From an uncultured virus (IMG/VR IMGVR_UViG_3300018083_000026) (lineage: Duplodnaviria > Heunggongvirae > Uroviricota > Caudoviricetes): DNA of 64,000 nt. The notes under the pieces were generated by a model, which was given only the letters and a program-made list of their open reading frames with translations, did no database searches and had not been told where the DNA came from. Numbering within the stretch: position 1 is the first letter of the stretch; each line of letters begins with the position of its first letter. Where the stretch lies: the IMG/VR virus record IMGVR_UViG_3300018083_000026; one strand, written 5' to 3'. Made by a program: the position numbers and the translations under genes. This document shows positions 1-64,000 of the stretch, one piece after another.

Positions 1-503
1 CGCTCGTTCACTTCCACATAGGCATATTTGAATTGCCACAAGAGGTCACCCATCCCGTGCAGCGCCAGCAATTCAGCGCCTTGCAAGTCCACGTTAAGAA
101 ACCAATCGGGTCCAACAACGATGCCGTTCGCCCGCAGCAAAGTGTCGACGCGGATCGTAAGAAGCTTGATATCTTTAACGTAATGGACGGAAGGGTGCTC
201 TTGGGCGTGGGTGCCTAACTCCAGCATAGACGAGGATTGTCCCTCGTTGTTTGCCATGTGGAAAGTGACCATCCTGCCGTCCCGGTCCCCTATACAAGCC
301 GAGAGAGCTATAGAGTCGGGATATTTCGCCACGTTATACTCCAGCAGGGTGTGGACTTCCGGCAGGGCTTCCACCCAGATCACCTTCTTAACTCCCAACG
401 CCGCATAAGTCGCTGCCTCCTGTCCCAGGCTCGCCCCTAAGTGCAAAGCGCCAGGAGCCTTAATCGAATGTCGGGCAAACATTTCATCAAATGGTATCAA
501 CAT
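1..503 (-). CDS. FkbM-family SAM methyltransferase (3' end truncated by window edge)
   Basis: Manual translation, not in ORF track: MLIPFDEMF...LHLGASLGQE...VIWVEA...FLNVDLQGAELLAL...YVEVNE; HxGA, DxQGAE and xE motifs of FkbM. Confidence 0.85.
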   Translation of the reverse strand, partial: MLIPFDEMFARHSIKAPGALHLGASLGQEAATYAALGVKKVIWVEALPEVHTLLEYNVAKYPDSIALSACIGDRDGRMVTFHMANNEGQSSSMLELGTHAQEHPSVHYVKDIKLLTIRVDTLLRANGIVVGPDWFLNVDLQGAELLALHGMGDLLWQFKYAYVEVNE

Positions 504-1159
504 ACAACCTTTGCTAGATAGTAAGCGGCAATCTCTGACCTCCGCTCCCAAGTTGTAGGTCCAGCCAGATGAATTGTGGGCATACCCTCCTTCCACATTG
601 TTCCATCATGCCAAATCTCCGGCGCGAAGCAGCCAATCTCCTCCGCCGTGCAAGCCCGGATGCCTTTATATTCCCACTTGCGAACGAGCTCGTCCATATA
701 CCATTGCTCCCAGGGCTCGTGCAGCATACGGGTGAGCTTGCCCGGAATGATAAGGGGAGAGCCCTTTTCACAACGGTCCACCCACTCCTCTACAAAGAGC
801 CGGGCATTTGGGCACTTCTTCCACACAGTTAAGCCGGCGCACAAGTAGGGCCACGCCGGCCAGTTGGTTTGCTGGTAAGCAGCCATGAAATAATTGCCTT
901 GCAGCAAACCCGCTAAGTCCACGCGGTAGTCCATAAAGATTACGTCAGCATCAGCCCACAATACATATTCATACCCTTCTATCAAAGCCTTTTGTATCTC
1001 GTGAACCTTGGAATAACTCGGGTGGAGGTCCTTCCAATGAATCTCACTCACTTCAACATACTCATACCCGTTCGCTGCCGCATACTCCTTATGGTTTTGG
1101 ATGAATCCATTGCACCACTGTCTTATGTCGGACGTGGCAATCGTAATAAGCTTCTTCAT
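497..1159 (-). CDS. GT-A glycosyltransferase, GT34/galactosyltransferase-like
   Basis: HKEYAAANGYEY, SYSKV, VLWADAD (DxD), WEQ motifs. Confidence 0.75.
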   Translation of the reverse strand: MKKLITIATSDIRQWCNGFIQNHKEYAAANGYEYVEVSEIHWKDLHPSYSKVHEIQKALIEGYEYVLWADADVIFMDYRVDLAGLLQGNYFMAAYQQTNWPAWPYLCAGLTVWKKCPNARLFVEEWVDRCEKGSPLIIPGKLTRMLHEPWEQWYMDELVRKWEYKGIRACTAEEIGCFAPEIWHDGTMWKEGMPTIHLAGPTTWERRSEIAAYYLAKVVC

Positions 1160-1719
1160 GGTTTTCTAACCCACCAGGAGGGATAGTCTGCTTCTGCCGT
1201 AATATGCAACTCTTTCTCTAACCCATTTGCAATGACAAATTCATTCACCGCTGTCTTCACCCCGTAGTCGCCCGACGTGATAACTCCATCCAAGTAATCA
1301 TGCCCAGCAAAGATTCCTCCCGACTTTACTTTGGGCCACCACAGCCCTATGTCCTCACGGATGAACTCTAACTTGTGGTTAGCATCGATATAAACAAAGT
1401 CGAAGAAGTTATCGGGAAAGAATAAGGATGCTGCGTCGGAAAACACCCGCATCACACGCGACCGCCCATTGTATTTCTTCGACTTGTCTGTCACCAACTT
1501 GAAACGCCGTTCCTGTTCTTCGGTGTTCTGGTTGCAAAAGTCTTTATAGGTTCCCTCAGTCAAGTGCAGCCAAGGATCTACCTGATAACAGGTCCCCGGC
1601 CACCGATCCAACAAGTAAAAACTGAAGCCTCCTTCAGCTACTCCTATCTCCACCGCAGCCTCTATAAGTCCTAGACTCACTAAGAACGGAGCGAAGTCAT
1701 TTCGTTTTTTAGGTTCCAT
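1156..1719 (-). CDS. Class I SAM methyltransferase (Methyltransf_24-like)
   Basis: VEIGVAEG, DFVYIDANH, KSGGIFAGHDY. Confidence 0.85.
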   Translation of the reverse strand: MEPKKRNDFAPFLVSLGLIEAAVEIGVAEGGFSFYLLDRWPGTCYQVDPWLHLTEGTYKDFCNQNTEEQERRFKLVTDKSKKYNGRSRVMRVFSDAASLFFPDNFFDFVYIDANHKLEFIREDIGLWWPKVKSGGIFAGHDYLDGVITSGDYGVKTAVNEFVIANGLEKELHITAEADYPSWWVRKP

Positions 1720-1722
1720 AAA

Positions 1723-2448
1723 TCACCATTGTCGAGCAATGCGTTTAGTGGGAATAGGCCGCTCCCACACGGGCTCGCCTTCCCACTTAGGCACCTTACC
1801 CACGTAGGGGACCGTGTTGCCAGTGTCGATATACGCTTGCTCGGAGCCGCCGCGGTCGCTTATCCGGCCGGGGAGCGGGCGGTTATACCAATAGAAAGGC
1901 TTAAATTTCTTCTCGTTGATGTCGACGGATTGCACGTTTAACGCACGAAGCCGCCTATCAAACTCCTGATCATCCCCCGCATACTCCGGCCGATAGCCTC
2001 CTGTCTTGGCGATGACACTCCGCCGATAAGCCCAGCACCCATGATAGGCACAACGGTTCCGCTTGGCATTATGCGTTTCACATTGGACCCATTCGTTACC
2101 CACGAAGTCGATGGCAAACCTAGGCTGGACTACTTCTCCGGATTGCAAGGCATCAGCTAACGACTCCAACCACCAGGGCATATAAATATCGTCATCGTCC
2201 GCCTTCGCCACAGCTAAGCTGTCAAAGGATGCTAGAGCAATGGCTGCGTTATTCTTCTCCCCTAGTGAACGGAACCTCCGTGGGACAGAGATCAAATGCC
2301 AGCGGTCCCCACTTTGATTCCAATACTGCCCGCCATCGTCTAGGATAATTAATTCCCGGTCCTCATGCGTTTGGTGTTCGAAACATGCTATAAGGCGCCC
2401 GAGCAATTCGGGGCGATTAAGCGTAGGACAAAAAGCAGTTATCTTCAT
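1723..2448 (-). CDS. GT2-family glycosyltransferase
   Basis: CPTLNRP, ELIILDD, ADDDD, GGY..GDDQEF. Confidence 0.85.
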   Translation of the reverse strand: MKITAFCPTLNRPELLGRLIACFEHQTHEDRELIILDDGGQYWNQSGDRWHLISVPRRFRSLGEKNNAAIALASFDSLAVAKADDDDIYMPWWLESLADALQSGEVVQPRFAIDFVGNEWVQCETHNAKRNRCAYHGCWAYRRSVIAKTGGYRPEYAGDDQEFDRRLRALNVQSVDINEKKFKPFYWYNRPLPGRISDRGGSEQAYIDTGNTVPYVGKVPKWEGEPVWERPIPTKRIARQW

Positions 2449-2618
2449 GACTTTCTTTTCTTGAGGTCCCGATTCAAAGATTCGTTTATCAACTTCTCAT
2501 GAATCTTAGCTTGCTCCTCCGACCTCTCTTTGAACATAACATCCATTCCATGTTGTGAACCAAATCGAATATACCAACTATCAACCCCGTCACAATAAAC
2601 CGCTCGCGCAAATTTCAT
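2445..2618 (-). CDS. Small hypothetical protein
   Basis: Fills the gap between GT genes; start taken at MKFARAV. Confidence 0.45.
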   Translation of the reverse strand: MKFARAVYCDGVDSWYIRFGSQHGMDVMFKERSEEQAKIHEKLINESLNRDLKKRKS

Positions 2619-2622
2619 ACTA

Positions 2623-3354
2623 CTATAGTCTTTCCCACTCCGGTGGCACAATATCCTTAGTATCTAGTCCACCCCAGCCGGGCACGAACCAAAGCTTAGG
2701 CATAATGACACGCTTCTTAGCATTCTGATTGAGCCAGGCTCCCCACCAACTATAAGTGGAAGCAGAGCAAATCTGATGCTCACATCCACTCATCAAACAC
2801 AAGTCCTGAACCTCGTTCCGCCCTTCGGAGAAGGTAATCCAATGCGGCCCGCCGAATGCGAACTTGCACCATTCGATGTCGTCACTAAAGAACATGAAGC
2901 GGAATCCGGGAAACAATTTCATCGCCCGCTCTATCCAATCCTTCCCTATTGGTGGATGTTTCTTATGCAAGCGGAGGAAGTCCCCGCGACGGACGTGGAT
3001 GGAAACGTATCCCTTCCACTCCATCCAAGAAAAGTTCCACGCCTCTAACAGCTGGTCGCGGTATTGCCTGAAATACTTTTCGCTCTGCCAGTAGCCATCC
3101 AAGATGATGTTCTTGTCCCGCCACTCACTTTGGAAAGGAAGCTCTTGAAAGGCGAACCCCTGCTCCGTAACGATAACCTCCTGAAGGTCCGGGTCCCACC
3201 GCGGGTTAACTAGATGCTGGAGGTAAACAGGGCCCTTCTTTGTGGGCTCGTGGGGAAGGGTGTAATCCAGCCCATGCTTCCAGGCGTAGGCCGTGGCTGC
3301 CGCTGCCTGAAATAAGAAATTGCCCATCCGCCCGTATGTCACTGGCTTAACCAT
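2623..3354 (-). CDS. Alpha-1,2-fucosyltransferase (GT11)
   Basis: GRMGNFLFQ, GYWQSEKYF, HVRRGDF, FSDDIEWC, STYSWWGAWL. Confidence 0.92.
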   Translation of the reverse strand: MVKPVTYGRMGNFLFQAAAATAYAWKHGLDYTLPHEPTKKGPVYLQHLVNPRWDPDLQEVIVTEQGFAFQELPFQSEWRDKNIILDGYWQSEKYFRQYRDQLLEAWNFSWMEWKGYVSIHVRRGDFLRLHKKHPPIGKDWIERAMKLFPGFRFMFFSDDIEWCKFAFGGPHWITFSEGRNEVQDLCLMSGCEHQICSASTYSWWGAWLNQNAKKRVIMPKLWFVPGWGGLDTKDIVPPEWERL

Positions 3355-3614
3355 TAGTATATAATTCCGGGCTCCTCTCGTGGTGCAGGCGGCTCCGTTT
3401 CCTTGACAACTTTGATGTCTTTCCCCAACTGTTTGCGGGCTCCCGCCAACGCAATGCCCTGCCGTCCGCCTTCCCGAAAAGGAGCATCGGTATCAGTAAT
3501 CTCCTCCGGAATAGTAGCATTGAGCAGGTGGGCTATGTGTTCGTTCCGCGACTCCCACTGAGTTTCCTCGTCGTGCCAAATTGCCGAGTCCTCAAATATT
3601 TCAATCATCAGCAT
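3354..3614 (-). CDS. Small acidic hypothetical protein (possible immunity partner of the MuF C-terminal domain)
   Basis: Immediately downstream of MuF gene; own GATAAT-N6-ATG motif. Confidence 0.55.
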   Translation of the reverse strand: MLMIEIFEDSAIWHDEETQWESRNEHIAHLLNATIPEEITDTDAPFREGGRQGIALAGARKQLGKDIKVVKETEPPAPREEPGIIY

Positions 3615-3624
3615 ACATTTATTA

Positions 3625-5835
3625 TCACAAACCTTTTAACATCTTCACAATGGCGTCGAAATACTCCGGGTCTGCTTTAGCAAAGGCCACCGCATCCTTC
3701 CACAGCAATTCAACACCCACGGAAATCACTTCCGGATATTCTCCGCGTGGATACACCCGTCCCGCATAGGCCCTCGTCTTACCAAACAAATCCTTCTTCC
3801 CCTTAATACTCGCCTTAAGTCCTCCGCCAAGTGATTTAATCTTCTCCCCGGCGGTCCGCTTCTCAAAGAAAGCATTCTGAGCCTCCATAATAGACCGGAT
3901 CTTATAAGAAATATGATGCCCGAATTCATGGGCTATTGTCTTCGATTCGTCGTCCCACTCCTTCACTTGGGAAAGCGGCCGCAAACCAATGCGGGTCGTG
4001 GAGGGATTGTATTCGCCCAATGCATCCATGGCCCTTCTCTCCATCGTGAGCCTATTTAGTTCAACCAACTCTTGCGCGGTGGCCCGTCCTTCTGGCATAA
4101 GGGAAAGAATATCCTCCATAGGTCCGGAGAAAGCGGCATCGACATTAGGCAAAGCTACCTTTGAAACTAAGTTGTTCTCCTCCACCAAGGCCTTCCACAC
4201 AACGTCATCTGCCTTCTCCTTCAACGCAAATCCCATTACGCGCCGGGCTTCAGCTGCCTCATCATAAACGATTCTGGTTTGCGCCACCTTAGCATCCCTC
4301 AACGCCTGAGACACCTCGTCCAATGCACCCGTTCTGCTTTCACTTAGAACCTTTTGATATTCAAAATAAGCATCCCAAGCCTTTTGCTTCAAGATTCTAT
4401 ACTGGGGATCTTCCGTTATCTTAGCTGCCTGGGCGAGCATATCCTCCCGGTATTGCGCCGGCTCCGTCCACTTCGTAACTGCGGCCGGTTTAGGCACAAC
4501 CGGCTCCGGGACTGCTATGGGCTTAGGTGGAATTATCTCCGCCGGCGTTGGCACAACTGGCAAAGAGGGCGCCGGCGTTGGCACAATAGGCTTAGGCACT
4601 ATCGGCAAAGGCACTGGACCCGGAGGAGGTGGAGCCACTGCGATTTGTTTGAACTTCCACAGAGCCCGATTGCTCCGCCAGACTTCCCGTTGCAACGCGG
4701 CCAATTCATCCCCGGTTACTCCCGCCTTCTTCGCCAAATTAAAAGCGGCCCGAGCTAACTGCAAATTGGTCTCTAACTCCCCGCGGGACAGGGTGGCTGC
4801 CATCTCGTCAGCCACTTGTATTGCCTCCACTGACAAACCACCCGCTGCCGTTCGATCTATTCCTCCCGTTGTCTTAGCGTCCGCCTCCGCCGGAATCCAT
4901 GTGCAGCGGCAGTTGGGATGGAGCGGAATCAACCCGTGGGCCTCTTCCACAGTGAAAACTTGTCCCTCCATCGGCTCGCATTCTTCGCAGACCCTATCAT
5001 CTCCCGCCGTAGACCATTCCGCTTTAATGCCTAGCTCCTCCACCCCTAACTTTTCGAAGGCGTCTAGCTGCCCTTCCGCGTGGGCATTAATGATCTCCGT
5101 CCGGGCGATCGTCATCCCCCTCCCCTCCACCAGCCCGTTTATCTTGTCCTCCATTTCCCGGGCGATTGCTTCCGCTCCGCTCCCGTCCACCATCCCTTGC
5201 GCCAGGATAAGATTCATCTGCGAACCCATCGTGGTCGTGATTCCCTTCATACCTTCCCAGGCCCGCGTGCCTAGCATCTGCACTTTAGACATCGCCTCCG
5301 GCGCGCCGAAGGAGGCTCTTAAAAACTGCTCCTGGGTTTGCTGCCCTATCCCCTGGGCGTCAAAAAGCTTTCCCTCCTTCGAGGACAAATAGGCATTAAT
5401 CATTCCCCTCTTATAGGCGCTCTCCACAAATTCCGTAGTCCACGGAACACCGTGCGGAGTGCCCGGGTCCGGCGAGAGAACGTGAGCTTCTACTTGCTGC
5501 CGGAACCAATCATTAAAGATAGAGAGTTTCTGGGAGTCGGTCCGGAACTCGTATTCACGCGGTTGGATGTTGCCCACGAGCTTGCCAAAAGGGACCATTC
5601 CCTTCTTCTCATCCAGACCCAAAGCATCCAAAGTAAGAATGAACTTGATTACTTCCTTCTTGAGATTGCGGAAGGCTTTCCGCATCTCCGTCATGAATTG
5701 CTTGCGAAGCACCAACGTCCTCGTGGGATCTACCCGCAGCGGGTTCGCATGGACCCGGCGCCGGGCATTCCTCACCGGACGGTGGTGAACGTGAAGGAGG
5801 AGAGGCATGTCAGCGTCCGCCAAAACGGTTTCCAT
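3625..5835 (-). CDS. Head morphogenesis protein (MuF/SPP1 gp7) with Pro-rich linker and C-terminal HExxH metallopeptidase-like domain
   Basis: IARTE, W.TAGDDRVC..C, PLHPNCRC; later AHEFGH and PEVIS; true start may be MPLLLH. Confidence 0.88.
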   Translation of the reverse strand: METVLADADMPLLLHVHHRPVRNARRRVHANPLRVDPTRTLVLRKQFMTEMRKAFRNLKKEVIKFILTLDALGLDEKKGMVPFGKLVGNIQPREYEFRTDSQKLSIFNDWFRQQVEAHVLSPDPGTPHGVPWTTEFVESAYKRGMINAYLSSKEGKLFDAQGIGQQTQEQFLRASFGAPEAMSKVQMLGTRAWEGMKGITTTMGSQMNLILAQGMVDGSGAEAIAREMEDKINGLVEGRGMTIARTEIINAHAEGQLDAFEKLGVEELGIKAEWSTAGDDRVCEECEPMEGQVFTVEEAHGLIPLHPNCRCTWIPAEADAKTTGGIDRTAAGGLSVEAIQVADEMAATLSRGELETNLQLARAAFNLAKKAGVTGDELAALQREVWRSNRALWKFKQIAVAPPPPGPVPLPIVPKPIVPTPAPSLPVVPTPAEIIPPKPIAVPEPVVPKPAAVTKWTEPAQYREDMLAQAAKITEDPQYRILKQKAWDAYFEYQKVLSESRTGALDEVSQALRDAKVAQTRIVYDEAAEARRVMGFALKEKADDVVWKALVEENNLVSKVALPNVDAAFSGPMEDILSLMPEGRATAQELVELNRLTMERRAMDALGEYNPSTTRIGLRPLSQVKEWDDESKTIAHEFGHHISYKIRSIMEAQNAFFEKRTAGEKIKSLGGGLKASIKGKKDLFGKTRAYAGRVYPRGEYPEVISVGVELLWKDAVAFAKADPEYFDAIVKMLKGL

Positions 5836-7279
5836 TGCCTCCCGGCGGTGGAAGGGCTCCGGGCTTGGCGCCAGGCGGAGCTACAACCACGGGCGGAGGC
5901 GGCGGCTGAAGAAGCTTCTCATCCACATTGGCCAGCTGTTCCTCCGCCGCTTCTATCACCGAATCCGCTTCCTCTTCCGACATGCCTAACACTAAGGTCA
6001 GATAGTGAAAGGGAGGGACAATTACATCACACCCGCCCGTCACATACTTCGCCAGCGCATTGGATCGATGCTCTGCGATCGCCGCCTTATCCAAATCCGA
6101 CGGACTATTCAAATCAGGCCAGTCTATTTCGTAGCCGTCCACCGGCATGGGCAACACACCCGCCGCAACTAGGCGGTCGCAGAAGGGGCGGAGCACAAAG
6201 GGATTCACATACTCTACCCGCCTCTTCGTGATTCTCGCGTTCCAAGCCCGGGTATCCTGCTCCGAGGCTAGCTGGGCGGCTTCGGACCCGACAAAGACGC
6301 GCCACGGAACGGCCATGGCCACAGAGATAAGCTTTAATTGGAGATCAACATGAGGCGCGGGATCGGCTACTTGCACGCTAAGACTTTTAGCTGTCATGCC
6401 GACGGTGGCAATGTATCGCTGGAGCCCGTTCATGTAAGACTCGATCTGTTCCTTCGTCGCATCCTTGTCGAATTCCACATCCTCGTCCGTCGGCTGCGAC
6501 TCGATCGACAAACCAGGAAATCCACCCTTCCAAAACATCTCCCCCGAACCGCCCGCTATCTTCCGCAAGTCCAGCAAGCGGTTGAATACTTTCTCCATCC
6601 GCGGGCAACCGTAGATTTCGGAATTGGTGCGGTTGTCGGCTAAGTGAATCATGCGGGTCCAGTGGACTTCCACGATCTGCTCGCTCGATGTGTTCATATC
6701 CTCAAACGAAACGCGGTAGAGCGTAGGCTGGCCGTAGCGTGGACTGGTTGCGTCAGTTTCCAGCGAGGGGACCTCCAAGATCGTTTCGTCCAACGGGCGA
6801 AGATAAAGAAGCTTCATTTCGCCGGCGCCCACGCCCGGCTCACCCGCTGCCTCCGCCGCCAAGACACTGGCCACCGGCTCGCTCAGCGGCAGTCCGTCAT
6901 CGAACCCTAACAGAAGGGCCCCGAACCTCCCCACACCACTCAGAACGTCCGCCCGCTGCAAGTAAGTGAAAAGAGGAATCCGCTGCTCCAAATCCTTCCA
7001 GGCAAGTTCAAACTCTGTTTCCGTTTCGTCCTCTGTCTCGTAGACGTCCGGACTCTCCTTCCACGTTTCTTCGGGGAAGAGAGACACGACGCGGGCCGCC
7101 ACATCACCCCGGGTAAACATCCGCTTGTAATCATCAAGGGAGATCTGTTCAGGATGGCCGCACTCGGCGTCAATGTCCCTCCGCGGGTCCATTAACTTTT
7201 GCAGCCACGCCTTGCGGGACAGGAAAGCATTCCGTATTAGACTGGTGACTTTCATATTTCCCAAACTAACACGGACCAC
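5810..7279 (-). CDS. Portal protein (DUF1073 type)
   Basis: 489 aa between terL and MuF; RYGQPTLY, VHWTR, YGCPRME, GGSGEMFW. Confidence 0.85.
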   Translation of the reverse strand: MVRVSLGNMKVTSLIRNAFLSRKAWLQKLMDPRRDIDAECGHPEQISLDDYKRMFTRGDVAARVVSLFPEETWKESPDVYETEDETETEFELAWKDLEQRIPLFTYLQRADVLSGVGRFGALLLGFDDGLPLSEPVASVLAAEAAGEPGVGAGEMKLLYLRPLDETILEVPSLETDATSPRYGQPTLYRVSFEDMNTSSEQIVEVHWTRMIHLADNRTNSEIYGCPRMEKVFNRLLDLRKIAGGSGEMFWKGGFPGLSIESQPTDEDVEFDKDATKEQIESYMNGLQRYIATVGMTAKSLSVQVADPAPHVDLQLKLISVAMAVPWRVFVGSEAAQLASEQDTRAWNARITKRRVEYVNPFVLRPFCDRLVAAGVLPMPVDGYEIDWPDLNSPSDLDKAAIAEHRSNALAKYVTGGCDVIVPPFHYLTLVLGMSEEEADSVIEAAEEQLANVDEKLLQPPPPPVVVAPPGAKPGALPPPGGNGNRFGGR

Positions 7280-7300
7280 AGACTTTCACTAGCAAAGAAA

Positions 7301-7594
7301 TTAGAACGCCCGAAGGAATGAAGGATGCGAAACAGAAAAGTCGTTAGTCCACGTCTGGAAGAGGACGCCATCGCGATAGAATTCTACCTTCGTAATCGGG
7401 CCCGCCCTACTATCAGCTTGAACCGATATAAGAACATTGGTCCCACTAATTACTTCCCCCGGCGTGGGCGACACGATTTCCACCCAAACTGGGTCGGTGG
7501 ATTGCCCGCCCAAAGGCATCACTAAAATGGTTATTGCAGAGACGCCAGTTACAAAGACCGTCAACAACAAGAGGAAGCTCTTCAGTTTTTTCAC
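7301..7594 (-). CDS. Secreted Ig-like domain protein
   Basis: Signal peptide; P.V.I.SP..G...I.V.A.....ITKVEFY.DG pattern. Confidence 0.7.
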   Translation of the reverse strand: MKKLKSFLLLLTVFVTGVSAITILVMPLGGQSTDPVWVEIVSPTPGEVISGTNVLISVQADSRAGPITKVEFYRDGVLFQTWTNDFSVSHPSFLRAF

Positions 7595-7989
7595 GTCCTA
7601 ACACTACTGCACGGGGAATTCGGGGGCAATACCTCAAACTCCTCCTCCGAAGCGCCAAAGGGATGCACGCATCGCTCCGCTACAACCCAGCAACCTTCTT
7701 TGCAGCCGTAGCTAACGACCGTTCCCAACTCTCCCTTCTCAGCATAAATAAGGTAGGGGTGGTCCTCATTGGCGGGAGCCGTGAGAGCTTTGAGAAATCG
7801 AATGCGAGTGCCAATCGCAGGCAGTTTTTGCCGCTCCTGCACTCCCTTAGAATGTCCCTCCTTGTCCCGCACGTCATTGAGGATGTTGCCCGGAAACTGT
7901 TTGGCGCAAGCTTCACAGTGAGGCAAGTCCAGCGCCTGCCGTTCGGGTTCTATCAACCTACCGCAATCACATACCTGTTTCTTGATCAT
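7591..7989 (-). CDS. Hypothetical protein with N-terminal Zn finger (DksA/TraR-like) and SH3-like domain
   Basis: CDCGRLIEPER...HCEAC. Confidence 0.5.
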   Translation of the reverse strand: MIKKQVCDCGRLIEPERQALDLPHCEACAKQFPGNILNDVRDKEGHSKGVQERQKLPAIGTRIRFLKALTAPANEDHPYLIYAEKGELGTVVSYGCKEGCWVVAERCVHPFGASEEEFEVLPPNSPCSSVRT

Positions 7990-8076
7990 TTATCCTTTCC
8001 CGAGTTCTTGCTGCTCCAATACATAGCAAACAGAACCACGATAATCATAAACACAATTAGATCCTCGCCACTCATA

Positions 8077-8799
8077 TCAAGGCAGATTCTCCTCCACCAC
8101 CTTCCACTTAATCGAATCGTAAGCCTCCATCGTCCAGGGAAAGAAGTGCCGAGCTATCTGCTTCACCGCTTGAGCATAGTCCTGGTGTTCGCCCTGGGCG
8201 TGTGGGTCGTCCCGCAGCGTAAAGAACTTGAGCAGGTTATTCATGTCCCAGCAACAATAGAACTCCGTATAAATGCCGACTGGAAGGACGATGCGGGCTT
8301 GCTCGCGAGCGATGCCTGCTAGGAGAAGTCGCTTGTAAAGCTCATAGGACCGCTTGTAATGCAACTCTACAGATTCGGACGCGGTATCACGTGATAAGGG
8401 ATCTACTACCGGATTCCAGGTTTCCCTCGTGTCTAAACTTCCTTGCTTGTTTTTAGTATCTTGATACCGCCACTTCTCCGGAATGAAAAACTCGTCCGGC
8501 AGCTCACTATACCTCGCGCTCAGCTCATTCACGTTCTGCATGCGGTGGCGGATATACTGCCGCATCACGAAGATGGGCAGCTTGATGTTGAGCTTGAGCT
8601 TGACCATCTCGAAGGGGCTCGTATGGCGATGCTTGAACAAGTAGCGGAGGAGTTTCTTGTCAGCCTCCTCTCCCTTGCTCGGGCTTTTGTAAGACACGCG
8701 GGCCGCCTCCACAATGTCGAGGTCGATTCCCATGTGGTCGATGTAACGAACGAACCCGTGGTCATGCACGGGGATTGTATAACCTTTTTCCATACTCAT
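8077..8799 (-). CDS. thyX: FAD-dependent thymidylate synthase
   Basis: AARVS, HTSPFE, RHR, NELSARY, AREQAR.VLP, LR..PHAQ.E. Confidence 0.96.
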   Translation of the reverse strand: MSMEKGYTIPVHDHGFVRYIDHMGIDLDIVEAARVSYKSPSKGEEADKKLLRYLFKHRHTSPFEMVKLKLNIKLPIFVMRQYIRHRMQNVNELSARYSELPDEFFIPEKWRYQDTKNKQGSLDTRETWNPVVDPLSRDTASESVELHYKRSYELYKRLLLAGIAREQARIVLPVGIYTEFYCCWDMNNLLKFFTLRDDPHAQGEHQDYAQAVKQIARHFFPWTMEAYDSIKWKVVEENLP

Positions 8800-8806
8800 A
8801 AATTCT

Positions 8807-9013
8807 TTATGCTCTTTGATCGTCCGTCCAAGAAGGCGAAAATAAGCGCCTCACTGGGGACTTTTTTGGTTTGTTCTCCCGTCGCTCCTCCTTACGACCG
8901 TGCCTTCTCCCTAAGTCGTAAGCCCTACGCAAAAGAGGCCGTATCCAAGGCTCGTCCAGGGTCCCAATAAGGCGGTCTAGTGCCTCAGCGGCTGCTTGAT
9001 CTACTTTCTTCAT
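8807..9013 (-). CDS. Hypothetical protein
   Basis: Co-oriented ORF in the operon. Confidence 0.5.
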   Translation of the reverse strand: MKKVDQAAAEALDRLIGTLDEPWIRPLLRRAYDLGRRHGRKEERRENKPKKSPVRRLFSPSWTDDQRA

Positions 9014-9241
9014 AAATTCAGGTGCGGCTGTTCTTCACTAGCAGGCCAATCTAGCTGTGGGTTTGTGAATGACACCGTTTGCAATCCGGACCCACCAGAG
9101 TCAGACCCTTCGTTTTTATTTACCATAGAGGGCCACGCTTTGAACAGCCGCACGACATATTATCTCCTCAGAACAAGAAACTGAACCAAAACAGGAGAGC
9201 CAATATCAAAAGGCAGTAAGCTAATTCTTCGTCAGTCATAC

Positions 9242-9631
9242 CTACGGGTAAAGGATGATCACAATTTTGTGAAGCTTGCGGGCATGGCGGACGGTCGCCC
9301 ACGTCCCGCTCCTCAACTGCTCCGCAACCTCCCGAGGCGTAGCAATGAGCAACTCGCATGACTTCACTATCTGCTCATTGCGTAGGAGGTAAGTCAAAGG
9401 AGCATAGTTGACGTTGCCGAGCAATCCCGCCCGCTTCTCCGTCTCTCGTGGCGGATGAACGTGGGTAGGTATGCCTTGCTGTTTGGCTAACACATGAGCT
9501 TCCGCGTCCGCCCCAACACAATCGCCATGGTGAAATTCATGCACGTGGGAGAAGTGGGCAAGCAGCCATTGCAACTGTTCCAGCTGCCGGCCGTTCATCC
9601 CATGCTGGGTCCCAGTGAATCCAAGTATCAT
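9242..9631 (-). CDS. SLOG-superfamily (DprA/YspA-like) nucleotide-binding protein
   Basis: LGFTGT, HHGDCVGAD, RNEQIV, SGTWATVRHA. Confidence 0.75.
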   Translation of the reverse strand: MILGFTGTQHGMNGRQLEQLQWLLAHFSHVHEFHHGDCVGADAEAHVLAKQQGIPTHVHPPRETEKRAGLLGNVNYAPLTYLLRNEQIVKSCELLIATPREVAEQLRSGTWATVRHARKLHKIVIILYP

Positions 9632-9768
9632 CTTCCCCTCAATCCTTCCTGCCACGCCTCCAGCCGCCGCTTTATCTGGCGCCAGATGTGACGCCACCGC
9701 TTGCGAGTCAAAGGACCACGCCAGATACGGCGATACTGGTAAGCAGCTACAATGGGACGTTTCATCAT
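9628..9768 (-). CDS. Small Arg/Trp-rich hypothetical protein
   Basis: GATAAT-N6-ATG start; ATGA overlap with next gene. Confidence 0.45.
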   Translation of the reverse strand: MMKRPIVAAYQYRRIWRGPLTRKRWRHIWRQIKRRLEAWQEGLRGR

Positions 9769-9775
9769 GACTTTA

Positions 9776-9949
9776 TTATCTCCCCAGCAACATAATCTCG
9801 AGGCACTGGACGGCATTCTCCAACGTCTTCATCTCCTCCAGCGCCTCCCCTTTCAAAGGCTTCCGCTTTACCGCTGCCAGGACCATTTGACTTAGGTTGT
9901 AAGCCTGCCGTATCCGCTCCACTTCCACGTCCGATAATTTCAATCGCAT
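9776..9949 (-). CDS. Small hypothetical protein (MRLKLSD...)
   Basis: GATAAT-N6-ATG start. Confidence 0.5.
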   Translation of the reverse strand: MRLKLSDVEVERIRQAYNLSQMVLAAVKRKPLKGEALEEMKTLENAVQCLEIMLLGR

Positions 9950-9956
9950 ACCCCTA

Positions 9957-10328
9957 TTATCTCGCGGTCCCCTCGTGAATGACTTGTCCCACCGGAGCAA
10001 TGCCTTCACCAGACTCCACTCCACTGTAGAGATTGGTGGCTGTGATCCCGCGCCACAATCCCGGGTGAGCAAAGAACTCTGCCGAGAGTGCGTGGACGTT
10101 GGTGATGATTTTGCAAGAGCACAAGTCCCGCTTGTTATCGTTGTCGGGAAATTCCCGCACGTTGAAAGAGATACCATTCGTTTCCCACCCCGAGTAATAA
10201 TGCCATTGCATTGTGACCCGATGCCAGCCGGGCGGGACCGTGGGCTCGGAGAACTTGGAGAGCTTGGCTGGACCCGCCAGCAATGCTCCCGTTAAACAGA
10301 CCACCGACAAACCAATATTTAGTTTCAT
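9957..10328 (-). CDS. Secreted protein, possibly FN3-like
   Basis: Hydrophobic signal peptide; V...W and ATN..GVES pattern. Confidence 0.5.
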   Translation of the reverse strand: MKLNIGLSVVCLTGALLAGPAKLSKFSEPTVPPGWHRVTMQWHYYSGWETNGISFNVREFPDNDNKRDLCSCKIITNVHALSAEFFAHPGLWRGITATNLYSGVESGEGIAPVGQVIHEGTAR

Positions 10329-10329
10329 A

Positions 10330-10467
10330 TTATGAGTGATAGGAATTAAGCGGGCGGTGAGGCTTTACACCTTGTTCTACCCGTTTGTGTTTCATTAAAT
10401 GTTCAGCAAAGCGGAACGCCGTGCTAAACCTACTCTGACACTTCGGACAAATTATTGGCTTCTTCAC
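10330..10467 (-). CDS. 45-aa C2H2 zinc-finger protein (not in ORF track)
   Basis: GTG start; MKKPIICPKCQSRFSTAFRFAEHLMKHKRVEQGVKPHRPLNSYHS fills the gap after terL. Confidence 0.65.
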   Translation of the reverse strand: MKKPIICPKCQSRFSTAFRFAEHLMKHKRVEQGVKPHRPLNSYHS

Positions 10468-10472
10468 ACCTA

Positions 10473-11909
10473 TTATAATCTCATTCCGCCCATCTTCCGC
10501 TTCTTGCGGGCAAGCCGGTTGAAGGCTGAACTGCTCGCGTCCACCTGGTCCTTATACTTGGAATGCGGGAAGAATCGCAGCTCTTCTATATAGTCTCGGG
10601 TCCAATTGCGCTTAAGCACGTGGACGGTCCCTCCGCCCACTTGCGAGCTGAGAGCATAAGCCCTCGCCTCCTTGTCCCCGGTCGGGTGATAAGTTATGAT
10701 TCGGAAGCCCGCGAGGTTCCGGACCGTGTTCTCGCCCGACTCCTTTCCTCCGCTCCCGCCTTCAATCTCCACTAAGATTTCGACCGAGTGTCCGTCTATC
10801 TCTGCCGTATTCTTAATCATCGCCTCCCGCTTCGTGCTTCCCCACTGTCCCCGCTCCACATGCAGAATCCAAAAATCACCTGTCTTGTCTACAGACATCA
10901 GCACACCCACCGACCAGGCTCCTCCATCCTCGGTGCCCGCTTTGTCCCACGAGCGGCAGTAGCGAACCATATCTTTGACGGCGTAGTCGTCCTCCAGAAT
11001 AAGCTTGTTGGTCTTGAACATTCCTCCGCCTAAGGGCACCGGGTCCTGGAGGATCTGCGAAGCGTATCCGTATTCACCTAGCTCCGACTTAGTTTCATCT
11101 AGGACTGCCCGGCTCAAGCGCACCGGGTCCAACAATCCATCGACATACTGCTCCGCGAGTTCCGGCGGCGACACCTTGTCCGTAAGCTCTCCCGGCAGGC
11201 AGATATGCCTAATGCGGTCACTTTGCCGGGCGAGCTTCTCCCCCGAGGGATCGGCTTGGTGGAGCCGTTGCTGAACCAAGATGGTGATGGTGATTTCCTT
11301 GTCCACCTTGCGAAGCGGGAGAGTTGTCTCCATCCAGCGGTTCGAAGACTTAAGCTCGGCTTCGCTGTAGGACTCCTCGGGGTTGATAGGATCGTCCACG
11401 AGCAGGAAGTGGCCGTGGAAGCCCGTCACTAAACCGCCCACGCCCACGGACAGCCGGAACCCGCCCTGGGTGTTCACGAACAGGCCTTTGCGGTTTTCGT
11501 CCTCGCGCAGCTGGAGCGGCCAGAGCTTTTGATAAAGCTCGCTCTGCACGACGTCGCGAGTCTTCAAGCTGTCCTTCAGTGAAACCTCCTTCGCATAGGA
11601 GGCACAAATGAATTTGGCCGACGGGAAGTAAGTCCACACCCACGCGGGGAACATTTGGCTAACGATAGTTGACTTCGTAGTCCCGGGCGGAATGTTGATC
11701 ACTATATCCTTGTCGCGCGGCTCCCCACGAAACACTTTCAAAGCGACCGTTTGCAGCTCGTCGCACAAGTATTCGATATGCCAATTAGGAACAAGTTCCT
11801 CCGCCGAAACAATATGCCAGAACTCGAGGAAGAATTGATAGAAAGAGTCCTTGCAGATGGAAGCCTGCAAGGACTCTTCACTAAACCGTATCCCCGTCTC
11901 TAATAGCAT
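10473..11909 (-). CDS. terL: Terminase large subunit
   Basis: NIPPGTTKS Walker A, LLVDDP Walker B, QRLH..D, RSWDKA, DQVDA. Confidence 0.95.
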   Translation of the reverse strand: MLLETGIRFSEESLQASICKDSFYQFFLEFWHIVSAEELVPNWHIEYLCDELQTVALKVFRGEPRDKDIVINIPPGTTKSTIVSQMFPAWVWTYFPSAKFICASYAKEVSLKDSLKTRDVVQSELYQKLWPLQLREDENRKGLFVNTQGGFRLSVGVGGLVTGFHGHFLLVDDPINPEESYSEAELKSSNRWMETTLPLRKVDKEITITILVQQRLHQADPSGEKLARQSDRIRHICLPGELTDKVSPPELAEQYVDGLLDPVRLSRAVLDETKSELGEYGYASQILQDPVPLGGGMFKTNKLILEDDYAVKDMVRYCRSWDKAGTEDGGAWSVGVLMSVDKTGDFWILHVERGQWGSTKREAMIKNTAEIDGHSVEILVEIEGGSGGKESGENTVRNLAGFRIITYHPTGDKEARAYALSSQVGGGTVHVLKRNWTRDYIEELRFFPHSKYKDQVDASSSAFNRLARKKRKMGGMRL

Positions 11910-12135
11910 TCTCCCCGGACACTACGGCCACGGGCTCCAGGAAGTCCATATGATAGTATTGGCAAGCCTTGTGCCCATCAAAAAGGACTCTCACACTTTG
12001 AAGGTCCCGGGAATAACCCTTCACTGTGGCGATGTGAGGGCAAGTAATTCGGGCGTTGGTCCGGGGCCATAACAACTTAGCCCGTGCAGTGAACTGGACC
12101 CGCTGTCCCAGAGCAAACTTTTCTCGTGCATTCAT
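11881..12135 (-). CDS. Small SH3/KOW-like hypothetical protein
   Basis: KFALGQRV...YHMDFLEP. Confidence 0.5.
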   Translation of the reverse strand: MNAREKFALGQRVQFTARAKLLWPRTNARITCPHIATVKGYSRDLQSVRVLFDGHKACQYYHMDFLEPVAVVSGENAIRDGDTV

Positions 12136-12300
12136 ACGTCTGTTATCACTTGAACCACTCCCATATCGCTGCGAAGCACCACAGCATGCCGGCACCCACC
12201 GCCCAGCCCTGGAGACCGTGGCACTCCGCAAGCAGCATCCCAAACGCCATCCCCGTTAACACGAACCCCACTCCCATCCCGCCTAAGATGAAAAAGGTTT

Positions 12301-12528
12301 TCACTGCGGCAACTCAAGCATTCCTGTCATCTGCGGCTTGCGTCCGTTCAGGCGGGCGCACTCCATCGCGAGCTTGAGGTGTGAGAGTCGAGTGTTGCCG
12401 ATCGTCGCAGTGGCACGAGCAGCGGCCACCTTCTCCTTCGTGGGCTTATTCTTGGGGCGGAGGCATTCTATATGTTCGTCGAACACATTGAGAAGGCTGA
12501 TCATTGGCTGTGGTGATGTTGCTTTCAT
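12301..12528 (-). CDS. Hypothetical protein
   Basis: Helical ORF paired with the upstream K/R-rich gene. Confidence 0.55.
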   Translation of the reverse strand: MKATSPQPMISLLNVFDEHIECLRPKNKPTKEKVAAARATATIGNTRLSHLKLAMECARLNGRKPQMTGMLELPQ

Positions 12529-12537
12529 GTTTTTCTT

Positions 12538-13224
12538 TCAGTTGTTTTTGTTTTTGTTTTTGTTCTGCGTTGAAGTTATTATCTGCCGGACGGCCCGCTT
12601 GAGCTTAATTATTCCACGAGCAAATACTATCAATGACGTAGAGGTCTGCTCCCCTGCCTTGAGTCGAAGAATAGATTTCTTGATGTAGCTGTCCGACATC
12701 TTCTTTGTTTGGGTATTTCCAAAAATCCGAGATTTTTCATTAAGTTTCTCCCTATTCCTTTCGCGGTAAGCCCGCGTCGTTTTCAGGTGCCGCTCTCTGT
12801 TCTCCACCCTCCATTTCCTTTTCAAAGTAATCACATGCTCCTTATTCTTTGAATACCACCCTCTCTTTTGTTCCCTAATGTGGTCCCTATTCTTCTTGTA
12901 ACTTCGACGCCTCCACGCGAGGTAGTGCTTTCTGGTCCTGTCCCTATATGCTTTCGCTTTCGCCTTCTCCATAGGAGTGCGGCGCTTGGCTCTCTTGAGT
13001 ATGAGAAGCCGTTCACGATTCACCTTGTAATAATCTTTATTACAATTAGGGTTTTTCTGAAAGTATTCTTTTCGTGCTTTCAGCATCTTTTTACGATTGC
13101 TCCAATAGTATTCCTTATTTCTCTTTTTATATAATCGAGGGTGCTTGAGGCGCCAAGCACGGGCTCGCTTCCCCAATTCTGAAAGAAGATGTTCTGGTAA
13201 CACATGCTGAACACGATGGGCCAT
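12538..13224 (-). CDS. Lys/Arg-rich helical repeat protein, AT-rich
   Basis: Repeated Y..N(R/K)E units; visibly lower GC than flanks. Confidence 0.65.
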   Translation of the reverse strand: MAHRVQHVLPEHLLSELGKRARAWRLKHPRLYKKRNKEYYWSNRKKMLKARKEYFQKNPNCNKDYYKVNRERLLILKRAKRRTPMEKAKAKAYRDRTRKHYLAWRRRSYKKNRDHIREQKRGWYSKNKEHVITLKRKWRVENRERHLKTTRAYRERNREKLNEKSRIFGNTQTKKMSDSYIKKSILRLKAGEQTSTSLIVFARGIIKLKRAVRQIITSTQNKNKNKNN

Positions 13225-13346
13225 AATAATAATTACCTCTTCTTCTGCTTGATGTCGTTATTCATGGCCTCCCACCCGTCACTCTCTGATATTCCGCGTA
13301 GGCAGCTTGGAGGTTCATTCCCTTTTCGCAGCATCGATACCCAAAC

Positions 13347-13721
13347 TCAAATGTGGAGAACTGGGCCATGTCGAGGGGCGGGCACGTCCCGCAAGTCCTG
13401 GGGCTGGAAGTGCCCGCGCCCTTTGCGGCTGTCCTCGTATTGTTGCATGAATGGAGCCTCAGCAAAATGCACCTCTACCAAGTAGGCATCCTTGTCCACC
13501 ACCGTGCCTTGCAGTCCAACAAGCGGGCCGCTCATTACCTCCACCCGCTGCCCGTATTCAAAGTCGTCTGTTGTCCAACAGATATGGTTCTTTGGTATTC
13601 CGGGCGGAACTTTAGGATTGCACTTGGGACAGGTTCCATCCGGACGGACAGTGGTATGCAAGCCCTTGCTCCAACAAGTGACGCAACTATTATGTGGATT
13701 ATTCTTTGGCATAATCATCAC
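13347..13721 (-). CDS. Zn-ribbon plus KOW domain protein
   Basis: CVTC...CPKC; GQRVEVMSGPLVGLQGTV. Confidence 0.65.
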   Translation of the reverse strand: MMIMPKNNPHNSCVTCWSKGLHTTVRPDGTCPKCNPKVPPGIPKNHICWTTDDFEYGQRVEVMSGPLVGLQGTVVDKDAYLVEVHFAEAPFMQQYEDSRKGRGHFQPQDLRDVPAPRHGPVLHI

Positions 13722-13906
13722 CTCTTCTTCTGCTCGATCAGTTGTTTAGCGGAGTCAAATAAACAAGCGGTCTTTCCCATGTCTTCGAATCTGTCCCGAA
13801 CCACCATAGTCGATGCAAGCATCTGTTGGGCCACGGGCTTTGGGACCCGCCGGAGCAGGTTGAGGAATTCGTTCCCGCTCATCTCCATTGTAATTTTGAT
13901 TCGCAT
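13718..13906 (-). CDS. Hypothetical protein (MRIKITME...)
   Basis: Fills gap with coupled start/stop codons. Confidence 0.45.
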   Translation of the reverse strand: MRIKITMEMSGNEFLNLLRRVPKPVAQQMLASTMVVRDRFEDMGKTACLFDSAKQLIEQKKR

Positions 13907-13907
13907 A

Positions 13908-14141
13908 TTAAACTTTCTTCTTGTTGTCGAGGATGCTTTCAATCGCTCTAACTTTGGCCTCGTAGGCGTTGGAGGCGTTGACTTCCTTGCGAAACCCGTC
14001 CGCCTCCACCAGCCAGAAGTTACCCCCACCACTCCGCAAGGCAGTGAGGCGCTTCGGCAGTTTGATTCGGGCCCGACGGGCCTCTTCCCGGACTCCCCGC
14101 AGAAGTAACTGACTGAACTGAATGTTAATGTCGATTGGCAT
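13908..14141 (-). CDS. Hypothetical protein
   Basis: GATAAT-N6-ATG start. Confidence 0.55.
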   Translation of the reverse strand: MPIDINIQFSQLLLRGVREEARRARIKLPKRLTALRSGGGNFWLVEADGFRKEVNASNAYEAKVRAIESILDNKKKV

Positions 14142-14165
14142 ATTAGTATTATCTTGTTGACTGAA

Positions 14166-15377
14166 TTAAACGAGCTTGCCCCGGGTGATGAGTGTCTGCG
14201 GAGCGCCGTTGAACGTCCCATGCTCCTTCACGGTTGCCTTGATAGAAACTGCCTCGCCCACACTGGCCACAGACTTGCTGGCGAACCAAGTAACCTGGTT
14301 GCCGTCCTTGTCCTCGAAGCGGGTGATGTAAGTCGTGCCGTAGTCGCCCTCGCGAGTTATGACCCCGGTGCAAGTCAGCTGAAACACTTCCCGCACACCC
14401 ACGGTCCCGATGTGCTTCATCATCGCCTTGCGGGCTTCGAAGGCTGCCTTCTGGTCAGCATTGCGGAGGAACTGGCCGGCGTAGGCTATCAAGCTCGCCT
14501 TGCGCTCCGGGATCAACTCAAAGTTCACCGCATACACAAGCGCCTGGGCAAACTCGTCACCCTCGGGCGCCTCGTAGTTCCGCAAGCGTTCGATAATCGC
14601 GTCCGCTGCGGCCCACGCCGGGTCCTGCGGGTTCTCGAGTGCTGCCCAGATTCCCACCTTAGTTTCCGGGATGGGGGAAGTAGCTGCACGAGCTGCCTTG
14701 CGATGCGTGCCCTCGGCAATAAGCTGCCCATAGTCGTCCTTTTGATTGTAAGTCCAGCCGGAAGTGCGGAACATATACTCCGCAGCGGCGAGGACCCGGC
14801 GAACGCTCACCACGGGGAGAGTGCGGGAGCCGCCTTCGGACGGCCAAATCTCGTCTTCGCCACCCGCATTGAACATACTGACTACAAGGTCCAAAAACTC
14901 GAGCTTGAGGAGACCATCGTGTCCAATATAATCTGCGAAGCACGTCCGGCCGACTTGCATCTCGCGGGCGTCGTCCTTGTTGCGGATGATATAAACGAAG
15001 TTGCGCTTGCGGGCCGCGTGGCAATGATCGCAGTGGGAGGGGTTGGCCGCTGTCCACTTGGCCAAGTCCAAACCCTTCACCGAGCTGTCCACGAACGTGG
15101 AGCCGTCCTCGAGGCGCTCAATCTTGCCCAAGAGGGTCCAGCGATACTGCTCGGTGGACGGGAGGACGAGGTCATACTCGGTCACTTCCACGGGGATCAC
15201 GGCGGAATGCTCCCGGGTCTCGCCGTCCAACGTTTCCACAACGATGCGGGTCTGCTCCACCGTCTTGCGGCCCAGGTTGGTGTAGGTCAGCGGGGCAAAT
15301 CCGACGCGGGTGGCCTTCTTGTTCAGGCGGGCGATTTCCTTTTCGAACGCCCAGGTTTTGCTCACGAGTATCTTCAT
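14166..15377 (-). CDS. Conserved phage protein with Zn site and C-terminal OB-fold
   Basis: CDHC...R.R, VGRTC; C-terminal IKATVKEH...QTLITR; start set by upstream motif. Confidence 0.7.
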   Translation of the reverse strand: MKILVSKTWAFEKEIARLNKKATRVGFAPLTYTNLGRKTVEQTRIVVETLDGETREHSAVIPVEVTEYDLVLPSTEQYRWTLLGKIERLEDGSTFVDSSVKGLDLAKWTAANPSHCDHCHAARKRNFVYIIRNKDDAREMQVGRTCFADYIGHDGLLKLEFLDLVVSMFNAGGEDEIWPSEGGSRTLPVVSVRRVLAAAEYMFRTSGWTYNQKDDYGQLIAEGTHRKAARAATSPIPETKVGIWAALENPQDPAWAAADAIIERLRNYEAPEGDEFAQALVYAVNFELIPERKASLIAYAGQFLRNADQKAAFEARKAMMKHIGTVGVREVFQLTCTGVITREGDYGTTYITRFEDKDGNQVTWFASKSVASVGEAVSIKATVKEHGTFNGAPQTLITRGKLV

Positions 15378-15396
15378 ATGAGTATTGATAAGCAGG

Positions 15397-15753
15397 TTAC
15401 TGGCCCACGAGCTGGCACTCGCCGAACAAGTAATGGTAACCATTTACGTCCTGGGATTGGATTGTGTAGTCATAGCTCTTGAAACAATAGGACCGGACCT
15501 GGGCCTTCTGAACCCACGTTCCATAGTCCTCCTCCGGAGTCGTGATGGTCAACGTGGTCCCGTCGAACGTGTGAGGAACCGAGATGCTAGCAATGTCGCG
15601 CTCATTCCAAGCAAGTCCACCCCGCACGAACCGCCCGGAGCCGTCCACCTCGGCAAAGCAGCGAGAGACTTCCACAATCGTCCCGATAACGTTGCGGTTG
15701 CGCCGGCGCGAAGCTGCTTTGACTTTCTGTCCCACTTCGAATTTTGGTTTCAT
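15397..15753 (-). CDS. Hypothetical early protein (SH3-like)
   Basis: KFEVGQKV; start follows repeat motif. Confidence 0.65.
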   Translation of the reverse strand: MKPKFEVGQKVKAASRRRNRNVIGTIVEVSRCFAEVDGSGRFVRGGLAWNERDIASISVPHTFDGTTLTITTPEEDYGTWVQKAQVRSYCFKSYDYTIQSQDVNGYHYLFGECQLVGQ

Positions 15754-15790
15754 ATACGTATTGATAAGCCGGTGTCGTGCCCGGGCGGGT

Positions 15791-16039
15791 TCAGGCTAAG
15801 CTCTTGCAGCAAGGCGCAAAGTGAATCTCGTTCAAGCCGTCGTCCGCCGTCATGCTGCCCTCGTTTATCATGTCTGCCCAGATGCTGGCGGACACGGACA
15901 GGGCCGTCGCATGTTCCTCGACGCAAAAGTGCTCGCGCAGCTTCTCGAGCTTCTGGCAGTCCGCACAATCGGCCGCATGGACGACGAACTGGCCTTTGGA
16001 CTGGTCGCGTAGGTTTGCTCCGAATATTTTAAGTTTCAT
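15791..16039 (-). CDS. Hypothetical early protein
   Basis: Start follows repeat motif; HxxxCxD and FAPC. Confidence 0.65.
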   Translation of the reverse strand: MKLKIFGANLRDQSKGQFVVHAADCADCQKLEKLREHFCVEEHATALSVSASIWADMINEGSMTADDGLNEIHFAPCCKSLA

Positions 16040-16067
16040 ATGGGTATTGATAAGCCGGTGTCGTGCC

Positions 16068-16244
16068 CTATTTAATCGTGGTGAACGCTAGGCCCCGGGC
16101 GGACGCGTCCACATCATTTTCCTTCAGCCACATACTGACCGCGTTCCGCTCCTGCTTGCGAGCCTCCGCCAGCGACCGGGCGAGGACTGTGAATTCGACC
16201 GTGGTGTAACCGAGTGCGCTGACTGTGATGATATATTGTTTCAT
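16068..16244 (-). CDS. 58-aa hypothetical early protein (MKQYIITV...), not in ORF track
   Basis: Start follows repeat motif; stop codon overlaps the next motif. Confidence 0.6.
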   Translation of the reverse strand: MKQYIITVSALGYTTVEFTVLARSLAEARKQERNAVSMWLKENDVDASARGLAFTTIK

Positions 16245-16272
16245 ATGGATATTGATAAGCAGATGGTAGGCC

Positions 16273-16467
16273 CTAGCGGCTCCGAAAGTTTTGGCGGACT
16301 GCCTTCGCTAAGGCTACCGCAATCACCCGAGTAGCTTCTAAACGAGCTTGGCATCGCGGGTCCATGCAAGCACGGTAATGTGCCACCCGCTGCTTGAAAC
16401 TGTGGATGGCTCGTGCCTCATCGCACATGGGCGTGGACGCCGGAGGGATTGAAATCTTGTCGATCAT
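16273..16467 (-). CDS. Hypothetical early protein
   Basis: Follows repeat motif. Confidence 0.5.
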   Translation of the reverse strand: MIDKISIPPASTPMCDEARAIHSFKQRVAHYRACMDPRCQARLEATRVIAVALAKAVRQNFRSR

Positions 16468-16492
16468 ATTGATAAGCCAGTGCCATACCCAA

Positions 16493-16738
16493 CTAAGATA
16501 TAATAAACAGTTCCGGGCCCTTGCGGGAAGTGTCGGAGTCATTGTCCACTGCTAAGCCGCTGTCCGAATAAGCGGATTCACGAGTGGACCGACGCTCTAC
16601 TTCACCCCGGAGCAAGTGAACTTGCTGCGTGTGGGAATGGTCCCCGTAATCAGAGGCGAACGCTACCTGAGTATCGGGTGGGAGCTCTTGCAATGCTTCG
16701 ATGAGCTCCTGAGCTGTGACGGATGTAATGTTTTTCAT
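16493..16738 (-). CDS. Hypothetical early protein
   Basis: TAQELIEALQELPPD pattern; follows repeat motif. Confidence 0.65.
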   Translation of the reverse strand: MKNITSVTAQELIEALQELPPDTQVAFASDYGDHSHTQQVHLLRGEVERRSTRESAYSDSGLAVDNDSDTSRKGPELFIIS

Positions 16739-16772
16739 ATGGATATTGATAAGCAGGTTACTGGCCCGATGC

Positions 16773-16943
16773 TCAGCGACCCAGGCGGGTGGCTAACTCT
16801 TTGCGTTGGAGCCGGAGCAACACGAGCTGGCTCGGCGTTGGTCCACTGGTCCTGGACAACTGGGCCTCGGCTAGGGCAATGATGCGGTCGATCTCGTTTA
16901 GCAGCTGACTTTGTTTTAAGTTCATGCCCATATACTCCGTCAT
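16773..16943 (-). CDS. Hypothetical early protein
   Basis: Between two repeat motifs. Confidence 0.4.
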   Translation of the reverse strand: MTEYMGMNLKQSQLLNEIDRIIALAEAQLSRTSGPTPSQLVLLRLQRKELATRLGR

Positions 16944-17012
16944 CCTGTTCAAGTTGTCCAAACAAATCTTGATAAATCGTCTAGTGCCTATCAGCAAGTA
17001 GCAGGCCCAGGA

Positions 17013-17432
17013 CTACAAGGCACGAACTTCGACGTCGATACACTTGAACTTTTCCCCGCTATACAACTGGACTCCCTTTTGGGCGTTCCTCAAGGACATA
17101 GACCACTGAAGGACAGTGAGCTTTCCGAGACCCGCAGCGATGCTTTGCTCCAACTGTTCACAACGTTCACGGACTTGGCGCCAGATGCTGGCCTGGACAT
17201 CGGTGGTCCATCCCGCGTCCAACGCTATCTGCTGGCATGTCTTGTTACTGCCAATCCCTTCGATCAGCCCCTTATAATATTCCGCGTTCGAGCGATCGAT
17301 GGAGTTAGGCTGGCTATACTCCCGGCGGAGGCGGGCAATGTCCTTACGGCCGATGACTACATGGGTATAGACGCGGTTGGAGGAACGAGTGTGAATAACA
17401 CCCTCGAGAGTGTAGGAAAACTTGTTCTTCAT
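17013..17432 (-). CDS. Hypothetical early protein
   Basis: TRSSNRVYTH; start follows repeat motif. Confidence 0.65.
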   Translation of the reverse strand: MKNKFSYTLEGVIHTRSSNRVYTHVVIGRKDIARLRREYSQPNSIDRSNAEYYKGLIEGIGSNKTCQQIALDAGWTTDVQASIWRQVRERCEQLEQSIAAGLGKLTVLQWSMSLRNAQKGVQLYSGEKFKCIDVEVRAL

Positions 17433-17453
17433 ATGGGTATGTATCAGCAAGTG

Positions 17454-17615
17454 TTAGACCCGAGCTTGCCGAGCTTCTTCCCGGGCTTCCTGTTCGAGGA
17501 AACGGCGGGCGTAAAGGCTGTTCGATCGCTCCCAATCCCGGCGGGCCTGGGCGACTACACTCCGGCGGTAGAGATACTGCTCATCGCGGGCTTCGTTTCG
17601 TTCTTGTTCAGTCAT
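17454..17615 (-). CDS. 53-aa charged helical protein (MTEQERNE...), not in ORF track
   Basis: Start follows repeat motif. Confidence 0.55.
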   Translation of the reverse strand: MTEQERNEARDEQYLYRRSVVAQARRDWERSNSLYARRFLEQEAREEARQARV

Positions 17616-17855
17616 GACAGCATATAAGCAGGTGATAGGCCCACTAGTTCAAGCTTGCCCGGATTGCCAATGGTCCATCTACAAGCCAAGTGCCCTGGAC
17701 AAAAGGGAGAAAGATGGACCATGGGGTCACGGGCCCCCTCCGACCCCTATCAGCAGAATCCAGGCCCACGTCCGGTCCACCAACGGTCCACCTGCCCTGG
17801 ACAGGCGCCCACAAACGGGATGAGCCAATACGAGCGCGGAACAGGCTTAGCACGT

Positions 17856-17886
17856 AAAAGGGTCATATCAGCGATATGACCCTTTT
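17856..17886. terminator. Bidirectional-type intrinsic terminator downstream of queC
   Basis: AAAAGGGTCATATC-agc-GATATGACCCTTTT perfect inverted repeat. Confidence 0.75.
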
Positions 17887-17910
17887 TGACCCAAGGAACA
17901 GGAGTCGCAC

Positions 17911-18615
17911 CTAAACGTGCCAGCCCTGCTCCACAAGCAACTCAGTCGGAGGCGCGTCCGGAGCATAGCGGGTAGGGTCGCCCACACCCGCCAGCCAAAA
18001 AGCTTCCCGGCGTTCAATGCACGTCCCGCAGCGGCCACAGTGGGACGTAGAACCCACGTAACATGACCAAGTGCATTGAAACTTCACTCCCAGCTTATCT
18101 CCCAGCTGCACAATCCCGGACTTGGAATAGTTAATGAAGGGGCGGAGCAACTCGATTTGCTTCCAGTCGCATAGGTTGGCCACAACTTGCATTGCGTCCG
18201 CAAACTCCGGCCGGCAGTCCGGGTAAATCGCGTGGTCGCCCGCGTGGGCGGCATAGGCAACGCTATCGCATCCGTAGGCGATAGCGTGCCCAATTGCTAC
18301 TGCCAACAGAATCATGTTGCGATTAGGAACGACAGTGGCCTTCATATTCTCCTGAGTGTAGTGGCCCGTCGGCACGGGAATGCGGGTATCCGTTTGCGAG
18401 CTGCCGGGGAGGAGAGCGCCCAGCGTCCACAAGTCCGCATTAGTGTAGGGTATGCTTAAGGACGTTGCTTGAATCTGAGCGCACTCGAGCTCGCGCCGAT
18501 GACGCTGGCCATAATCGAAGGAGATGGCCCGCAACTCGGTGCCTTCCTTTTTGAGGTAGTGGGCGAGGACGGTGGAATCCATCCCGCCGGACAATAGAAC
18601 GACAGTTTTTCTCAT
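17911..18615 (-). CDS. queC: 7-cyano-7-deazaguanine synthase
   Basis: SGGMDS, FDYGQRH, VPNRN, YPDCR, TWSCY, CGRCGTC. Confidence 0.96.
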   Translation of the reverse strand: MRKTVVLLSGGMDSTVLAHYLKKEGTELRAISFDYGQRHRRELECAQIQATSLSIPYTNADLWTLGALLPGSSQTDTRIPVPTGHYTQENMKATVVPNRNMILLAVAIGHAIAYGCDSVAYAAHAGDHAIYPDCRPEFADAMQVVANLCDWKQIELLRPFINYSKSGIVQLGDKLGVKFQCTWSCYVGSTSHCGRCGTCIERREAFWLAGVGDPTRYAPDAPPTELLVEQGWHV

Positions 18616-18622
18616 ATGCTTA

Positions 18623-19390
18623 TTATCTTCCGTTCCCGCTAGTTGATACTGCCAAGCGGCGCGGCTCCGGCGCCTCCACGTCGATAGGCGGATTTGCTTC
18701 GCGTTCCTTGTGCCGGCGGATAGCCGCAAGAATCTCCTGCCGGGTCGCCAGCGGTAAATCTAGCTCCTCCAGGGAGAAGCCCATGCCTACTTGCCCGGAA
18801 TGCTCCACCTGCACCTTCTCCGTATATCCGCGGTCACTATTGATTGTGCGGTTTACAAAGAGCACGGCGGCGGGATGGCGCTGCTCCACTAAGTCCAGCA
18901 GGGCGTTCTCAAAAAAGTTCTTTTTGTGCCATTGGATTTCCTCTACGAGCTGCCGGAAGGCTAAGTCTTTGCGCCATTCCTCCAAGCAATTACGGGATAC
19001 CGCCACCATACGGCAGGCAGTGGAAAGGTTAAAATTGCTAGTCACCAGCGCGTGGAGCCACAGCTCTTGCCGCAGTTGTTTAGTTTGGCCTGACAGTATG
19101 TGTTCTATCTTTTCGTAAGCATTGTCGGAATCATTCCAAAATTGAAGTTGATCCCAGAGCTTTCGACAGGCCGGTGAGAGTTGTTGATAGACATACCCGC
19201 TAAAGGTTTCGCGGTGGCCGCGCCGGGTTTCGGCTAGCTCTTTTGCCTCTTTTAATTCCGGATGGGCTTCCAAACGCTTTTGGAGAACAGCGGATGATAT
19301 CTCTAGAGCGGCGGCCACCTTGGCTGGTTCCGGGTCCCGCAGCCAAGCGTCATACCAATCTAATATGAAGCGTAAAGAAAGCTTTTTCAT
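18623..19390 (-). CDS. Putative terminase small subunit
   Basis: HTH-like segments; AVLF..RT...DRGYTEKVQVEHSG tail. Confidence 0.6.
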   Translation of the reverse strand: MKKLSLRFILDWYDAWLRDPEPAKVAAALEISSAVLQKRLEAHPELKEAKELAETRRGHRETFSGYVYQQLSPACRKLWDQLQFWNDSDNAYEKIEHILSGQTKQLRQELWLHALVTSNFNLSTACRMVAVSRNCLEEWRKDLAFRQLVEEIQWHKKNFFENALLDLVEQRHPAAVLFVNRTINSDRGYTEKVQVEHSGQVGMGFSLEELDLPLATRQEILAAIRRHKEREANPPIDVEAPEPRRLAVSTSGNGR

Positions 19391-19417
19391 ATCATAAAGC
19401 TAAGATATGAGGGGAGA

Positions 19418-20287
19418 TTAGTCCAGACCCGCTTCCTGCCTTAGCAGAGCCAGCTCTTTGGCCGAAGCTTCCGCCGGGTCCTTCGCATCCAAAAGAATGT
19501 TGCTGGTCACGCCGGGAAACAAACAGAGAGTGCGGGCGAGTTCCGCTGCCTTCCGCTGGGCGGGAGGTTCGGAGTCAAAACAGATGAAGCGGTAAGGAAT
19601 GCTAGCTAGCTGTTCTACTTGGGCCGGCGTGAAGGCGGTTCCAAAGACAGCGGCGGCTCCCGGACCTACCGCCCAAACGTCCAACGGGCCTTCGACAATG
19701 ATTACAGAATGATGGCATTGGCCTAGCCCGTAAACGAGATGTTTGATATTAGTTCCGCCGTCCCGCTCCGGAGATGCTGACACATAACGCTGGGTAACGT
19801 TGCTTCCTATGGCCCGGGTCGTCCAGCTCTTCACTTGCCCGCCCCCGAATACCGGTATGTAGAGGCGCCAGGACAAGCGGGCAGAAATGCCGATGCCTTG
19901 CACGTTCCACCCGCGGGCAATGACATCTGGGTCCAAATGCCGTTCTTTCAAATAGCGCCGGTGGGCGGGTAGGAATTCGCGCCGGCCTTTAGGCTCCACT
20001 AGCTTCTTCTCTACTGCTATTTGCGGGCGGGCGGGCAAACGTCCCGCCAGGGCTTGCTGCACAAGAGAAGGGTTTACTCCCAGCTTAATCAGGGTAGCGT
20101 AGGTGCTCTGGACTCCACAGCGCCAGCAAGCACAAGCCCGGGAGGAGAGGCTCAGCCCTAAGTGATAGGCTTGGCTTCCGCACCAGGGACAATCCCGCAA
20201 CTGGACCCACCCGGAGCGGGCGTGGTGATGCTGCCCCTCCTCTACATAAGGAAGGCGGGCCTCTTTGAGCACTTCCAAAAGTGTCAT
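19418..20287 (-). CDS. DNA primase (Zn finger plus TOPRIM)
   Basis: CPWC...CWRCG, IVEGPLD, FDSE..A, KDP. Confidence 0.85.
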   Translation of the reverse strand: MTLLEVLKEARLPYVEEGQHHHARSGWVQLRDCPWCGSQAYHLGLSLSSRACACWRCGVQSTYATLIKLGVNPSLVQQALAGRLPARPQIAVEKKLVEPKGRREFLPAHRRYLKERHLDPDVIARGWNVQGIGISARLSWRLYIPVFGGGQVKSWTTRAIGSNVTQRYVSASPERDGGTNIKHLVYGLGQCHHSVIIVEGPLDVWAVGPGAAAVFGTAFTPAQVEQLASIPYRFICFDSEPPAQRKAAELARTLCLFPGVTSNILLDAKDPAEASAKELALLRQEAGLD

Positions 20288-20288
20288 A

Positions 20289-20483
20289 TCAAAGAGTCTT
20301 TTGCGCGTATTCCCGCACCAGTTTGATAACCGCATCCCGCATCGTTATTCCCCGGCGGGCGCAAGCGCATTTGAAAGCGGAGTGGGTATCCTCCGGGATG
20401 CCTTGGATGAACAAAGTCTTTTTGTGGCGTGGCGCCCGCGGGTCCGCCGGGATTACTGATATTTTGCTTCGGGGTCTTATCAT
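20289..20483 (-). CDS. Ribbon-helix-helix DNA-binding protein
   Basis: TLFIQGIPEDTHSAFKCACARRGITMRDAV. Confidence 0.7.
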   Translation of the reverse strand: MIRPRSKISVIPADPRAPRHKKTLFIQGIPEDTHSAFKCACARRGITMRDAVIKLVREYAQKTL

Positions 20484-21835
20484 AGATAGTTCTCCGGTTT
20501 CATTAATTCATCAAATATATTCAGCGTGTCGGTCCCTTCCCCGCCATCTAAGACGGAGCCCAGCACCTCTTTCTTGCGCTGGAGCAGGCGGACCAACTTC
20601 TCCTCCGCTGTCCCTTTGGCCGTCAAATAATGAGCCGTGACTTTCAACTTCTGGCCAATGCGGTGGAGGCGGTCCTCGCCTTGCAGCAAGTCGCCCGGCG
20701 TCCAGGGATAGTCCAATGCCACAATATCTTGAGCTGCGGTCATTGTGTTGCCTATGCCCGCGGCCCGCCAATTACCTAAGAGCAAGCGGGTGGAGCGGTG
20801 TGATTGGAATCGCCGAATCGTTTCAGTCCGCATCCGGCCGCGTATCCTCCCATCTACAATCACCGCACCGGGAAACTTGCCCACCAAGTAGTCAATGACG
20901 AAAGTGTTCATCGTCAACGCCACCAGCTTCTGTCCCGGGTGGCACTCAAAGAACCGGACAATCCACCGCGCCATAAGCTCCAGCTTGAGCCGTGCGATCA
21001 AGCGCAACAGGTAACCCACCTTCACTAGGGCCATGCTCTTCTTTGCCCGCCGCGCCCGCAGCGGACTCTGTTCCGCCAGCCAGTGCCGGAAGTCGTCTTG
21101 GGCATGGAGATATTCCTTCATCCCTTCCGGTGGCAGTTGCAGGACGACCACACGCCGGCGCTTGGCCGGCAGCTCGGTCAGCACCCGCTCCTTCAGCCTC
21201 CGAATCATACACTCCCGCCGCAAGATGCGGTGAAGCTCTCCTAGCCGCTCCGCTCCATCATACTTCCAACCCCACGGCGTCTTGCGGGGCTTGCAGTAGC
21301 GCCAAGCGAAGACCGTCCAAGAGGGAAAGAGATCCGGGCGGATAAGGCAAAGGACGTGCCACAGCTCTATCGGACGGTTGGTGATGGGCGTCCCGCTCAG
21401 ACCCAGCACCGATGGCACTCCTTGAACCAGCTTAGCTGCCGCCCGGCTCCGCTGTGTTGACTTCTCCTTGCAGTAGTGGACTTCGTCAAAGATAACGCAT
21501 TGCGGCCGGGCGGCGCGGAGCAATGGGAGCCAAGAGGGAAGGATCTCGTAACTCACAATGACAATGGGACCCGGCAGTGAACGCTGGCGCTCCGGCATCT
21601 CCCCATCTAGCACTTCCGCCCGCATTCCGAAATGGAGAGCTGCCTCCCCTTGCCAAATCCACTTGAGCCCGGCGGGAGTAACAATCACCACTGGGCGCCT
21701 CCGCGGAGTCTTATGGACCCAGAACAAAGCTTGAATAGTTTTGCCCAACCCCATCTCGTCCGCTAGCAGGGCCCGCCCACCGAAGTCATAAATTTGCCGG
21801 GCTCCCTCGAGTTGGAATGGCTTAAGCTTCGTCAT
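20480..21835 (-). CDS. SNF2-family helicase
   Basis: LADEMGLGKT, DEVH, LSGTP, QGEDRLHRIGQ. Confidence 0.92.
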   Translation of the reverse strand: MTKLKPFQLEGARQIYDFGGRALLADEMGLGKTIQALFWVHKTPRRRPVVIVTPAGLKWIWQGEAALHFGMRAEVLDGEMPERQRSLPGPIVIVSYEILPSWLPLLRAARPQCVIFDEVHYCKEKSTQRSRAAAKLVQGVPSVLGLSGTPITNRPIELWHVLCLIRPDLFPSWTVFAWRYCKPRKTPWGWKYDGAERLGELHRILRRECMIRRLKERVLTELPAKRRRVVVLQLPPEGMKEYLHAQDDFRHWLAEQSPLRARRAKKSMALVKVGYLLRLIARLKLELMARWIVRFFECHPGQKLVALTMNTFVIDYLVGKFPGAVIVDGRIRGRMRTETIRRFQSHRSTRLLLGNWRAAGIGNTMTAAQDIVALDYPWTPGDLLQGEDRLHRIGQKLKVTAHYLTAKGTAEEKLVRLLQRKKEVLGSVLDGGEGTDTLNIFDELMKPENYL

Positions 21836-22127
21836 ATTCTATTGACGCCATGATCAACATCGACTCACCGAAGGCGAGCCATATCGAAATGAGCACCGCG
21901 TCCTTCTCGTAGCTCTTAGGCGTCAGCCTTAACGAAACGCTCTTGCCACTACATCTCACATCAGCTCGCCCAGAGAAGGCAACTTCTCCCGCGCTCACCG
22001 CCTTCATAGTATTAGGAACTACTTCCGAATGAGCGAGGTGGTCAGAGAACAGAATGACATACTTCGGCCGGATAGGACGCAAGTCCTCCTTGTCTCTCTT
22101 CTTGTGTTCGCAAATGACGTATTTCAT
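21822..22127 (-). CDS. Hypothetical protein
   Basis: ILF....HS...VSAG...C.G.S.SL conserved-looking pattern. Confidence 0.6.
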   Translation of the reverse strand: MKYVICEHKKRDKEDLRPIRPKYVILFSDHLAHSEVVPNTMKAVSAGEVAFSGRADVRCSGKSVSLRLTPKSYEKDAVLISIWLAFGESMLIMASIEYDEA

Positions 22128-22139
22128 TCAGTTATATTA

Positions 22140-22793
22140 TCAACCCGCCTCCTGCTCGTCACAATAAGAGAATCCGATTATCCCTCTCGCTAGGAGGCTG
22201 CGGAACTCGACCGGGTTCAACGCATACTCCGGCGAATGCTTATGCTTCCACACGCCCTGGAACCGGCGCCTAATTTCCTCCTGGGCAGCTTCAAAACGGT
22301 CGTGGGTGTAACCCCGACACATCAAGGAACGTTTCACGCGCGTCAGCAAGAGCTCGGGCGATAGAATGCTCCGCCACTTCTTAGGAGTCTCCTCCACGAG
22401 CAACTCAACAATCTCCCGGGCGTCCTCGGATAAGTCCTCCCATATCTCCAAACACGGACTGCGGGTGGCCGGTGCCGTGAGCTTGAGAACGCCGCGCAAA
22501 TTGTCCTTGAACTCAATCTGCGGGAGGCGTTGCTGGCGTTTCACCTTTTCGGTAATACGACTCTTGAATTGCCATTTGAAAATTTGGGTGTAGAAGGAGG
22601 AGAACTTAACTCGCCGCTTGGGGTCGTAGTAGTTCCACGCCCGCATGAACTGCCAATAAGCCTCCCCTAAACACTCATCAAACGGCAGCCGGTATTGGGC
22701 GGAGGCGTCCCACGCCAGCTTGTATGCTAAATTTTGAACCTCAGCCAGCATCACGTCCGGCTCCGGCTTCTGTTTCTTCTTTGTTAGATTCAT
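22140..22793 (-). CDS. Phage sigma70-like factor (region 2)
   Basis: LAYKLA...DECLGEAY..FMRAW..YDPKRRVKFSSF. Confidence 0.7.
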   Translation of the reverse strand: MNLTKKKQKPEPDVMLAEVQNLAYKLAWDASAQYRLPFDECLGEAYWQFMRAWNYYDPKRRVKFSSFYTQIFKWQFKSRITEKVKRQQRLPQIEFKDNLRGVLKLTAPATRSPCLEIWEDLSEDAREIVELLVEETPKKWRSILSPELLLTRVKRSLMCRGYTHDRFEAAQEEIRRRFQGVWKHKHSPEYALNPVEFRSLLARGIIGFSYCDEQEAG

Positions 22794-22812
22794 AATATAG
22801 GTTAGCAACCTA

Positions 22813-22847
22813 CACAATCTGGGCCGGTGGGTCCAGCCCAGATTGTG
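22813..22847. other. 12-bp perfect hairpin upstream of the sigma-like gene
   Basis: CACAATCTGGGC-N11-GCCCAGATTGTG. Confidence 0.6.
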
Positions 22848-22856
22848 CGGGAGTTA

Positions 22857-23591
22857 TTAACCAATTATGGACGAGCTGGAAGCCGCTCCGCCGACCTGCC
22901 GCAAATTCACGGAACGTCCTTTGGCGTATCCCGTCTGGTAAGCATCGTAATCAAACACCCGCATACTAGACTTGCGGGCTTTGATGAGGTGCGGAAATTC
23001 CTGGGCGACCCGCTGCTCCACCAAAGCGTCCTTGTTCACAACGATGAGGGCCCAAGATTGTGCTTCGGGCTTGCTCAAGGTCTGTTCCGCCCGCTTGTTG
23101 GCAGCCAGGAGGCCGTTATAGAACCCGGAGTAGGCTCCGTTCGCTGTGGCTGCTTCGTAGTCTGTTTCGCCGCGCGACTTCCGAATGGACCAGTAACAGC
23201 CCCAGTAGGACTCCTCCAGCCAGGGAAAGAGCTCCACACAAACCGCCACGTCGAACGCTTCACCGATGAAGACATAGGACCGGTAAACTGTAATGATACG
23301 GATGCCGAAAATTACGCTCAGGGTGGAACAAACGTATTTGTGATAGGGGCGGAAGTGCTTGGATCGAATCTTGACAGTGCCCTTATCCACCGTAACAGAA
23401 TTGGACTTGGGGGCCTTGGGGTCCGCCATTGCGATGCTGGCGAGCTCTAGGTGGTAGCGCATGGCGATTTCCTTTGCCTTGCCCATCGCGGCTTCCATCT
23501 CGTGTTGGGTGGCACCCTTGCCGTGGGCAAGGGCGAGGCACTTACGGATTTTCTCGATTACGTCGTCACTAACTTTGTTTGTGTCATTCAT
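22857..23591 (-). CDS. DUF2786-family protein
   Basis: IEKIRKCLALA....AT.HE..AA..KA..I...Y.L. Confidence 0.8.
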   Translation of the reverse strand: MNDTNKVSDDVIEKIRKCLALAHGKGATQHEMEAAMGKAKEIAMRYHLELASIAMADPKAPKSNSVTVDKGTVKIRSKHFRPYHKYVCSTLSVIFGIRIITVYRSYVFIGEAFDVAVCVELFPWLEESYWGCYWSIRKSRGETDYEAATANGAYSGFYNGLLAANKRAEQTLSKPEAQSWALIVVNKDALVEQRVAQEFPHLIKARKSSMRVFDYDAYQTGYAKGRSVNLRQVGGAASSSSIIG

Positions 23592-23627
23592 ATGTTTAAG
23601 TATTAGCAAATTGTTGGCCCGTTTCGT

Positions 23628-23819
23628 TCACTCGTAATAGGTCCCGCCCAGTGCCCCCCGGACCCGCACTAAACCAAGCTCCGCATACACTTGTTGACGT
23701 TGTCGGCGAGCGAGGTTCTTCTTCGCCCGGGCGGAGGCGTCCATATAGTCCCGGGCCCGGGCGATTGCTTGCTGCTTCGGGCTCATTCTGTCCCACACGG
23801 TTTGCTTGTTTGCATTCAT
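23628..23819 (-). CDS. Hypothetical early protein
   Basis: Start follows motif; ends GLVRVRGALGGTYYE. Confidence 0.65.
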   Translation of the reverse strand: MNANKQTVWDRMSPKQQAIARARDYMDASARAKKNLARRQRQQVYAELGLVRVRGALGGTYYE

Positions 23820-23848
23820 GATATTGTATTAGCAGATTATTGGCCCAG

Positions 23849-24082
23849 TTAGAACTTGATAATCTCATGCACACCACCCCGGTAAAGTGACTGTCCGGTG
23901 CTCAGGACCTTGGTGAACTTAAAGGACTCGGAACGGCGGGCACCGGCGCGTTGCACGCGGATGGAGTGGGTGTTCACGCGGGTAACTACGGCCGGCGCCG
24001 TCCAGCTGCGGATGATGATCCCGATACACTGGCTACTGGTGATCTGCACTGTCTCTCCGACTTTCAAGTTGTTTACGTTCAT
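23849..24082 (-). CDS. Hypothetical early protein (SH3-like)
   Basis: LKVGETV; start follows motif. Confidence 0.6.
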   Translation of the reverse strand: MNVNNLKVGETVQITSSQCIGIIIRSWTAPAVVTRVNTHSIRVQRAGARRSESFKFTKVLSTGQSLYRGGVHEIIKF

Positions 24083-24255
24083 GATACACTATAAGCAATT
24101 CACTGGCCCGTTGAACGGAGCACAAGCCCAAAGCAAACTGTCCATCATTATATCAGCTGTCCAGGACCGTTGGTCCATCTCTGGACCGGTCGACCCACTG
24201 CACTATACTATAGTCAGCTGGTTCAAGCGGGCACGCGACTTGCTGATAGTCCTTC

Positions 24256-24441
24256 ATGATGAAAGTTCAACGTATCCACAAGACCCGCAAGTCCGCCGCC
24301 AGTTACTTGAGCGAGCGCGGCTGGAGCCGCCGGTCCACAGACTCCTTCGGTGACTGGGTATTTATCCATCCCGTGAAGCAGTATCGCAATATCATCGTGC
24401 AGCTCAAAAACCGTTCCTGGGAAATTCAAGCCTGGGGATAA
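24256..24441 (+). CDS. Hypothetical early protein
   Basis: Start follows motif. Confidence 0.6.
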   Translation: MMKVQRIHKTRKSAASYLSERGWSRRSTDSFGDWVFIHPVKQYRNIIVQLKNRSWEIQAWG

Positions 24442-24472
24442 GTCGGGCCTAACCTCTGCTATCAATACTCAT

Positions 24473-24790
24473 ATGAAACTACGCGATTTTGAAAACCGGT
24501 TCGAAGCGACACTCCAGTCGCACAAGCTCGAATACACAATGGAAACGACAACGGAAACCGCTGTGGGGATTACCTGGGTTTGGAAGTCCTACTCCATCAA
24601 ACCCCGCTGCGCCTTCAACGGTCCCTTGCTGGTGACGCTGGGTAAGCATACCCGCCCGGGTGGGTTCAATCGCCGCTCCCGGACCGGCTGCTCGTGCTTC
24701 GTAGTCCCACCCCACGGCATGGGGAGCAAAGCCGTCCACGGGCTGACTGCCGTGTGGCGTTTCATCCGCATCATTTGCCTGCCGCTCTAA
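24473..24790 (+). CDS. Hypothetical early protein
   Basis: Start follows motif. Confidence 0.6.
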   Translation: MKLRDFENRFEATLQSHKLEYTMETTTETAVGITWVWKSYSIKPRCAFNGPLLVTLGKHTRPGGFNRRSRTGCSCFVVPPHGMGSKAVHGLTAVWRFIRIICLPL

Positions 24791-24886
24791 GCCTTCGGGC
24801 CTAGGAATTGCTGACAGAGCTCATAGAAAATAATGCAAGAATAGATTGGACAGACTGATAATAAACACAGATAGATAATATAGGTT

Positions 24887-25615
24887 ATGAACATGGTTTA
24901 CTTAAGGGTCGGGGACGTGATAGAAACAAGTGGAGACCAGTGGGTCGTAGTAATGGTGAACGATTGTCGCGCCCGCTGCCGCTGCCTGTCCCGCAAGACC
25001 CGCATCGTAAAGGATGGACTGAACAATCAAGTCCACGAGTTCGAAGGCACGGCTGCGATGATTAACATTAGCAACCTGATCGAGCCCGGGGAAGTCCTCC
25101 GCCATGATCGAGATTTAGTTAGCAACATAAACAAAAACAAAACACAGAAAGCAGACACAATGAAAGACAAGACAGCAAAAACCGACAAGAAAACTGAAAC
25201 CACCCACACCGGGCTCCTCGGCGGGATCTTTGGACTCTCCGTGACCAGCGTGCTTCGCCGGCTCGGCAAAGAGGGTGTTACCACCGCCCACGCCCGGGAG
25301 ATCATGAAGGCCCAGAACGTGGAAACCTCGGACATTACCGTGAGCATCCAGGTCAACGCTGGCCGCCGGGGCAAAGGCGGCCCGCCTGCGGAACTCACCG
25401 CCGCTCAGATCAAACAGCTCGTTTCCAGTGCTCCCGCACCCAAGGCCCCGGAGAAGAAAGAGAAGCCGGCCAAGGCCGCGAAGAAGGGTGTCAAAGCCGC
25501 TCCCGCAAAGAAGGACGCAAAGCCCGCTAAGCCGGCGAAGAAGGCTGCCAAGCCCGACGACGAGGAGGCTGCCAAGCCCGACGACGATGAGGAAGTGGTG
25601 AGCCCCGAAGACTGA
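24887..25615 (+). CDS. Protein with histone H1-like PAKK-rich region and acidic tail
   Basis: KPAKAAKK..APAKKDAKPAKPAKK, AAKPDD repeat; possible internal start MKDKTAK. Confidence 0.65.
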   Translation: MNMVYLRVGDVIETSGDQWVVVMVNDCRARCRCLSRKTRIVKDGLNNQVHEFEGTAAMINISNLIEPGEVLRHDRDLVSNINKNKTQKADTMKDKTAKTDKKTETTHTGLLGGIFGLSVTSVLRRLGKEGVTTAHAREIMKAQNVETSDITVSIQVNAGRRGKGGPPAELTAAQIKQLVSSAPAPKAPEKKEKPAKAAKKGVKAAPAKKDAKPAKPAKKAAKPDDEEAAKPDDDEEVVSPED

Positions 25616-25634
25616 CACCCGCCCCAACCCATCC

Positions 25635-25665
25635 AGCCCTAGGATTTTCCTAGGGCTTTTTTTTT
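25635..25665 (+). terminator. Rho-independent terminator
   Basis: AGCCCTAGGA-ttt-TCCTAGGGCT followed by T run. Confidence 0.9.
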
Positions 25666-25703
25666 GTTTTGCCGTCACCCGCCCGCAGCCGTAAGATAAT
25701 AAC

Positions 25704-25797
25704 AAGTAAGTCGTAGATAAGAAAATTTGCTGCCCGGCCTTGTGAGGTGTCGTTGCATTACCATCTTCGACTTACTTACCTCATGAAGGCCGGCAGC
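25704..25797 (+). promoter_or_regulatory. Structured 5' leader (pseudoknot or switch) of the replication initiator
   Basis: Interleaved complementary segments 25704-25718/25763-25777 and 25729-25748/25778-25797. Confidence 0.55.
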
Positions 25798-25812
25798 TTT
25801 TAATTTGAGATT

Positions 25813-26640
25813 ATGATTCAACATATTCACAGGCGGGATAATCCGTTCGTGCAAGTGGATAAGAATATTCTGAACAATCCAAACTTATCCTGGAAAGCCA
25901 AAGGCATCTTGATCTATTTGCTCAGCCACTCCGACAAGTGGGTCCCGCAAGTGGAGGACATTGCCGAACATGGCACGAGCGGGCGGGATAGTGTTCACGC
26001 GGCCCTGCGGGAATTACGAGACGAGGGATACGCCCGCATGGTTTACCAACAGACCTCCGACAACGGGCAATTCAAAGGACGTGGATGGCATATATACGAA
26101 AGTCCTCAAAAGACCGGGCATTCCGTGGAACGGGTTTTACGTGCCACGGCTAAACTGCCACTACGTAATAATAAAGGGAAAAATAACACACAAGCCGCTG
26201 GCGCGGCCCAGTGTGATTTAATTTTTGAAAGTGGTAACTTCCCTTCCACTCCCGCAGGGGAGTTATGCCTCCACTTTGAGAGGTTCATCAAGAGCCACAA
26301 ACTAAACTGGGTCATTGATAGACGTAACGGCAAAAAAGTAGAGGTCAAAATAAACCGCAATTATTGGCTGCGGGCTTGCGCCACCCTCTTAAACGAGGTC
26401 CGTCCTACTACCATCAAAGAAACAATGGATTGGTATTTCAAGCATCACCACGAACAGTATGTTCCCAAATGCGGGTCGTTGATGAGCTTCTGTGAGAACT
26501 TCCAGCGAGTGCAAAATGCCCACGACCGGAGCGAAGGAATTGTCCGGGAAGATGAAGAGGATATAGACCACCAGGCAGCCGAGTCCGAACGCTTGAATTC
26601 CGAATACCTCCGCTCCCACCGCCTCCGCCATGCAGATTAA
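25813..26640 (+). CDS. Replication initiator / replisome organiser (wHTH)
   Basis: NPFVQV...LSWKAKGILIYLLS...ALRELRDEGY; upstream of DnaB. Confidence 0.8.
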   Translation: MIQHIHRRDNPFVQVDKNILNNPNLSWKAKGILIYLLSHSDKWVPQVEDIAEHGTSGRDSVHAALRELRDEGYARMVYQQTSDNGQFKGRGWHIYESPQKTGHSVERVLRATAKLPLRNNKGKNNTQAAGAAQCDLIFESGNFPSTPAGELCLHFERFIKSHKLNWVIDRRNGKKVEVKINRNYWLRACATLLNEVRPTTIKETMDWYFKHHHEQYVPKCGSLMSFCENFQRVQNAHDRSEGIVREDEEDIDHQAAESERLNSEYLRSHRLRHAD

Positions 26641-28045
26641 AAAATTTCAATCTAAAGAGGAGCATACCCTCCTCGCTGCTCTTATCACCCACGACGGGGT
26701 GTTGGGTTCTGTAGCCCAAGCCCTCGGTCCCGAGAAAGACCCGTTCCCAAACCGCTGGAGCAATCTAATCGCCCAGTGGTGCTTCACCTATTTTGACAAG
26801 TATCAGAAGGCGCCCGGCCGCTCCATCCAGCAACTCTTTTTGAAATGGGCCGCGCAAGCGCCAGACCCGGCGGTGGCGGAACTCGTAGAAAAGTATCTCG
26901 GGACCCTGAGCGACCACTATGCCAAGGACCCGACCCTCAATGAAAAGTATATTGTGGACGTGGCGTCCCATTATTTCGAACGGGTCCGGCTGTCCCGCAT
27001 GTCAGAAGCCATTGACTCCGCCCTCGAACGCGACGACTTAAAAGAGGCGCGGGAAGCCTCGTTGGCAATACCTATCGACTTCTCCTCCGGCGCCTGGAAG
27101 GACCCTTTCTCCAAGGAGTCTATCAAGCAAACCTTCCGCCGGAAAGCGGAGGACCAGACTGTTATCCAGTTCCCCGGGGACCTGGGCCTCTTCCTTTCGC
27201 CCCATCTAGAACGCACGGACTTCGTTTCGTTCTGCGGGCCGGAGAAGCGGGGCAAGTCTTGGTGGCTTCAGGAATCCGTTTTTCTCGGGCTCCAGCAGAA
27301 ACGGAAGGTGCTCTACTATGTCTTGGGTGATATGTCGGAGGAGCAAGTCAACCGCCGCCTCTATTCCCGCTTGCTCCGGCGCCCGTGGCAAACCAAGCTG
27401 GTGCGGCGGCCAGTCTCGCTAGATCCGCAAGGACGGGAATCCAATTGCAAATTCCGATCGGTGGAGAAGGAAGGGATCTCCGCGCGGGAAGTTTGGGAGG
27501 GAGTCGAAAGGTTTAAGCGCCTGACCGGGACCACCCAGATGCGGCTCCGCTTACGTTGCGAGGGCGGGCTCGTGGTCTCGGCCAGCGACATTGAGAAAGA
27601 CATCGCCCGGCTGGCCAAGCAAGAGAGCTGGGTCCCGGACTTGGTGGCCGTGGATTATGCGGACCTACTGGCGCCGGAGCCACACACCAAGAACCAGGAA
27701 GTCCGGCACCAAATGAATGCTTCCTGGCTGATAATGCGCCGCATTGGTTTGACTTATTCCTGCTTAATGCTGACGGCGACTCAAGCGGCCACCTCGGCTT
27801 ACAATGCCTGGCTGATTCGCAAGAAGGACTTTTCCGAGGACAAGCGCAAGAACGCCCACGTCACAGGGATGATAGGCATTAACCAAACCGAAAGCGGGCA
27901 GGACGACAATCCTTCGGAGAAGGAACTCGGGGTCTACCGCCTTAATTGGATTGTGTTGCGGGGCGGCAGCTGGTCGGAGAGCCAGTTCGTTTGGACCGCC
28001 GGGAACCTCTCCATAGGTTGTCCTTGCATCATCTCCCACCTCTAA
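26630..28045 (+). CDS. Replicative helicase, DnaB-like
   Basis: GPEKRGKS, VAVDYADLL, TATQ, SEDKRK. Confidence 0.85.
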   Translation: MQIKKFQSKEEHTLLAALITHDGVLGSVAQALGPEKDPFPNRWSNLIAQWCFTYFDKYQKAPGRSIQQLFLKWAAQAPDPAVAELVEKYLGTLSDHYAKDPTLNEKYIVDVASHYFERVRLSRMSEAIDSALERDDLKEAREASLAIPIDFSSGAWKDPFSKESIKQTFRRKAEDQTVIQFPGDLGLFLSPHLERTDFVSFCGPEKRGKSWWLQESVFLGLQQKRKVLYYVLGDMSEEQVNRRLYSRLLRRPWQTKLVRRPVSLDPQGRESNCKFRSVEKEGISAREVWEGVERFKRLTGTTQMRLRLRCEGGLVVSASDIEKDIARLAKQESWVPDLVAVDYADLLAPEPHTKNQEVRHQMNASWLIMRRIGLTYSCLMLTATQAATSAYNAWLIRKKDFSEDKRKNAHVTGMIGINQTESGQDDNPSEKELGVYRLNWIVLRGGSWSESQFVWTAGNLSIGCPCIISHL

Positions 28046-28063
28046 CAGATAATATAAACGACT

Positions 28064-28534
28064 ATGACAAAAATGACACGAACACGAGCGATTACATTTT
28101 TCGCCGCCATCGGCTTTCCTAAAGCGGAGGAGTGGGACGATGCCAAGCTTATCCACCGGCTTTCCCAAGTTCCTTCTCGGGTATCCGATCAGGACGTGCC
28201 TACCTCAGCCATGCCAGTTTATGACGAGTTGCGGGAGGCCCCGACCGTGCAGTTCATCCGCGAGCCCGGGGAGCCGGCACCCAAAGCGGCCCGTCCCAGC
28301 CGTGCCAAGCCACCCACGGATAAAACCGAGCCGGAGCGGGACAAGGATGGTGCGGCCCACGGAACCATTCGAGCTGCCGTGAACGCAGTCTTGTCCGTCG
28401 CTTGGAAAACCGATAAGAAGATTGCTAAGGATGCGGGCGTCGGCTTGCAGCAAACCCGCCGCTGGCTCCGCAAGATAATACAGGATGGAAAAGTGGAGAA
28501 ACGAAACCAAATCATTTACCGGCTTATTGAATAA
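28064..28534 (+). CDS. Hypothetical protein with C-terminal wHTH
   Basis: TDKKIAKDAGV....TRRWLRK...GKVE. Confidence 0.55.
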   Translation: MTKMTRTRAITFFAAIGFPKAEEWDDAKLIHRLSQVPSRVSDQDVPTSAMPVYDELREAPTVQFIREPGEPAPKAARPSRAKPPTDKTEPERDKDGAAHGTIRAAVNAVLSVAWKTDKKIAKDAGVGLQQTRRWLRKIIQDGKVEKRNQIIYRLIE

Positions 28535-28899
28535 TGTTTACCCTCACCAAAGAATTCAGGTTTGAGGCTGCCCACATGCTCCCGCATCATGATGGGAAGT
28601 GTCGGCGGCTCCACGGCCACAGTTGGAAGATGCGGGTAGAGCTGCGGAAGATCGGGCTGGAGGTCGAGGGACCCAAGCGAGGGATGCTGATGGACTTTGG
28701 CGACATCAGCAAAGCGATCCAGCCGTTGCTGGAGACGAGATTGGACCATCACTATTTGAACGAAACAACAGGCTTGGAGAATCCCACCAGCGAGGAAGTA
28801 GCGAGGTGGGTGTTCAACCACCTCGAGGGGGAATTGGCTTATCTGCACGCGGTAGAAATAGATGAGACTTGCACGTCCTCATGCCGCTACGAGTTATGA
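28534..28899 (+). CDS. queD: 6-carboxytetrahydropterin synthase
   Basis: FEAAH, CRRLHGHS, DFG, LDH..LN, PTSE, ET. Confidence 0.96.
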   Translation: MFTLTKEFRFEAAHMLPHHDGKCRRLHGHSWKMRVELRKIGLEVEGPKRGMLMDFGDISKAIQPLLETRLDHHYLNETTGLENPTSEEVARWVFNHLEGELAYLHAVEIDETCTSSCRYEL

Positions 28900-29582
28900 G
28901 TAACACCTATCCCATCCACGAGATGTTCGACACTTTCCAAGGTGAGGGAGTTCACATGGGGAAGCCGGCATTTTTTATTAGAACGTATGGCTGTCCGGTT
29001 CATTGTCCTTGGTGTGATTCGGCTGGGACCTGGCACCCGGACTGGATACCCAAGGACGTGAGCCGGATGACTCCAGAACAGATTGTAAAGTCGCTCCCGC
29101 CCCGAACTAAGATTGTTATCATTACGGGAGGAGAGCCCACAATCTTTAACCTCAATCCGTTGGTGGATGAACTCCACATGCTTGATATACAAGTCCACTT
29201 GGAAACAAGCGGAGGCTTTCCCATCCAGGGAGAGTTGGATTGGATAACCCTCTCGCCTAAGAAGTGGAGGCATCCCATTCCGTCTGCACTGGTCCGGGCC
29301 GACGAGTTCAAGTTTATCATCGAGACGGAGGAGGACATTGACTTTTATTGGAAGTTGATTCAGATGCCGAACTATACGGAGGATCGTCCTATTTGGTTGC
29401 ATCCGGAGTGGAGCCAGCACAAGAATTCGAAGGTGCTAGAAGCAATCTGTGAGGCGGTGAAGGATGGGGAGGGACAATATCGGGCGGGCTGGCAGCTTCA
29501 CAAGTGTTATGGCGTGGACTTGCTAGATAAGCGGTCCCGGCCCATGGTCCCGCTCGGTGGAGATTATAAAAGAGGATTCTAA
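28896..29582 (+). CDS. queE: 7-carboxy-7-deazaguanine synthase (radical SAM)
   Basis: [33 protein letters not shown]. Confidence 0.95.
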
Positions 29583-30514
29583 TGGAAAAGCTCATTCTAA
29601 CTAATACGGATTGCGTTCAAGCTGCCAAGCGGCTCAAGGGGGACTATTGGAAGAACAAGTCAGGCGGGATCTCATGGGTCTACGGCGTTCCGCGGGGCGG
29701 CATCCCCGTTGCCTACTTGGTCGATCCCGAGCACGTCGTGGAGAAGCCAGAGGAGGCTACCTTGATTGTAGATGATATCACGGACAGTGGGCGGACCCGC
29801 GACCGTTATGTGAAGGACTTCCCCGACGCTGAATTCATGTCGCTCGCGGACTATCTCGAGCCCAAACGGGTCCCAGGGCAATGGATAGTTTTTCCTTGGG
29901 AGCAGGGCGAGCAGGGGCAAGACGCTTCTGCTGACGACATTGTCGTGCGGCTCTTGCAATACATTGGCGAGGACCCTAACCGGAATGGATTGCTCGATAC
30001 TCCCCAGCGGGTTCTCAAGTCTTGGAAGGAACTCACCTCCGGTTACAGCCAGGACCCGGGCAGCATCTTGGAAAAGAGCTTTGACATTCACCGCTACGAC
30101 CAAATCATTGCTTGTTCGTGGATTGAATTCTATTCGTTGTGCGAACATCACCTCTTGCCCTTCCACGGGTATGCTCACGTCGGTTACATTCCTGCGGCGG
30201 GCGACATCCACAACATACCCAAAGTGGTGGGCCTCTCCAAGCTTGCCCGTTTGGTGGAATGCTATGCCCGCCGGCTGCAAGTCCAGGAGCGGATGACTGA
30301 AGACATTGCCCACGCCCTCGAAGAACATTTGCTCCCACGCGGAGTCGCCGTGGTCATCCAAGCAAAACATTTGTGCATGGCCTGTCGGGGAGTGGAGAAA
30401 CATAAGTCCGTGATGGTAACTAGCTCGATGCGGGGAGCCTTCCGGGAAGTAGGGCCCGCCCGCGCCGAGTTCTTCCAGCTGATCGACCTAGCATATCATT
30501 CCAATGGCAAGTGA
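29582..30514 (+). CDS. folE: Type I phosphoribosyltransferase fused to GTP cyclohydrolase I
   Basis: N-term [25 protein letters not shown]-term [33 protein letters not shown]. Confidence 0.93.
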
Positions 30515-31556
30515 ACCCGTCACTCCGCTCTTGGGCTCCGAATCTGTCTTTATGGATTCGGGCGCCTTTTCCCTTTACGCCATTAACGTCGGCAAGAGCC
30601 AAGGGCAAGCTGGCCGGGAAGGTTATGCTGAAGTCTCAGCAAAGCGGCGGGGCGGGGAGAAGCTAGACAAGGCCCAATTACGTTGGGGTGCGGGTGACTA
30701 TTCCTACTTTAACCTAGCGAAGGGTTCTGAATTCCGCCGCTACTGCGACAAGTATGCGAGCTTCATACGGAGGTTTGAAGGACGGGATATTACCTTCGCC
30801 ACAGTAGACGCCATCCGGCACCCAGAACTCTCTTGGACCGTGCAGAAGTATTTTGAGGAGGAGCATGGGCTCTATCCGGTCCCCGTTGTCCACGGCGGAA
30901 CACCTCTCCGCTATTTGCATCGTTACTTAGAGGAGCCCAAGAAATATCCTATGGTGGGCCTAGGCGGGCTGGCAGGTGGCATGCGTCCCTTTATCGAATG
31001 GGTGGACGCGGCCTTCTACGATATCTGCCCACAGTCCAATAAGTATCTCCCCATCGTGAAGGTTCATGGCTTTGCGGTGACCTCCTGGGAATACATGATC
31101 CGCTGGCCTTGGTGGAGTGTAGATTCAACTAGCTGGATTAAGTATGCGGCTTACGGCTGGATTCTGGTCCCGCCCTGGGGCGAGGGAAAGTTTCGATACG
31201 ATCTTCCGCCGCTGCAACTCAACATGAGCCGCAAGCCCACTCCCCGCATGCATCGTTCCTTGCGGGCCAAGGGCAAGAGTCCCCGGCAGCAAAAGGACAA
31301 CCACTATGACAATACCTCTAATCTAGTGCAGGAGCAGACGGACCGATGGATCGCCCACTTGAAAATTCCCATGGGCGCCTTTGCGGAGGACGAGATTATA
31401 GAAGATGGAGTTAGTTCCTCCTTCCGCTCCCGGGCTATTGTAAATCTGCACTACTTCAAAAACTTGGAGGAGTCTATGCCACTCTGGCCCGTCCCGCTCA
31501 ATCGGGAATTGATCCGGCAGCATTCTGTTTTATACCATCGAGGGTTTGGCTTGTGA
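30504..31556 (+). CDS. DpdA/TGT-like DNA base-exchange transglycosylase (putative)
   Basis: [30 protein letters not shown]; directly after folE. Confidence 0.8.
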
Positions 31557-31732
31557 GAATATACTTTAGCGGAATGCATGCGCCGGCGGACAAGCCGGAG
31601 ACATTGATTCCGGAACGGCGGCCCGCAGTGATGTTGACGTTTTTCGAATTGCAATCTGTAGCTAAGGAAGGCTGCAAGCGCGGCAAACAGAACAAGACAC
31701 GGGAAAGATTCAGAGCCCTGTTATCACAATGA
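31553..31732 (+). CDS. 59-aa MRIYFSG protein, copy 1 (not in ORF track)
   Basis: GTG start overlapping the upstream [34 protein letters not shown]...TRERFRALLSQ. Confidence 0.75.
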   Translation: MRIYFSGMHAPADKPETLIPERRPAVMLTFFELQSVAKEGCKRGKQNKTRERFRALLSQ

Positions 31733-31929
31733 GAATATACTTTAGCGGCGGCGGCGGAGTGTCGGACGTTCCCGAGGCGTTGGTGCCCGAACGCAAGCCG
31801 CATATCATGCTGACGTTTTTTACTATTGACGAGAACCGGACGCGGGACCGGCTGAAAGCACATCTATCACAGAAATCCACTTATGAGAATAAAAAGAGAA
31901 GACTTCCTAAAGGACCTGGAGCTGGTTAA
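31729..31929 (+). CDS. 66-aa MRIYFSG protein, copy 2
   Basis: Paralogue of previous: MRIYFSG...PEALVPERKPHIMLTFF...TRDRLKAHLSQ. Confidence 0.75.
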   Translation: MRIYFSGGGGVSDVPEALVPERKPHIMLTFFTIDENRTRDRLKAHLSQKSTYENKKRRLPKGPGAG

Positions 31930-32974
31930 AGCGGGCTTGTCCCCACGCGAGTTCATTGAGCAAAGCTCTTGCTTCGTATTTCAGAAGGGGCAGGTAATGA
32001 CCTTCAACGATGAAGTCGCTTGCCGCAAGCCCATCAAAGTTACCCTCACCGGAGCCGTCCAAGCCCAGAGTTTGCTCGACATCCTCGCCAAGCTAGACGA
32101 CAAGGAGTTGACTGTGGAGGAAAACGAGAAGGGCGAGCTAGAGTTCCGTGGAGAGAAAAAAGCTTTCGGGATTACCCGGGACGCGGAAATCTTCCTGCCT
32201 ATTGACCGGGTAGAAATTCCCGAACGCTGGCACCCCTTGCCCACCGAGTTCTTGGAAGCCATCCGGCTCGTCCAACATTGCGTCAGCACCGACGAGTCCA
32301 AGTTCCTGCTCACCTGCATTCATTTGCATCCGGACTATATTGAAGCCTGTGATAATCACCAACTCATGCGCTGCACAATGCGGAGCGGGCTGAAGAGTTC
32401 CGTGCTCGTCCGAGGAGCCTCCCTCAATCAAGTCGTAACGCTAGGCATGAGCGAGGTCGCCCGCACCAAATCCTGGATTCACTTTAAGAACGAGGACGAC
32501 CTCATCTTCTCCTGCCGGATTTACACCGAGGAATTTCCTTCCTTCGATGCGGCCCTCGCCGTGGAAGGCAATCCTATTGTGCTTCCCAAAGGACTAATAG
32601 AAGCGAGCGACCGGGCCGCCGTGTTCGCCTCCGACAAGGCAGGCGACCCGCTAGTGGCAGTCACCCTTAAGACGGGAGCCCTACGCATCACTGGGGAAGG
32701 ACTCTCCGGGTGGTATAAGGAGATCAAGAGTGTGGACTACAAAGGCCCGCAGCTAGATTTCTTAATCGCTCCGGAATTGCTGAAGCATATCACCGACAAA
32801 TATTCGGACGCCGTTATCAACAAGGAGAAGCTCAAGGCCAGCGGAGGCAAGTGGATTTATATCACTGTTCTGGGCCCGCCGGAGGCTCCCGGCGCTAACA
32901 ACGGGGAAGAGGACGAGGACTCTCGCCCGGCTAAGAAAGGAAAAGCACGCCGGCAGCGGGAGGAGGAGGACTGA
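31883..32974 (+). CDS. DNA sliding clamp, beta/DnaN-like
   Basis: Size; STDESKFLLTCI, ACDNHQL, three-domain pattern. Confidence 0.75.
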   Translation: MRIKREDFLKDLELVKAGLSPREFIEQSSCFVFQKGQVMTFNDEVACRKPIKVTLTGAVQAQSLLDILAKLDDKELTVEENEKGELEFRGEKKAFGITRDAEIFLPIDRVEIPERWHPLPTEFLEAIRLVQHCVSTDESKFLLTCIHLHPDYIEACDNHQLMRCTMRSGLKSSVLVRGASLNQVVTLGMSEVARTKSWIHFKNEDDLIFSCRIYTEEFPSFDAALAVEGNPIVLPKGLIEASDRAAVFASDKAGDPLVAVTLKTGALRITGEGLSGWYKEIKSVDYKGPQLDFLIAPELLKHITDKYSDAVINKEKLKASGGKWIYITVLGPPEAPGANNGEEDEDSRPAKKGKARRQREEED

Positions 32975-33162
32975 TGCCTGAGAAGTCTTTCCATATTAAA
33001 TTTGACATTAAGGATAAAGTGCTCATCAAGGAAATACAAAGGCCAGGAACAGTCGACGCAGTCACCCTCGATTACTTGGGCATTCAATATCGGGTGGCTT
33101 ACTGGGACAATAGCGACCGCCACTCCGTATGGTTACCTGAAGACGAGTTGACAGCTCGATGA
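32974..33162 (+). CDS. Small SH3-like hypothetical protein
   Basis: KFDIKDKV...QYRVAYW. Confidence 0.55.
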   Translation: MPEKSFHIKFDIKDKVLIKEIQRPGTVDAVTLDYLGIQYRVAYWDNSDRHSVWLPEDELTAR

Positions 33163-34343
33163 AAGGCTTCTTCCCATCTTCCGAAGTGCAACGGGAGCAA
33201 CCCGGAACTCTGTTGCCCAAATGCGGCTCCTGCGGACTCTTCAAGCATTGCGAGAGCCCTAAGATGAAACCCTACGGGAAGGGCGGCCAAGAGGTGCTAG
33301 TCGTTGGGGAGGCGCCCGGGCAAACGGAAGATGAAATGGGGAGGCCATTCATTGGCAAAGCCGGCCAGTTCTTGCGCTCGTGTTTGGACTCCGCAGAGAT
33401 TGACTTAGACAAGGACGCCTGGACCACCAACGCTCTGATCTGCCGTCCGCCGGGCAACAAGACCCCTGACGAAAAACAGATTGGATATTGCCGGCCCAAC
33501 CTACTGAACGCTATAGAGCATTACCAACCCCGGGTGGTGCTCACCCTCGGGCGGGCCGCGTTGGCGAGCACCTTAGCCCCTTACTGGAATGATATAGGCC
33601 CTTTGGAGCGGTGGGTGGGATGGACGATCCCGATAGAGAGCCACTGGATCTGTCCCACGTATCATCCCAGTTACTTGCTGCGAATGAAGAACCCGCTAAT
33701 GGACCGAACTTTCAAGGACCATTTGCGGCAGGCCTTTGAGATTAATCGGGACCCACCCGCCGCGTTTGACTTCGAACAAGCAATTGAAATCCTATATGAC
33801 GAACAGGAAATTTATGAGGCAATTCGTGCTATCAATTTCATGGGAGGATGGGCGGCGGTGGATTATGAATGCAACTGCCTCAAACCAGAATATCCCGGAG
33901 CCCGAATCGTCTCCTGCTCCATCTCCAACGGCCAGCGGACTATCTCTTATCCCTGGGTCGGCAAGGCTATCACTGCCACCGATATGTTCCTCCAGTCCAT
34001 CGGAACTACCAAGATCGCTTCCAACCTCAAGTTCGAGGAACGGTGGACGCTGAAGACGTTTGGGCGGGGAGTGGTCGACTGGGGTTGGGATACAATGCTC
34101 GCAGCCCACTGTTTGGATAACCGCCCGGGCATCTGCTCCCTCAAGTTCCAGTCTTTAGTGAAGCTCGGTGTTCCAACCTACAATGACAATATTGAACCCT
34201 ACCTCTCCAGCGCCCGCGGCAGCCATCTAAACCGCATTGAGGATATCGAATTGAAATCGCTTCTCTTCTACGGCGGGATGGACGCTTTGCTAGAACATAG
34301 GCTTGCCATGCGCCAGCGGAAAGAGATGGGTTATGAAGATTGA
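33159..34343 (+). CDS. Family-4 UDG-like domain fused to 3'-5' exonuclease (N-terminal part of split SPO1-type DNA polymerase)
   Basis: C..C, GEAPG..ED..GRPFIG, CRPP.N, HPS; then DYE, N.KFE, DTMLA, Y.GMD. Confidence 0.88.
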   Translation: MKGFFPSSEVQREQPGTLLPKCGSCGLFKHCESPKMKPYGKGGQEVLVVGEAPGQTEDEMGRPFIGKAGQFLRSCLDSAEIDLDKDAWTTNALICRPPGNKTPDEKQIGYCRPNLLNAIEHYQPRVVLTLGRAALASTLAPYWNDIGPLERWVGWTIPIESHWICPTYHPSYLLRMKNPLMDRTFKDHLRQAFEINRDPPAAFDFEQAIEILYDEQEIYEAIRAINFMGGWAAVDYECNCLKPEYPGARIVSCSISNGQRTISYPWVGKAITATDMFLQSIGTTKIASNLKFEERWTLKTFGRGVVDWGWDTMLAAHCLDNRPGICSLKFQSLVKLGVPTYNDNIEPYLSSARGSHLNRIEDIELKSLLFYGGMDALLEHRLAMRQRKEMGYED

Positions 34344-35811
34344 ACCTCTTAGGATGGAGGGATACGAGCTGCTTCATGACGGCGCGATTGCCTTGGCGCA
34401 GATCGAAGCCAACGGAATCCGCATCGACACCGACCGGCTCGCTGCCACCCAAGTAAAACTAACTGATAAGATTCGCAAGCTGCGGCAAGAATTAGAAACC
34501 TCCGAACTGTGGAAGGTGTGGCGCCGGCGCTTTGCTGCCCGGGCGAGCTTAACCTCCCGCGATCAGCTCGCTACCGTGTTGCATGATGAATTAGGTTTCC
34601 AAGTGGGTGAACTAACCGTAGGTGGAAAACCATCTACGGACGAGGAAGCCCTGCAAAAGATAGATCATCCTGACGTCCGCACCTTCTGCCGGCTAGCCAA
34701 ATACGAGAAAGCCCTGGGGACATTTATCAAAGGGATTGAAAGGGAAGTGGTAGGAGACCGGCTCCACCCCGTCTACAACTTGCACTTGGCCCGCACCTAT
34801 CGTTCCTCCAGCGACTCACCCAACTTCCAAAACTTCCCCGTCCGGGACAAAGAGATATCAAAAATCATCCGCAGCTTGTTCATTCCTTCCCTCGGCTGCG
34901 TCCTGGTGGAGAATGACTTTAAGGGGATAGAAGTCGCCCTGTCCGCAGCGTATCACCACGATCCCGTCTTCATTGATTACATCACGACCCCGGGCAAGGA
35001 TATGCACCGGGACATGGCGGCCCAACTCTACTTGTTAGAGCCGGAGCAGGTAGATAAAGACATCCGTTACGGAGCCAAAAACAAGTTCGTATTCCCCCAG
35101 TTCTACGGAGACTTTTATGTCTCTTGTGCCCGCTCGCTGTGGGAGTGGATGCGGCAGGGAAAGCTTATGGGACCGGACGGAAAGCCGCTGAGAGAGCACT
35201 TAAAGCAACAAGGAATAGAGCGTCTGGGCGCTTGCGACCCTGAGGAGGAGCCTTTGCCTCATTCTTTTGAGAAGCATGTTCGGGCCGTGGAGGATGACTT
35301 CTGGAACAATCGATTCAAAGTGTATGGGCGTTGGCGCAAGGCTTGGTTCAGGAATTATCAAGACAAAGGTTATTTCGATCTCCTAACGGGCTTCCGGGTC
35401 CAAGGAGTCTTTGCCCGCAACGCCGTCACCAACTATCCCATCCAGGGCTCCGCGTTCCACTGCCTGCTCTGGTCGCTAATCGAAATCAACCGCATCCTCG
35501 CCAAGCGTGGCATGCAGAGCAAACTCGTCGGGCAGATTCACGATAGCTTGCTCGGAGATGTTAGAGTGGAGGAGCTGAGCGATTACCTCTCCATCGTAGA
35601 GGCAGTGACGATGACATACCTCCCCCGGCACTGGAGTTGGTTGAACGTTCCACCACAAATTGAGTATGAGATGTGTTCGCTGGGTGGAAACTGGTTCCAC
35701 AAACAAGAGTTCCGATTTAAGCAAGGGCGGTTTATTCACCCGGAGAAGGCGAACAAGTCCACGACGGATTCCCGGCGCTTTGTCCAAGCTTTAGGAAAGG
35801 CATCTAAATGA
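34333..35811 (+). CDS. DNA polymerase family A, polymerase domain
   Basis: RSSSDSPNFQN, motif A DFKGIE, motif B R..AK....F...YG, N.PIQG, motif C QIHDS. Confidence 0.93.
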   Translation: MKIEPLRMEGYELLHDGAIALAQIEANGIRIDTDRLAATQVKLTDKIRKLRQELETSELWKVWRRRFAARASLTSRDQLATVLHDELGFQVGELTVGGKPSTDEEALQKIDHPDVRTFCRLAKYEKALGTFIKGIEREVVGDRLHPVYNLHLARTYRSSSDSPNFQNFPVRDKEISKIIRSLFIPSLGCVLVENDFKGIEVALSAAYHHDPVFIDYITTPGKDMHRDMAAQLYLLEPEQVDKDIRYGAKNKFVFPQFYGDFYVSCARSLWEWMRQGKLMGPDGKPLREHLKQQGIERLGACDPEEEPLPHSFEKHVRAVEDDFWNNRFKVYGRWRKAWFRNYQDKGYFDLLTGFRVQGVFARNAVTNYPIQGSAFHCLLWSLIEINRILAKRGMQSKLVGQIHDSLLGDVRVEELSDYLSIVEAVTMTYLPRHWSWLNVPPQIEYEMCSLGGNWFHKQEFRFKQGRFIHPEKANKSTTDSRRFVQALGKASK

Positions 35812-36752
35812 ATGAAGAACTATATAAGAAATTCAGACCCCGCAGTCTCAAAGTAATCGAAGGGCAGGCGGGAGCCGTAGCCTCCATTTCCAAGATGATG
35901 GAGAAGGGTCAGGTCCCTCATGCCGTCCTACTCACTGGCCCTAGCGGCTGCGGCAAGACTACGATTGCCCGCATCCTAAAACAGCACTTGGAATGTGGCG
36001 ATAACGACTTCATGGAATTAAATTGTGCTGACTTCCGAGGCATCGACATGGTGCGGGACGTGCGGCGGAACATGATGTTCGCTCCCATTACCGGCAAGGT
36101 CCGCATGTGGCTCATTGACGAAGCACATCGGCTCACCGGTGAAGCCCAGGACGCCTTCCTTAAAATGCTGGAGGATACGCCCGACCATGTTTACTTCGTG
36201 CTCTGCACTACGAACCCGCAGAAGCTAATCAAAACCATCCACACCCGCTGCTCGGAAGTGAAGCTCTCCGCTTTGGATGCGCCGGCCCTGCAACGATGCC
36301 TCCAGCGGGTTATTACCAAGGCCGCGCTGACTGTGGAAGAACAAGTGATTGAGGAAATCATAGAAGCTGCGGATGGTTCGGCGCGGAAGGCATTAGTTAT
36401 CCTAGAACAAGTGGCGAGCTTGGAAGGAGCGGAGGCTCAGCTAAAAGCTATCCAAACAACGACCTTCAACAAGGACACGGCGGTCGACTTAGCCCGCGAG
36501 CTAATGTTTCCTAAACTGGGCTGGGTCCACGTAGCTAAGCTCTTGCGGTCCCTGCAAGACCAGGACGTAGAAGGGATTCGGTATTGCATCCTGGGCTATG
36601 CCCGCTCTTGCATGATAGGCAAGGACGACAAGCCACCCAACATTAAGCTAGGCGCCCGGGCCTTTAAGATCATCGACATCTTCTCGCGGGCGTTCTACGA
36701 CAGCAAGCAGGCCGGCCTCGCTGCGGCTTGCTGGGAGGTAACAAACTCGTGA
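35808..36752 (+). CDS. Clamp loader AAA+ (DnaX-like)
   Basis: LYKKFRP, GPSGCGKTT, IDEAH, LKMLE, TRC, GSAR. Confidence 0.9.
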   Translation: MNEELYKKFRPRSLKVIEGQAGAVASISKMMEKGQVPHAVLLTGPSGCGKTTIARILKQHLECGDNDFMELNCADFRGIDMVRDVRRNMMFAPITGKVRMWLIDEAHRLTGEAQDAFLKMLEDTPDHVYFVLCTTNPQKLIKTIHTRCSEVKLSALDAPALQRCLQRVITKAALTVEEQVIEEIIEAADGSARKALVILEQVASLEGAEAQLKAIQTTTFNKDTAVDLARELMFPKLGWVHVAKLLRSLQDQDVEGIRYCILGYARSCMIGKDDKPPNIKLGARAFKIIDIFSRAFYDSKQAGLAAACWEVTNS

Positions 36753-37294
36753 ACCCGATTCCTTTTGGCGAGCGGCGTTCACTCCTGCAAGACTGGGTTC
36801 ATAATCTCACCTTCATGCAACAGGGTGTTCTTGTTGCCGCCGTGCGTGGGCCCGATGGATTGCGGAAGGAACACCCGTCCAAACTTCTGTGTCGGTGGTT
36901 GCGTCGCAGCTTCATGTTCAGTGCCTTCGATCGCCGACCCTTCGACAATCCTTGGGAGTTGGGAGGAGGGAGCTTCACGGGTCCCAGCTGCTTTCCCGAA
37001 GGAGATCATCCTTGGGAGAAGCCGATGGATATGGCGGTGAAAGAATATTTAAGCCTCGTGGACGAGATACCCCACCACTTTCAACTGCACTTCATGCATG
37101 CGGCCGAGATACTAGGCTACAAACATGACAATCTCCGTATCCGTAAATGGTGGGCCAAAACTTATCGTCAATTAGTGAACGATGCCCACCTCTTTCCTGA
37201 GAGCGAGGCGCAAATGGATCGGAGGCTGGGCGACTTCGAAGAGCACTGGCGGGAACGGGAAGAAGTAATCGCCCAGGGCCCGCAGGAGAGATAA
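36749..37294 (+). CDS. Conserved hypothetical phage protein
   Basis: Q.W...L..MQQ.VL...RGPD, PHH..LH.MH. Confidence 0.65.
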   Translation: MNPIPFGERRSLLQDWVHNLTFMQQGVLVAAVRGPDGLRKEHPSKLLCRWLRRSFMFSAFDRRPFDNPWELGGGSFTGPSCFPEGDHPWEKPMDMAVKEYLSLVDEIPHHFQLHFMHAAEILGYKHDNLRIRKWWAKTYRQLVNDAHLFPESEAQMDRRLGDFEEHWREREEVIAQGPQER

Positions 37295-37301
37295 TACACA
37301 T

Positions 37302-37778
37302 ATGAACAAAGTCAAAGCAGAATCCGTTGTAAACATAGACGAAAACAATCTAGGCCGGGAGTGCGTGAAGCTGCCCACCGATTATATTCAAGCCGCCTTC
37401 CAGTCTTGCGAAGCGAAGAAGGACGTGGCGGAGGCCAGGGCTGAGCTCTCTGTAATCGAAGCGGACCTCGCTAAGGAAATCCGCAGCGACCCCGCGGCCT
37501 TCGGCATCGAAAAGATAACCGAGGCTGCCATCAACGCCGCTGTCATTACCCACAAGGATTACCAGCAAGCCAAGGGGCAGCTCTTAGAAGGTGAATACAA
37601 TGCTGACTTGGCCCAAGCCCTCGTGTGGGCCCTGGAGCATAAGAAGCGGGCGTTGACCTTGCTGGTGGACTTGCACGGCATGAGTTACTTCTCCACCCCT
37701 AAGACTACCGAGGCCGGGCGGGAAGCTTTGGACCGCATGAACCAACGGAAGGTGAGAAGGGTCCGGGAGGACGAATGA
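37302..37778 (+). CDS. Coiled-coil protein, possibly UvsY-like recombination mediator
   Basis: Helical; upstream of SSB and RecA. Confidence 0.5.
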   Translation: MNKVKAESVVNIDENNLGRECVKLPTDYIQAAFQSCEAKKDVAEARAELSVIEADLAKEIRSDPAAFGIEKITEAAINAAVITHKDYQQAKGQLLEGEYNADLAQALVWALEHKKRALTLLVDLHGMSYFSTPKTTEAGREALDRMNQRKVRRVREDE

Positions 37779-37930
37779 CTCTAATCGAAGTCATTGTATT
37801 AGCTTTGTTCGGTGTGATCCTACTTCCAATCTTGTCCTACCTGATTGTGAAATTTGGGGTAGCGGGTTACTTCCGAGCTAAACAAAGAGAGATCAATAAA
37901 CAAAAACAAAAGGCACATCAACATGAGTAG
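37775..37930 (+). CDS. 51-aa single-TM protein starting MTLIEV (not in ORF track)
   Basis: ATGA overlap; MTLIEVIVLALFGVILLPILSYLIVKFGVAGYFRAKQRE... Confidence 0.6.
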   Translation: MTLIEVIVLALFGVILLPILSYLIVKFGVAGYFRAKQREINKQKQKAHQHE

Positions 37931-39221
37931 GTCACAACGAGAAGAAAGAGGAGAGCGGCGATCATCCGCTAGAGAGTGGGCGGAGAAACAGTCGCTGGGA
38001 TATCAAGCCCAGTATCTCTCCTTGCCCAAAGGCGTAAAACTGTTCAAGCCCAAAGCGGGCCTGATGTTACTCGACATCATTCCCTTTATTGCAGGCAAGG
38101 GCAATCCCTGGGCGGAAGAAGGAGTGGAGTGGTGGGAACGGACCTACTGGGTTCATCGGGGTATCGGAGCCAACAACGAAAGCTATCTGTGCCCGCGTAA
38201 GAGCAGCAAGGGACGTTGCCCGATCTGCGAGCACCGAATCGCACTAGTGCGGAAATCAGGCGAGGACGACGACGCGGAGGAGTCCATCAAGGCGCTGGCC
38301 CCCAAGCAAAGGCAGTTGTTCAACATCATCAATCGCAAGGAGCCGGACAAAGGAATCCAGTTGTTCGATATCTCCTACCACCTATTTGGGGAAACACTTA
38401 CCAAACGCCTTATCAGTGCAGACGAGGATGACAACTGGGATAATTTCTGGATGTTGGACGACGGGCTAACCCTTAAGGTGGCTTTCTCCGACGACAGCTA
38501 TGCCGGGAGAAGTTTCGTCCGGGCGGATACTATCGACTTCAAGCCACGCCCGGAGCAATACGACGCGGAGGAGATGCTAAAAGAGGCGTCCTGCTTGGAT
38601 GACTGTTTGGTGGAATTGGAATACCCCGAGCTCAAAAAGATCTACTTCGAGATGGCGGGGGAAGAGGACGACGAAGACAAGCCCAAGAAGAAGCACCACG
38701 CCGAGTCCGAAGACGAAGATGAACCGCCACGCCGCAAGGGCCGGCATGTCGTAGAGGAGGAGGAGGAGTCCGCTCCTAAGAAGCGGCGTCCAGTAGAGGA
38801 CGAAGACGAAGACAAGCCACCCAAGAAGAAACCCGCAGATGATGATGACTGGGATGACTTTGATGACAAGCCCTCGAAGAAGAAACCCGCTGCGGAGGAG
38901 GAGCCCGCTCCTAAGAAGCGTCGCCCGGTAGAGGACGAAGACGACGAGCCCGCTCCTAAGAAGCGGCGTCAAGAAGAGCCGGAAGAGGACGAGCCCAAGA
39001 AGAAGAAGCCGGCAGCGGATGATGACTGGGATGACTTCGATGATGATAAGCCTTCGAAGAAGAAGTCGGTAGAAGAAGAAGACGAACCGCCTCGGAAGAA
39101 ACGCCGGGCGGAGCAGGAGGAACTGGACTTGGAGCCTCCCCGGAAAAAGCGCCACGCCGAACCTGAGGAAGAGGACGAGCCCGCTCCCCGGAAGAAACGC
39201 CGGCAGGAAGAGGAGGACTAA
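37923..39221 (+). CDS. ssDNA-binding protein (gp32-like) with long charged repeat tail
   Basis: H....CP....CPICE Zn motif; D/E/K repeats; adjacent to RecA. Confidence 0.75.
   Translation: MSRSQREERGERRSSAREWAEKQSLGYQAQYLSLPKGVKLFKPKAGLMLLDIIPFIAGKGNPWAEEGVEWWERTYWVHRGIGANNESYLCPRKSSKGRCPICEHRIALVRKSGEDDDAEESIKALAPKQRQLFNIINRKEPDKGIQLFDISYHLFGETLTKRLISADEDDNWDNFWMLDDGLTLKVAFSDDSYAGRSFVRADTIDFKPRPEQYDAEEMLKEASCLDDCLVELEYPELKKIYFEMAGEEDDEDKPKKKHHAESEDEDEPPRRKGRHVVEEEEESAPKKRRPVEDEDEDKPPKKKPADDDDWDDFDDKPSKKKPAAEEEPAPKKRRPVEDEDDEPAPKKRRQEEPEEDEPKKKKPAADDDWDDFDDDKPSKKKSVEEEDEPPRKKRRAEQEELDLEPPRKKRHAEPEEEDEPAPRKKRRQEEED
38770..39205 (+). repeat. Coding repeats in SSB tail
   Basis: APKKRR x3, ADDDDWDDFDD x2 with near-identical DNA. 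Confidence 0.8.
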
Positions 39222-39229
39222 ACAAGATC

Positions 39230-40315
39230 ATGGACCCTAAAGCCATCAAACAATCACTGACTGCCAAACGGCCGAAGGTCCTTCTGTCGAAGGAGAGTGC
39301 TCTTAGCAGTGGGAGCACTCTCCTTAATCTAGCCTGCACCGACCATCCGTCCTACGCTTTCATGAAGGGCGGTTACTACTATTTGGTCGGGGATAGCATG
39401 TCCGGGAAAACTTGGACGAGTCTTTCGTGCTTTGCGGAGGCTTGTATTAATCCCGCCTTCAAGAACCACCGGCTTGTCTTTGACGACGTGGAAGGCGGAG
39501 CCTTAATGGATATGGAATATTATTTTGGCAAAGAGGTTGCCCGCCGGATGGAGCCGCGCGAGTCCAACACTATTGAAAGCTTTTACACCTCGCTCAATAA
39601 ACTGATCAAAGAGGGGCGTCCTTTTATCTACGTGCTCGACTCCCAAGATGCTCTAACCTCCAACGCCTCCGCTAAGAAGCTGGCGAAGCAAAGGCAAGCA
39701 ACTGAATCTGGCGAGGACTCCAAAGGGTCTTACGGGGATGGCAAGGCCAAGTATCACAGCGAAAACATTCGCCAGGTAATGTCCGACCTGCGGCGGCTGC
39801 AAAGCATCCTTATTATCATTGGCCAGACCCGGGATAACCTAGGTTTCGGGTTCGAAAAGAAAACCCGGAGCGGCGGCAAGGCTCTACGCTTCTACGCCCA
39901 ACTAGAAATCTGGACTTCCGTTTTCAAGAAGATCAAGAAGATAGTGCGGGGCAAGCCGCGCACTATCGGCGCCCGGTGCTTAGCCGAGGTGAAGAAGAAC
40001 CGGGTGACAGGAAAGATCGGAAAAGATCGCTCCGTGGAAATACCCATTTACTATGGGCTAGGCATAGATGACGTGGGCAGCATTGTCGATTATTTGATAG
40101 CGGAGGAACACTGGTCCGCAACCGAGAGCAGCAAGGGTAATAAAAAAATCAAACTCCTGCACGCGCCGGAGCTAAGCTTCAAAGGGACCCGGGGCCAGCT
40201 CATATCGCACATTGAGCAGGAGCGGCTCGAACCCAAAGTCCGCCAGCTCGCGGGCCAGGTGTGGGCCGAAGTGGAATCCGAATGCGAGCCGCACAGAAAG
40301 AGACGTTATGAATAA
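39230..40315 (+). CDS. RecA/UvsX-like recombinase
   Basis: SSGS..LN, GDSMSGKT, VLDS, Q.RD, SGGKALRFYA, KNR. Confidence 0.9.
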   Translation: MDPKAIKQSLTAKRPKVLLSKESALSSGSTLLNLACTDHPSYAFMKGGYYYLVGDSMSGKTWTSLSCFAEACINPAFKNHRLVFDDVEGGALMDMEYYFGKEVARRMEPRESNTIESFYTSLNKLIKEGRPFIYVLDSQDALTSNASAKKLAKQRQATESGEDSKGSYGDGKAKYHSENIRQVMSDLRRLQSILIIIGQTRDNLGFGFEKKTRSGGKALRFYAQLEIWTSVFKKIKKIVRGKPRTIGARCLAEVKKNRVTGKIGKDRSVEIPIYYGLGIDDVGSIVDYLIAEEHWSATESSKGNKKIKLLHAPELSFKGTRGQLISHIEQERLEPKVRQLAGQVWAEVESECEPHRKRRYE

Positions 40316-40505
40316 AACCAATCAACCCATTCCCATCGTGATGCCGATACGGAAGGTGACGCAAGTCGTATCCAATATCGACTCTGTAGGGAAGTATTTT
40401 ATCCTAGCCGTTTGCAATGATGGCACGCTTTGGAAGTTGGATGGGCTCTATGAAGGGAATGTCAAGTGGGAGCCCTTCCCCACTCCTCCGGGGAGGGACG
40501 AGTGA
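40308..40505 (+). CDS. Hypothetical protein
   Basis: LAVCNDGTLW...WEPFP. Confidence 0.55.
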   Translation: MNKTNQPIPIVMPIRKVTQVVSNIDSVGKYFILAVCNDGTLWKLDGLYEGNVKWEPFPTPPGRDE

Positions 40506-40683
40506 CCTCGCTTGTGTTAGCTTGTCCGCATGCATACATCACCAAGTGCCATTCTAGCGGCGGTTGCCGGGTTGCTGGCGGTCCTTTCCTTTTTCAAGCC
40601 GGAGTGGCCGATGCTATCCGTAGCGGTCTTGCTGCTAGCTATAGCTGTCTTCATTGCAGCGGGCAAGTAGGCAGGAGGTTCCT

Positions 40684-40953
40684 GTGACTCCCTGCGAGTT
40701 TGCAGAGGCCAATGTTATCTTTGGTCATCCACCTAATCTCGAGGAATCGCAATGTGCCTCCATTCCTGCTTGTGCTTATCAGATGGTGGGCGGCCCGCTG
40801 GACGGCGTAGAGATGGTCGTTGTGGCTTGGAAGCCCGACGCCGAGGACCTTAAACAACTGAATGAAGGTTCCCCTGTTTTCCTTTCCATAATAGGTGGAC
40901 TGCCTCCTCATTTTCTAAGCACCTCACCGCCTCCCAAACCCACTTTCGAATGA
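40684..40953 (+). CDS. Hypothetical protein
   Basis: P..F.EAN..FG.P, W.P..EDL..LN.G.PVFL...G..PP. Confidence 0.6.
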   Translation: MTPCEFAEANVIFGHPPNLEESQCASIPACAYQMVGGPLDGVEMVVVAWKPDAEDLKQLNEGSPVFLSIIGGLPPHFLSTSPPPKPTFE

Positions 40954-41753
40954 AGAACCTGATCCCCGACGACCAAATCCCCCGCACCGAACATGCCAAT
41001 GAAGTTTGGTCGCAGGAGCAAGACGACGCCCTGCTCAACGATTACTTATCCGGCGGCTCGCCTGGAGCCTTAGCCGCCAAGCACAAGCGCAAGCCCAAGG
41101 CGATCACCCGCCGCATCGACTATTACCGCGACAATGAGCGTGACTGGGTGGTGAATTACAAGCCCGGACCCACACGGCAGAGTCGGAAAGGAAAGCGGCT
41201 GACCTCCAATGAAAAGTTAATCATCGCGGGCCACCGCGCGAAGAAGATTGCTCCTTATCTCACCGCCCGGGTCCTCGCCCGGGAGGTCAGCGAAATTGAA
41301 GATCACGACGGACAAGTGCGGGAGGTTAAGAACTTAGCGGCTCTAGCACCCAAGCTAGATTTGATTTGGGCTTACCGATACATCTACTTGATCTATAAAC
41401 TATCCCTTATCAGCGACAAGACTTACGACGATTTAGTAGAGGAGGAAATTGAATATGGAGGCGGGACATTGGCCTTCGAGGGTATTAAGAAGCACCAAGG
41501 CTGGCCAATCCATATCCGCTCCTTGGCCGGCTACCTAACCGAAAAACAGAAAGCTTTGGCGGAGACCGCTGTAACTTATGCCTTGGGAGAGAGGGATGAA
41601 GACGGAAATTATGGACTTGTCTCCTCCCTCAAAGAAGCCCGCTCCTTCGATGGCAAGTCCGCCCGCTCCCGCATCTTCGAACTCAAAGGAGGCATCCGGC
41701 GAGCTATTGCCCGCTGGGACCCAAAGCAGATGCTGTGGGAGATGCGCCCATGA
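40950..41753 (+). CDS. Hypothetical protein (HTH-like N-terminus; segment resembling LigA domain Ia)
   Basis: WS.EQD..L; YIYL....LISDKTYDDL. Confidence 0.5.
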   Translation: MKNLIPDDQIPRTEHANEVWSQEQDDALLNDYLSGGSPGALAAKHKRKPKAITRRIDYYRDNERDWVVNYKPGPTRQSRKGKRLTSNEKLIIAGHRAKKIAPYLTARVLAREVSEIEDHDGQVREVKNLAALAPKLDLIWAYRYIYLIYKLSLISDKTYDDLVEEEIEYGGGTLAFEGIKKHQGWPIHIRSLAGYLTEKQKALAETAVTYALGERDEDGNYGLVSSLKEARSFDGKSARSRIFELKGGIRRAIARWDPKQMLWEMRP

Positions 41754-42625
41754 GACCGCCGCTCCTTATCATCGACGTCCACTACCTCTGCCACCGTGCC
41801 TTCCATTCCTCGCAGAAGGAACTCAACTGGAAGGGACGGGCTACAGGCGTGATCTTTGGATTCCTTAAGTCCATCAGTTTCCTGAAGGACGAGTTCCTGA
41901 CCGATCAGATAGCATTTTGCTTCGAGCACCCACACCTCTTCCGGCGGGATATCTACCCGCCCTATAAGCGCCGACGGCATGCAAAGGAGCGGACGCCCGC
42001 GGAGATGCGGGACTACTCCAATCTCATTGGCCAGATCACCGAGCTGCACCAAAAGTATCTGCCCAAGATTGGCTTCCGGAATGTCTTTTGTTTCCGGGGC
42101 ATGGAAAGCGACGACATCATGGCCGCACTGGCCCGCGATTGTCCAGACAACGAGGAGGCGATTCTAGTGACGGGCGATAACGACTTGCTTCAATGCCTCA
42201 AGGATAACGTCACCCTCTACTCTCCCCAGAAACAAAAACTGCTAACCCAAAATTGGTTCTGCCATCACTATGGGATCTGGCCCAAGCAATGGCCGCTAGT
42301 CAAAGCCATTGCCGGGTGCAAAGGAGACGAGGTGGAGGGGATTAAAGGTATCGGAGAAATTTCGGCGTTGAAGTATGCCCGCGGAGAACTTAAGCTAGAC
42401 AGCAAAGCCTACCTATCTATCGTCTCACCCGCCGGCAAAGCTATCGTGCGGCGGAACCGGCCCCTAGTCCAACTCCCCTACTCTACCTGTCCCCGCCCCG
42501 AGCTTCGCGAAGACTGCGTCACGAAGGAAGCATGGGTGGAAACGTGCGGCCTGTTAGGAATGCGATCCATTGCGGGCCACCCGCCCGTGGCCCTAAGAAA
42601 GTTGATGAGCTATGGTCGTGGGTAA
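41750..42625 (+). CDS. 5'-3' exonuclease / flap endonuclease
   Basis: IID, YP.YK, ESDD, TGDNDL.Q, GIKGIGE.SA. Confidence 0.92.
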   Translation: MRPPLLIIDVHYLCHRAFHSSQKELNWKGRATGVIFGFLKSISFLKDEFLTDQIAFCFEHPHLFRRDIYPPYKRRRHAKERTPAEMRDYSNLIGQITELHQKYLPKIGFRNVFCFRGMESDDIMAALARDCPDNEEAILVTGDNDLLQCLKDNVTLYSPQKQKLLTQNWFCHHYGIWPKQWPLVKAIAGCKGDEVEGIKGIGEISALKYARGELKLDSKAYLSIVSPAGKAIVRRNRPLVQLPYSTCPRPELREDCVTKEAWVETCGLLGMRSIAGHPPVALRKLMSYGRG

Positions 42626-42721
42626 GGTCGTAAAAAGATTTTGGAGCTTTGTAGACATTCAAGGGCCCAATGATTGCTGGGTCTGGCTTGTAGCTGAAAG
42701 AAAATCTTGGAGGCATGTAAT

Positions 42722-43312
42722 ATGAAGAAAGGAGGAGGAGGACAAAAAGGCAGCGGGTTCGAACGGGAAATTTGCAAGAAGCTATCTTTATGGTGGACTG
42801 ATAATAAATCCGATTGCGTTTTTTGGCGCTCCAGCCAAAGCGGCGGACGTGCTACGCAGCGGACGAAGAAAGGACAGAAGACCTTTGGGTCTTACGGGGA
42901 CATCGCGGCAGTAGACCCGATAGGCCAGCCTCTTATGCAGATGTTTACAATTGAGCTGAAGCGGGGCCGTTCCCACGGGAGCCCGGGCGACTTGCTGGAT
43001 GCATTACCACCCCGGGGCAAAAGTCCGCCTCCCTTTGAAGCTACACTCCTCCAAGCCATGCGTGGGTGCAAAGAGGCTGGCTCCGCCGGCTGGCTGCTCA
43101 TATGCCAGCGGGACCGGCACGTTCCGATGGTCTACATGGATTGGGAATCGGCTTTTCGATTCCGGCGCTGTCTTGCTGGCACACCCTTCTCTACGTTCCG
43201 GGTCCAGCTCTACTATCCCAAGGCCCGCCTCCGCTTCCTGGCGATGCCTCTCGAAGACTTCCTTACTAGCGTTGAACCCATTGCCATTATAGAAATGTGC
43301 AAGCGTCTCTAG
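42722..43312 (+). CDS. Holliday junction resolvase-like PD-(D/E)xK nuclease
   Basis: KGSGFERE, GDI, IELK. Confidence 0.8.
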   Translation: MKKGGGGQKGSGFEREICKKLSLWWTDNKSDCVFWRSSQSGGRATQRTKKGQKTFGSYGDIAAVDPIGQPLMQMFTIELKRGRSHGSPGDLLDALPPRGKSPPPFEATLLQAMRGCKEAGSAGWLLICQRDRHVPMVYMDWESAFRFRRCLAGTPFSTFRVQLYYPKARLRFLAMPLEDFLTSVEPIAIIEMCKRL

Positions 43313-43483
43313 GACTGCGAAATTCCTGCCGAGCTTGCCCCTTCCCGCTGTCTTTCGAGTTAAAGGGTCCCAAAGTAGTGGGGAAGGGTCCGAGCACGTC
43401 CCAAAGCAAAGGGCCGGTGCGGAATAGAAACACACCGGCCCAACCCATCCAGCGGAATGCCAAGCCGCCATCAGGAAAGTAAT

Positions 43484-43891
43484 TTACAAAACAAAGTTGT
43501 CCAGCTCTCGCACGTTGCAGCGATGAACCTTTCGGTCCGCAGCTACGACCAACGCTTCGAGCCGTCCTATATCCAATTGCATGATAGACACAGCTTGCCC
43601 GCGGAAGTGGGCAGTTCGATAGTGCGGCAGCTTGTGTTTGAAGTCGGGTCCATACTTGTCCTCAAAGTAGGAAAGCGGGCGGACGGGTCCGGGGAGGTTC
43701 CCGGAGGCTAGCTCCAGCAAGATGGCAAGGAAGTCCAGCGGGTCTATAATGTCAGTAATATGGAATGTGGCTTGCGGACAGGACGGCGCGAGGAAGGAGT
43801 CGACATACCGATCCGCCGCATCCTCATCGTCAAAGATCCCCACAGTTCCCGTCACGGTCCCGTCCACCTTAATTTCAATGATATATTTCAT
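43484..43891 (-). CDS. Hypothetical protein
   Basis: ORF in reverse-oriented accessory block. Confidence 0.55.
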   Translation of the reverse strand: MKYIIEIKVDGTVTGTVGIFDDEDAADRYVDSFLAPSCPQATFHITDIIDPLDFLAILLELASGNLPGPVRPLSYFEDKYGPDFKHKLPHYRTAHFRGQAVSIMQLDIGRLEALVVAADRKVHRCNVRELDNFVL

Positions 43892-44097
43892 TTTGGTTTC
43901 ACTTCTGTTGGCTTATTATCTTGGTTGTTTATATTCTGCAAAAAATGGTCCCGGCACGGTTCACATATTGTATGGCTGAGCGGCAAGCCTAATTCCCGCA
44001 GCTCAGGGTGGAGCAGGAAGAGAGTCTTTCCGGGGAGGCACCAGCCACAAACGGAAATCTTACCCGCTGCTTGATTCACTTCAAAGTTGCCAGTCAT
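43888..44097 (-). CDS. Small Zn-binding protein
   Basis: VCGWC...SHTICEPC. Confidence 0.55.
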   Translation of the reverse strand: MTGNFEVNQAAGKISVCGWCLPGKTLFLLHPELRELGLPLSHTICEPCRDHFLQNINNQDNKPTEVKPK

Positions 44098-44306
44098 ATA
44101 AATATAGTCGGACAGTCGACAATTAATCCGCCACAATGTTTACACTTGCTAGTGATGAAACTCTCTCCAGCCATCAACCCACGCCGGCGTTTAATGTTCT
44201 GGAAGCAATGGGCAGCTGGGCCGTTCGCCACCCGCTTAGGATTGTCCGGACAATCCCGCTTCGAATACCACTGCCCTGTTGCTAAAGTTTTGTCTTGGTT
44301 AGTCAT
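44094..44306 (-). CDS. Small Cys-rich protein
   Basis: CP, HC, CKHCG. Confidence 0.45.
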   Translation of the reverse strand: MTNQDKTLATGQWYSKRDCPDNPKRVANGPAAHCFQNIKRRRGLMAGESFITSKCKHCGGLIVDCPTIFI

Positions 44307-44494
44307 GAAAGCCTCCAATCCCGCAGCGTGGACCTGAACTGAGCTGCTTCGTTGCGTGCCCGCTCCAGCATGTGAGCGCGGCAGGTGGGTGTATAGCGTG
44401 CTAGCAAACAGAACCGGCGGATTTCCGACCGATGCCAGGTCAAGACCTGGTTGTATATCTGCGCCGCAAGCTCTGTGTTCTTCTTAATAACCAT
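44303..44494 (-). CDS. Hypothetical protein
   Basis: Coupled ORF. Confidence 0.45.
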   Translation of the reverse strand: MVIKKNTELAAQIYNQVLTWHRSEIRRFCLLARYTPTCRAHMLERARNEAAQFRSTLRDWRLS

Positions 44495-44750
44495 AAATGC
44501 CTCCGGTCGTTTCTGTGTTGCGCGTGCAAGTATCGCAGTGATAGTTATGCGCCTTCTGGTAGGGCGTTAAAAGGCGCTCCCGACAATCCGGGCAGAGCAG
44601 TGGATGTTTGCTAATGTCCCTGGGCTTAGGCTCGACACCGGTGGCACATTGCTTGCACTTACCCTCGTGGGTGCGGGCGTATTGCCTTGTGGTCTTGGTC
44701 CCGCACTGGGTGCAAGCTGCGAGTAATACGGAGTAATTTGGTTTTGGCAT
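44484..44750 (-). CDS. Zn-finger protein
   Basis: CTQC, CKQC, CPDC, YHCDTC. Confidence 0.6.
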   Translation of the reverse strand: MPKPNYSVLLAACTQCGTKTTRQYARTHEGKCKQCATGVEPKPRDISKHPLLCPDCRERLLTPYQKAHNYHCDTCTRNTETTGGIYGY

Positions 44751-44751
44751 A

Positions 44752-44943
44752 TTAGCTTTTGAATTGAGAGTTATAGGCTTCAATGAACTTTGGCAAGTCT
44801 CCAGTAACTACGATTTTGGTGCAAGCGTCGGACGTAGTAGCTTGGCACCCGGTTTTCTCCGCTGGATATGTGACGCACTCCAGCTGGCTCTCGTTCATAA
44901 TACCGGTGAAGGTGATTTTGTCTTTTGTGACTCTTGTTCTCAT
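44752..44943 (-). CDS. Hypothetical early protein
   Basis: Start follows motif at 44957-44972. Confidence 0.55.
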   Translation of the reverse strand: MRTRVTKDKITFTGIMNESQLECVTYPAEKTGCQATTSDACTKIVVTGDLPKFIEAYNSQFKS

Positions 44944-44956
44944 ATAGGTATGTATC

Positions 44957-45165
44957 AGCAAGTGTTGTGCCCGATTTGGCCCTACTGGTTGAAACCCGCT
45001 ATCACTTGCTCCACAGATGCTTCCTGGGCCCGGGCGTCCGCTTTGCTGGCCTTCTGCACAGTGTCGAAGCTGACACACAAGAAGAGGTATAAGCCGGCTG
45101 CTACTGCCACGGTTACTGCTAAGCTTTTTAATGTCATGACAATACTATCAGCAAATGCCAGGCCC
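44957..45165 (-). promoter_or_regulatory. Two sigma54-like promoters
   Basis: GGGCACAACACTTGCT (44957-44972), GGGCCTGGCATTTGCT (45150-45165). Confidence 0.75.
44982..45137 (-). CDS. Small membrane protein
   Basis: MTLKSLAVTVAVAAGLYLFLC; follows motif. Confidence 0.55.
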   Translation of the reverse strand: MTLKSLAVTVAVAAGLYLFLCVSFDTVQKASKADARAQEASVEQVIAGFNQ

Positions 45166-45246
45166 AGCAAGTCCCAGCATCCGGCCGAACCCCACTGTCC
45201 ATCTTTGAATCTACTGCCCAGGACATGCGGTCCAGATAATATGCTC

Positions 45247-46275
45247 ATGCAACTAGCATCCCTTGAGCTGACGAACTTCCAGGCGCACAAGCGTCTCGAA
45301 GTTCGCTTTGCTCCCGGCATCACAACTATTATAGGACCTACGGACAAGGGCAAAACTTCCATCCTGCGGGCGCTGGGCTGGGTGGCGCAAAACAACTTGG
45401 GAGGGGAGGAGTTTATTAGGGAAGGTGCTAAGGAGACTTGCATCAAGCTTGTGGTCACGGACGGGAAGAAGTCTTTCACCATTGTCCGCTGCAAAGGGAA
45501 GTCGAACTCTTACTCCCTGGACGGGAAGGAGTATTTAGCTTTCGGACAGAACGTCCCGACCGACATTGCCAAACTCCTCCAGCTAAATGAAATCAACTTT
45601 CAGGGCCAACACGACGCGCCGTTCTGGTTTTCCGAGACGGCCGGGGAAGTGTCGCGGAGGCTCAATGCCGTAATCGATCTCACCATCATTGATTCCACAC
45701 TTTCCAATATTGCTTCCGCAGTTAGGCAGGGACAGGAGCGAAAGAGCTTGTATGAAGAACGCCTTAAGGAAGTTAGATATCAACTCGAAGAGCTGCGCCC
45801 GCAAAGGGTCCGGGTAGAAGAGTTCGCTGCCCTCAAAGAGAAGAAGAAAGCGGACAATGAAGCCACAAGAAATCATCTTCAACTAGCGGACCTGGTAACA
45901 AGCTATTCCGAATACAGTAATCGGGTAAGGGACTATCAAACCAAATCCCTCGTCCTGCAAACGGTCTTCAACAATGCTAAGGAAGCCGTCCGCCTCGCCC
46001 GACAAGAAAACCTCCTCCAAGACCTTATCAAAGATATTGAGGAAAGCCAAGCCGCCGCCAAGCCGCCTCCAAATTTTACCCCTGTTCAGAATGCTTATGC
46101 ACTCTGGGAGAAATTGCGCGGGCAGAGGGACGATTTATCCAGACTGGTTGAATTGATTGCCGACAGGCAAAATAGTGTTTCCAGCTGGGCTGCCGTAGTT
46201 TGGAAGAAGGCGGATGAGTTTACTCGGAAAACAAAGAATCAAAAGTGCCCACTATGCCAACAGACAATAACATGA
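45247..46275 (+). CDS. SbcC/Rad50 N-terminal half
   Basis: LTNFQAH, GPTDKGKT Walker A, Q-loop, coiled coil ending in CPLC. Confidence 0.88.
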   Translation: MQLASLELTNFQAHKRLEVRFAPGITTIIGPTDKGKTSILRALGWVAQNNLGGEEFIREGAKETCIKLVVTDGKKSFTIVRCKGKSNSYSLDGKEYLAFGQNVPTDIAKLLQLNEINFQGQHDAPFWFSETAGEVSRRLNAVIDLTIIDSTLSNIASAVRQGQERKSLYEERLKEVRYQLEELRPQRVRVEEFAALKEKKKADNEATRNHLQLADLVTSYSEYSNRVRDYQTKSLVLQTVFNNAKEAVRLARQENLLQDLIKDIEESQAAAKPPPNFTPVQNAYALWEKLRGQRDDLSRLVELIADRQNSVSSWAAVVWKKADEFTRKTKNQKCPLCQQTIT

Positions 46276-46312
46276 ACGAGATGTATCTTGCTATCTCTAG
46301 AGCGGCGGCCCA

Positions 46313-47227
46313 ATGAATCCAAATCCAATAGCCATTGCCATTAGCGACCTTCACCTCAACTTGCTCCAGCCGGCCTGCCGGGCGGACAAGGACTGGATGG
46401 AAGTCCAAGCCTCCTACCTCAAGCAAGTGCGGGACTGGGCGGAAGGGTTGCCTATCCTTTGTGCGGGCGATATCTTCGACAAGTGGAATGCTCCTCCAGA
46501 GTTGATAAACTTTGCGCTCAAACATCTACCTGATAAAATGTATTGCGTGCCTGGCCAGCATGACTTGCCCCTACACCGTATGGACTTGATGCATCGCAGT
46601 GGTTACGGCGTGCTGAAGCAAGTCGGAAAGATTCAAGACTTGATAGGACCCCTTTGCACGGTTCCGGCCGGAACAGAGTTAAGAATATATGGCTGCGGTT
46701 GGGAAGAGGAGATAGAACCCTTACACACCTCGAGTGGGCATAAGGATGGGGCAATAGATATTGCTCTCCTCCACCGTTATGTGTGGACTAAAGACAAGTC
46801 CTACCCTGGCGCTCCAGCTAGTTCCAACGTGTCTGCCCTCAACAAGTCCCTCAAAGGATACGACATCGCTATCTGCGGGGACAATCACATGGGCTTCCTA
46901 GCCCATGCTGGTAATTGCACGGTGCTCAACGTAGGCGGGTTCATCCGCCGCAAGTCTGATGAGATAGACTACGAGCCAGCCGTAGGCATCATTTACTCGG
47001 ACGGAACAGTAAAGCGTAGACGCCTGAACACTTCTGCCGACCGCTTCCACGAAACGGTGAAGGACCGGAAGGAAGTTCCTTTCGACATGAAAGAGTTTCT
47101 AGAAAGGCTCGAGGGATTGGGAGAGCATGGACTGGACTTCCGACAGGCAGTGGAAAACCACCTTAAGAGTGAGAATGTGCCTAATACCACTTGTGAGATA
47201 ATACTTTCAGCAATGGAAACAAAATGA
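46313..47227 (+). CDS. SbcD/Mre11-like metallophosphoesterase nuclease
   Basis: SDLH, GDIFD, GQHD, H, GDNH. Confidence 0.9.
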   Translation: MNPNPIAIAISDLHLNLLQPACRADKDWMEVQASYLKQVRDWAEGLPILCAGDIFDKWNAPPELINFALKHLPDKMYCVPGQHDLPLHRMDLMHRSGYGVLKQVGKIQDLIGPLCTVPAGTELRIYGCGWEEEIEPLHTSSGHKDGAIDIALLHRYVWTKDKSYPGAPASSNVSALNKSLKGYDIAICGDNHMGFLAHAGNCTVLNVGGFIRRKSDEIDYEPAVGIIYSDGTVKRRRLNTSADRFHETVKDRKEVPFDMKEFLERLEGLGEHGLDFRQAVENHLKSENVPNTTCEIILSAMETK

Positions 47228-47499
47228 AACGAACGCATCAACTTATCAACCGCGAAGAAACCGTCACCGCTTGGCAGTTCGACCACGCGGCGCCTATTCC
47301 CGTCTGGGTGGCCCGAAAGTTTCACCGCATTGGAGAAGAATTTGGCATATCCCTGAGCGAAGGTTGGCAAGCAATCGCTCCTAACGGGGAGATAGTCGAA
47401 GCTAAGCCAACTGACTGGGCAATGGTAATTGGAAATTCCATTATTGTGCTGAATGATTCAGAATTCCAAATGCTGTTCAAACCTATCCTAGCAACATGA
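47224..47499 (+). CDS. Hypothetical protein
   Basis: V.AWQF...P.W...A..TDW...F..LF. Confidence 0.6.
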   Translation: MKRTHQLINREETVTAWQFDHAAPIPVWVARKFHRIGEEFGISLSEGWQAIAPNGEIVEAKPTDWAMVIGNSIIVLNDSEFQMLFKPILAT

Positions 47500-47753
47500 A
47501 CGAAACACCTGCCTATCTGCATCGTCCGGGCGACATGCCCCGTGTGGAGCTCATGCAATTTGCCGAGCGGCTTATCGGACAGTTTGGCGGGCCTAAGCTA
47601 GTCGAAGTCCATTTTAAGTTTACTTGCATTTACTGTGGCGCCCGATGCACATTAAGTGATGCCAACATCCTTTACGAATGGGGTGAGTGCGCCAGATGTG
47701 GAAAGAACAATCAAATCGATATGGGTGGAATTACCCTGCATATGAAATTATGA
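47496..47753 (+). CDS. Zn-ribbon protein
   Basis: FTCIYCG...CARCG. Confidence 0.6.
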   Translation: MNETPAYLHRPGDMPRVELMQFAERLIGQFGGPKLVEVHFKFTCIYCGARCTLSDANILYEWGECARCGKNNQIDMGGITLHMKL

Positions 47754-47986
47754 TAACAGAAGAACAATATCGGAAACTGAAGCGGGACGTGGAGGAGGCT
47801 AAGTCCGAAGCGGACCGCGCAGAAGGCGCCCTAGCCCAGCTGCTCAAACGTCTCGAAGAAGAATTCCATTGCGACAACCTCAAAGAGGCCAAAGCCATGC
47901 TCACCGACTTGTCCAACAAGGAGGAGCGGGCTCAAACTATCTTCGAAAAGTCCCTGAAGGACTACGAAACGAAATGGCACCTATGA
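47750..47986 (+). CDS. Coiled-coil protein (possible SbcC middle piece)
   Basis: All-helical heptad pattern. Confidence 0.6.
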   Translation: MITEEQYRKLKRDVEEAKSEADRAEGALAQLLKRLEEEFHCDNLKEAKAMLTDLSNKEERAQTIFEKSLKDYETKWHL

Positions 47987-48153
47987 TATACAAGCATCGG
48001 AGAAATACCTTCCGGGCTATCGCGTTTGGGTTCATCCTAGGCTATGCGGCTTCCCACGCTCTCACTATTTACGGCAAGCTCCTGCACGGAGCCGTCATCG
48101 CCACTGCCATGGGCTACCTAGTATTCTTCTGGGAGCATGGAGATCATGATTAA
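47983..48153 (+). CDS. Small two-TM membrane protein
   Basis: Two hydrophobic stretches. Confidence 0.45.
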   Translation: MIYKHRRNTFRAIAFGFILGYAASHALTIYGKLLHGAVIATAMGYLVFFWEHGDHD

Positions 48154-48715
48154 CTTAGACCAAGAAGAGAGGGAAGTGAATCAAATTGCTTCCCGCATCT
48201 CCCAGCTAGAAGCGGCAGTGGAGCGAGAGGTGGAAGGACTAGCTGAGGCCAATGTCACTCTCGCTTGCACCCAGGACGCACAAGAAATCCTCCAGCTCAT
48301 TGCTCAAGCCGTCCAGCAGAAGGCGCACGAGCGCATCTCCAAAGTCGTCTCCTCCTGCTTGTCCACCGTGTTTGACGACCCTTACGAATTCAAAATTCAA
48401 TTCGAACGGAAGCGAGGACGCACGGAAGCCAGCCTACGCTTCCTCCGGCGTGGGCTGGACGTGGACCCTTTATCCGCCAGCGGAGGAGGAATGATAGATG
48501 TAGCAGCATTCGCCTTGCGGGTGGCGTGCCTCATGTTGCACCGGCCCCGGTTGGCCAAGGTCGTAGTGATTGACGAGGGCTTTAAGTTTGTAAGCAGTCA
48601 ATACCGGGAGAATGTCCGCTTCATGCTGGAAGGGCTAGCCAAAGACCTAGGTGTGCAGATTATCCAAGTGACGCACATCGAAGAGCTGGAGACGGGGAAG
48701 GTGATTGAATTATGA
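48137..48715 (+). CDS. SbcC/Rad50 C-terminal half
   Basis: SGGG signature, VVIDE Walker B, VTH. Confidence 0.88.
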   Translation: MEIMINLDQEEREVNQIASRISQLEAAVEREVEGLAEANVTLACTQDAQEILQLIAQAVQQKAHERISKVVSSCLSTVFDDPYEFKIQFERKRGRTEASLRFLRRGLDVDPLSASGGGMIDVAAFALRVACLMLHRPRLAKVVVIDEGFKFVSSQYRENVRFMLEGLAKDLGVQIIQVTHIEELETGKVIEL

Positions 48716-48923
48716 AACAACTAGAAGACTTAGACCCTTTTCCTTTCGGGAAGTATAAAGTAGGAGGCAAGGACCCCGCATCATGCAAGAAGTCCCAGCC
48801 TCCTATTACCACTATCTTTGGACGCATGGGTTGAAGGAAGATAAGTCCTCCCCGGTTGCCGATTACATTCGCCGCAATCTGCTAGCTCTTAAGAAAGAGC
48901 ACCCTGACGGCATCTGGAGTTAG
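48712..48923 (+). pseudogene. Frameshifted PFGKYK-family small gene (DUF3820/ExoX C-terminal-like)
   Basis: MKQLEDLDPFPFGKYK in one frame, MQEVPASYYHYLW in another; break at C-run 48774-48777. Confidence 0.6.
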
Positions 48924-49086
48924 CCCTTCTCGGCGCTTTTAGCCGGTAACCCCTCCCACCACACGTAAGGCAGGCAGGAGCCCGACAAAGAGTTGCCTCT
49001 ACAGACCTTCCCGTCCCGTAGCAACCTAAGCAAGGTATTACTATCGGACTCCTCTTCAATAAATATATTGGAGACCGAAACTTCAT
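48889..49086 (-). CDS. Small DnaJ-type Zn finger protein
   Basis: CLGCYGTG...CLTCGGRG. Confidence 0.5.
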   Translation of the reverse strand: MKFRSPIYLLKRSPIVIPCLGCYGTGRSVEATLCRAPACLTCGGRGYRLKAPRRANSRCRQGALS

Positions 49087-49130
49087 ACCTTCATCTTACT
49101 ACCTGAATCCATTCAGGCAAGAATTATTTT

Positions 49131-52100
49131 TTACGGGTAGGCAGGAACCGTATGCTCGGCAGATACATTCGTCGACAGCTCATCGCCCCAAACGTCCTGG
49201 AGAGATATCCGGTAGTAGTAAGCGGGATGGGTGTCGCCCGAATCCAGCGGGATGCCTAGATTCAATTCCGCGGCCGGGTCCATAGTAGCAATAGTGGTGA
49301 AGGGAACATCGACGTTGGGATCTATGCCAGGGGTCAGCGACAGCCAAATCTTTACCCGGTTCACATCTTCGTTCTCCGCGGGCGGAGTCCAAGAGAAATG
49401 ATAATAGGCGTAATCATCATCCGCACTTACAAAGGCAACTGTCACGGGCTCGCTAAGCTCCGGAATAGTGTTGTGAAGCTCTAAGGAGACAGGAGAGCCG
49501 GAAGGCAGGACTTCGGAAGTGTCATCATCTTCAAACAAGGGATCTACGGTGACCAGCATCTCCCGCACCACATTAGAATCTGCCACTGCCGCCGTGTAGT
49601 CATATATGTAGCTGAGGGCCGTCTGAGTGAGCGTTCGCTTTAGGATGGGAGCCGACTCGCTGTTATCATACACTTTGATTTGGTAGCCCACCGCATATTG
49701 CGAAGCAAACCAACTCACCGCCCACTCTAATCCCTCCCAAGGCGTGGACTCGTTCAAGCTGGCTAACTGCCCTACCACAGTCTGCTCCTGAATCCAAGGA
49801 CCGGGCCCTGTATTCACCGCCGCCACCCGCACGTAGAAGTCTCCAGGGAATACTTGCAGCTGGATAGAAGTGCGGGTGGTATTAGGCTGGTTCTGCCAAT
49901 TCTCCCCGTCCTCTGAAGTCTGGATGATGTAATACTGGGCCCCGAATGCTGCCGTCCACGACACTTGCACAATGAGCAAAGCGCCATCCATTTGCGTGAG
50001 ATATATGAAGTCAATCTCCGGCAAGTCCGGTGGCAGCGGCGGGAAGAATATTACACCCAAGGGAGGAGGAGTTAAACTGTCAAAGGAATGAATGATAGGA
50101 ACATCGGCCACCGCGCTAATCCGGATAACCTCCTGCCCCTGCGGTTCTATCTTCATCACTTTGAGATACTTAGTGATTTGATTGGAGACGCCAAACATGA
50201 AAAGCATGGGCTCCGTTGTGCCGTCCTGCAAGAAGTCTATCTCCATTGCCGTGTTAATAGCTACTTGCTGGGCGTCCGCAGTCTGCCGAACTAGCAAAGG
50301 CCCTATCACATTAGCCGTCCGCCCGCGCAATAGGATTTGGTGGTCCACGCCTTCCATAAATGTAACCGGTTCCGACAGCCAAAGATGGTAGAGTGTTCCT
50401 TCGCCCCGCACGGCTTTGACCACATAGCCTGCCTGTCCCCAACTAGGCACGTCATGGCATACGGCTATCAAGTCTCCGTAAGTCGGGATGAATCCTTCCA
50501 TTCCCGTGTCGAAGGAAATGTTCTCCCGCAAGTATCGTTTGCACGCCATCATATACAAGCCGGCACGATAAGCATGCGTGCGATCTTGAACGCCCGACAA
50601 CCTAATATCCTCCGGATGGTCGGAAGTTCCGCCGGGCAGGACAGCTACCACTTGCTCTTGTTTGTAGCCAGTCGATGGGTCGGTGTATTCAATTTGGATG
50701 CTGTCATACTCATCCAAGTCCCAGAGCTTAATGTCCCATTGAAAAGTGCCACTAACGATATTCTCTTGGTTAAACATCGCCACCGGCACGTCTAGTGGCC
50801 CGTCCCGCTTCACCGTGACTAAAGAACCAGTAAGCAAAGGAATGGCGCGTCCTACCCTAACCACGGTCTGAGCCGTAGCCCAAACAGTGCCAGCATCGCG
50901 AAAGATCCAATCGAAGTATTCATTGCGGCTAGTATAGAGCGCGTCCAACTCTAGCAAGACATCCCAATCGAAGTAACCCTCCTCTAGGCGCCCGCCATAC
51001 AAGCTGCGGAAGACATCCACCATTGCCCAGATAATTGAGCGAGTAGCTACCGGCTCCGTAAACCCTCCCGACTCATACATTGGCAGCTTGCGGGTGGCAA
51101 TGACGTTAAATCTTTGCTGGGTGTTAGCGTTCAGATTGTTAGAAGCCCGTATCTTCACTGCTATCAAAGTCACATCTCCAAAACTATGCTCCTCCGAAGA
51201 AGAGATAAAGGAACGGAGCCCTTCCCAAACCACATCATTACCAGCCCGTGGAGAAAGCTTCTTGAGTCCTGTCCTCCGCAACCGGACTTCATATCTGCCG
51301 ACAGGAACACCAGTAGAATAAGTCTTGCGCTGGGGAGTCGTCGTCTTTCCCGTAATAGTTATAGGGGAAGGGACAATTAAATCGGTATAGTCGCCCAGCG
51401 GCGTTCCTGTATTGTCTATCAGCCGCTTCTCCGCCTCCACCGTAATAGTCATATTCTGCAAGCTGCCGGAGGAACTCATTTTGTAGATGCCCTTGGGAAA
51501 AACTAAATCGATTTCGATCTTCTCCGTTTCTGAGCCCACCGGGCAGACGGGGAAGGGTCCAACCCAGCCGTCCGGGACATACTCCTCTTCATTAGGAGCA
51601 AGCAAAGTATGACCGCCGGCCTCCGGAGAGGTATAGACATTGGTGGCAAACAATGAGGTGGACCCGCCCGGAGGAATGACTTCATATTCTACTTCCTGAT
51701 AGTCGGAGATGCTGGCGTCCCCAATCTGTATTGCTTCTATGTCATACTGCCCTTGGCCCAAACAGTAAAGCGAGTGTTGATATTGATCGTTTCCCGAGTA
51801 TTGGTAGAAGGGACGGGAAGCCAGGGAAGGGTAGACCCGGTTTCGCCCGTAGCAAACTTCGATGGGCTCTCCCAAACGGATTTCATTGCTCTGCCCCTTG
51901 ACAGAATAAACGGGATCGGATTCGGGCCCTCCGCCAGGAGGAGGCGGCACCGGCATCAACACCAGCACCAGCACCATGACAATCACCACAATGATTAAGG
52001 CAATGATAAGTTCAATGCCTTGCGGAATGGCAATGAAGTTTACCACGTCGCCCTCTTGAATAGGTCGGTCCCAATCCTTCCGCAGAAGCGGCTGGCCGTT

Positions 52101-52268
52101 GAAGAGGCAGATAGTGGGCAGGGGGAATTCCTGGGTTTCGGGATGGCGGCAAGCCACCCACTCCATGACTAGGATGCCACAAGGCACTTGATGCCGCTCC
52201 ACCTTATAGGGGTTGAAAGAATCGGCTGTCTCAAACACCCATCCCATCTTTGGTCTTATTGTTTCCAT
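49131..52268 (-). CDS. Tail tip / host specificity protein (lambda J-like)
   Basis: 1045 aa; GEPIEVCYGR, GRYEVRLRR, FN3 modules. Confidence 0.88.
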   Translation of the reverse strand: METIRPKMGWVFETADSFNPYKVERHQVPCGILVMEWVACRHPETQEFPLPTICLFNGQPLLRKDWDRPIQEGDVVNFIAIPQGIELIIALIIVVIVMVLVLVLMPVPPPPGGGPESDPVYSVKGQSNEIRLGEPIEVCYGRNRVYPSLASRPFYQYSGNDQYQHSLYCLGQGQYDIEAIQIGDASISDYQEVEYEVIPPGGSTSLFATNVYTSPEAGGHTLLAPNEEEYVPDGWVGPFPVCPVGSETEKIEIDLVFPKGIYKMSSSGSLQNMTITVEAEKRLIDNTGTPLGDYTDLIVPSPITITGKTTTPQRKTYSTGVPVGRYEVRLRRTGLKKLSPRAGNDVVWEGLRSFISSSEEHSFGDVTLIAVKIRASNNLNANTQQRFNVIATRKLPMYESGGFTEPVATRSIIWAMVDVFRSLYGGRLEEGYFDWDVLLELDALYTSRNEYFDWIFRDAGTVWATAQTVVRVGRAIPLLTGSLVTVKRDGPLDVPVAMFNQENIVSGTFQWDIKLWDLDEYDSIQIEYTDPSTGYKQEQVVAVLPGGTSDHPEDIRLSGVQDRTHAYRAGLYMMACKRYLRENISFDTGMEGFIPTYGDLIAVCHDVPSWGQAGYVVKAVRGEGTLYHLWLSEPVTFMEGVDHQILLRGRTANVIGPLLVRQTADAQQVAINTAMEIDFLQDGTTEPMLFMFGVSNQITKYLKVMKIEPQGQEVIRISAVADVPIIHSFDSLTPPPLGVIFFPPLPPDLPEIDFIYLTQMDGALLIVQVSWTAAFGAQYYIIQTSEDGENWQNQPNTTRTSIQLQVFPGDFYVRVAAVNTGPGPWIQEQTVVGQLASLNESTPWEGLEWAVSWFASQYAVGYQIKVYDNSESAPILKRTLTQTALSYIYDYTAAVADSNVVREMLVTVDPLFEDDDTSEVLPSGSPVSLELHNTIPELSEPVTVAFVSADDDYAYYHFSWTPPAENEDVNRVKIWLSLTPGIDPNVDVPFTTIATMDPAAELNLGIPLDSGDTHPAYYYRISLQDVWGDELSTNVSAEHTVPAYP

Positions 52269-52663
52269 TCTCGATGACGGTAGAATTTCATGTGTCTAAT
52301 CCCCTTGAGTTTAATCCCTTTTGGCGTGTCAGCAATGACCTTATGCCGACCCCAACAATGTATCACCTTTCCTCCGTCCGCCCCAATCCACAAGCCTACA
52401 TGGTGCATCACTTCGCCCTGACTCATCGTCACAGCACAAGCATCAAAAGGCTTCTCCACTTTCACCCAGTCCTGCTCCACTTCCTTCTCGATAGCAGCAC
52501 ACAAAGCAGAGACTTCGCAAGCTGGTATCCCCGGGATGAAAGGCAAGGTGATTCCAAACTCATTCTCATACACCAGGCAAATCAACCCCCAGCAATCCAC
52601 ACCACCTACCGTCCTCCCGCTTATCTCGTAAGGGAGCCCAATGTATTTAGTGGCCCAATGCAT
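52256..52663 (-). CDS. NlpC/P60 tail tip protein (K-like)
   Basis: YIGLPY..GR...GVDCWGL, HVG, H. Confidence 0.9.
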   Translation of the reverse strand: MHWATKYIGLPYEISGRTVGGVDCWGLICLVYENEFGITLPFIPGIPACEVSALCAAIEKEVEQDWVKVEKPFDACAVTMSQGEVMHHVGLWIGADGGKVIHCWGRHKVIADTPKGIKLKGIRHMKFYRHREWKQ

Positions 52664-53163
52664 TATCCCAGCGAGGGAAAGCGGCTGCGGGTATAAAGCT
52701 CAGCCGGGAATTTCTTGTTGACGATATCCATGAAGGTGGCCCGCCCTACAACCTGGACCGCTGTGATCCGCACGTCTTTTAAGAACAACACCAGCGGAGG
52801 AATCATTTGTGGATGGGTAAGGTCATCACTGAGATAAGGACGATAGATAACTTTGATGGGCTCCGCAACCGACATGGCCGCATTCATAAAGGCCGTTACC
52901 CGCAAGCCTACATTGTCGATGGCGATGTTAAGACTTTGAAATCCTTCTTCGTTGGACGGTGGGAGGGAAAAAGAGAATCCCACCGGCTCGAACACCCGCT
53001 CCACTCCGTTCTCGTCCGTTGCCACCATGCCCCGCCGCGCCTGGACTAGGAAGATAGGGTCTTGCACACCTTCCTGGCGTATCTCAATCGTGTTGAGAAT
53101 AACCTTGCTGGCCGGGGCCAGCGCGAAGGCTTCCTTGATGGCGTCCTGCAAAGATGAGTTCAT
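52663..53163 (-). CDS. Tail tip protein (DUF1833/L-like)
   Basis: IDNV, YR.YLSDDL, FP...Y....FP.L. Confidence 0.85.
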   Translation of the reverse strand: MNSSLQDAIKEAFALAPASKVILNTIEIRQEGVQDPIFLVQARRGMVATDENGVERVFEPVGFSFSLPPSNEEGFQSLNIAIDNVGLRVTAFMNAAMSVAEPIKVIYRPYLSDDLTHPQMIPPLVLFLKDVRITAVQVVGRATFMDIVNKKFPAELYTRSRFPSLG

Positions 53164-53165
53164 GC

Positions 53166-54413
53166 TTAAGCAAGCGTTCGGCCTACGTGGATGCGGAAGG
53201 AGAGGGTCAAAGTGTAAAGGGAGCTCTTTGTTTGTGCCTCGTCAAAGACACAAACAAAGGCGCACCCCGTTGACTCCGGATAAACAGAAGACCCGAATCT
53301 ATAGGTTCCCAAACCCATGCTCCGAAAATCAGTTCTATTAGCCGCTCCTACTGCAAAGGTTGTGGACTTATCCCGGAAGAAATCCAAAGCCACGTAGGAG
53401 GACAGTGTAACAATTTGATGAGCTGAATTAGCTGTGCGGTCCACCGCCGCCGTATTAAAGGAAGTAGGAGCAGAGGCATTAGGAGAAATCCAAATGTAAC
53501 AAGAGTAAAGGCCACTCGCAGTATCGACTATGCAAGGCTCTAGACATCCTGTCCCATAAGACCCGCCCGCATCCGATTGCTGATAAGTCCCATCTGTTGC
53601 AATTCCAATGATGCCAGGAAGTTGCCATTGTTGGTCACCGTCCAGCGAGGTGGAAGGAAGCACGGGCCATCCGGTGATATTAAAAGTAGCCGGAGTCAGT
53701 GTGGTAGGAGACACCGCAATGGTGAGGGTATAGATAACTCTGAATTGCTGGCCGGCAATAAGCGGAACGCCGGAGGAGAGCTTGATGCGTGAAAAGAGAT
53801 TATTACCCGGAGTAGACGTCCAAGAGAAACCCACCTCGTTATAAGTCACCCCTCCCGATTCCGCGGAGAAGTCGAAAGTCCTCTTTAACACACAAGAACT
53901 TCCCGACACGGAACTGCCGCAGTTACCCGACCCCGTTAGATAAACGCTGTGACGCTTGACCTCCGTAGCCAGTCCAACCTGACTAGTCTTATAAATAGTG
54001 AACTCACCCGAGCTAAGGGTCCCTGACGGTATGTATTCGACATGGGTAGCGTCGGTTACCGCAGTGATCCGAACTTCAGTCCCGCTGCTAGACCCACTTG
54101 ACATTTTCAACATATCACCCACTGCCGCATTAGAAGTAAAATTGAAGGAGCCGGGTCCCGTAAAGGTAGTGCTAGCACCCGAGCCATTCTCTCCGGCTCC
54201 AGAAGCCGCATTGGTTGCCGTTGTGCCTGTCCCCGCCGCGCAATGGAGAAATGCATCACCCCAAACCACACTAGAGCATACCGTATTCAATCCCTGGTTG
54301 AGGATTAGGTTTTTCTGTGGCTCGTAGGAACGCACCACACGACCCTTTTCTACCACCTGACATTGGACGACACCACTCGCTTGTTGATAACAGTGACTGA
54401 TTATTTTGTTCAT
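53166..54413 (-). CDS. Virion structural protein
   Basis: NLILNQGL, GTGTT, EVG, LFSR tail-collar-like motifs. Confidence 0.65.
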   Translation of the reverse strand: MNKIISHCYQQASGVVQCQVVEKGRVVRSYEPQKNLILNQGLNTVCSSVVWGDAFLHCAAGTGTTATNAASGAGENGSGASTTFTGPGSFNFTSNAAVGDMLKMSSGSSSGTEVRITAVTDATHVEYIPSGTLSSGEFTIYKTSQVGLATEVKRHSVYLTGSGNCGSSVSGSSCVLKRTFDFSAESGGVTYNEVGFSWTSTPGNNLFSRIKLSSGVPLIAGQQFRVIYTLTIAVSPTTLTPATFNITGWPVLPSTSLDGDQQWQLPGIIGIATDGTYQQSDAGGSYGTGCLEPCIVDTASGLYSCYIWISPNASAPTSFNTAAVDRTANSAHQIVTLSSYVALDFFRDKSTTFAVGAANRTDFRSMGLGTYRFGSSVYPESTGCAFVCVFDEAQTKSSLYTLTLSFRIHVGRTLA

Positions 54414-54427
54414 AAATTTCTTTCTGT

Positions 54428-55255
54428 TTAGGCCAGAACATAGCTGCCTGATTGAAATCCGGCCGATGAAGAACTCGATTCAGAATGTGTAGTTGGAACA
54501 GAAGTAAGGGTATAGACACCCGACAGGAATCCACTGGAGGAAGAACCCTCGTCCGCTTGGTCCGGGGAAACTATCACGATAAGAGTGTAGACACCGGACA
54601 GAAATCCACCCACGGAGGAGCCCTCATCCGCCTCCGTGACAAAAACCACCACCGGCAGATAGACACCCGACAGGAATCCACTGGAGGAAGAACCCTCGTC
54701 CGCTTGGTCCGGAGCAAACGTTACCGACAAAAAGTGCTCCCCTGTTAGAAACCCGGCCAAACTAGTAGCCTCTTCTGGAGCCCGGCCCAATTCCCCATCG
54801 GAAAAGGACGCTGATGTGCTGGCGCTGTCCGAAACGATTGATCGAATGTGCAAGGAAGGATATTCCTCTTGCTCCTCCTCATCCACTTCCAAAATAGCCG
54901 AGACAGTAAACAAGTTATCAGACTGAGAGAAATTATACTTGCCATCCAAAAAGGCATACGAGCGAGTGAACCTAATGAAAGTGGAAGGACCATCGGAAGG
55001 CTCAATCGTTTCCATCACAAAGAAGAGCGAGCCGTGTTTCAAATCGTTGATAAAGAAATTTCGGAACGTCACATAGGCGTCCGCCACAAAGTTCCAGGTG
55101 ACGTCCACAACCTCGATGGGCTCCAGCTGCAATCGCCGAATCCGTTTGCGCCCGCTTTCCATCTCGGTGATTTGCGAGCGGGGTAGAATTTGATGTCTCC
55201 TCTCTACAAGAGGAGTATCAAGTCCTTCGGGCCAGTAAGGTAAATCGCTGTCCAT
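54428..55255 (-). CDS. Distal-tail-like protein with C-terminal repeats
   Basis: WP..L..P, MESGR.R.R, F..F...L..G. Confidence 0.6.
   Translation of the reverse strand: MDSDLPYWPEGLDTPLVERRHQILPRSQITEMESGRKRIRRLQLEPIEVVDVTWNFVADAYVTFRNFFINDLKHGSLFFVMETIEPSDGPSTFIRFTRSYAFLDGKYNFSQSDNLFTVSAILEVDEEEQEEYPSLHIRSIVSDSASTSASFSDGELGRAPEEATSLAGFLTGEHFLSVTFAPDQADEGSSSSGFLSGVYLPVVVFVTEADEGSSVGGFLSGVYTLIVIVSPDQADEGSSSSGFLSGVYTLTSVPTTHSESSSSSAGFQSGSYVLA
54512..54712. repeat. 54-bp exact direct repeat (DQADEGSSSSGFLSGVY units)
   Basis: 54512-54565 equals 54659-54712, with a diverged copy between. Confidence 0.85.
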
Positions 55256-55258
55256 ATC

Positions 55259-56182
55259 TTAAGGCCATTTATATTGCCAGTTGTTAGTCCATGTCGATGA
55301 GGAATAAACGAGAGGACTTCCATTGCCATACAGGAGCGCCACGTCATTAGTGCTGAGAGTCCGATTCCAATAAGCCATTTCATCGACCCCTCCTAAATAC
55401 CCATAGCTGCCGTCGATTAAATTGCCTATTCCAAAATAATTGTAAGGACTGCCCGTGTTCGTCGCCGATTGGAATAGCGGGATGACGGAGGCAATGGGCT
55501 GAGTCACCCGGGCGCCACCGTTGGTCTGGAACCACAGAGCCGGGATCTGCCCATCATATCCTAACGCCACGTGAATCCACTGATTAGTCCAGGTGCTGCC
55601 CGTGCTGAATAGCTTAACAAAGCCAATACCTGAGTTGGTTCCTGTGGTCATGTTGGCGAAGAACCCTAAGTAAGTGCCGCCGCTGTCGTAGGCCAGTTTA
55701 TACTTTTGTCCCGGAGAGCCACCACCGGTCTGCCAAATGCCCAAAATAGTATTGAGACCCGTTTCCCTTCCAATCTTTAGCCACGCGGAGATCGTGAAGG
55801 AGTTCGTGCCGCCGCTAGAATAGTTGGTGGAACTGAGGTTGGGATTAGGAACACCATTTGTGATTCTCGAGGCGTAGGAGATGCTATTGGCCGCGCCGTT
55901 GAAGTAGACACCATTGCTAGATACTCCTACGACGTTGGTGGGCCCGTTGGCCCCAACCAGCGACTCCCGCATATACACACCGTCTAAATACTTGTCCGCC
56001 GTGCGAGTGTTATCCATCGTGAAATAGTCCAGCAAACCGTCGCCCAAGTTGGTGGTAGACCCACCGCTTCCGCCGGCCGCTGCGGGGATATACGCAAAGG
56101 GCCACGTCGGGTCCAGATGCGTAAAGGCCTGTCCGAGCAAGGAACAAACAGACAAAAGCAATATCGTGAGGATGTTCTTCAT
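55259..56182 (-). CDS. Signal-peptide LamG/concanavalin-like domain protein
   Basis: MKNILTILLL; FTISAW, WIHV, GGVDEMAYWNRTLS..DV..LY. Confidence 0.8.
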   Translation of the reverse strand: MKNILTILLLSVCSLLGQAFTHLDPTWPFAYIPAAAGGSGGSTTNLGDGLLDYFTMDNTRTADKYLDGVYMRESLVGANGPTNVVGVSSNGVYFNGAANSISYASRITNGVPNPNLSSTNYSSGGTNSFTISAWLKIGRETGLNTILGIWQTGGGSPGQKYKLAYDSGGTYLGFFANMTTGTNSGIGFVKLFSTGSTWTNQWIHVALGYDGQIPALWFQTNGGARVTQPIASVIPLFQSATNTGSPYNYFGIGNLIDGSYGYLGGVDEMAYWNRTLSTNDVALLYGNGSPLVYSSSTWTNNWQYKWP

Positions 56183-57432
56183 TTGATAGGATAGGACGCG
56201 CCGTTGGTCCACTTCTTTCCGTTGTTGATAAAAGTCACGGCAGTGACGTTGGTCACGTTCCACGTTCCATTGGTCGCCAGCATACCCGAAGGCGGAGTCA
56301 TGTTCCATACGGAGGCGGTCGAGTTTGTGATAAAGTAAACAGTTGTTTGAATGTTGGTGTGGGATACTCCGGTGAACCCAGACCAAGCAAAAGCCGCATT
56401 GGTGCCGAAATCCCGATATTCTACAAAGCCACCAAAGACGATCGCTTGCGTGCCAGCGTTGGTGGGATAAAGGACCGTGCCTAGAATGGACGTCGTTGCC
56501 TGGAGCAAGGGGAAGGTTCCTTGAATTTGATTTGCATAGAGGGTGGCACTTGTTACAGGGACGTTCACAGAAATATGAGAGTCGTAGTTTCCCCCGATAA
56601 CAAAGTTCCAAGTAGGAGTATTGACTACCGCGTCGGCTTTCCATCGCAACATCAGACGTGAACCATAAGGTAAGTTCGTTGCCGTGTTCACATTTATCGT
56701 CGTGCTGAAGATCGTAGGTGTAGCAGACTCGCTGAACAACTGCGGACCGGACGAGGCCAATTCTATGATGGTGTCGTTAGTGAACCAAACGTATATCTCC
56801 GGATGAGCGGTAATGGATTGTGCGCCGGCTCCACCAGAGACGTAGACATACGTTTGCAAGTGAACCGGCCCCTCTTCAATCCGACTTACCGTATTAGTAG
56901 TGATGCGGGATAAGAAATAAACTCCCGCTGTAGGAACGGCGATAGAATTTGTAGCACCCGCAGCCACCGGCGTATCGATCATCGTTGTAAGGTTAGTGGC
57001 GATGCCAATATCCGTGTTAGTGACGGCGGAGAAGAAGTAGTGCTGATTAAGATTCGCTACCAAAGCCCTAACATAATTGGTGGAGGCTACTCCGTTCGTG
57101 TCAGGCGCGAGCAATGTAGATGGCATCACGCTGTCCTTGAGGACGAATAGATTGGTGTCGACGCCACCCACTTCAGAAGCCAAAGCAAACTCGTCCGCAT
57201 CATGAGTGATAATGTCCCCGGCATCCGAAATGGCGGAGGAGGGGATATTGGTCAGCCCCGTGCCGCCGCCGGCAACATTGTCCGCTTGCAAGGTTGCGAC
57301 GTTGGTAATGGACTTTTGATTTCCGTTGAGGTTGCTTTGCAGATAAGCCCGGTTCAGAGGCTGGCGAGTGGCGGCGAAGGCTGTTAAGTCGAGCAGTGAA
57401 ATCAGGACGATTAATCTAAGTAAGGTTTTCAT
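56179..57432 (-). CDS. Signal-peptide Thr/Asn-rich protein in tail region
   Basis: MKTLLRLIVLISLL..TAFA; beta-rich, many TN dipeptides. Confidence 0.7.
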   Translation of the reverse strand: MKTLLRLIVLISLLDLTAFAATRQPLNRAYLQSNLNGNQKSITNVATLQADNVAGGGTGLTNIPSSAISDAGDIITHDADEFALASEVGGVDTNLFVLKDSVMPSTLLAPDTNGVASTNYVRALVANLNQHYFFSAVTNTDIGIATNLTTMIDTPVAAGATNSIAVPTAGVYFLSRITTNTVSRIEEGPVHLQTYVYVSGGAGAQSITAHPEIYVWFTNDTIIELASSGPQLFSESATPTIFSTTINVNTATNLPYGSRLMLRWKADAVVNTPTWNFVIGGNYDSHISVNVPVTSATLYANQIQGTFPLLQATTSILGTVLYPTNAGTQAIVFGGFVEYRDFGTNAAFAWSGFTGVSHTNIQTTVYFITNSTASVWNMTPPSGMLATNGTWNVTNVTAVTFINNGKKWTNGASYPIK

Positions 57433-57773
57433 GAGGCTGTTATGGCATCTCCTTTTAATGTATAGTAAAGCCGATAGTTAGCGTTCGATGTTATGCCGCT
57501 AAGTTGGAAGGAGAAACCGTCAGCGGACAAAGAACCTCGAATAGGATTGGCGAAGATGGAATCGCCGTCAGCAGGAATCTCGACGGTGAGCTGGACCCTA
57601 GTAGGAACAAAGGGAAGGCCCAACCCAGTCACCACCCCGCCTTCCTCTTCGTTGCCCAAATCATATGAGCCGTTGTAAGTAGGATCGGTTCCAATAAACG
57701 GGATAAGCAAGGCGTTGGCTATCGCCTCATCTACCTGGGCACCGGTATAGGCTGATTGATATGGCGTGGTCAT
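57429..57773 (-). CDS. Tail-associated protein
   Basis: YTGAQVDEAI N-terminus. Confidence 0.6.
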   Translation of the reverse strand: MTTPYQSAYTGAQVDEAIANALLIPFIGTDPTYNGSYDLGNEEEGGVVTGLGLPFVPTRVQLTVEIPADGDSIFANPIRGSLSADGFSFQLSGITSNANYRLYYTLKGDAITAS

Positions 57774-58243
57774 ACGTGAACACTATAGAGGAATTCGTCC
57801 AACGTGGCAAAGGGAGTCTCCGCCGGGAGAACGTAGAAGTAGATCCAATCAATAATAGGAGAGGGGTCGGCGCCGGCGAGGCTGAGCCTGACAATATCTA
57901 AGTCGGCTTCGACCACCCAGTTCCCATCCTGATAGTCCGCCGCATAACTGGAAGTAAAACGGACCATCCACTCCGTCAAGTCCGTCGCCCGTGGATAACG
58001 TAACTCAATTAGAAAGAGGCTGGCGCCATTGCCCAGGGTGTCGAGGAAGAACGCCTTAAAAGCTTCGTATTCACTAATCGACAGGACCCACTGAACACTG
58101 GCGCCGACCACAGAAGCGTGGAACCGGCGCCGGCGTTGTATCTTCGGATTGCTCAGCTTGCTAGCCAGGGTGACGTGCAAAGGTAGCCCACTGTAATCCA
58201 TTAGTGGAAGAGGCAGGGCAGAGGGCCACGCGGTCATACTCAT
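57770..58243 (-). CDS. Distal tail protein (M-like)
   Basis: Directly after TMP; WP..LP.P, F..F....L.NG. Confidence 0.7.
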   Translation of the reverse strand: MSMTAWPSALPLPLMDYSGLPLHVTLASKLSNPKIQRRRRFHASVVGASVQWVLSISEYEAFKAFFLDTLGNGASLFLIELRYPRATDLTEWMVRFTSSYAADYQDGNWVVEADLDIVRLSLAGADPSPIIDWIYFYVLPAETPFATLDEFLYSVHV

Positions 58244-60489
58244 TGTTGGCCCCTCCGCAGTCCAAAGGTGGACTCCATAGAGCGAGTGACATCGCCACGG
58301 CCATCGCGTATCTCCGAACTGAGCTCATTCTTAACCCGCTTGATCATTACTTCGATCACCCGCTCGCCGCCCTCGTTCCGCTCTTTAACTTCCGGCTTGG
58401 CGTCGGTATAATTGTTAATAACGATCCGCACATTACCTCCGCTGCCTCCGCCTAAGGCATCGTTAGGGATGATGTTGCCGCCGCGCGAGGGCACAAACAT
58501 TTCTGGCCCCTTCTCTCCTACCAAGAAAGCTTTGTCACTAGTTACGGGACCACCTAACACCTTCTCTCCTCCGAACTCTAGCTTCACTGCCTGAATGGAA
58601 GAAACAATAGTGGCCGTAGCTGCTATCACAGATCCCATCGCCACAATGTTCGCAGGGTAGGGCAAGTATAAAGCACTCGTAATACCTTGGAGGATCTTAA
58701 CCGTGGCGTCTGCCACAGCGAAAGCTTTCGACATGGCGAATATCGTTTTGTAGGCTGCCGACTGTTCGCCGCCAAACGCCTTCGCCATGCCCGCCATGTC
58801 ATCGAACATTTTCGAGGAGGCGCTTAAGGCAACTTCCGCCGCAGCCAACTGAAGCGCCTTGAGATCCCGGTTGCCCTTCTCGATAGCAGCATTCCTCGCG
58901 TCGATTGTTTCCTGATTTAGTGTTTTCTCCCGAACCCCGGCGTCTTGCAGGAACGCCAGCCGGTCCTCGATCATCTGCTTCTCTTTTTCGAACTGGCTTG
59001 CTTGGGCAACTAAGGGGTCGGCGCCCAATCCAGTCATGGGTTGCTTGCCTGTTCCTTTCAATTGCTCCATCAAGCCACCGGAAATTCCCAACTCCTGGGC
59101 GGATTGAGGAGTCAACCCCATGTTTTCCAACCGACTCTTGCCTCCTCCCATCGCACTTAAAGCCGCCATCATCTTCTGCGAATTGCCTATGATGTCTTGC
59201 GTATCCTTGGCAACCGCATCCTTTATCTCCTTCGACCTAACCTTAATAGGCTCCATTATCTTGGCGCCCTTGTTAGCCCAATCCTCCCACTGTTTGAGGA
59301 TGTCGTCAGCGGCGCCCTTCGTCAGTTCAATTACTACCCCGCCCGTCCGGTCCACCGAGTCTGTTACAATCTTACTGGATTGTGCGACGCCCTGGGCAAT
59401 GGCGCCGGAAACATCTCCCCAGCCTTTGGCTACTGTCCTCCCTATATCTGCTACTCCTATACCAACCGTCGCGAAGTCTTGGGTTAACAGAGCCTTCATG
59501 ACTCCACCCACCTGGCCTACTAAACTTCCCAGGTCCCCTAACCCTGTCATGATATTCTTTAGAACCTTCCACCAAACCCCTATCAGCTGAATCACAGCAT
59601 CAATCCCGTTCCGAAAGACTTCGAGTTCGACAGTTACATTAGTGGCAATGATTGTAGCCACTGACCGCAATACCGTCCAAATAGTCAAGAGCCCTAGCCG
59701 GAGTATGTTCACCACATCAGCCATAGTTTGGAACCCGGCGATAATTCCATCGGCCACAATCCGCGCGTGGTCCCCTTCCTTAGCCCACTCTATAAATCTT
59801 TCCGTCAACTCTATCCACACCGGCAAGAGCTGTTCCGCCACCATGTTAAATATGCCACTAAACATGGTGTGAATACGCTTCAGGTTGTCGTTGAACGTCT
59901 GGGCGTTGGCAGTAAATTCCTTACTGATAACGGCGCCAAACTGTTTAGCCTCGTCCATCTGTTCGCGAATTGCTTTGCTGCCCTGGTTGAGGAAGGGCAG
60001 CATCTCTGCCCCTGCACGTCCAAACCGTTCGTAGGCCATCCGCAACTTGGCAGACTCGTCCGTCGTAGCCGCGAAGGCGTCTGCCTGCTGGATAATTGAC
60101 TCAGTGAGATTTTTGGAGTGCTCGCCCTGCTCGTCTAAGAACTTAGAGAGGAATTTAGTCGACTGGACCAGCTCCTGCGTGCTCATGTCCGCCAGCCCGG
60201 CGGAGTAAGACAAGGCTGAAAACGCTTCCACCGTTTGCCCAGCCTTCTGCGCCATCTTCCCCATCTCATCGGCCGCGTTAATAGCCTCCTTGGTAAGCTT
60301 GAGAGAGATAGCTGCCGCTGCCGCTACCACCGCCGCGGCAATCCCTCCCACCGCGATAGCCATGGTGTCCGAAGCCTTCGCCACGCTCGTCTTTGCCAAG
60401 TTCATCCCCTTGACAAGCTCTACTGAGTTAGCCGTCAGCTTGACGTAGAGAGTTCCTAAGTCTCCAGCGCCTTCAAAGGGTGCAGGCAT
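58240..60489 (-). CDS. Tail tape measure protein
   Basis: LGTLYVKL, FGRAGAEMLPFL, GGPV....LVGEKGPE. Confidence 0.92.
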   Translation of the reverse strand: MPAPFEGAGDLGTLYVKLTANSVELVKGMNLAKTSVAKASDTMAIAVGGIAAAVVAAAAAISLKLTKEAINAADEMGKMAQKAGQTVEAFSALSYSAGLADMSTQELVQSTKFLSKFLDEQGEHSKNLTESIIQQADAFAATTDESAKLRMAYERFGRAGAEMLPFLNQGSKAIREQMDEAKQFGAVISKEFTANAQTFNDNLKRIHTMFSGIFNMVAEQLLPVWIELTERFIEWAKEGDHARIVADGIIAGFQTMADVVNILRLGLLTIWTVLRSVATIIATNVTVELEVFRNGIDAVIQLIGVWWKVLKNIMTGLGDLGSLVGQVGGVMKALLTQDFATVGIGVADIGRTVAKGWGDVSGAIAQGVAQSSKIVTDSVDRTGGVVIELTKGAADDILKQWEDWANKGAKIMEPIKVRSKEIKDAVAKDTQDIIGNSQKMMAALSAMGGGKSRLENMGLTPQSAQELGISGGLMEQLKGTGKQPMTGLGADPLVAQASQFEKEKQMIEDRLAFLQDAGVREKTLNQETIDARNAAIEKGNRDLKALQLAAAEVALSASSKMFDDMAGMAKAFGGEQSAAYKTIFAMSKAFAVADATVKILQGITSALYLPYPANIVAMGSVIAATATIVSSIQAVKLEFGGEKVLGGPVTSDKAFLVGEKGPEMFVPSRGGNIIPNDALGGGSGGNVRIVINNYTDAKPEVKERNEGGERVIEVMIKRVKNELSSEIRDGRGDVTRSMESTFGLRRGQQ

Positions 60490-60492
60490 AGG

Positions 60493-60819
60493 TCAGCTGC
60501 CTCCTATCTTCATGTTAAGGGACCGCATCCAAGCAGACTTAGATTTAGAGGGCGGTTTCTCAACCTTAGTTGGGGCATCAGTTTTATTCATTAAGAAATC
60601 TTTCGTCTTAACCGACTTGGGATTCTTTACCAGGCCCCGCCTAATCTCCGCAGCGATCTGCGCCAAGTAAATATCCTGCTTCGTGTTTCGTTCTTCCTCG
60701 CGCCGGAGGAATGTCAACCAGTCAATGAACTCGCTGTAGGTTATCCGAGCCCTTAGCTCAGCCACTGAATAACCTAGGTGAGAAGCTACTTGGAACCAAC
60801 CCAGCTTCTCACCCGTCAT
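60493..60819 (-). CDS. Tail assembly chaperone, frameshift-extended part (T-like)
   Basis: LG.SV.EL.....SEF..W; -1 frame of upstream chaperone. Confidence 0.75.
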   Translation of the reverse strand: MTGEKLGWFQVASHLGYSVAELRARITYSEFIDWLTFLRREEERNTKQDIYLAQIAAEIRRGLVKNPKSVKTKDFLMNKTDAPTKVEKPPSKSKSAWMRSLNMKIGGS

Positions 60820-61187
60820 CCGTTTTTTGATTCAGCTACCGCTTTCTTCTCTGCGACTGCCGTCAGATGGTTTAGCTTTTGAGCTTCCTCAAATAAGGAG
60901 GCTACGACTGATGCTGGCCACCCTTGAATAGTTTCCCGGGTAACCTTGCTTCCATCTACCCGCAAGAAAAGGCAGCGGGAAACCAAATCCGCTTGCAGTC
61001 CATCGAACTTCGTGACTCCGCCCGGCTTGCCGTCCTTGTCCATCTGCACGCGGTCTCCAAGCGTATCCAGATAGGCATCCCGGACGGCTGCCGTCATTTC
61101 GCGAAGCTCGTAGTCTTGTGATTTTCCGTTCCCACCTTCCAACGCTACTGGGATGGTGGAGGCTACTAAGGTGAATTTCAGAGCCAT
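60816..61187 (-). CDS. Tail assembly chaperone (G-like)
   Basis: Between major tail gene and TMP; ends ESKNG. Confidence 0.75.
   Translation of the reverse strand: MALKFTLVASTIPVALEGGNGKSQDYELREMTAAVRDAYLDTLGDRVQMDKDGKPGGVTKFDGLQADLVSRCLFLRVDGSKVTRETIQGWPASVVASLFEEAQKLNHLTAVAEKKAVAESKNG
60822..60828 (-). other. Programmed -1 frameshift site A AAA AAC
   Basis: TCA AAA AAC GGA TGA; -1 slip reads AAA AAA CGG ATG ACG into the next ORF. Confidence 0.75.
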
Positions 61188-61193
61188 AAAATT

Positions 61194-61640
61194 TTAGCTC
61201 TCCACCGCTTCGGCGTAGACGGGAGCCACTTCTTCCCCTAGGAGGTTTCGCATTCCTGTTTGAATGCTAAGTTTGGCCGTCGGCTGCTCGCCTTCCGTAT
61301 GGGTTGCCGGAGTAAACTCCTCAATCCATCCGTAGAACGAAATGGTTGAGTTGTCGGGGAAGGTAACAGTGATGAGCTGGTTGACGCCTATCTGTCCCCA
61401 AACGTCATCGATGGCAATCGTGGCATAGGCCACAGTGGCGCTCACTTGCGTGAGGGATTTCAACTTGCGCGGCGCACTCGTCCTATAGGCAATGTTCCGC
61501 ATGGTTGTGGTTTCGATGGGCCCTCCCGCCGTGTAGCCCGGAGGAGTGACGTCCTTCTCATAAAGTTTGACGAGAGGGAGGTTGGCGAATGTGATAATGG
61601 TTGAGAAACCATCATCTAATCTTAATTCGTTTTCGTTCAT
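61194..61640 (-). CDS. Major tail (tube) protein
   Basis: PPG...G..IETTT, ITVTFPD. Confidence 0.75.
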   Translation of the reverse strand: MNENELRLDDGFSTIITFANLPLVKLYEKDVTPPGYTAGGPIETTTMRNIAYRTSAPRKLKSLTQVSATVAYATIAIDDVWGQIGVNQLITVTFPDNSTISFYGWIEEFTPATHTEGEQPTAKLSIQTGMRNLLGEEVAPVYAEAVES

Positions 61641-61661
61641 CTTGTTTCTTTCTTGGTTGAT

Positions 61662-62090
61662 TTAGTTACTGCTCATAGTGACCACTGCGTTAATAGTGAA
61701 GAGATGACGACGACGATCGCCTTCCTGCTCCACTCCCAATGGAATGACATCTCCGCTCCGGGATACATTGTGGAGAATGTAGCTGTTCGCGGAGTCCATT
61801 ACAACTATCGTCCGGCACTGGGCGTCGAGCGCCAAAGCAATGTCCGTCACTTTCTTTATGACGTCGATATAGCTAGACCCCCGCACTACCACCTGGACTC
61901 CGGGATGGACTATTTTCTCCCCGGTCCGCATTATCCGCCCGTTCATCTTCCCCGCCGTATCATAAATGCCTAGCGCATTGTCCGGCGTGCCGGGAAGGAA
62001 AGACACGAACACGGGCCAAGTCCCCGCTTGCTCCGTCCCTAAGTCGAGCTCGATGAGAAGCTGGCGGATGACATCGGCAGGAGAATTCAT
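61662..62090 (-). CDS. Tail terminator / minor capsid-family protein
   Basis: P.TPD....YDT.G, P.VQV.VRG. Confidence 0.7.
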   Translation of the reverse strand: MNSPADVIRQLLIELDLGTEQAGTWPVFVSFLPGTPDNALGIYDTAGKMNGRIMRTGEKIVHPGVQVVVRGSSYIDVIKKVTDIALALDAQCRTIVVMDSANSYILHNVSRSGDVIPLGVEQEGDRRRHLFTINAVVTMSSN

Positions 62091-62500
62091 ATATGCATCT
62101 CCTTAATGATATCCGCCCGCATGTCGGTATTGAGCCGGCGGACCGGCTCCTCTAGAAACTTCGACTGCCCGCGACCCTGCGGGTCCCAATACCTACCCTT
62201 GTGCGGCGGATTGCGGGGTTCACCTTTAAGCTTCATCTCCACGTTCTCGTGGACGTAGACGGCATAGGCTGCCGTATAACCCACCGTCACCGCTGTTCCA
62301 AATCCCTCGCCTTCGGAACGGGTAAAGGCCGACGCCTTAAGGACTCCGTAGTCTACAGGGACAAGGCGCTGGCTTTCCCGCTGGAGGCGGAGTCCAGCCT
62401 TCTTGAGTCCCCGAGCGCAACCTCTGCCCATCTTCTCCGATGCTTCGTGCATCCGGGCGAGAACTTCCTTGATCCCAGTGATGGCGCCAATTTCAGGCAT
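62087..62500 (-). CDS. HK97 gp10-like neck protein
   Basis: VPVDYG.LKAS, YA.YVHE, KFLE. Confidence 0.8.
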   Translation of the reverse strand: MPEIGAITGIKEVLARMHEASEKMGRGCARGLKKAGLRLQRESQRLVPVDYGVLKASAFTRSEGEGFGTAVTVGYTAAYAVYVHENVEMKLKGEPRNPPHKGRYWDPQGRGQSKFLEEPVRRLNTDMRADIIKEMHI

Positions 62501-62721
62501 TAGATCGCTGGGGTGATGTCGATGTAATACTGGTTACCCTTGATAAGAAATCCCTGGGCGACCGGATTGTCAATGGAGATGCTGAATGTAGCGCAAGGGG
62601 TAGATTTAGCGAAGGTCTTGTTCTCGTCGCTTCCTCCTGTGACAGCATACATAGACACGGTCTCCGTTGTGCCTGCCATCTTAACATCCTGCACCCACAT
62701 TTTGGCTCTTATTTGTTTCAT
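62500..62721 (-). CDS. Hypothetical protein
   Basis: RAK...EN..F...TP...I.NP. Confidence 0.6.
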   Translation of the reverse strand: MKQIRAKMWVQDVKMAGTTETVSMYAVTGGSDENKTFAKSTPCATFSISIDNPVAQGFLIKGNQYYIDITPAI

Positions 62722-63059
62722 AGGTAAGCGGTATAAAGGAACTCAGTTGCTTTCATGTTTGGGGTCTCGTCAAATCGTTGGATCTCGAAGGCGTGGACAA
62801 GCTCCGCCGGACTGTCGGGAGTTCCGGATTCCATCTCGCCTTTCATTAGCTTGTCCCCTTTCTTGAGGACCCGGTCGGGATAGACTGTGGCGTTGGACAT
62901 CTCCGTCTCTCCTACCCCGTTGCGAAACTCTGTTCCGCTGTCATCCCACCGGCAGGCAATCTCCACAGGAGCGGCGAAAGCATAGCTGCCGAATCGGTCC
63001 GGTGTAGTCCGCTCCCACCATACGGCCCGCTGCTTCCGCATTTTCTTTATAATGCTCAT
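62718..63059 (-). CDS. Head closure / head-tail joining protein
   Basis: D.FG.....PV.I.CRW; position in neck module. Confidence 0.65.
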   Translation of the reverse strand: MSIIKKMRKQRAVWWERTTPDRFGSYAFAAPVEIACRWDDSGTEFRNGVGETEMSNATVYPDRVLKKGDKLMKGEMESGTPDSPAELVHAFEIQRFDETPNMKATEFLYTAYL

Positions 63060-63805
63060 GCCGTTATTAAACCCCCGCCTAGGCCCCTGCCTTGCCCTGT
63101 CTGAGCTTGCAACGCTGCCACCCGTCCGTTTGTAGCGGAACGGGGAACACACCCAGACAGGGCTTGGGGAGGGGCCGGGGTAAGTGTCTTAATTATAGAC
63201 AGAAAGTGGGCTACAGAAATCCGTTCGAATACCGGCAGCTTGCTGGACCCGTCCGTCACATTGAGAATCCGCACATCCGGCCGGCGCTTCAAACTTTGGG
63301 CTAGTGTAGTAAATCCCCGGGTAAACCTAATGAAGGCTTCAATGTTGGGTGGCTTGAAAGCGTAGGAATGCCAATGCACCTTTCCATTCTGGGGTCCTAA
63401 GTCGTAACCCAAAAGGAAGATGCGGGTGGCTCCTAAAGTCACAGCCAAGTTGATAGCTGCGGCGCCAGTAGAATAGTTCCATCCTAAGACGTGGCCTTCG
63501 TGCAGTCCATCGCGTATCCGCTCCATCTGCCACAGCCAACTCAACTGCAAAGGCAGCAAAGTAGGAGCGCAAGTAACCACCCGCCCCTTGAATTGTTTTA
63601 GGTCTTGCTTGTTTCGCTCCCACCAGCTGGCATCGCCAAACAAACAAATCTTGACTATCTCCTCCCCTAAGTGCCAAGCATCATTGCACCCAATCACGTT
63701 GCATTGCTTTAGAATCGAGAAGTCAAATCCCGCGAGGGAAGAACCGCCACCAATAAGAAAGGCGTCCTGGTCTTTCCATTCTAAAGAAGGAGTCCAGGCT
63801 GGCAT
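63056..63805 (-). CDS. Maf/DUF115-like (sialyltransferase-fold) transferase
   Basis: IGGGSSL, IGCN, STG..AINLA..LGA.RIFLLGYD, H; start MPAW. Confidence 0.7.
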   Translation of the reverse strand: MPAWTPSLEWKDQDAFLIGGGSSLAGFDFSILKQCNVIGCNDAWHLGEEIVKICLFGDASWWERNKQDLKQFKGRVVTCAPTLLPLQLSWLWQMERIRDGLHEGHVLGWNYSTGAAAINLAVTLGATRIFLLGYDLGPQNGKVHWHSYAFKPPNIEAFIRFTRGFTTLAQSLKRRPDVRILNVTDGSSKLPVFERISVAHFLSIIKTLTPAPPQALSGCVPRSATNGRVAALQAQTGQGRGLGGGLITA

Positions 63806-63806
63806 G

Positions 63807-64000
63807 TTATTCCTCCGCCGTTGCCAGTGGTGTTCCCAGCCAGCTAACCGACAACACCTTCTTTTTCTTGAGGGTGTTAAGAGCGGCCAGACCACCCGCC
63901 GTGTCGAGCAGCATAGCAGTCTGACCGTAGTGGGAGGTGTTGAGGTTGAGAGCCACCGCACTTTGGTAAGTAACACCCACCGGACCCGCCTTCTCATTCA
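63807..64000 (-). CDS. Head-tail adaptor C-terminus (partial)
   Basis: Manual translation ...EKAGPVGVTY...NTSHYGQTAMLLDTAGGL...AEE*. Confidence 0.6.
   Translation of the reverse strand, partial: NEKAGPVGVTYQSAVALNLNTSHYGQTAMLLDTAGGLAALNTLKKKKVLSVSWLGTPLATAEE

Follow-up and report, generated by a model that had tools for sequence, protein, structure and literature searches.

Sequence of the repeated element

A short element recurs at the heads of small genes of this virus, and the question raised by this locus is whether the element is a promoter and, if so, which RNA polymerase holoenzyme reads it. The window, which is the whole stretch of 64,000 nt that was analysed, comes from an uncultured sediment phage. 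An earlier note on this DNA had given positions and strands for 18 copies of GGG(C/T)-N8-(T/G)GCT, and all of them were recovered by pattern search of the window. They are designated here as class II sites, and distances to ATG are counted from the C of GC:

15391–15406, minus strand, class II; ATG at 14 nt; 403-aa ORF 14166–15377 (phrog_2319)
15767–15782, minus strand, class II; ATG at 14 nt; 118-aa ORF 15397–15753
16053–16068, minus strand, class II; ATG at 14 nt; 82-aa ORF 15791–16039
16258–16273, minus strand, class II; ATG at 14 nt; 58-aa ORF 16068–16244
16475–16490, minus strand, atypical class II; ATG at just 8 nt; 64-aa ORF 16273–16467
16752–16767, minus strand, class II; ATG at 14 nt; 81-aa ORF 16493–16738
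16993–17008, minus strand, atypical class II; no nearby ATG, only TTG at 28 nt
17446–17461, minus strand, class II; ATG at 14 nt; 139-aa ORF 17013–17432
17627–17642, minus strand, class II; ATG at 12 nt; 53-aa ORF 17454–17615; GATGGACCA box 28 nt upstream
17752–17767, minus strand, class II at array head; conserved GC-rich hairpin next, no ORF start within 30 nt
17856–17887, minus strand, terminator-like hairpin and T-run after queC, just upstream of the array of ten promoters
23605–23620, minus strand, class II; ATG at 14 nt; DUF2786 protein 22857–23591
23831–23846, minus strand, class II; ATG at 12 nt; 63-aa ORF 23628–23819
24094–24109, minus strand, class II at head of the leftward block; ATG at 12 nt; 77-aa ORF 23849–24082
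24229–24244, plus strand, class II at head of the rightward block, GGGCACGCGACTTGCT; ATG at 12 nt; 61-aa ORF
24445–24460, plus strand, class II variant with TGCT fused directly to ATCAAT; ATG at 13 nt; 105-aa ORF 24473–24790
24797–24812, plus strand, class II; 75 nt upstream of the ATG of a 242-aa ORF, with a class I site (24874) between
44957–44972, minus strand, class II; ATG at 14 nt; 63-aa ORF 44752–44943
45150–45165, minus strand, class II; ATG at 13 nt; 51-aa ORF 44982–45137; GATGGACAG box 29 nt upstream

Searching the window with the pattern GGGYNNNNNNNNKGCT gave 29 matches, while the shuffle mean is 11.5 (sd 3.8) and 0 of 100 shuffles reached 29. All 18 sites are among these matches, and the remaining 11 are without the downstream extension and chance-like. 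The longer pattern GGGY-N8-KGCT-N-AY has 17 matches in the window against 1.28 expected, a number that 0 of 100 shuffles reached, and these are 17 of the 18 class II sites (24445 is missing). The core described in the earlier note is real, but the element is longer, as conservation runs on downstream of TGCT into kATA, often ATCAATAYNCATATG. The full consensus is yGGGC(C/A)nRnnAyyTGCT-kATA-N5-7-ATG. When numbered from the A 13 nt past GC, GGGC spans -27 to -24 and TGCT spans -15 to -12, and TGCT is followed by an A/T-rich stretch, a C-A step, and ATG. The kATAnn block occupies the place of a sigma-70 -10 hexamer. Promoters of the -35/-10 type were not enriched between 13.0 and 26.5 kb (7 vs. 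6.9 expected). The Bacteroidota TAnnTTTG box was not enriched either (33 vs. 24.5).

Position of the sites in front of genes

All 18 class II sites are on the coding strand. An ATG opening an ORF of 51–403 codons lies 12–14 nt past the C of GC at 14 of the 18 sites (12 nt at four, 13 nt at two, and 14 nt at eight), with 16475, 16993, 17752, and 24797 as the exceptions. At 12 of 18 sites, the preceding cassette ends close to the motif, with its stop codon -9 to +10 nt from the 5' edge. A GGAG/GAGG Shine–Dalgarno (SD) motif was identified upstream of only one of the 21 genes behind class I or class II; window-wide it precedes 10 of 89 starts, which is chance level (10.2% at random positions). 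Thus, the ATG mostly 12–14 nt past GC, the lack of SD, and the previous stop codon in or beside the motif, all reported in the earlier note, hold at these frequencies. Its near-leaderless single-gene cassettes agree with the coding-strand location, the locked position of ATG, and the conservation in relatives. The sequence supports class II as putative gene-by-gene promoters for leaderless or near-leaderless mRNAs, and the genes behind them are small accessory genes, probably early.

Conservation in related phages

Three related phage contigs keep the class II element at the same cassette heads. In relatives with 70–80% protein identity the element is at syntenic cassette heads, and orthologous sites differ in the spacer but not in GGGC and GCT. 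The window and contigs L016 and L017 gave 30 pattern matches, 29 of which were taken as real sites after the chance-like match at 48028 was omitted. The exact GG-N10-GC spacing claimed before is constant in 29/29 of these sites, and ATG is 12–14 nt past GC in 22/29. While N8 between the blocks has 30 matches, N5, N6, N7, N9, N10, and N11 have 1, 3, 0, 4, 4, and 1, respectively, and none of the matches with N5–N7 or N9–N11 is at a cassette head. The distance from GC to ATG floats between 12 and 14 nt, and the ATCAAT block moves by 1 nt relative to TGCT. With the GGGC–TGCT gap fixed and the distances from TGCT to ATCAAT and from GC to ATG floating, TGCT is coupled to GGGC and not to the -10-like block, as predicted for a -24/-12 site. 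Between queC and the gene for the 403-aa protein there are 10 class II sites in the window and four in L016 and L017; the head site 17752(-) is also present in L015, L016, and L017.

Putative class I promoters and sigma factor of the phage

A second putative promoter class, a sigma-70-family factor, and TGGAC boxes were missed by the first reading, and all of them bear on the interpretation. Class I, aGATAATA-N5-ATG, occurs in 20 copies and is a -10-only element with GATAAT 6 nt before ATG.

22140–22793, minus strand, sigma-70-family factor of the phage, with sigma2 domain and C-terminal domain
22791–22808, minus strand, upstream element of the sigma gene, TTGCTAACCT-N5-ATG; conserved in L016
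24874–24880, plus strand, class I example, aGATAATA, followed by ATG at 24887
3626(-), 9780(-), 9961(-), 14153(-), 18627(-), 22141(-), 28048(+), 37290(+), and 45235(+), class I copies with nearby ATG

Sigma70_r2 was found in 49 of 60 members of the family of this factor. Its sigma2 domain aligns to the N-terminal domain of SigE with Z 10.5 and rmsd 1.7 Å over 74 residues, and the full-length protein aligns to ECF, sigma-28, and sigma-S chains. The factor appears to be two-domain. The TTGCTAACCT element has the TTGCT half but not the GGGC half. Three class II sites are upstream of the sigma gene, with no T-run terminator between. A sliding clamp and a clamp loader are also encoded by the phage.

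Activator and TGGAC boxes

No enhancer-binding protein is encoded in the 64-kb window, and no GAFTGA-like peptide was found in its six frames; the statement of the earlier note that the window encodes no GAFTGA activator was confirmed by both searches. The only PF00158 hit in the window was rejected as activator, as it comes from the clamp loader, of which it covers the P-loop part. The contig is 69,996 nt long, and the approximately 6 kb beyond the window appear structural, as they match structural genes. The following features could be relevant to regulation:

24138–24190, rrTGGAC(A/C) box cluster; class II promoters 24094(-) and 24229(+) diverge from either side of it
17671–17792, TGGAC boxes around the first two promoters of the 17.7–15.4 kb array
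45195–45203, minus strand, GATGGACAG box with class II 45150(-) on one side and class I 45235(+) on the other
24887–25615, plus strand, 242-aa protein with beta-barrel, four-helix domain, and Lys/Ala/Pro-rich tail; terminator-like site at 25635

TGGAC boxes are present only at the heads of three arrays, and therefore most class II sites are without an enhancer of their own. The 242-aa protein is a candidate DNA-binding regulator, and its gene is putatively a transcription unit of its own.

Possible readers of class II

The sigma-54 consensus is YTGGCACGr-N3-TTGCW, as reportedly compiled by Barrios et al. in 1999. Compared with it, class II has GG and GC at 18/18 sites. Five of the eight further consensus positions agree; counts at the flanks are 16/18 for C-23, 10/18 for G-20, 9/18 for T-15, 15/18 for T-14, 18/18 for W-11, and 16/18 for Y-27. 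Site 24229(+), GGGCACGCGACTTGCT, is the closest of all. The sigma-54 regulon proposed in the earlier note fits the GG-N10-GC geometry and several flanks, but position -26 is G at 18/18 sites and at every site in relatives, where the consensus has T, and A-22 (5/18) and C-21 (4/18) are mostly off consensus. Conserved positions beyond the sigma-54 consensus are A at motif position 10 (16/18), A18 (17/18), and T19 (16/18). One E. coli ChIP site starting with TGGGCA is bound by sigma-54 in vivo (Table 1, PMC4591121). According to the same paper, a sigma-54 start is 19 bp past the motif centre, which is 12 nt past the C, and on class II this rule gives a start 1–3 nt before ATG. The closest matches of the large terminase (TerL) are phages of Flavobacteriia, and phages with Gram-negative hosts have tail genes similar to those found here. 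Together with SD at chance level, the TerL matches fit an SD-independent host such as Bacteroidota, in which sigma-54 and typical -24/-12 promoters are present according to PMC9723704. The need for an ATP-dependent activator is mechanistically awkward for early genes and counts against sigma-54. Published precedent for its use by phages is thin; to call such use unprecedented would be too strong, as phage YuA is cited as sigma-54 dependent in PMC5053324.

Sigma-54 is nevertheless the best single explanation for class II, with about even chances of being correct as judged from sequence. The main rival, clearly below even chances, holds that class II is a hybrid promoter on which an activator assists a sigma-70-family holoenzyme, comparable to what is termed "sigma adaptation" for PafBC and "sigma appropriation" for T4 MotA/AsiA. 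In that case, an activator encoded by phage or host would bind GGGCC as a "-26 element" and take the place of the -35 contact, and kATAnn would be a weak -10 hexamer setting the start at ATG. With the A 13 nt past GC as start, GGGCC is at -27 to -23 and within the contact region of PafBC, which according to PMC8635444 contacts -23 to -28 on promoters with -10 but without -35. In kATAnn, the -11 equivalent is A at 17/18 sites; the block stands 5–7 nt before ATG, comparable to the 6 nt of class I GATAAT, and the L016 orthologue of 23831 has a perfect GATAAT at that place after TGCT; nevertheless, T at the -7 equivalent is present at only 5/18 sites. The TTGCTAACCT-N5-ATG element without GGGC suggests that TTGCT and an A-rich block can stand alone, but TGCT is fixed to GGGC (29/29) and shifts by 1 nt against the -10-like block, which is opposite to the expectation for an extended -10. 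Although the 242-aa protein, with its helical domain, basic tail, and own putative transcription unit, is a candidate for the regulator, a fold search with it gave no match at E ≤ 0.001, and no activator was identified. The match of both blocks to sigma-54 in sequence and spacing would have to be a coincidence.

It is improbable that class II is a middle-gene class read by the sigma-70-family factor of the phage, with class I or TTGCTAACCT as the host-read early promoter. The two-domain factor is encoded (Sigma70_r2, SigE alignment) and its gene has its own conserved promoter-like element, but three class II sites precede this gene without an intervening T-run terminator, and the conserved class II blocks are only 7 nt apart. 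With GGGCC as -35, the -10 16–17 nt on would be unconserved sequence and the start would be beyond ATG; the -10-only class I is a more natural target for such a factor. Similarly improbable is that class II is no start signal of the host but an RNA-level signal (processing or translation control), a cassette recombination joint, or a promoter for an RNA polymerase that the phage encodes beyond the window. Coding-strand sites abutting start codons are also expected of an RNA-level signal, but a consensus fold of the RNA was not found (3 pairs at -0.29 kcal/mol, with compensatory change in none of them), nor was an Rfam family. Cassette content from queC to the 403-aa gene differs among relatives (10 sites in the window vs. 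4 in L016 and L017), which speaks for this group of readings, while the head sites are promoter-like in following a terminator-like hairpin or facing each other across a divergent region. The window leaves about 6 kb of contig outside, but no RNA polymerase gene is present in the 64 kb, and the remainder matches structural genes.

Proposed mechanism

With sigma-54 as the preferred reading, class II elements would be promoters, one per gene, for small accessory genes, and transcription would begin at the A of ATG or 1–3 bases before. The 5'-terminal AUG would be the ribosome entry signal in this SD-poor phage, so that each small gene would need its own promoter. The host sigma-54 holoenzyme would most likely read both class II blocks and, as no activator is encoded by the phage, opening would depend on a host AAA+ activator. 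This activator could act in solution or be bound at the TGGAC-box clusters located at the head of each of the three arrays. The sigma-70-family factor, made from the early region, would read class I and so serve replication, nucleotide-modification, and some later genes.

Comparison with known systems

T4 MotA/AsiA middle promoters have no -35, but a specific box near -26 to -30 and a -10, and are read by the housekeeping holoenzyme aided by an adaptor. Class II resembles them, and it also resembles PafBC promoters, described in PMC8635444 with the same arrangement and an adaptor with the housekeeping holoenzyme. Unlike in both systems, the -10-like block of class II is without T at -7, TGCT stands at a rigid distance from the upstream box, and no adaptor gene was identified in this phage. 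T4 late promoters (TATAAATA) are read by gp55. Only class I is similar to them, as an 8–9 nt -10-only element (aGATAATA) without -35, and both phages have a small sigma-like factor, a sliding clamp, and a clamp loader; the factor here, however, appears two-domain, no gp33-like protein was identified, and transcripts would be leaderless. In Deinococcus-Thermus, -10 boxes adjacent to ORFs give leaderless mRNA, and class I GATAAT-N6-A of ATG similarly places the start at the start codon (PMC12340547), but the host here is likely from another group (SD at chance level, Gram-negative-type tail genes).

Pseudomonas phage YuA is a siphovirus cited as dependent on host sigma-54 (PMC5053324) and has one mapped start labelled sigma-54-like (PMC10914365, supplementary row YuA P015). 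By our reading of this row, its 50-nt sequence also holds a -35/-10-like pair. As far as these sources go, YuA has one such promoter, while the present phage has an array. Bacterial sigma-54 (RpoN) -24/-12 promoters (glnAp2, pspA, nifH; E. coli ChIP-seq sites, PMC4591121) differ from class II in T instead of G at -26, in CAC instead of CC(T/A) at -23 to -21, and in lacking the extra conserved A/T positions downstream; 18 phage copies abutting start codons, with no activator gene and mostly without enhancer-like sequence, are also unlike them. What class II shares with RpoN promoters is the GG and GC pair at a constant 10-nt spacing, the bases C at -23 and T at both -14 and -11, and a predicted start about 12–13 nt past GC.

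Class II element

The window carries a recurrent sigma-54-like element, GGGY-N8-KGCT, designated here as class II and numbered from its GG and GC as -24 and -12. All 18 sites claimed in the earlier note were found on the strands assigned to them (29 pattern matches, compared with 11.5 ± 3.8 in shuffles), and the observation is confirmed and extended beyond its first description by a longer element, a second promoter-like element (class I), a sigma factor and TGGAC boxes. When aligned, the copies share the consensus y-GGGC-(C/A)-n-R-nn-A-yy-TGCT-k-A-T-(A/C), followed in many copies by ATCAATAYNCATATG; this extended pattern has 17 matches, with 1.28 expected. The exact GG-N10-GC spacing is kept at 18/18 sites of the window and at 29/29 real sites of the window and the related loci L016 and L017 (a pattern match at 48028, which looks like chance, was dropped from this count). 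Spacings shorter or longer by 1-3 bases between the blocks gave 0-4 matches each, none of them at a cassette head.

An ORF-opening ATG stands 12, 13 or 14 nt past the C of GC at 14 of the 18 sites, in agreement with the short distance described previously, and ATG is located 12-14 nt past GC at 22 of the 29 real sites. The exceptions in the window are as follows.

Class II sites with a different downstream arrangement
16475: ATG 8 nt past GC
16993: TTG only, 28 nt past GC
17752: no ORF start; a conserved hairpin comes next
24797: ATG 75 nt past GC

The position of ATCAAT shifts by one base with respect to TGCT, the distance from GC to ATG varies from 12 to 14 nt, and the C-A step at motif positions 27-28 is present in both 12-nt and 14-nt site types. 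The previous stop codon, described as often lying at the motif, is within 10 nt of it at 12/18 sites. The Shine-Dalgarno (SD) motifs GGAG or GAGG precede 10 of 89 predicted starts in the window, which is the level of random positions (10.2%). Genes behind class II sites code for small proteins without known function, the 403-aa phrog_2319 protein and a DUF2786 protein.

At 17722-17767 (minus strand), the first class II site of the long array is followed by a GC-rich hairpin, GGGGTC...GACCCC, and no gene start. The hairpin is conserved in L015 (1586), L016 (8894) and L017 (3618), and the site may give rise to a small RNA or a structured leader.

Conservation in related viruses

The IMG/VR loci L015, L016 and L017 come from relatives that share synteny with the window, most of their proteins being 50-84% identical to its own, and L014 is the same phage. 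The survey of related phages proposed earlier had a positive outcome, with the element present at corresponding cassette heads in all three relatives. Comparison of orthologous sites shows GGGC and GCT fixed and the intervening 7-8 nt free to vary. Between queC and the 403-aa gene there are 10 sites in the window versus 4 in the relatives; a varying number of cassettes is usual in accessory early regions. The motif scan of IMG/VR matched 13 loci, and members of the family among them were only the phage's own 12-kb fragment (L001/L002, 3 matches) and L010, the same contig as L017. Four other contigs (L003, L004, L007 and L008) were checked for arrays and have 1-3 matches each and no array.

Gene content and host affinity

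The window belongs to a tailed phage and lies within a contig of 69,996 nt. Structural genes code for TerL, portal, a Mu-F-like head protein, tape measure and a J-like tail tip protein; replication genes code for a family A DNA polymerase (two ORFs), sliding clamp, clamp loader, DnaB-like helicase, SNF2 helicase and a primase-like protein. RecA-like, gp32-like and SbcCD-like proteins, ThyX, and several glycosyl- and methyltransferases are also encoded. The gene direction is leftward from about 24.1 kb, rightward at 24.25-48.9 kb (with a short leftward island at 43.5-45.1 kb inside this block), and leftward from 64 to 49.1 kb. No tRNA genes were found in the phage.

Further features of the genome
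17911-18615 (minus) and 28534-31556 (plus): complete 7-deazaguanine set of QueC, QueD/PTPS, QueE, FolE and a TGT/DpdA-like protein
3-3354 (minus) and 63056-63997 (minus): glycosyltransferase cluster (GT2, GT11, GT34-like, sialyltransferase-like) with two methyltransferases, within the structural gene block
33159-34343 and 34303-35811 (plus): overlapping ORFs of the family A DNA polymerase

The 7-deazaguanine set implies modified phage DNA. Some genes of the transferase cluster are 84-93% conserved between relatives, more than neighbouring genes, and virion glycosylation is possible. Within a single PHROG profile, the polymerase ORFs cover successive segments (469-828 and 831-1236), and the first ORF also has a UDG-superfamily domain; gene splitting, a frameshift or an error of sequencing could underlie the arrangement.

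No DNA match to cultured phages was obtained, and there is no close cultured relative. The TerL is at most 39% identical over the full length and up to 47% over a part, with phages of Flavobacteriia as the best matches; the J-like tail protein resembles counterparts in phages of Gram-negative bacteria. The tblastn search of the phage collection with the sigma factor and with P0010, a relative of the 242-aa protein coded at 24887-25615 (plus), gave no match, and no relative was found in genome contigs scanned with the SNF2 helicase or a TerL alignment (3 sequences). In a metagenome scan for the rest of the contig, two short contigs matched. A related metagenome contig extending past the right end of the window codes, upstream of the glycosyltransferase homologue, for a virion structural protein and not for an activator.

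Chance-level SD motifs, start regions rich in A and the TerL affinities together weakly suggest an SD-independent host, such as a member of Bacteroidota. PMC9723704 describes for Bacteroidota a single sigma-54 with typical -24/-12 promoters, no use of SD sequences and few leaderless mRNAs (5.5% in Flavobacterium psychrophilum). A host of this kind, itself only weakly indicated, would make sigma-54 reading of class II feasible and does not demonstrate it.

Probable promoter function of class II

Strand, position, conservation and context point to class II sites as putative promoters. A terminator-like hairpin at 17856-17887 comes just before one array, and two array heads face each other across a divergent region. 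Non-promoter or other readings are very improbable. A 5'-terminal AUG would be the simplest route of the ribosome to these starts, since no role of SD motifs is visible in this phage; this would account for each small gene having its own promoter, even where genes abut.

Two candidate readings were rejected. As RNA structure, the element gave no consensus structure and no Rfam family. As a sigma-70 promoter, with a -35 hexamer 16-18 nt ahead of the -10, it has nothing conserved upstream of GGGC, and the A equivalent to -11 is found at 17/18 sites and the T equivalent to -7 at 5/18. There was no excess of -35/-10 promoters at 13.0-26.5 kb (7 versus 6.9) and no enrichment of the Bacteroidota TAnnTTTG box (33 versus 24.5).

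Sigma-54 is the best single reading of class II, unproven and with roughly an even chance of being correct. The regulon of near-leaderless sigma-54 mRNAs put forward in the earlier note fits the spacing of the two blocks and is compatible with the distance from GC to ATG, but -26 is never T and no activator gene is present in the window. The flanking consensus of sigma-54 promoters is YTGGCACGr-N3-TTGCW, and the fit is given as position counts against it: agreement is seen at Y-27 (16/18), C-23 (16/18), G-20 (10/18), T-15 (9/18), T-14 (15/18) and W-11 (18/18), and disagreement at T-26 (0/18, always G), A-22 (5/18) and C-21 (4/18), with mostly C and T/A at -22/-21. T at -11, GG and GC are conserved in class II alongside C-23 and T-14; A10, A18 and T19 of the motif are conserved for no sigma-54 reason. 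The predicted start, 12-13 nt past GC, falls 0-3 nt before the ATG. The same rule of about 12 nt past GC was used for sigma-54 sites of E. coli, where a site beginning with TGGGCA was bound in vivo (PMC4591121).

The window codes for no GAFTGA activator, as was claimed: none was recognized in 90 ORFs scanned against Pfam, and no GAFTGA-like peptide is present in six frames. At 12/18 class II sites the upstream gene ends within 10 nt of the motif, which would leave most sites no room for an enhancer. The use of sigma-54 by phages is rare and not unprecedented, with YuA cited as an example (PMC5053324). One mapped YuA start is labelled sigma-54-like in PMC10914365, and the YuA sequence in its supplementary row, as we read it, also shows a -35/-10-like pair. 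Full-text searches turned up no phage described as having sigma-54-type promoters in an array and no leaderless sigma-54 transcripts in phages; supplements and subscription journals outside these searches may contain some.

The main rival is a promoter in which GGGCC is a '-26 element' and kATAnn a -10, read by a sigma-70-family holoenzyme with an adaptor; it is rather unlikely. If transcription starts 13 nt past GC, GGGCC occupies -27 to -23 and there is no -35, and PafBC contacts that region on promoters with -10 and without -35 (PMC8635444). Promoters of PafBC type lack a -35 and combine a canonical -10 with a specific box at -23 to -28, and they depend on a cognate adaptor protein. In class II, kATAnn has the -11 A at 17/18 sites and is GATAAT in one orthologue, but with -7 T at 5/18 sites only it is not a canonical -10, and the position of TGCT is fixed to GGGC and not to the -10-like block. 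No adaptor protein could be identified, the 242-aa protein being a candidate without an informative match. Reading of class II by the phage's own sigma factor is improbable, because the two blocks are too close for a -35/-10 pair.

TGGAC boxes and the 242-aa protein

Boxes of the form rrTGGAC(A/C) cluster at three places and nowhere else, each at the beginning of a class II array (17.7 kb, the divergent region at 24.14-24.19 kb, and 45.2 kb).

TGGAC boxes, some in inverted pairs
17671-17792
24138-24190
45195-45203

The box GATGGAC(A/C)(G/A) is positioned 28-30 nt upstream of GGGCC at 17627, 24094 and 45150 and in the L016 orthologue. These boxes could be operators or enhancer-like sites. The 242-aa protein has an SH3/KOW-like beta-barrel, a four-helix domain and a Lys/Ala/Pro-rich tail similar to histone H1. 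Its gene is a transcription unit of its own, preceded by both types of promoter and followed by a terminator-like site at 25635. The protein has thirteen known homologues in this analysis; there was no sequence match in PDB and no fold match at E ≤ 0.001.

Class I element and phage sigma factor

The class I element, aGATAATA-N5-ATG, contains GATAATA, which occurs in 20 copies in the window versus 3.9 expected. Eighteen of the 20 share the direction of the local genes, and in about 10 an ATG follows at a distance of 5 nt (6-7 nt in a few).

Class I copies (GATAATA, 20 in all)
minus strand: 3626, 9164, 9780, 9961, 14153, 18627, 22141
plus strand: 24874, 28048, 37290, 45235

Class I is conserved in L016 and L017, and upstream of it nothing is conserved except A at -13, with no -35 element. 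Read as -12 to -7, GATAAT would place +1 on the A of ATG. The element precedes queC, the queD-folE operon, the gp32/RecA operon, sbcC, the helicase/primase block and the 242-aa gene, as well as several genes near the structural module. It would give fully leaderless mRNAs for replication, nucleotide-modification and some near-structural genes.

ORF 22140-22793 (minus) belongs to a family of proteins of 170-200 aa, mostly viral, in which 49/60 members match Sigma70_r2 and 0/60 match region 4; alone, it is below the Pfam cut-off for Sigma70_r2 (19.9 versus 24 bits). Its structural model has pLDDT of 83.7, and the best alignment of region 2 is with the N-terminal domain of SigE (Z 10.5, rmsd 1.7 Å, 74 residues); the full-length model aligns to ECF, sigma-28 and sigma-S chains. 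Of the 50 Foldseek matches listed, all with E of at least 0.077, one is an RNA-guided transcription complex and the others are sigma factors or polymerase complexes that include one. The product is a sigma-70-family factor with a clear region 2 and a C-terminal domain unrecognised by Pfam. The gene is downstream of class II sites 24094, 23831 and 23605 and has an element of its own.

Elements ahead of the sigma factor gene
22791-22808 (minus): TTGCTAACCT-N5-ATG, conserved in L016
22818-22842: hairpin without T-run, ahead of the TTGCTAACCT element

As a -10-only element, class I would suit the phage sigma factor better than class II does.

Possible expression programme and comparison with known systems

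Taken together, and tentatively, this could be a virulent phage of an SD-independent host that bypasses the housekeeping sigma: about 18 host sigma-54 promoters would give leaderless mRNAs with the help of a host AAA+ activator, and the phage sigma would follow. An activator sensing stress or physiology of the host would switch on class II promoters, acting from the three shared TGGAC-box enhancers or without any enhancer, and the handover to the phage's own sigma factor, reading a -10-only promoter, would come next.

If sigma-54 reads class II, the whole early programme is tied to an activator-gated form of host polymerase, so infection would go ahead only while the host is in a certain state; units of a single gene in tight packing would prove open to enhancer-dependent transcription, and sigma-54 transcription would be joined to leaderless translation. 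Should the combined programme be correct, sigma-54 would be a main entry point for phage gene expression, with transcripts translatable without leaders. If an adaptor is used instead, class II would be a new class of promoters that carry a -26 box and depend on an adaptor. In either case, the phage offers a compact testable system of two or three short promoter types with leaderless messages and a small phage sigma factor.

Of known systems, phage T4 is similar in two respects. Its middle promoters work much like those of PafBC type and resemble the adaptor reading of class II. T4 late promoters are read with gp55, and class I together with the phage sigma factor resembles this pair.
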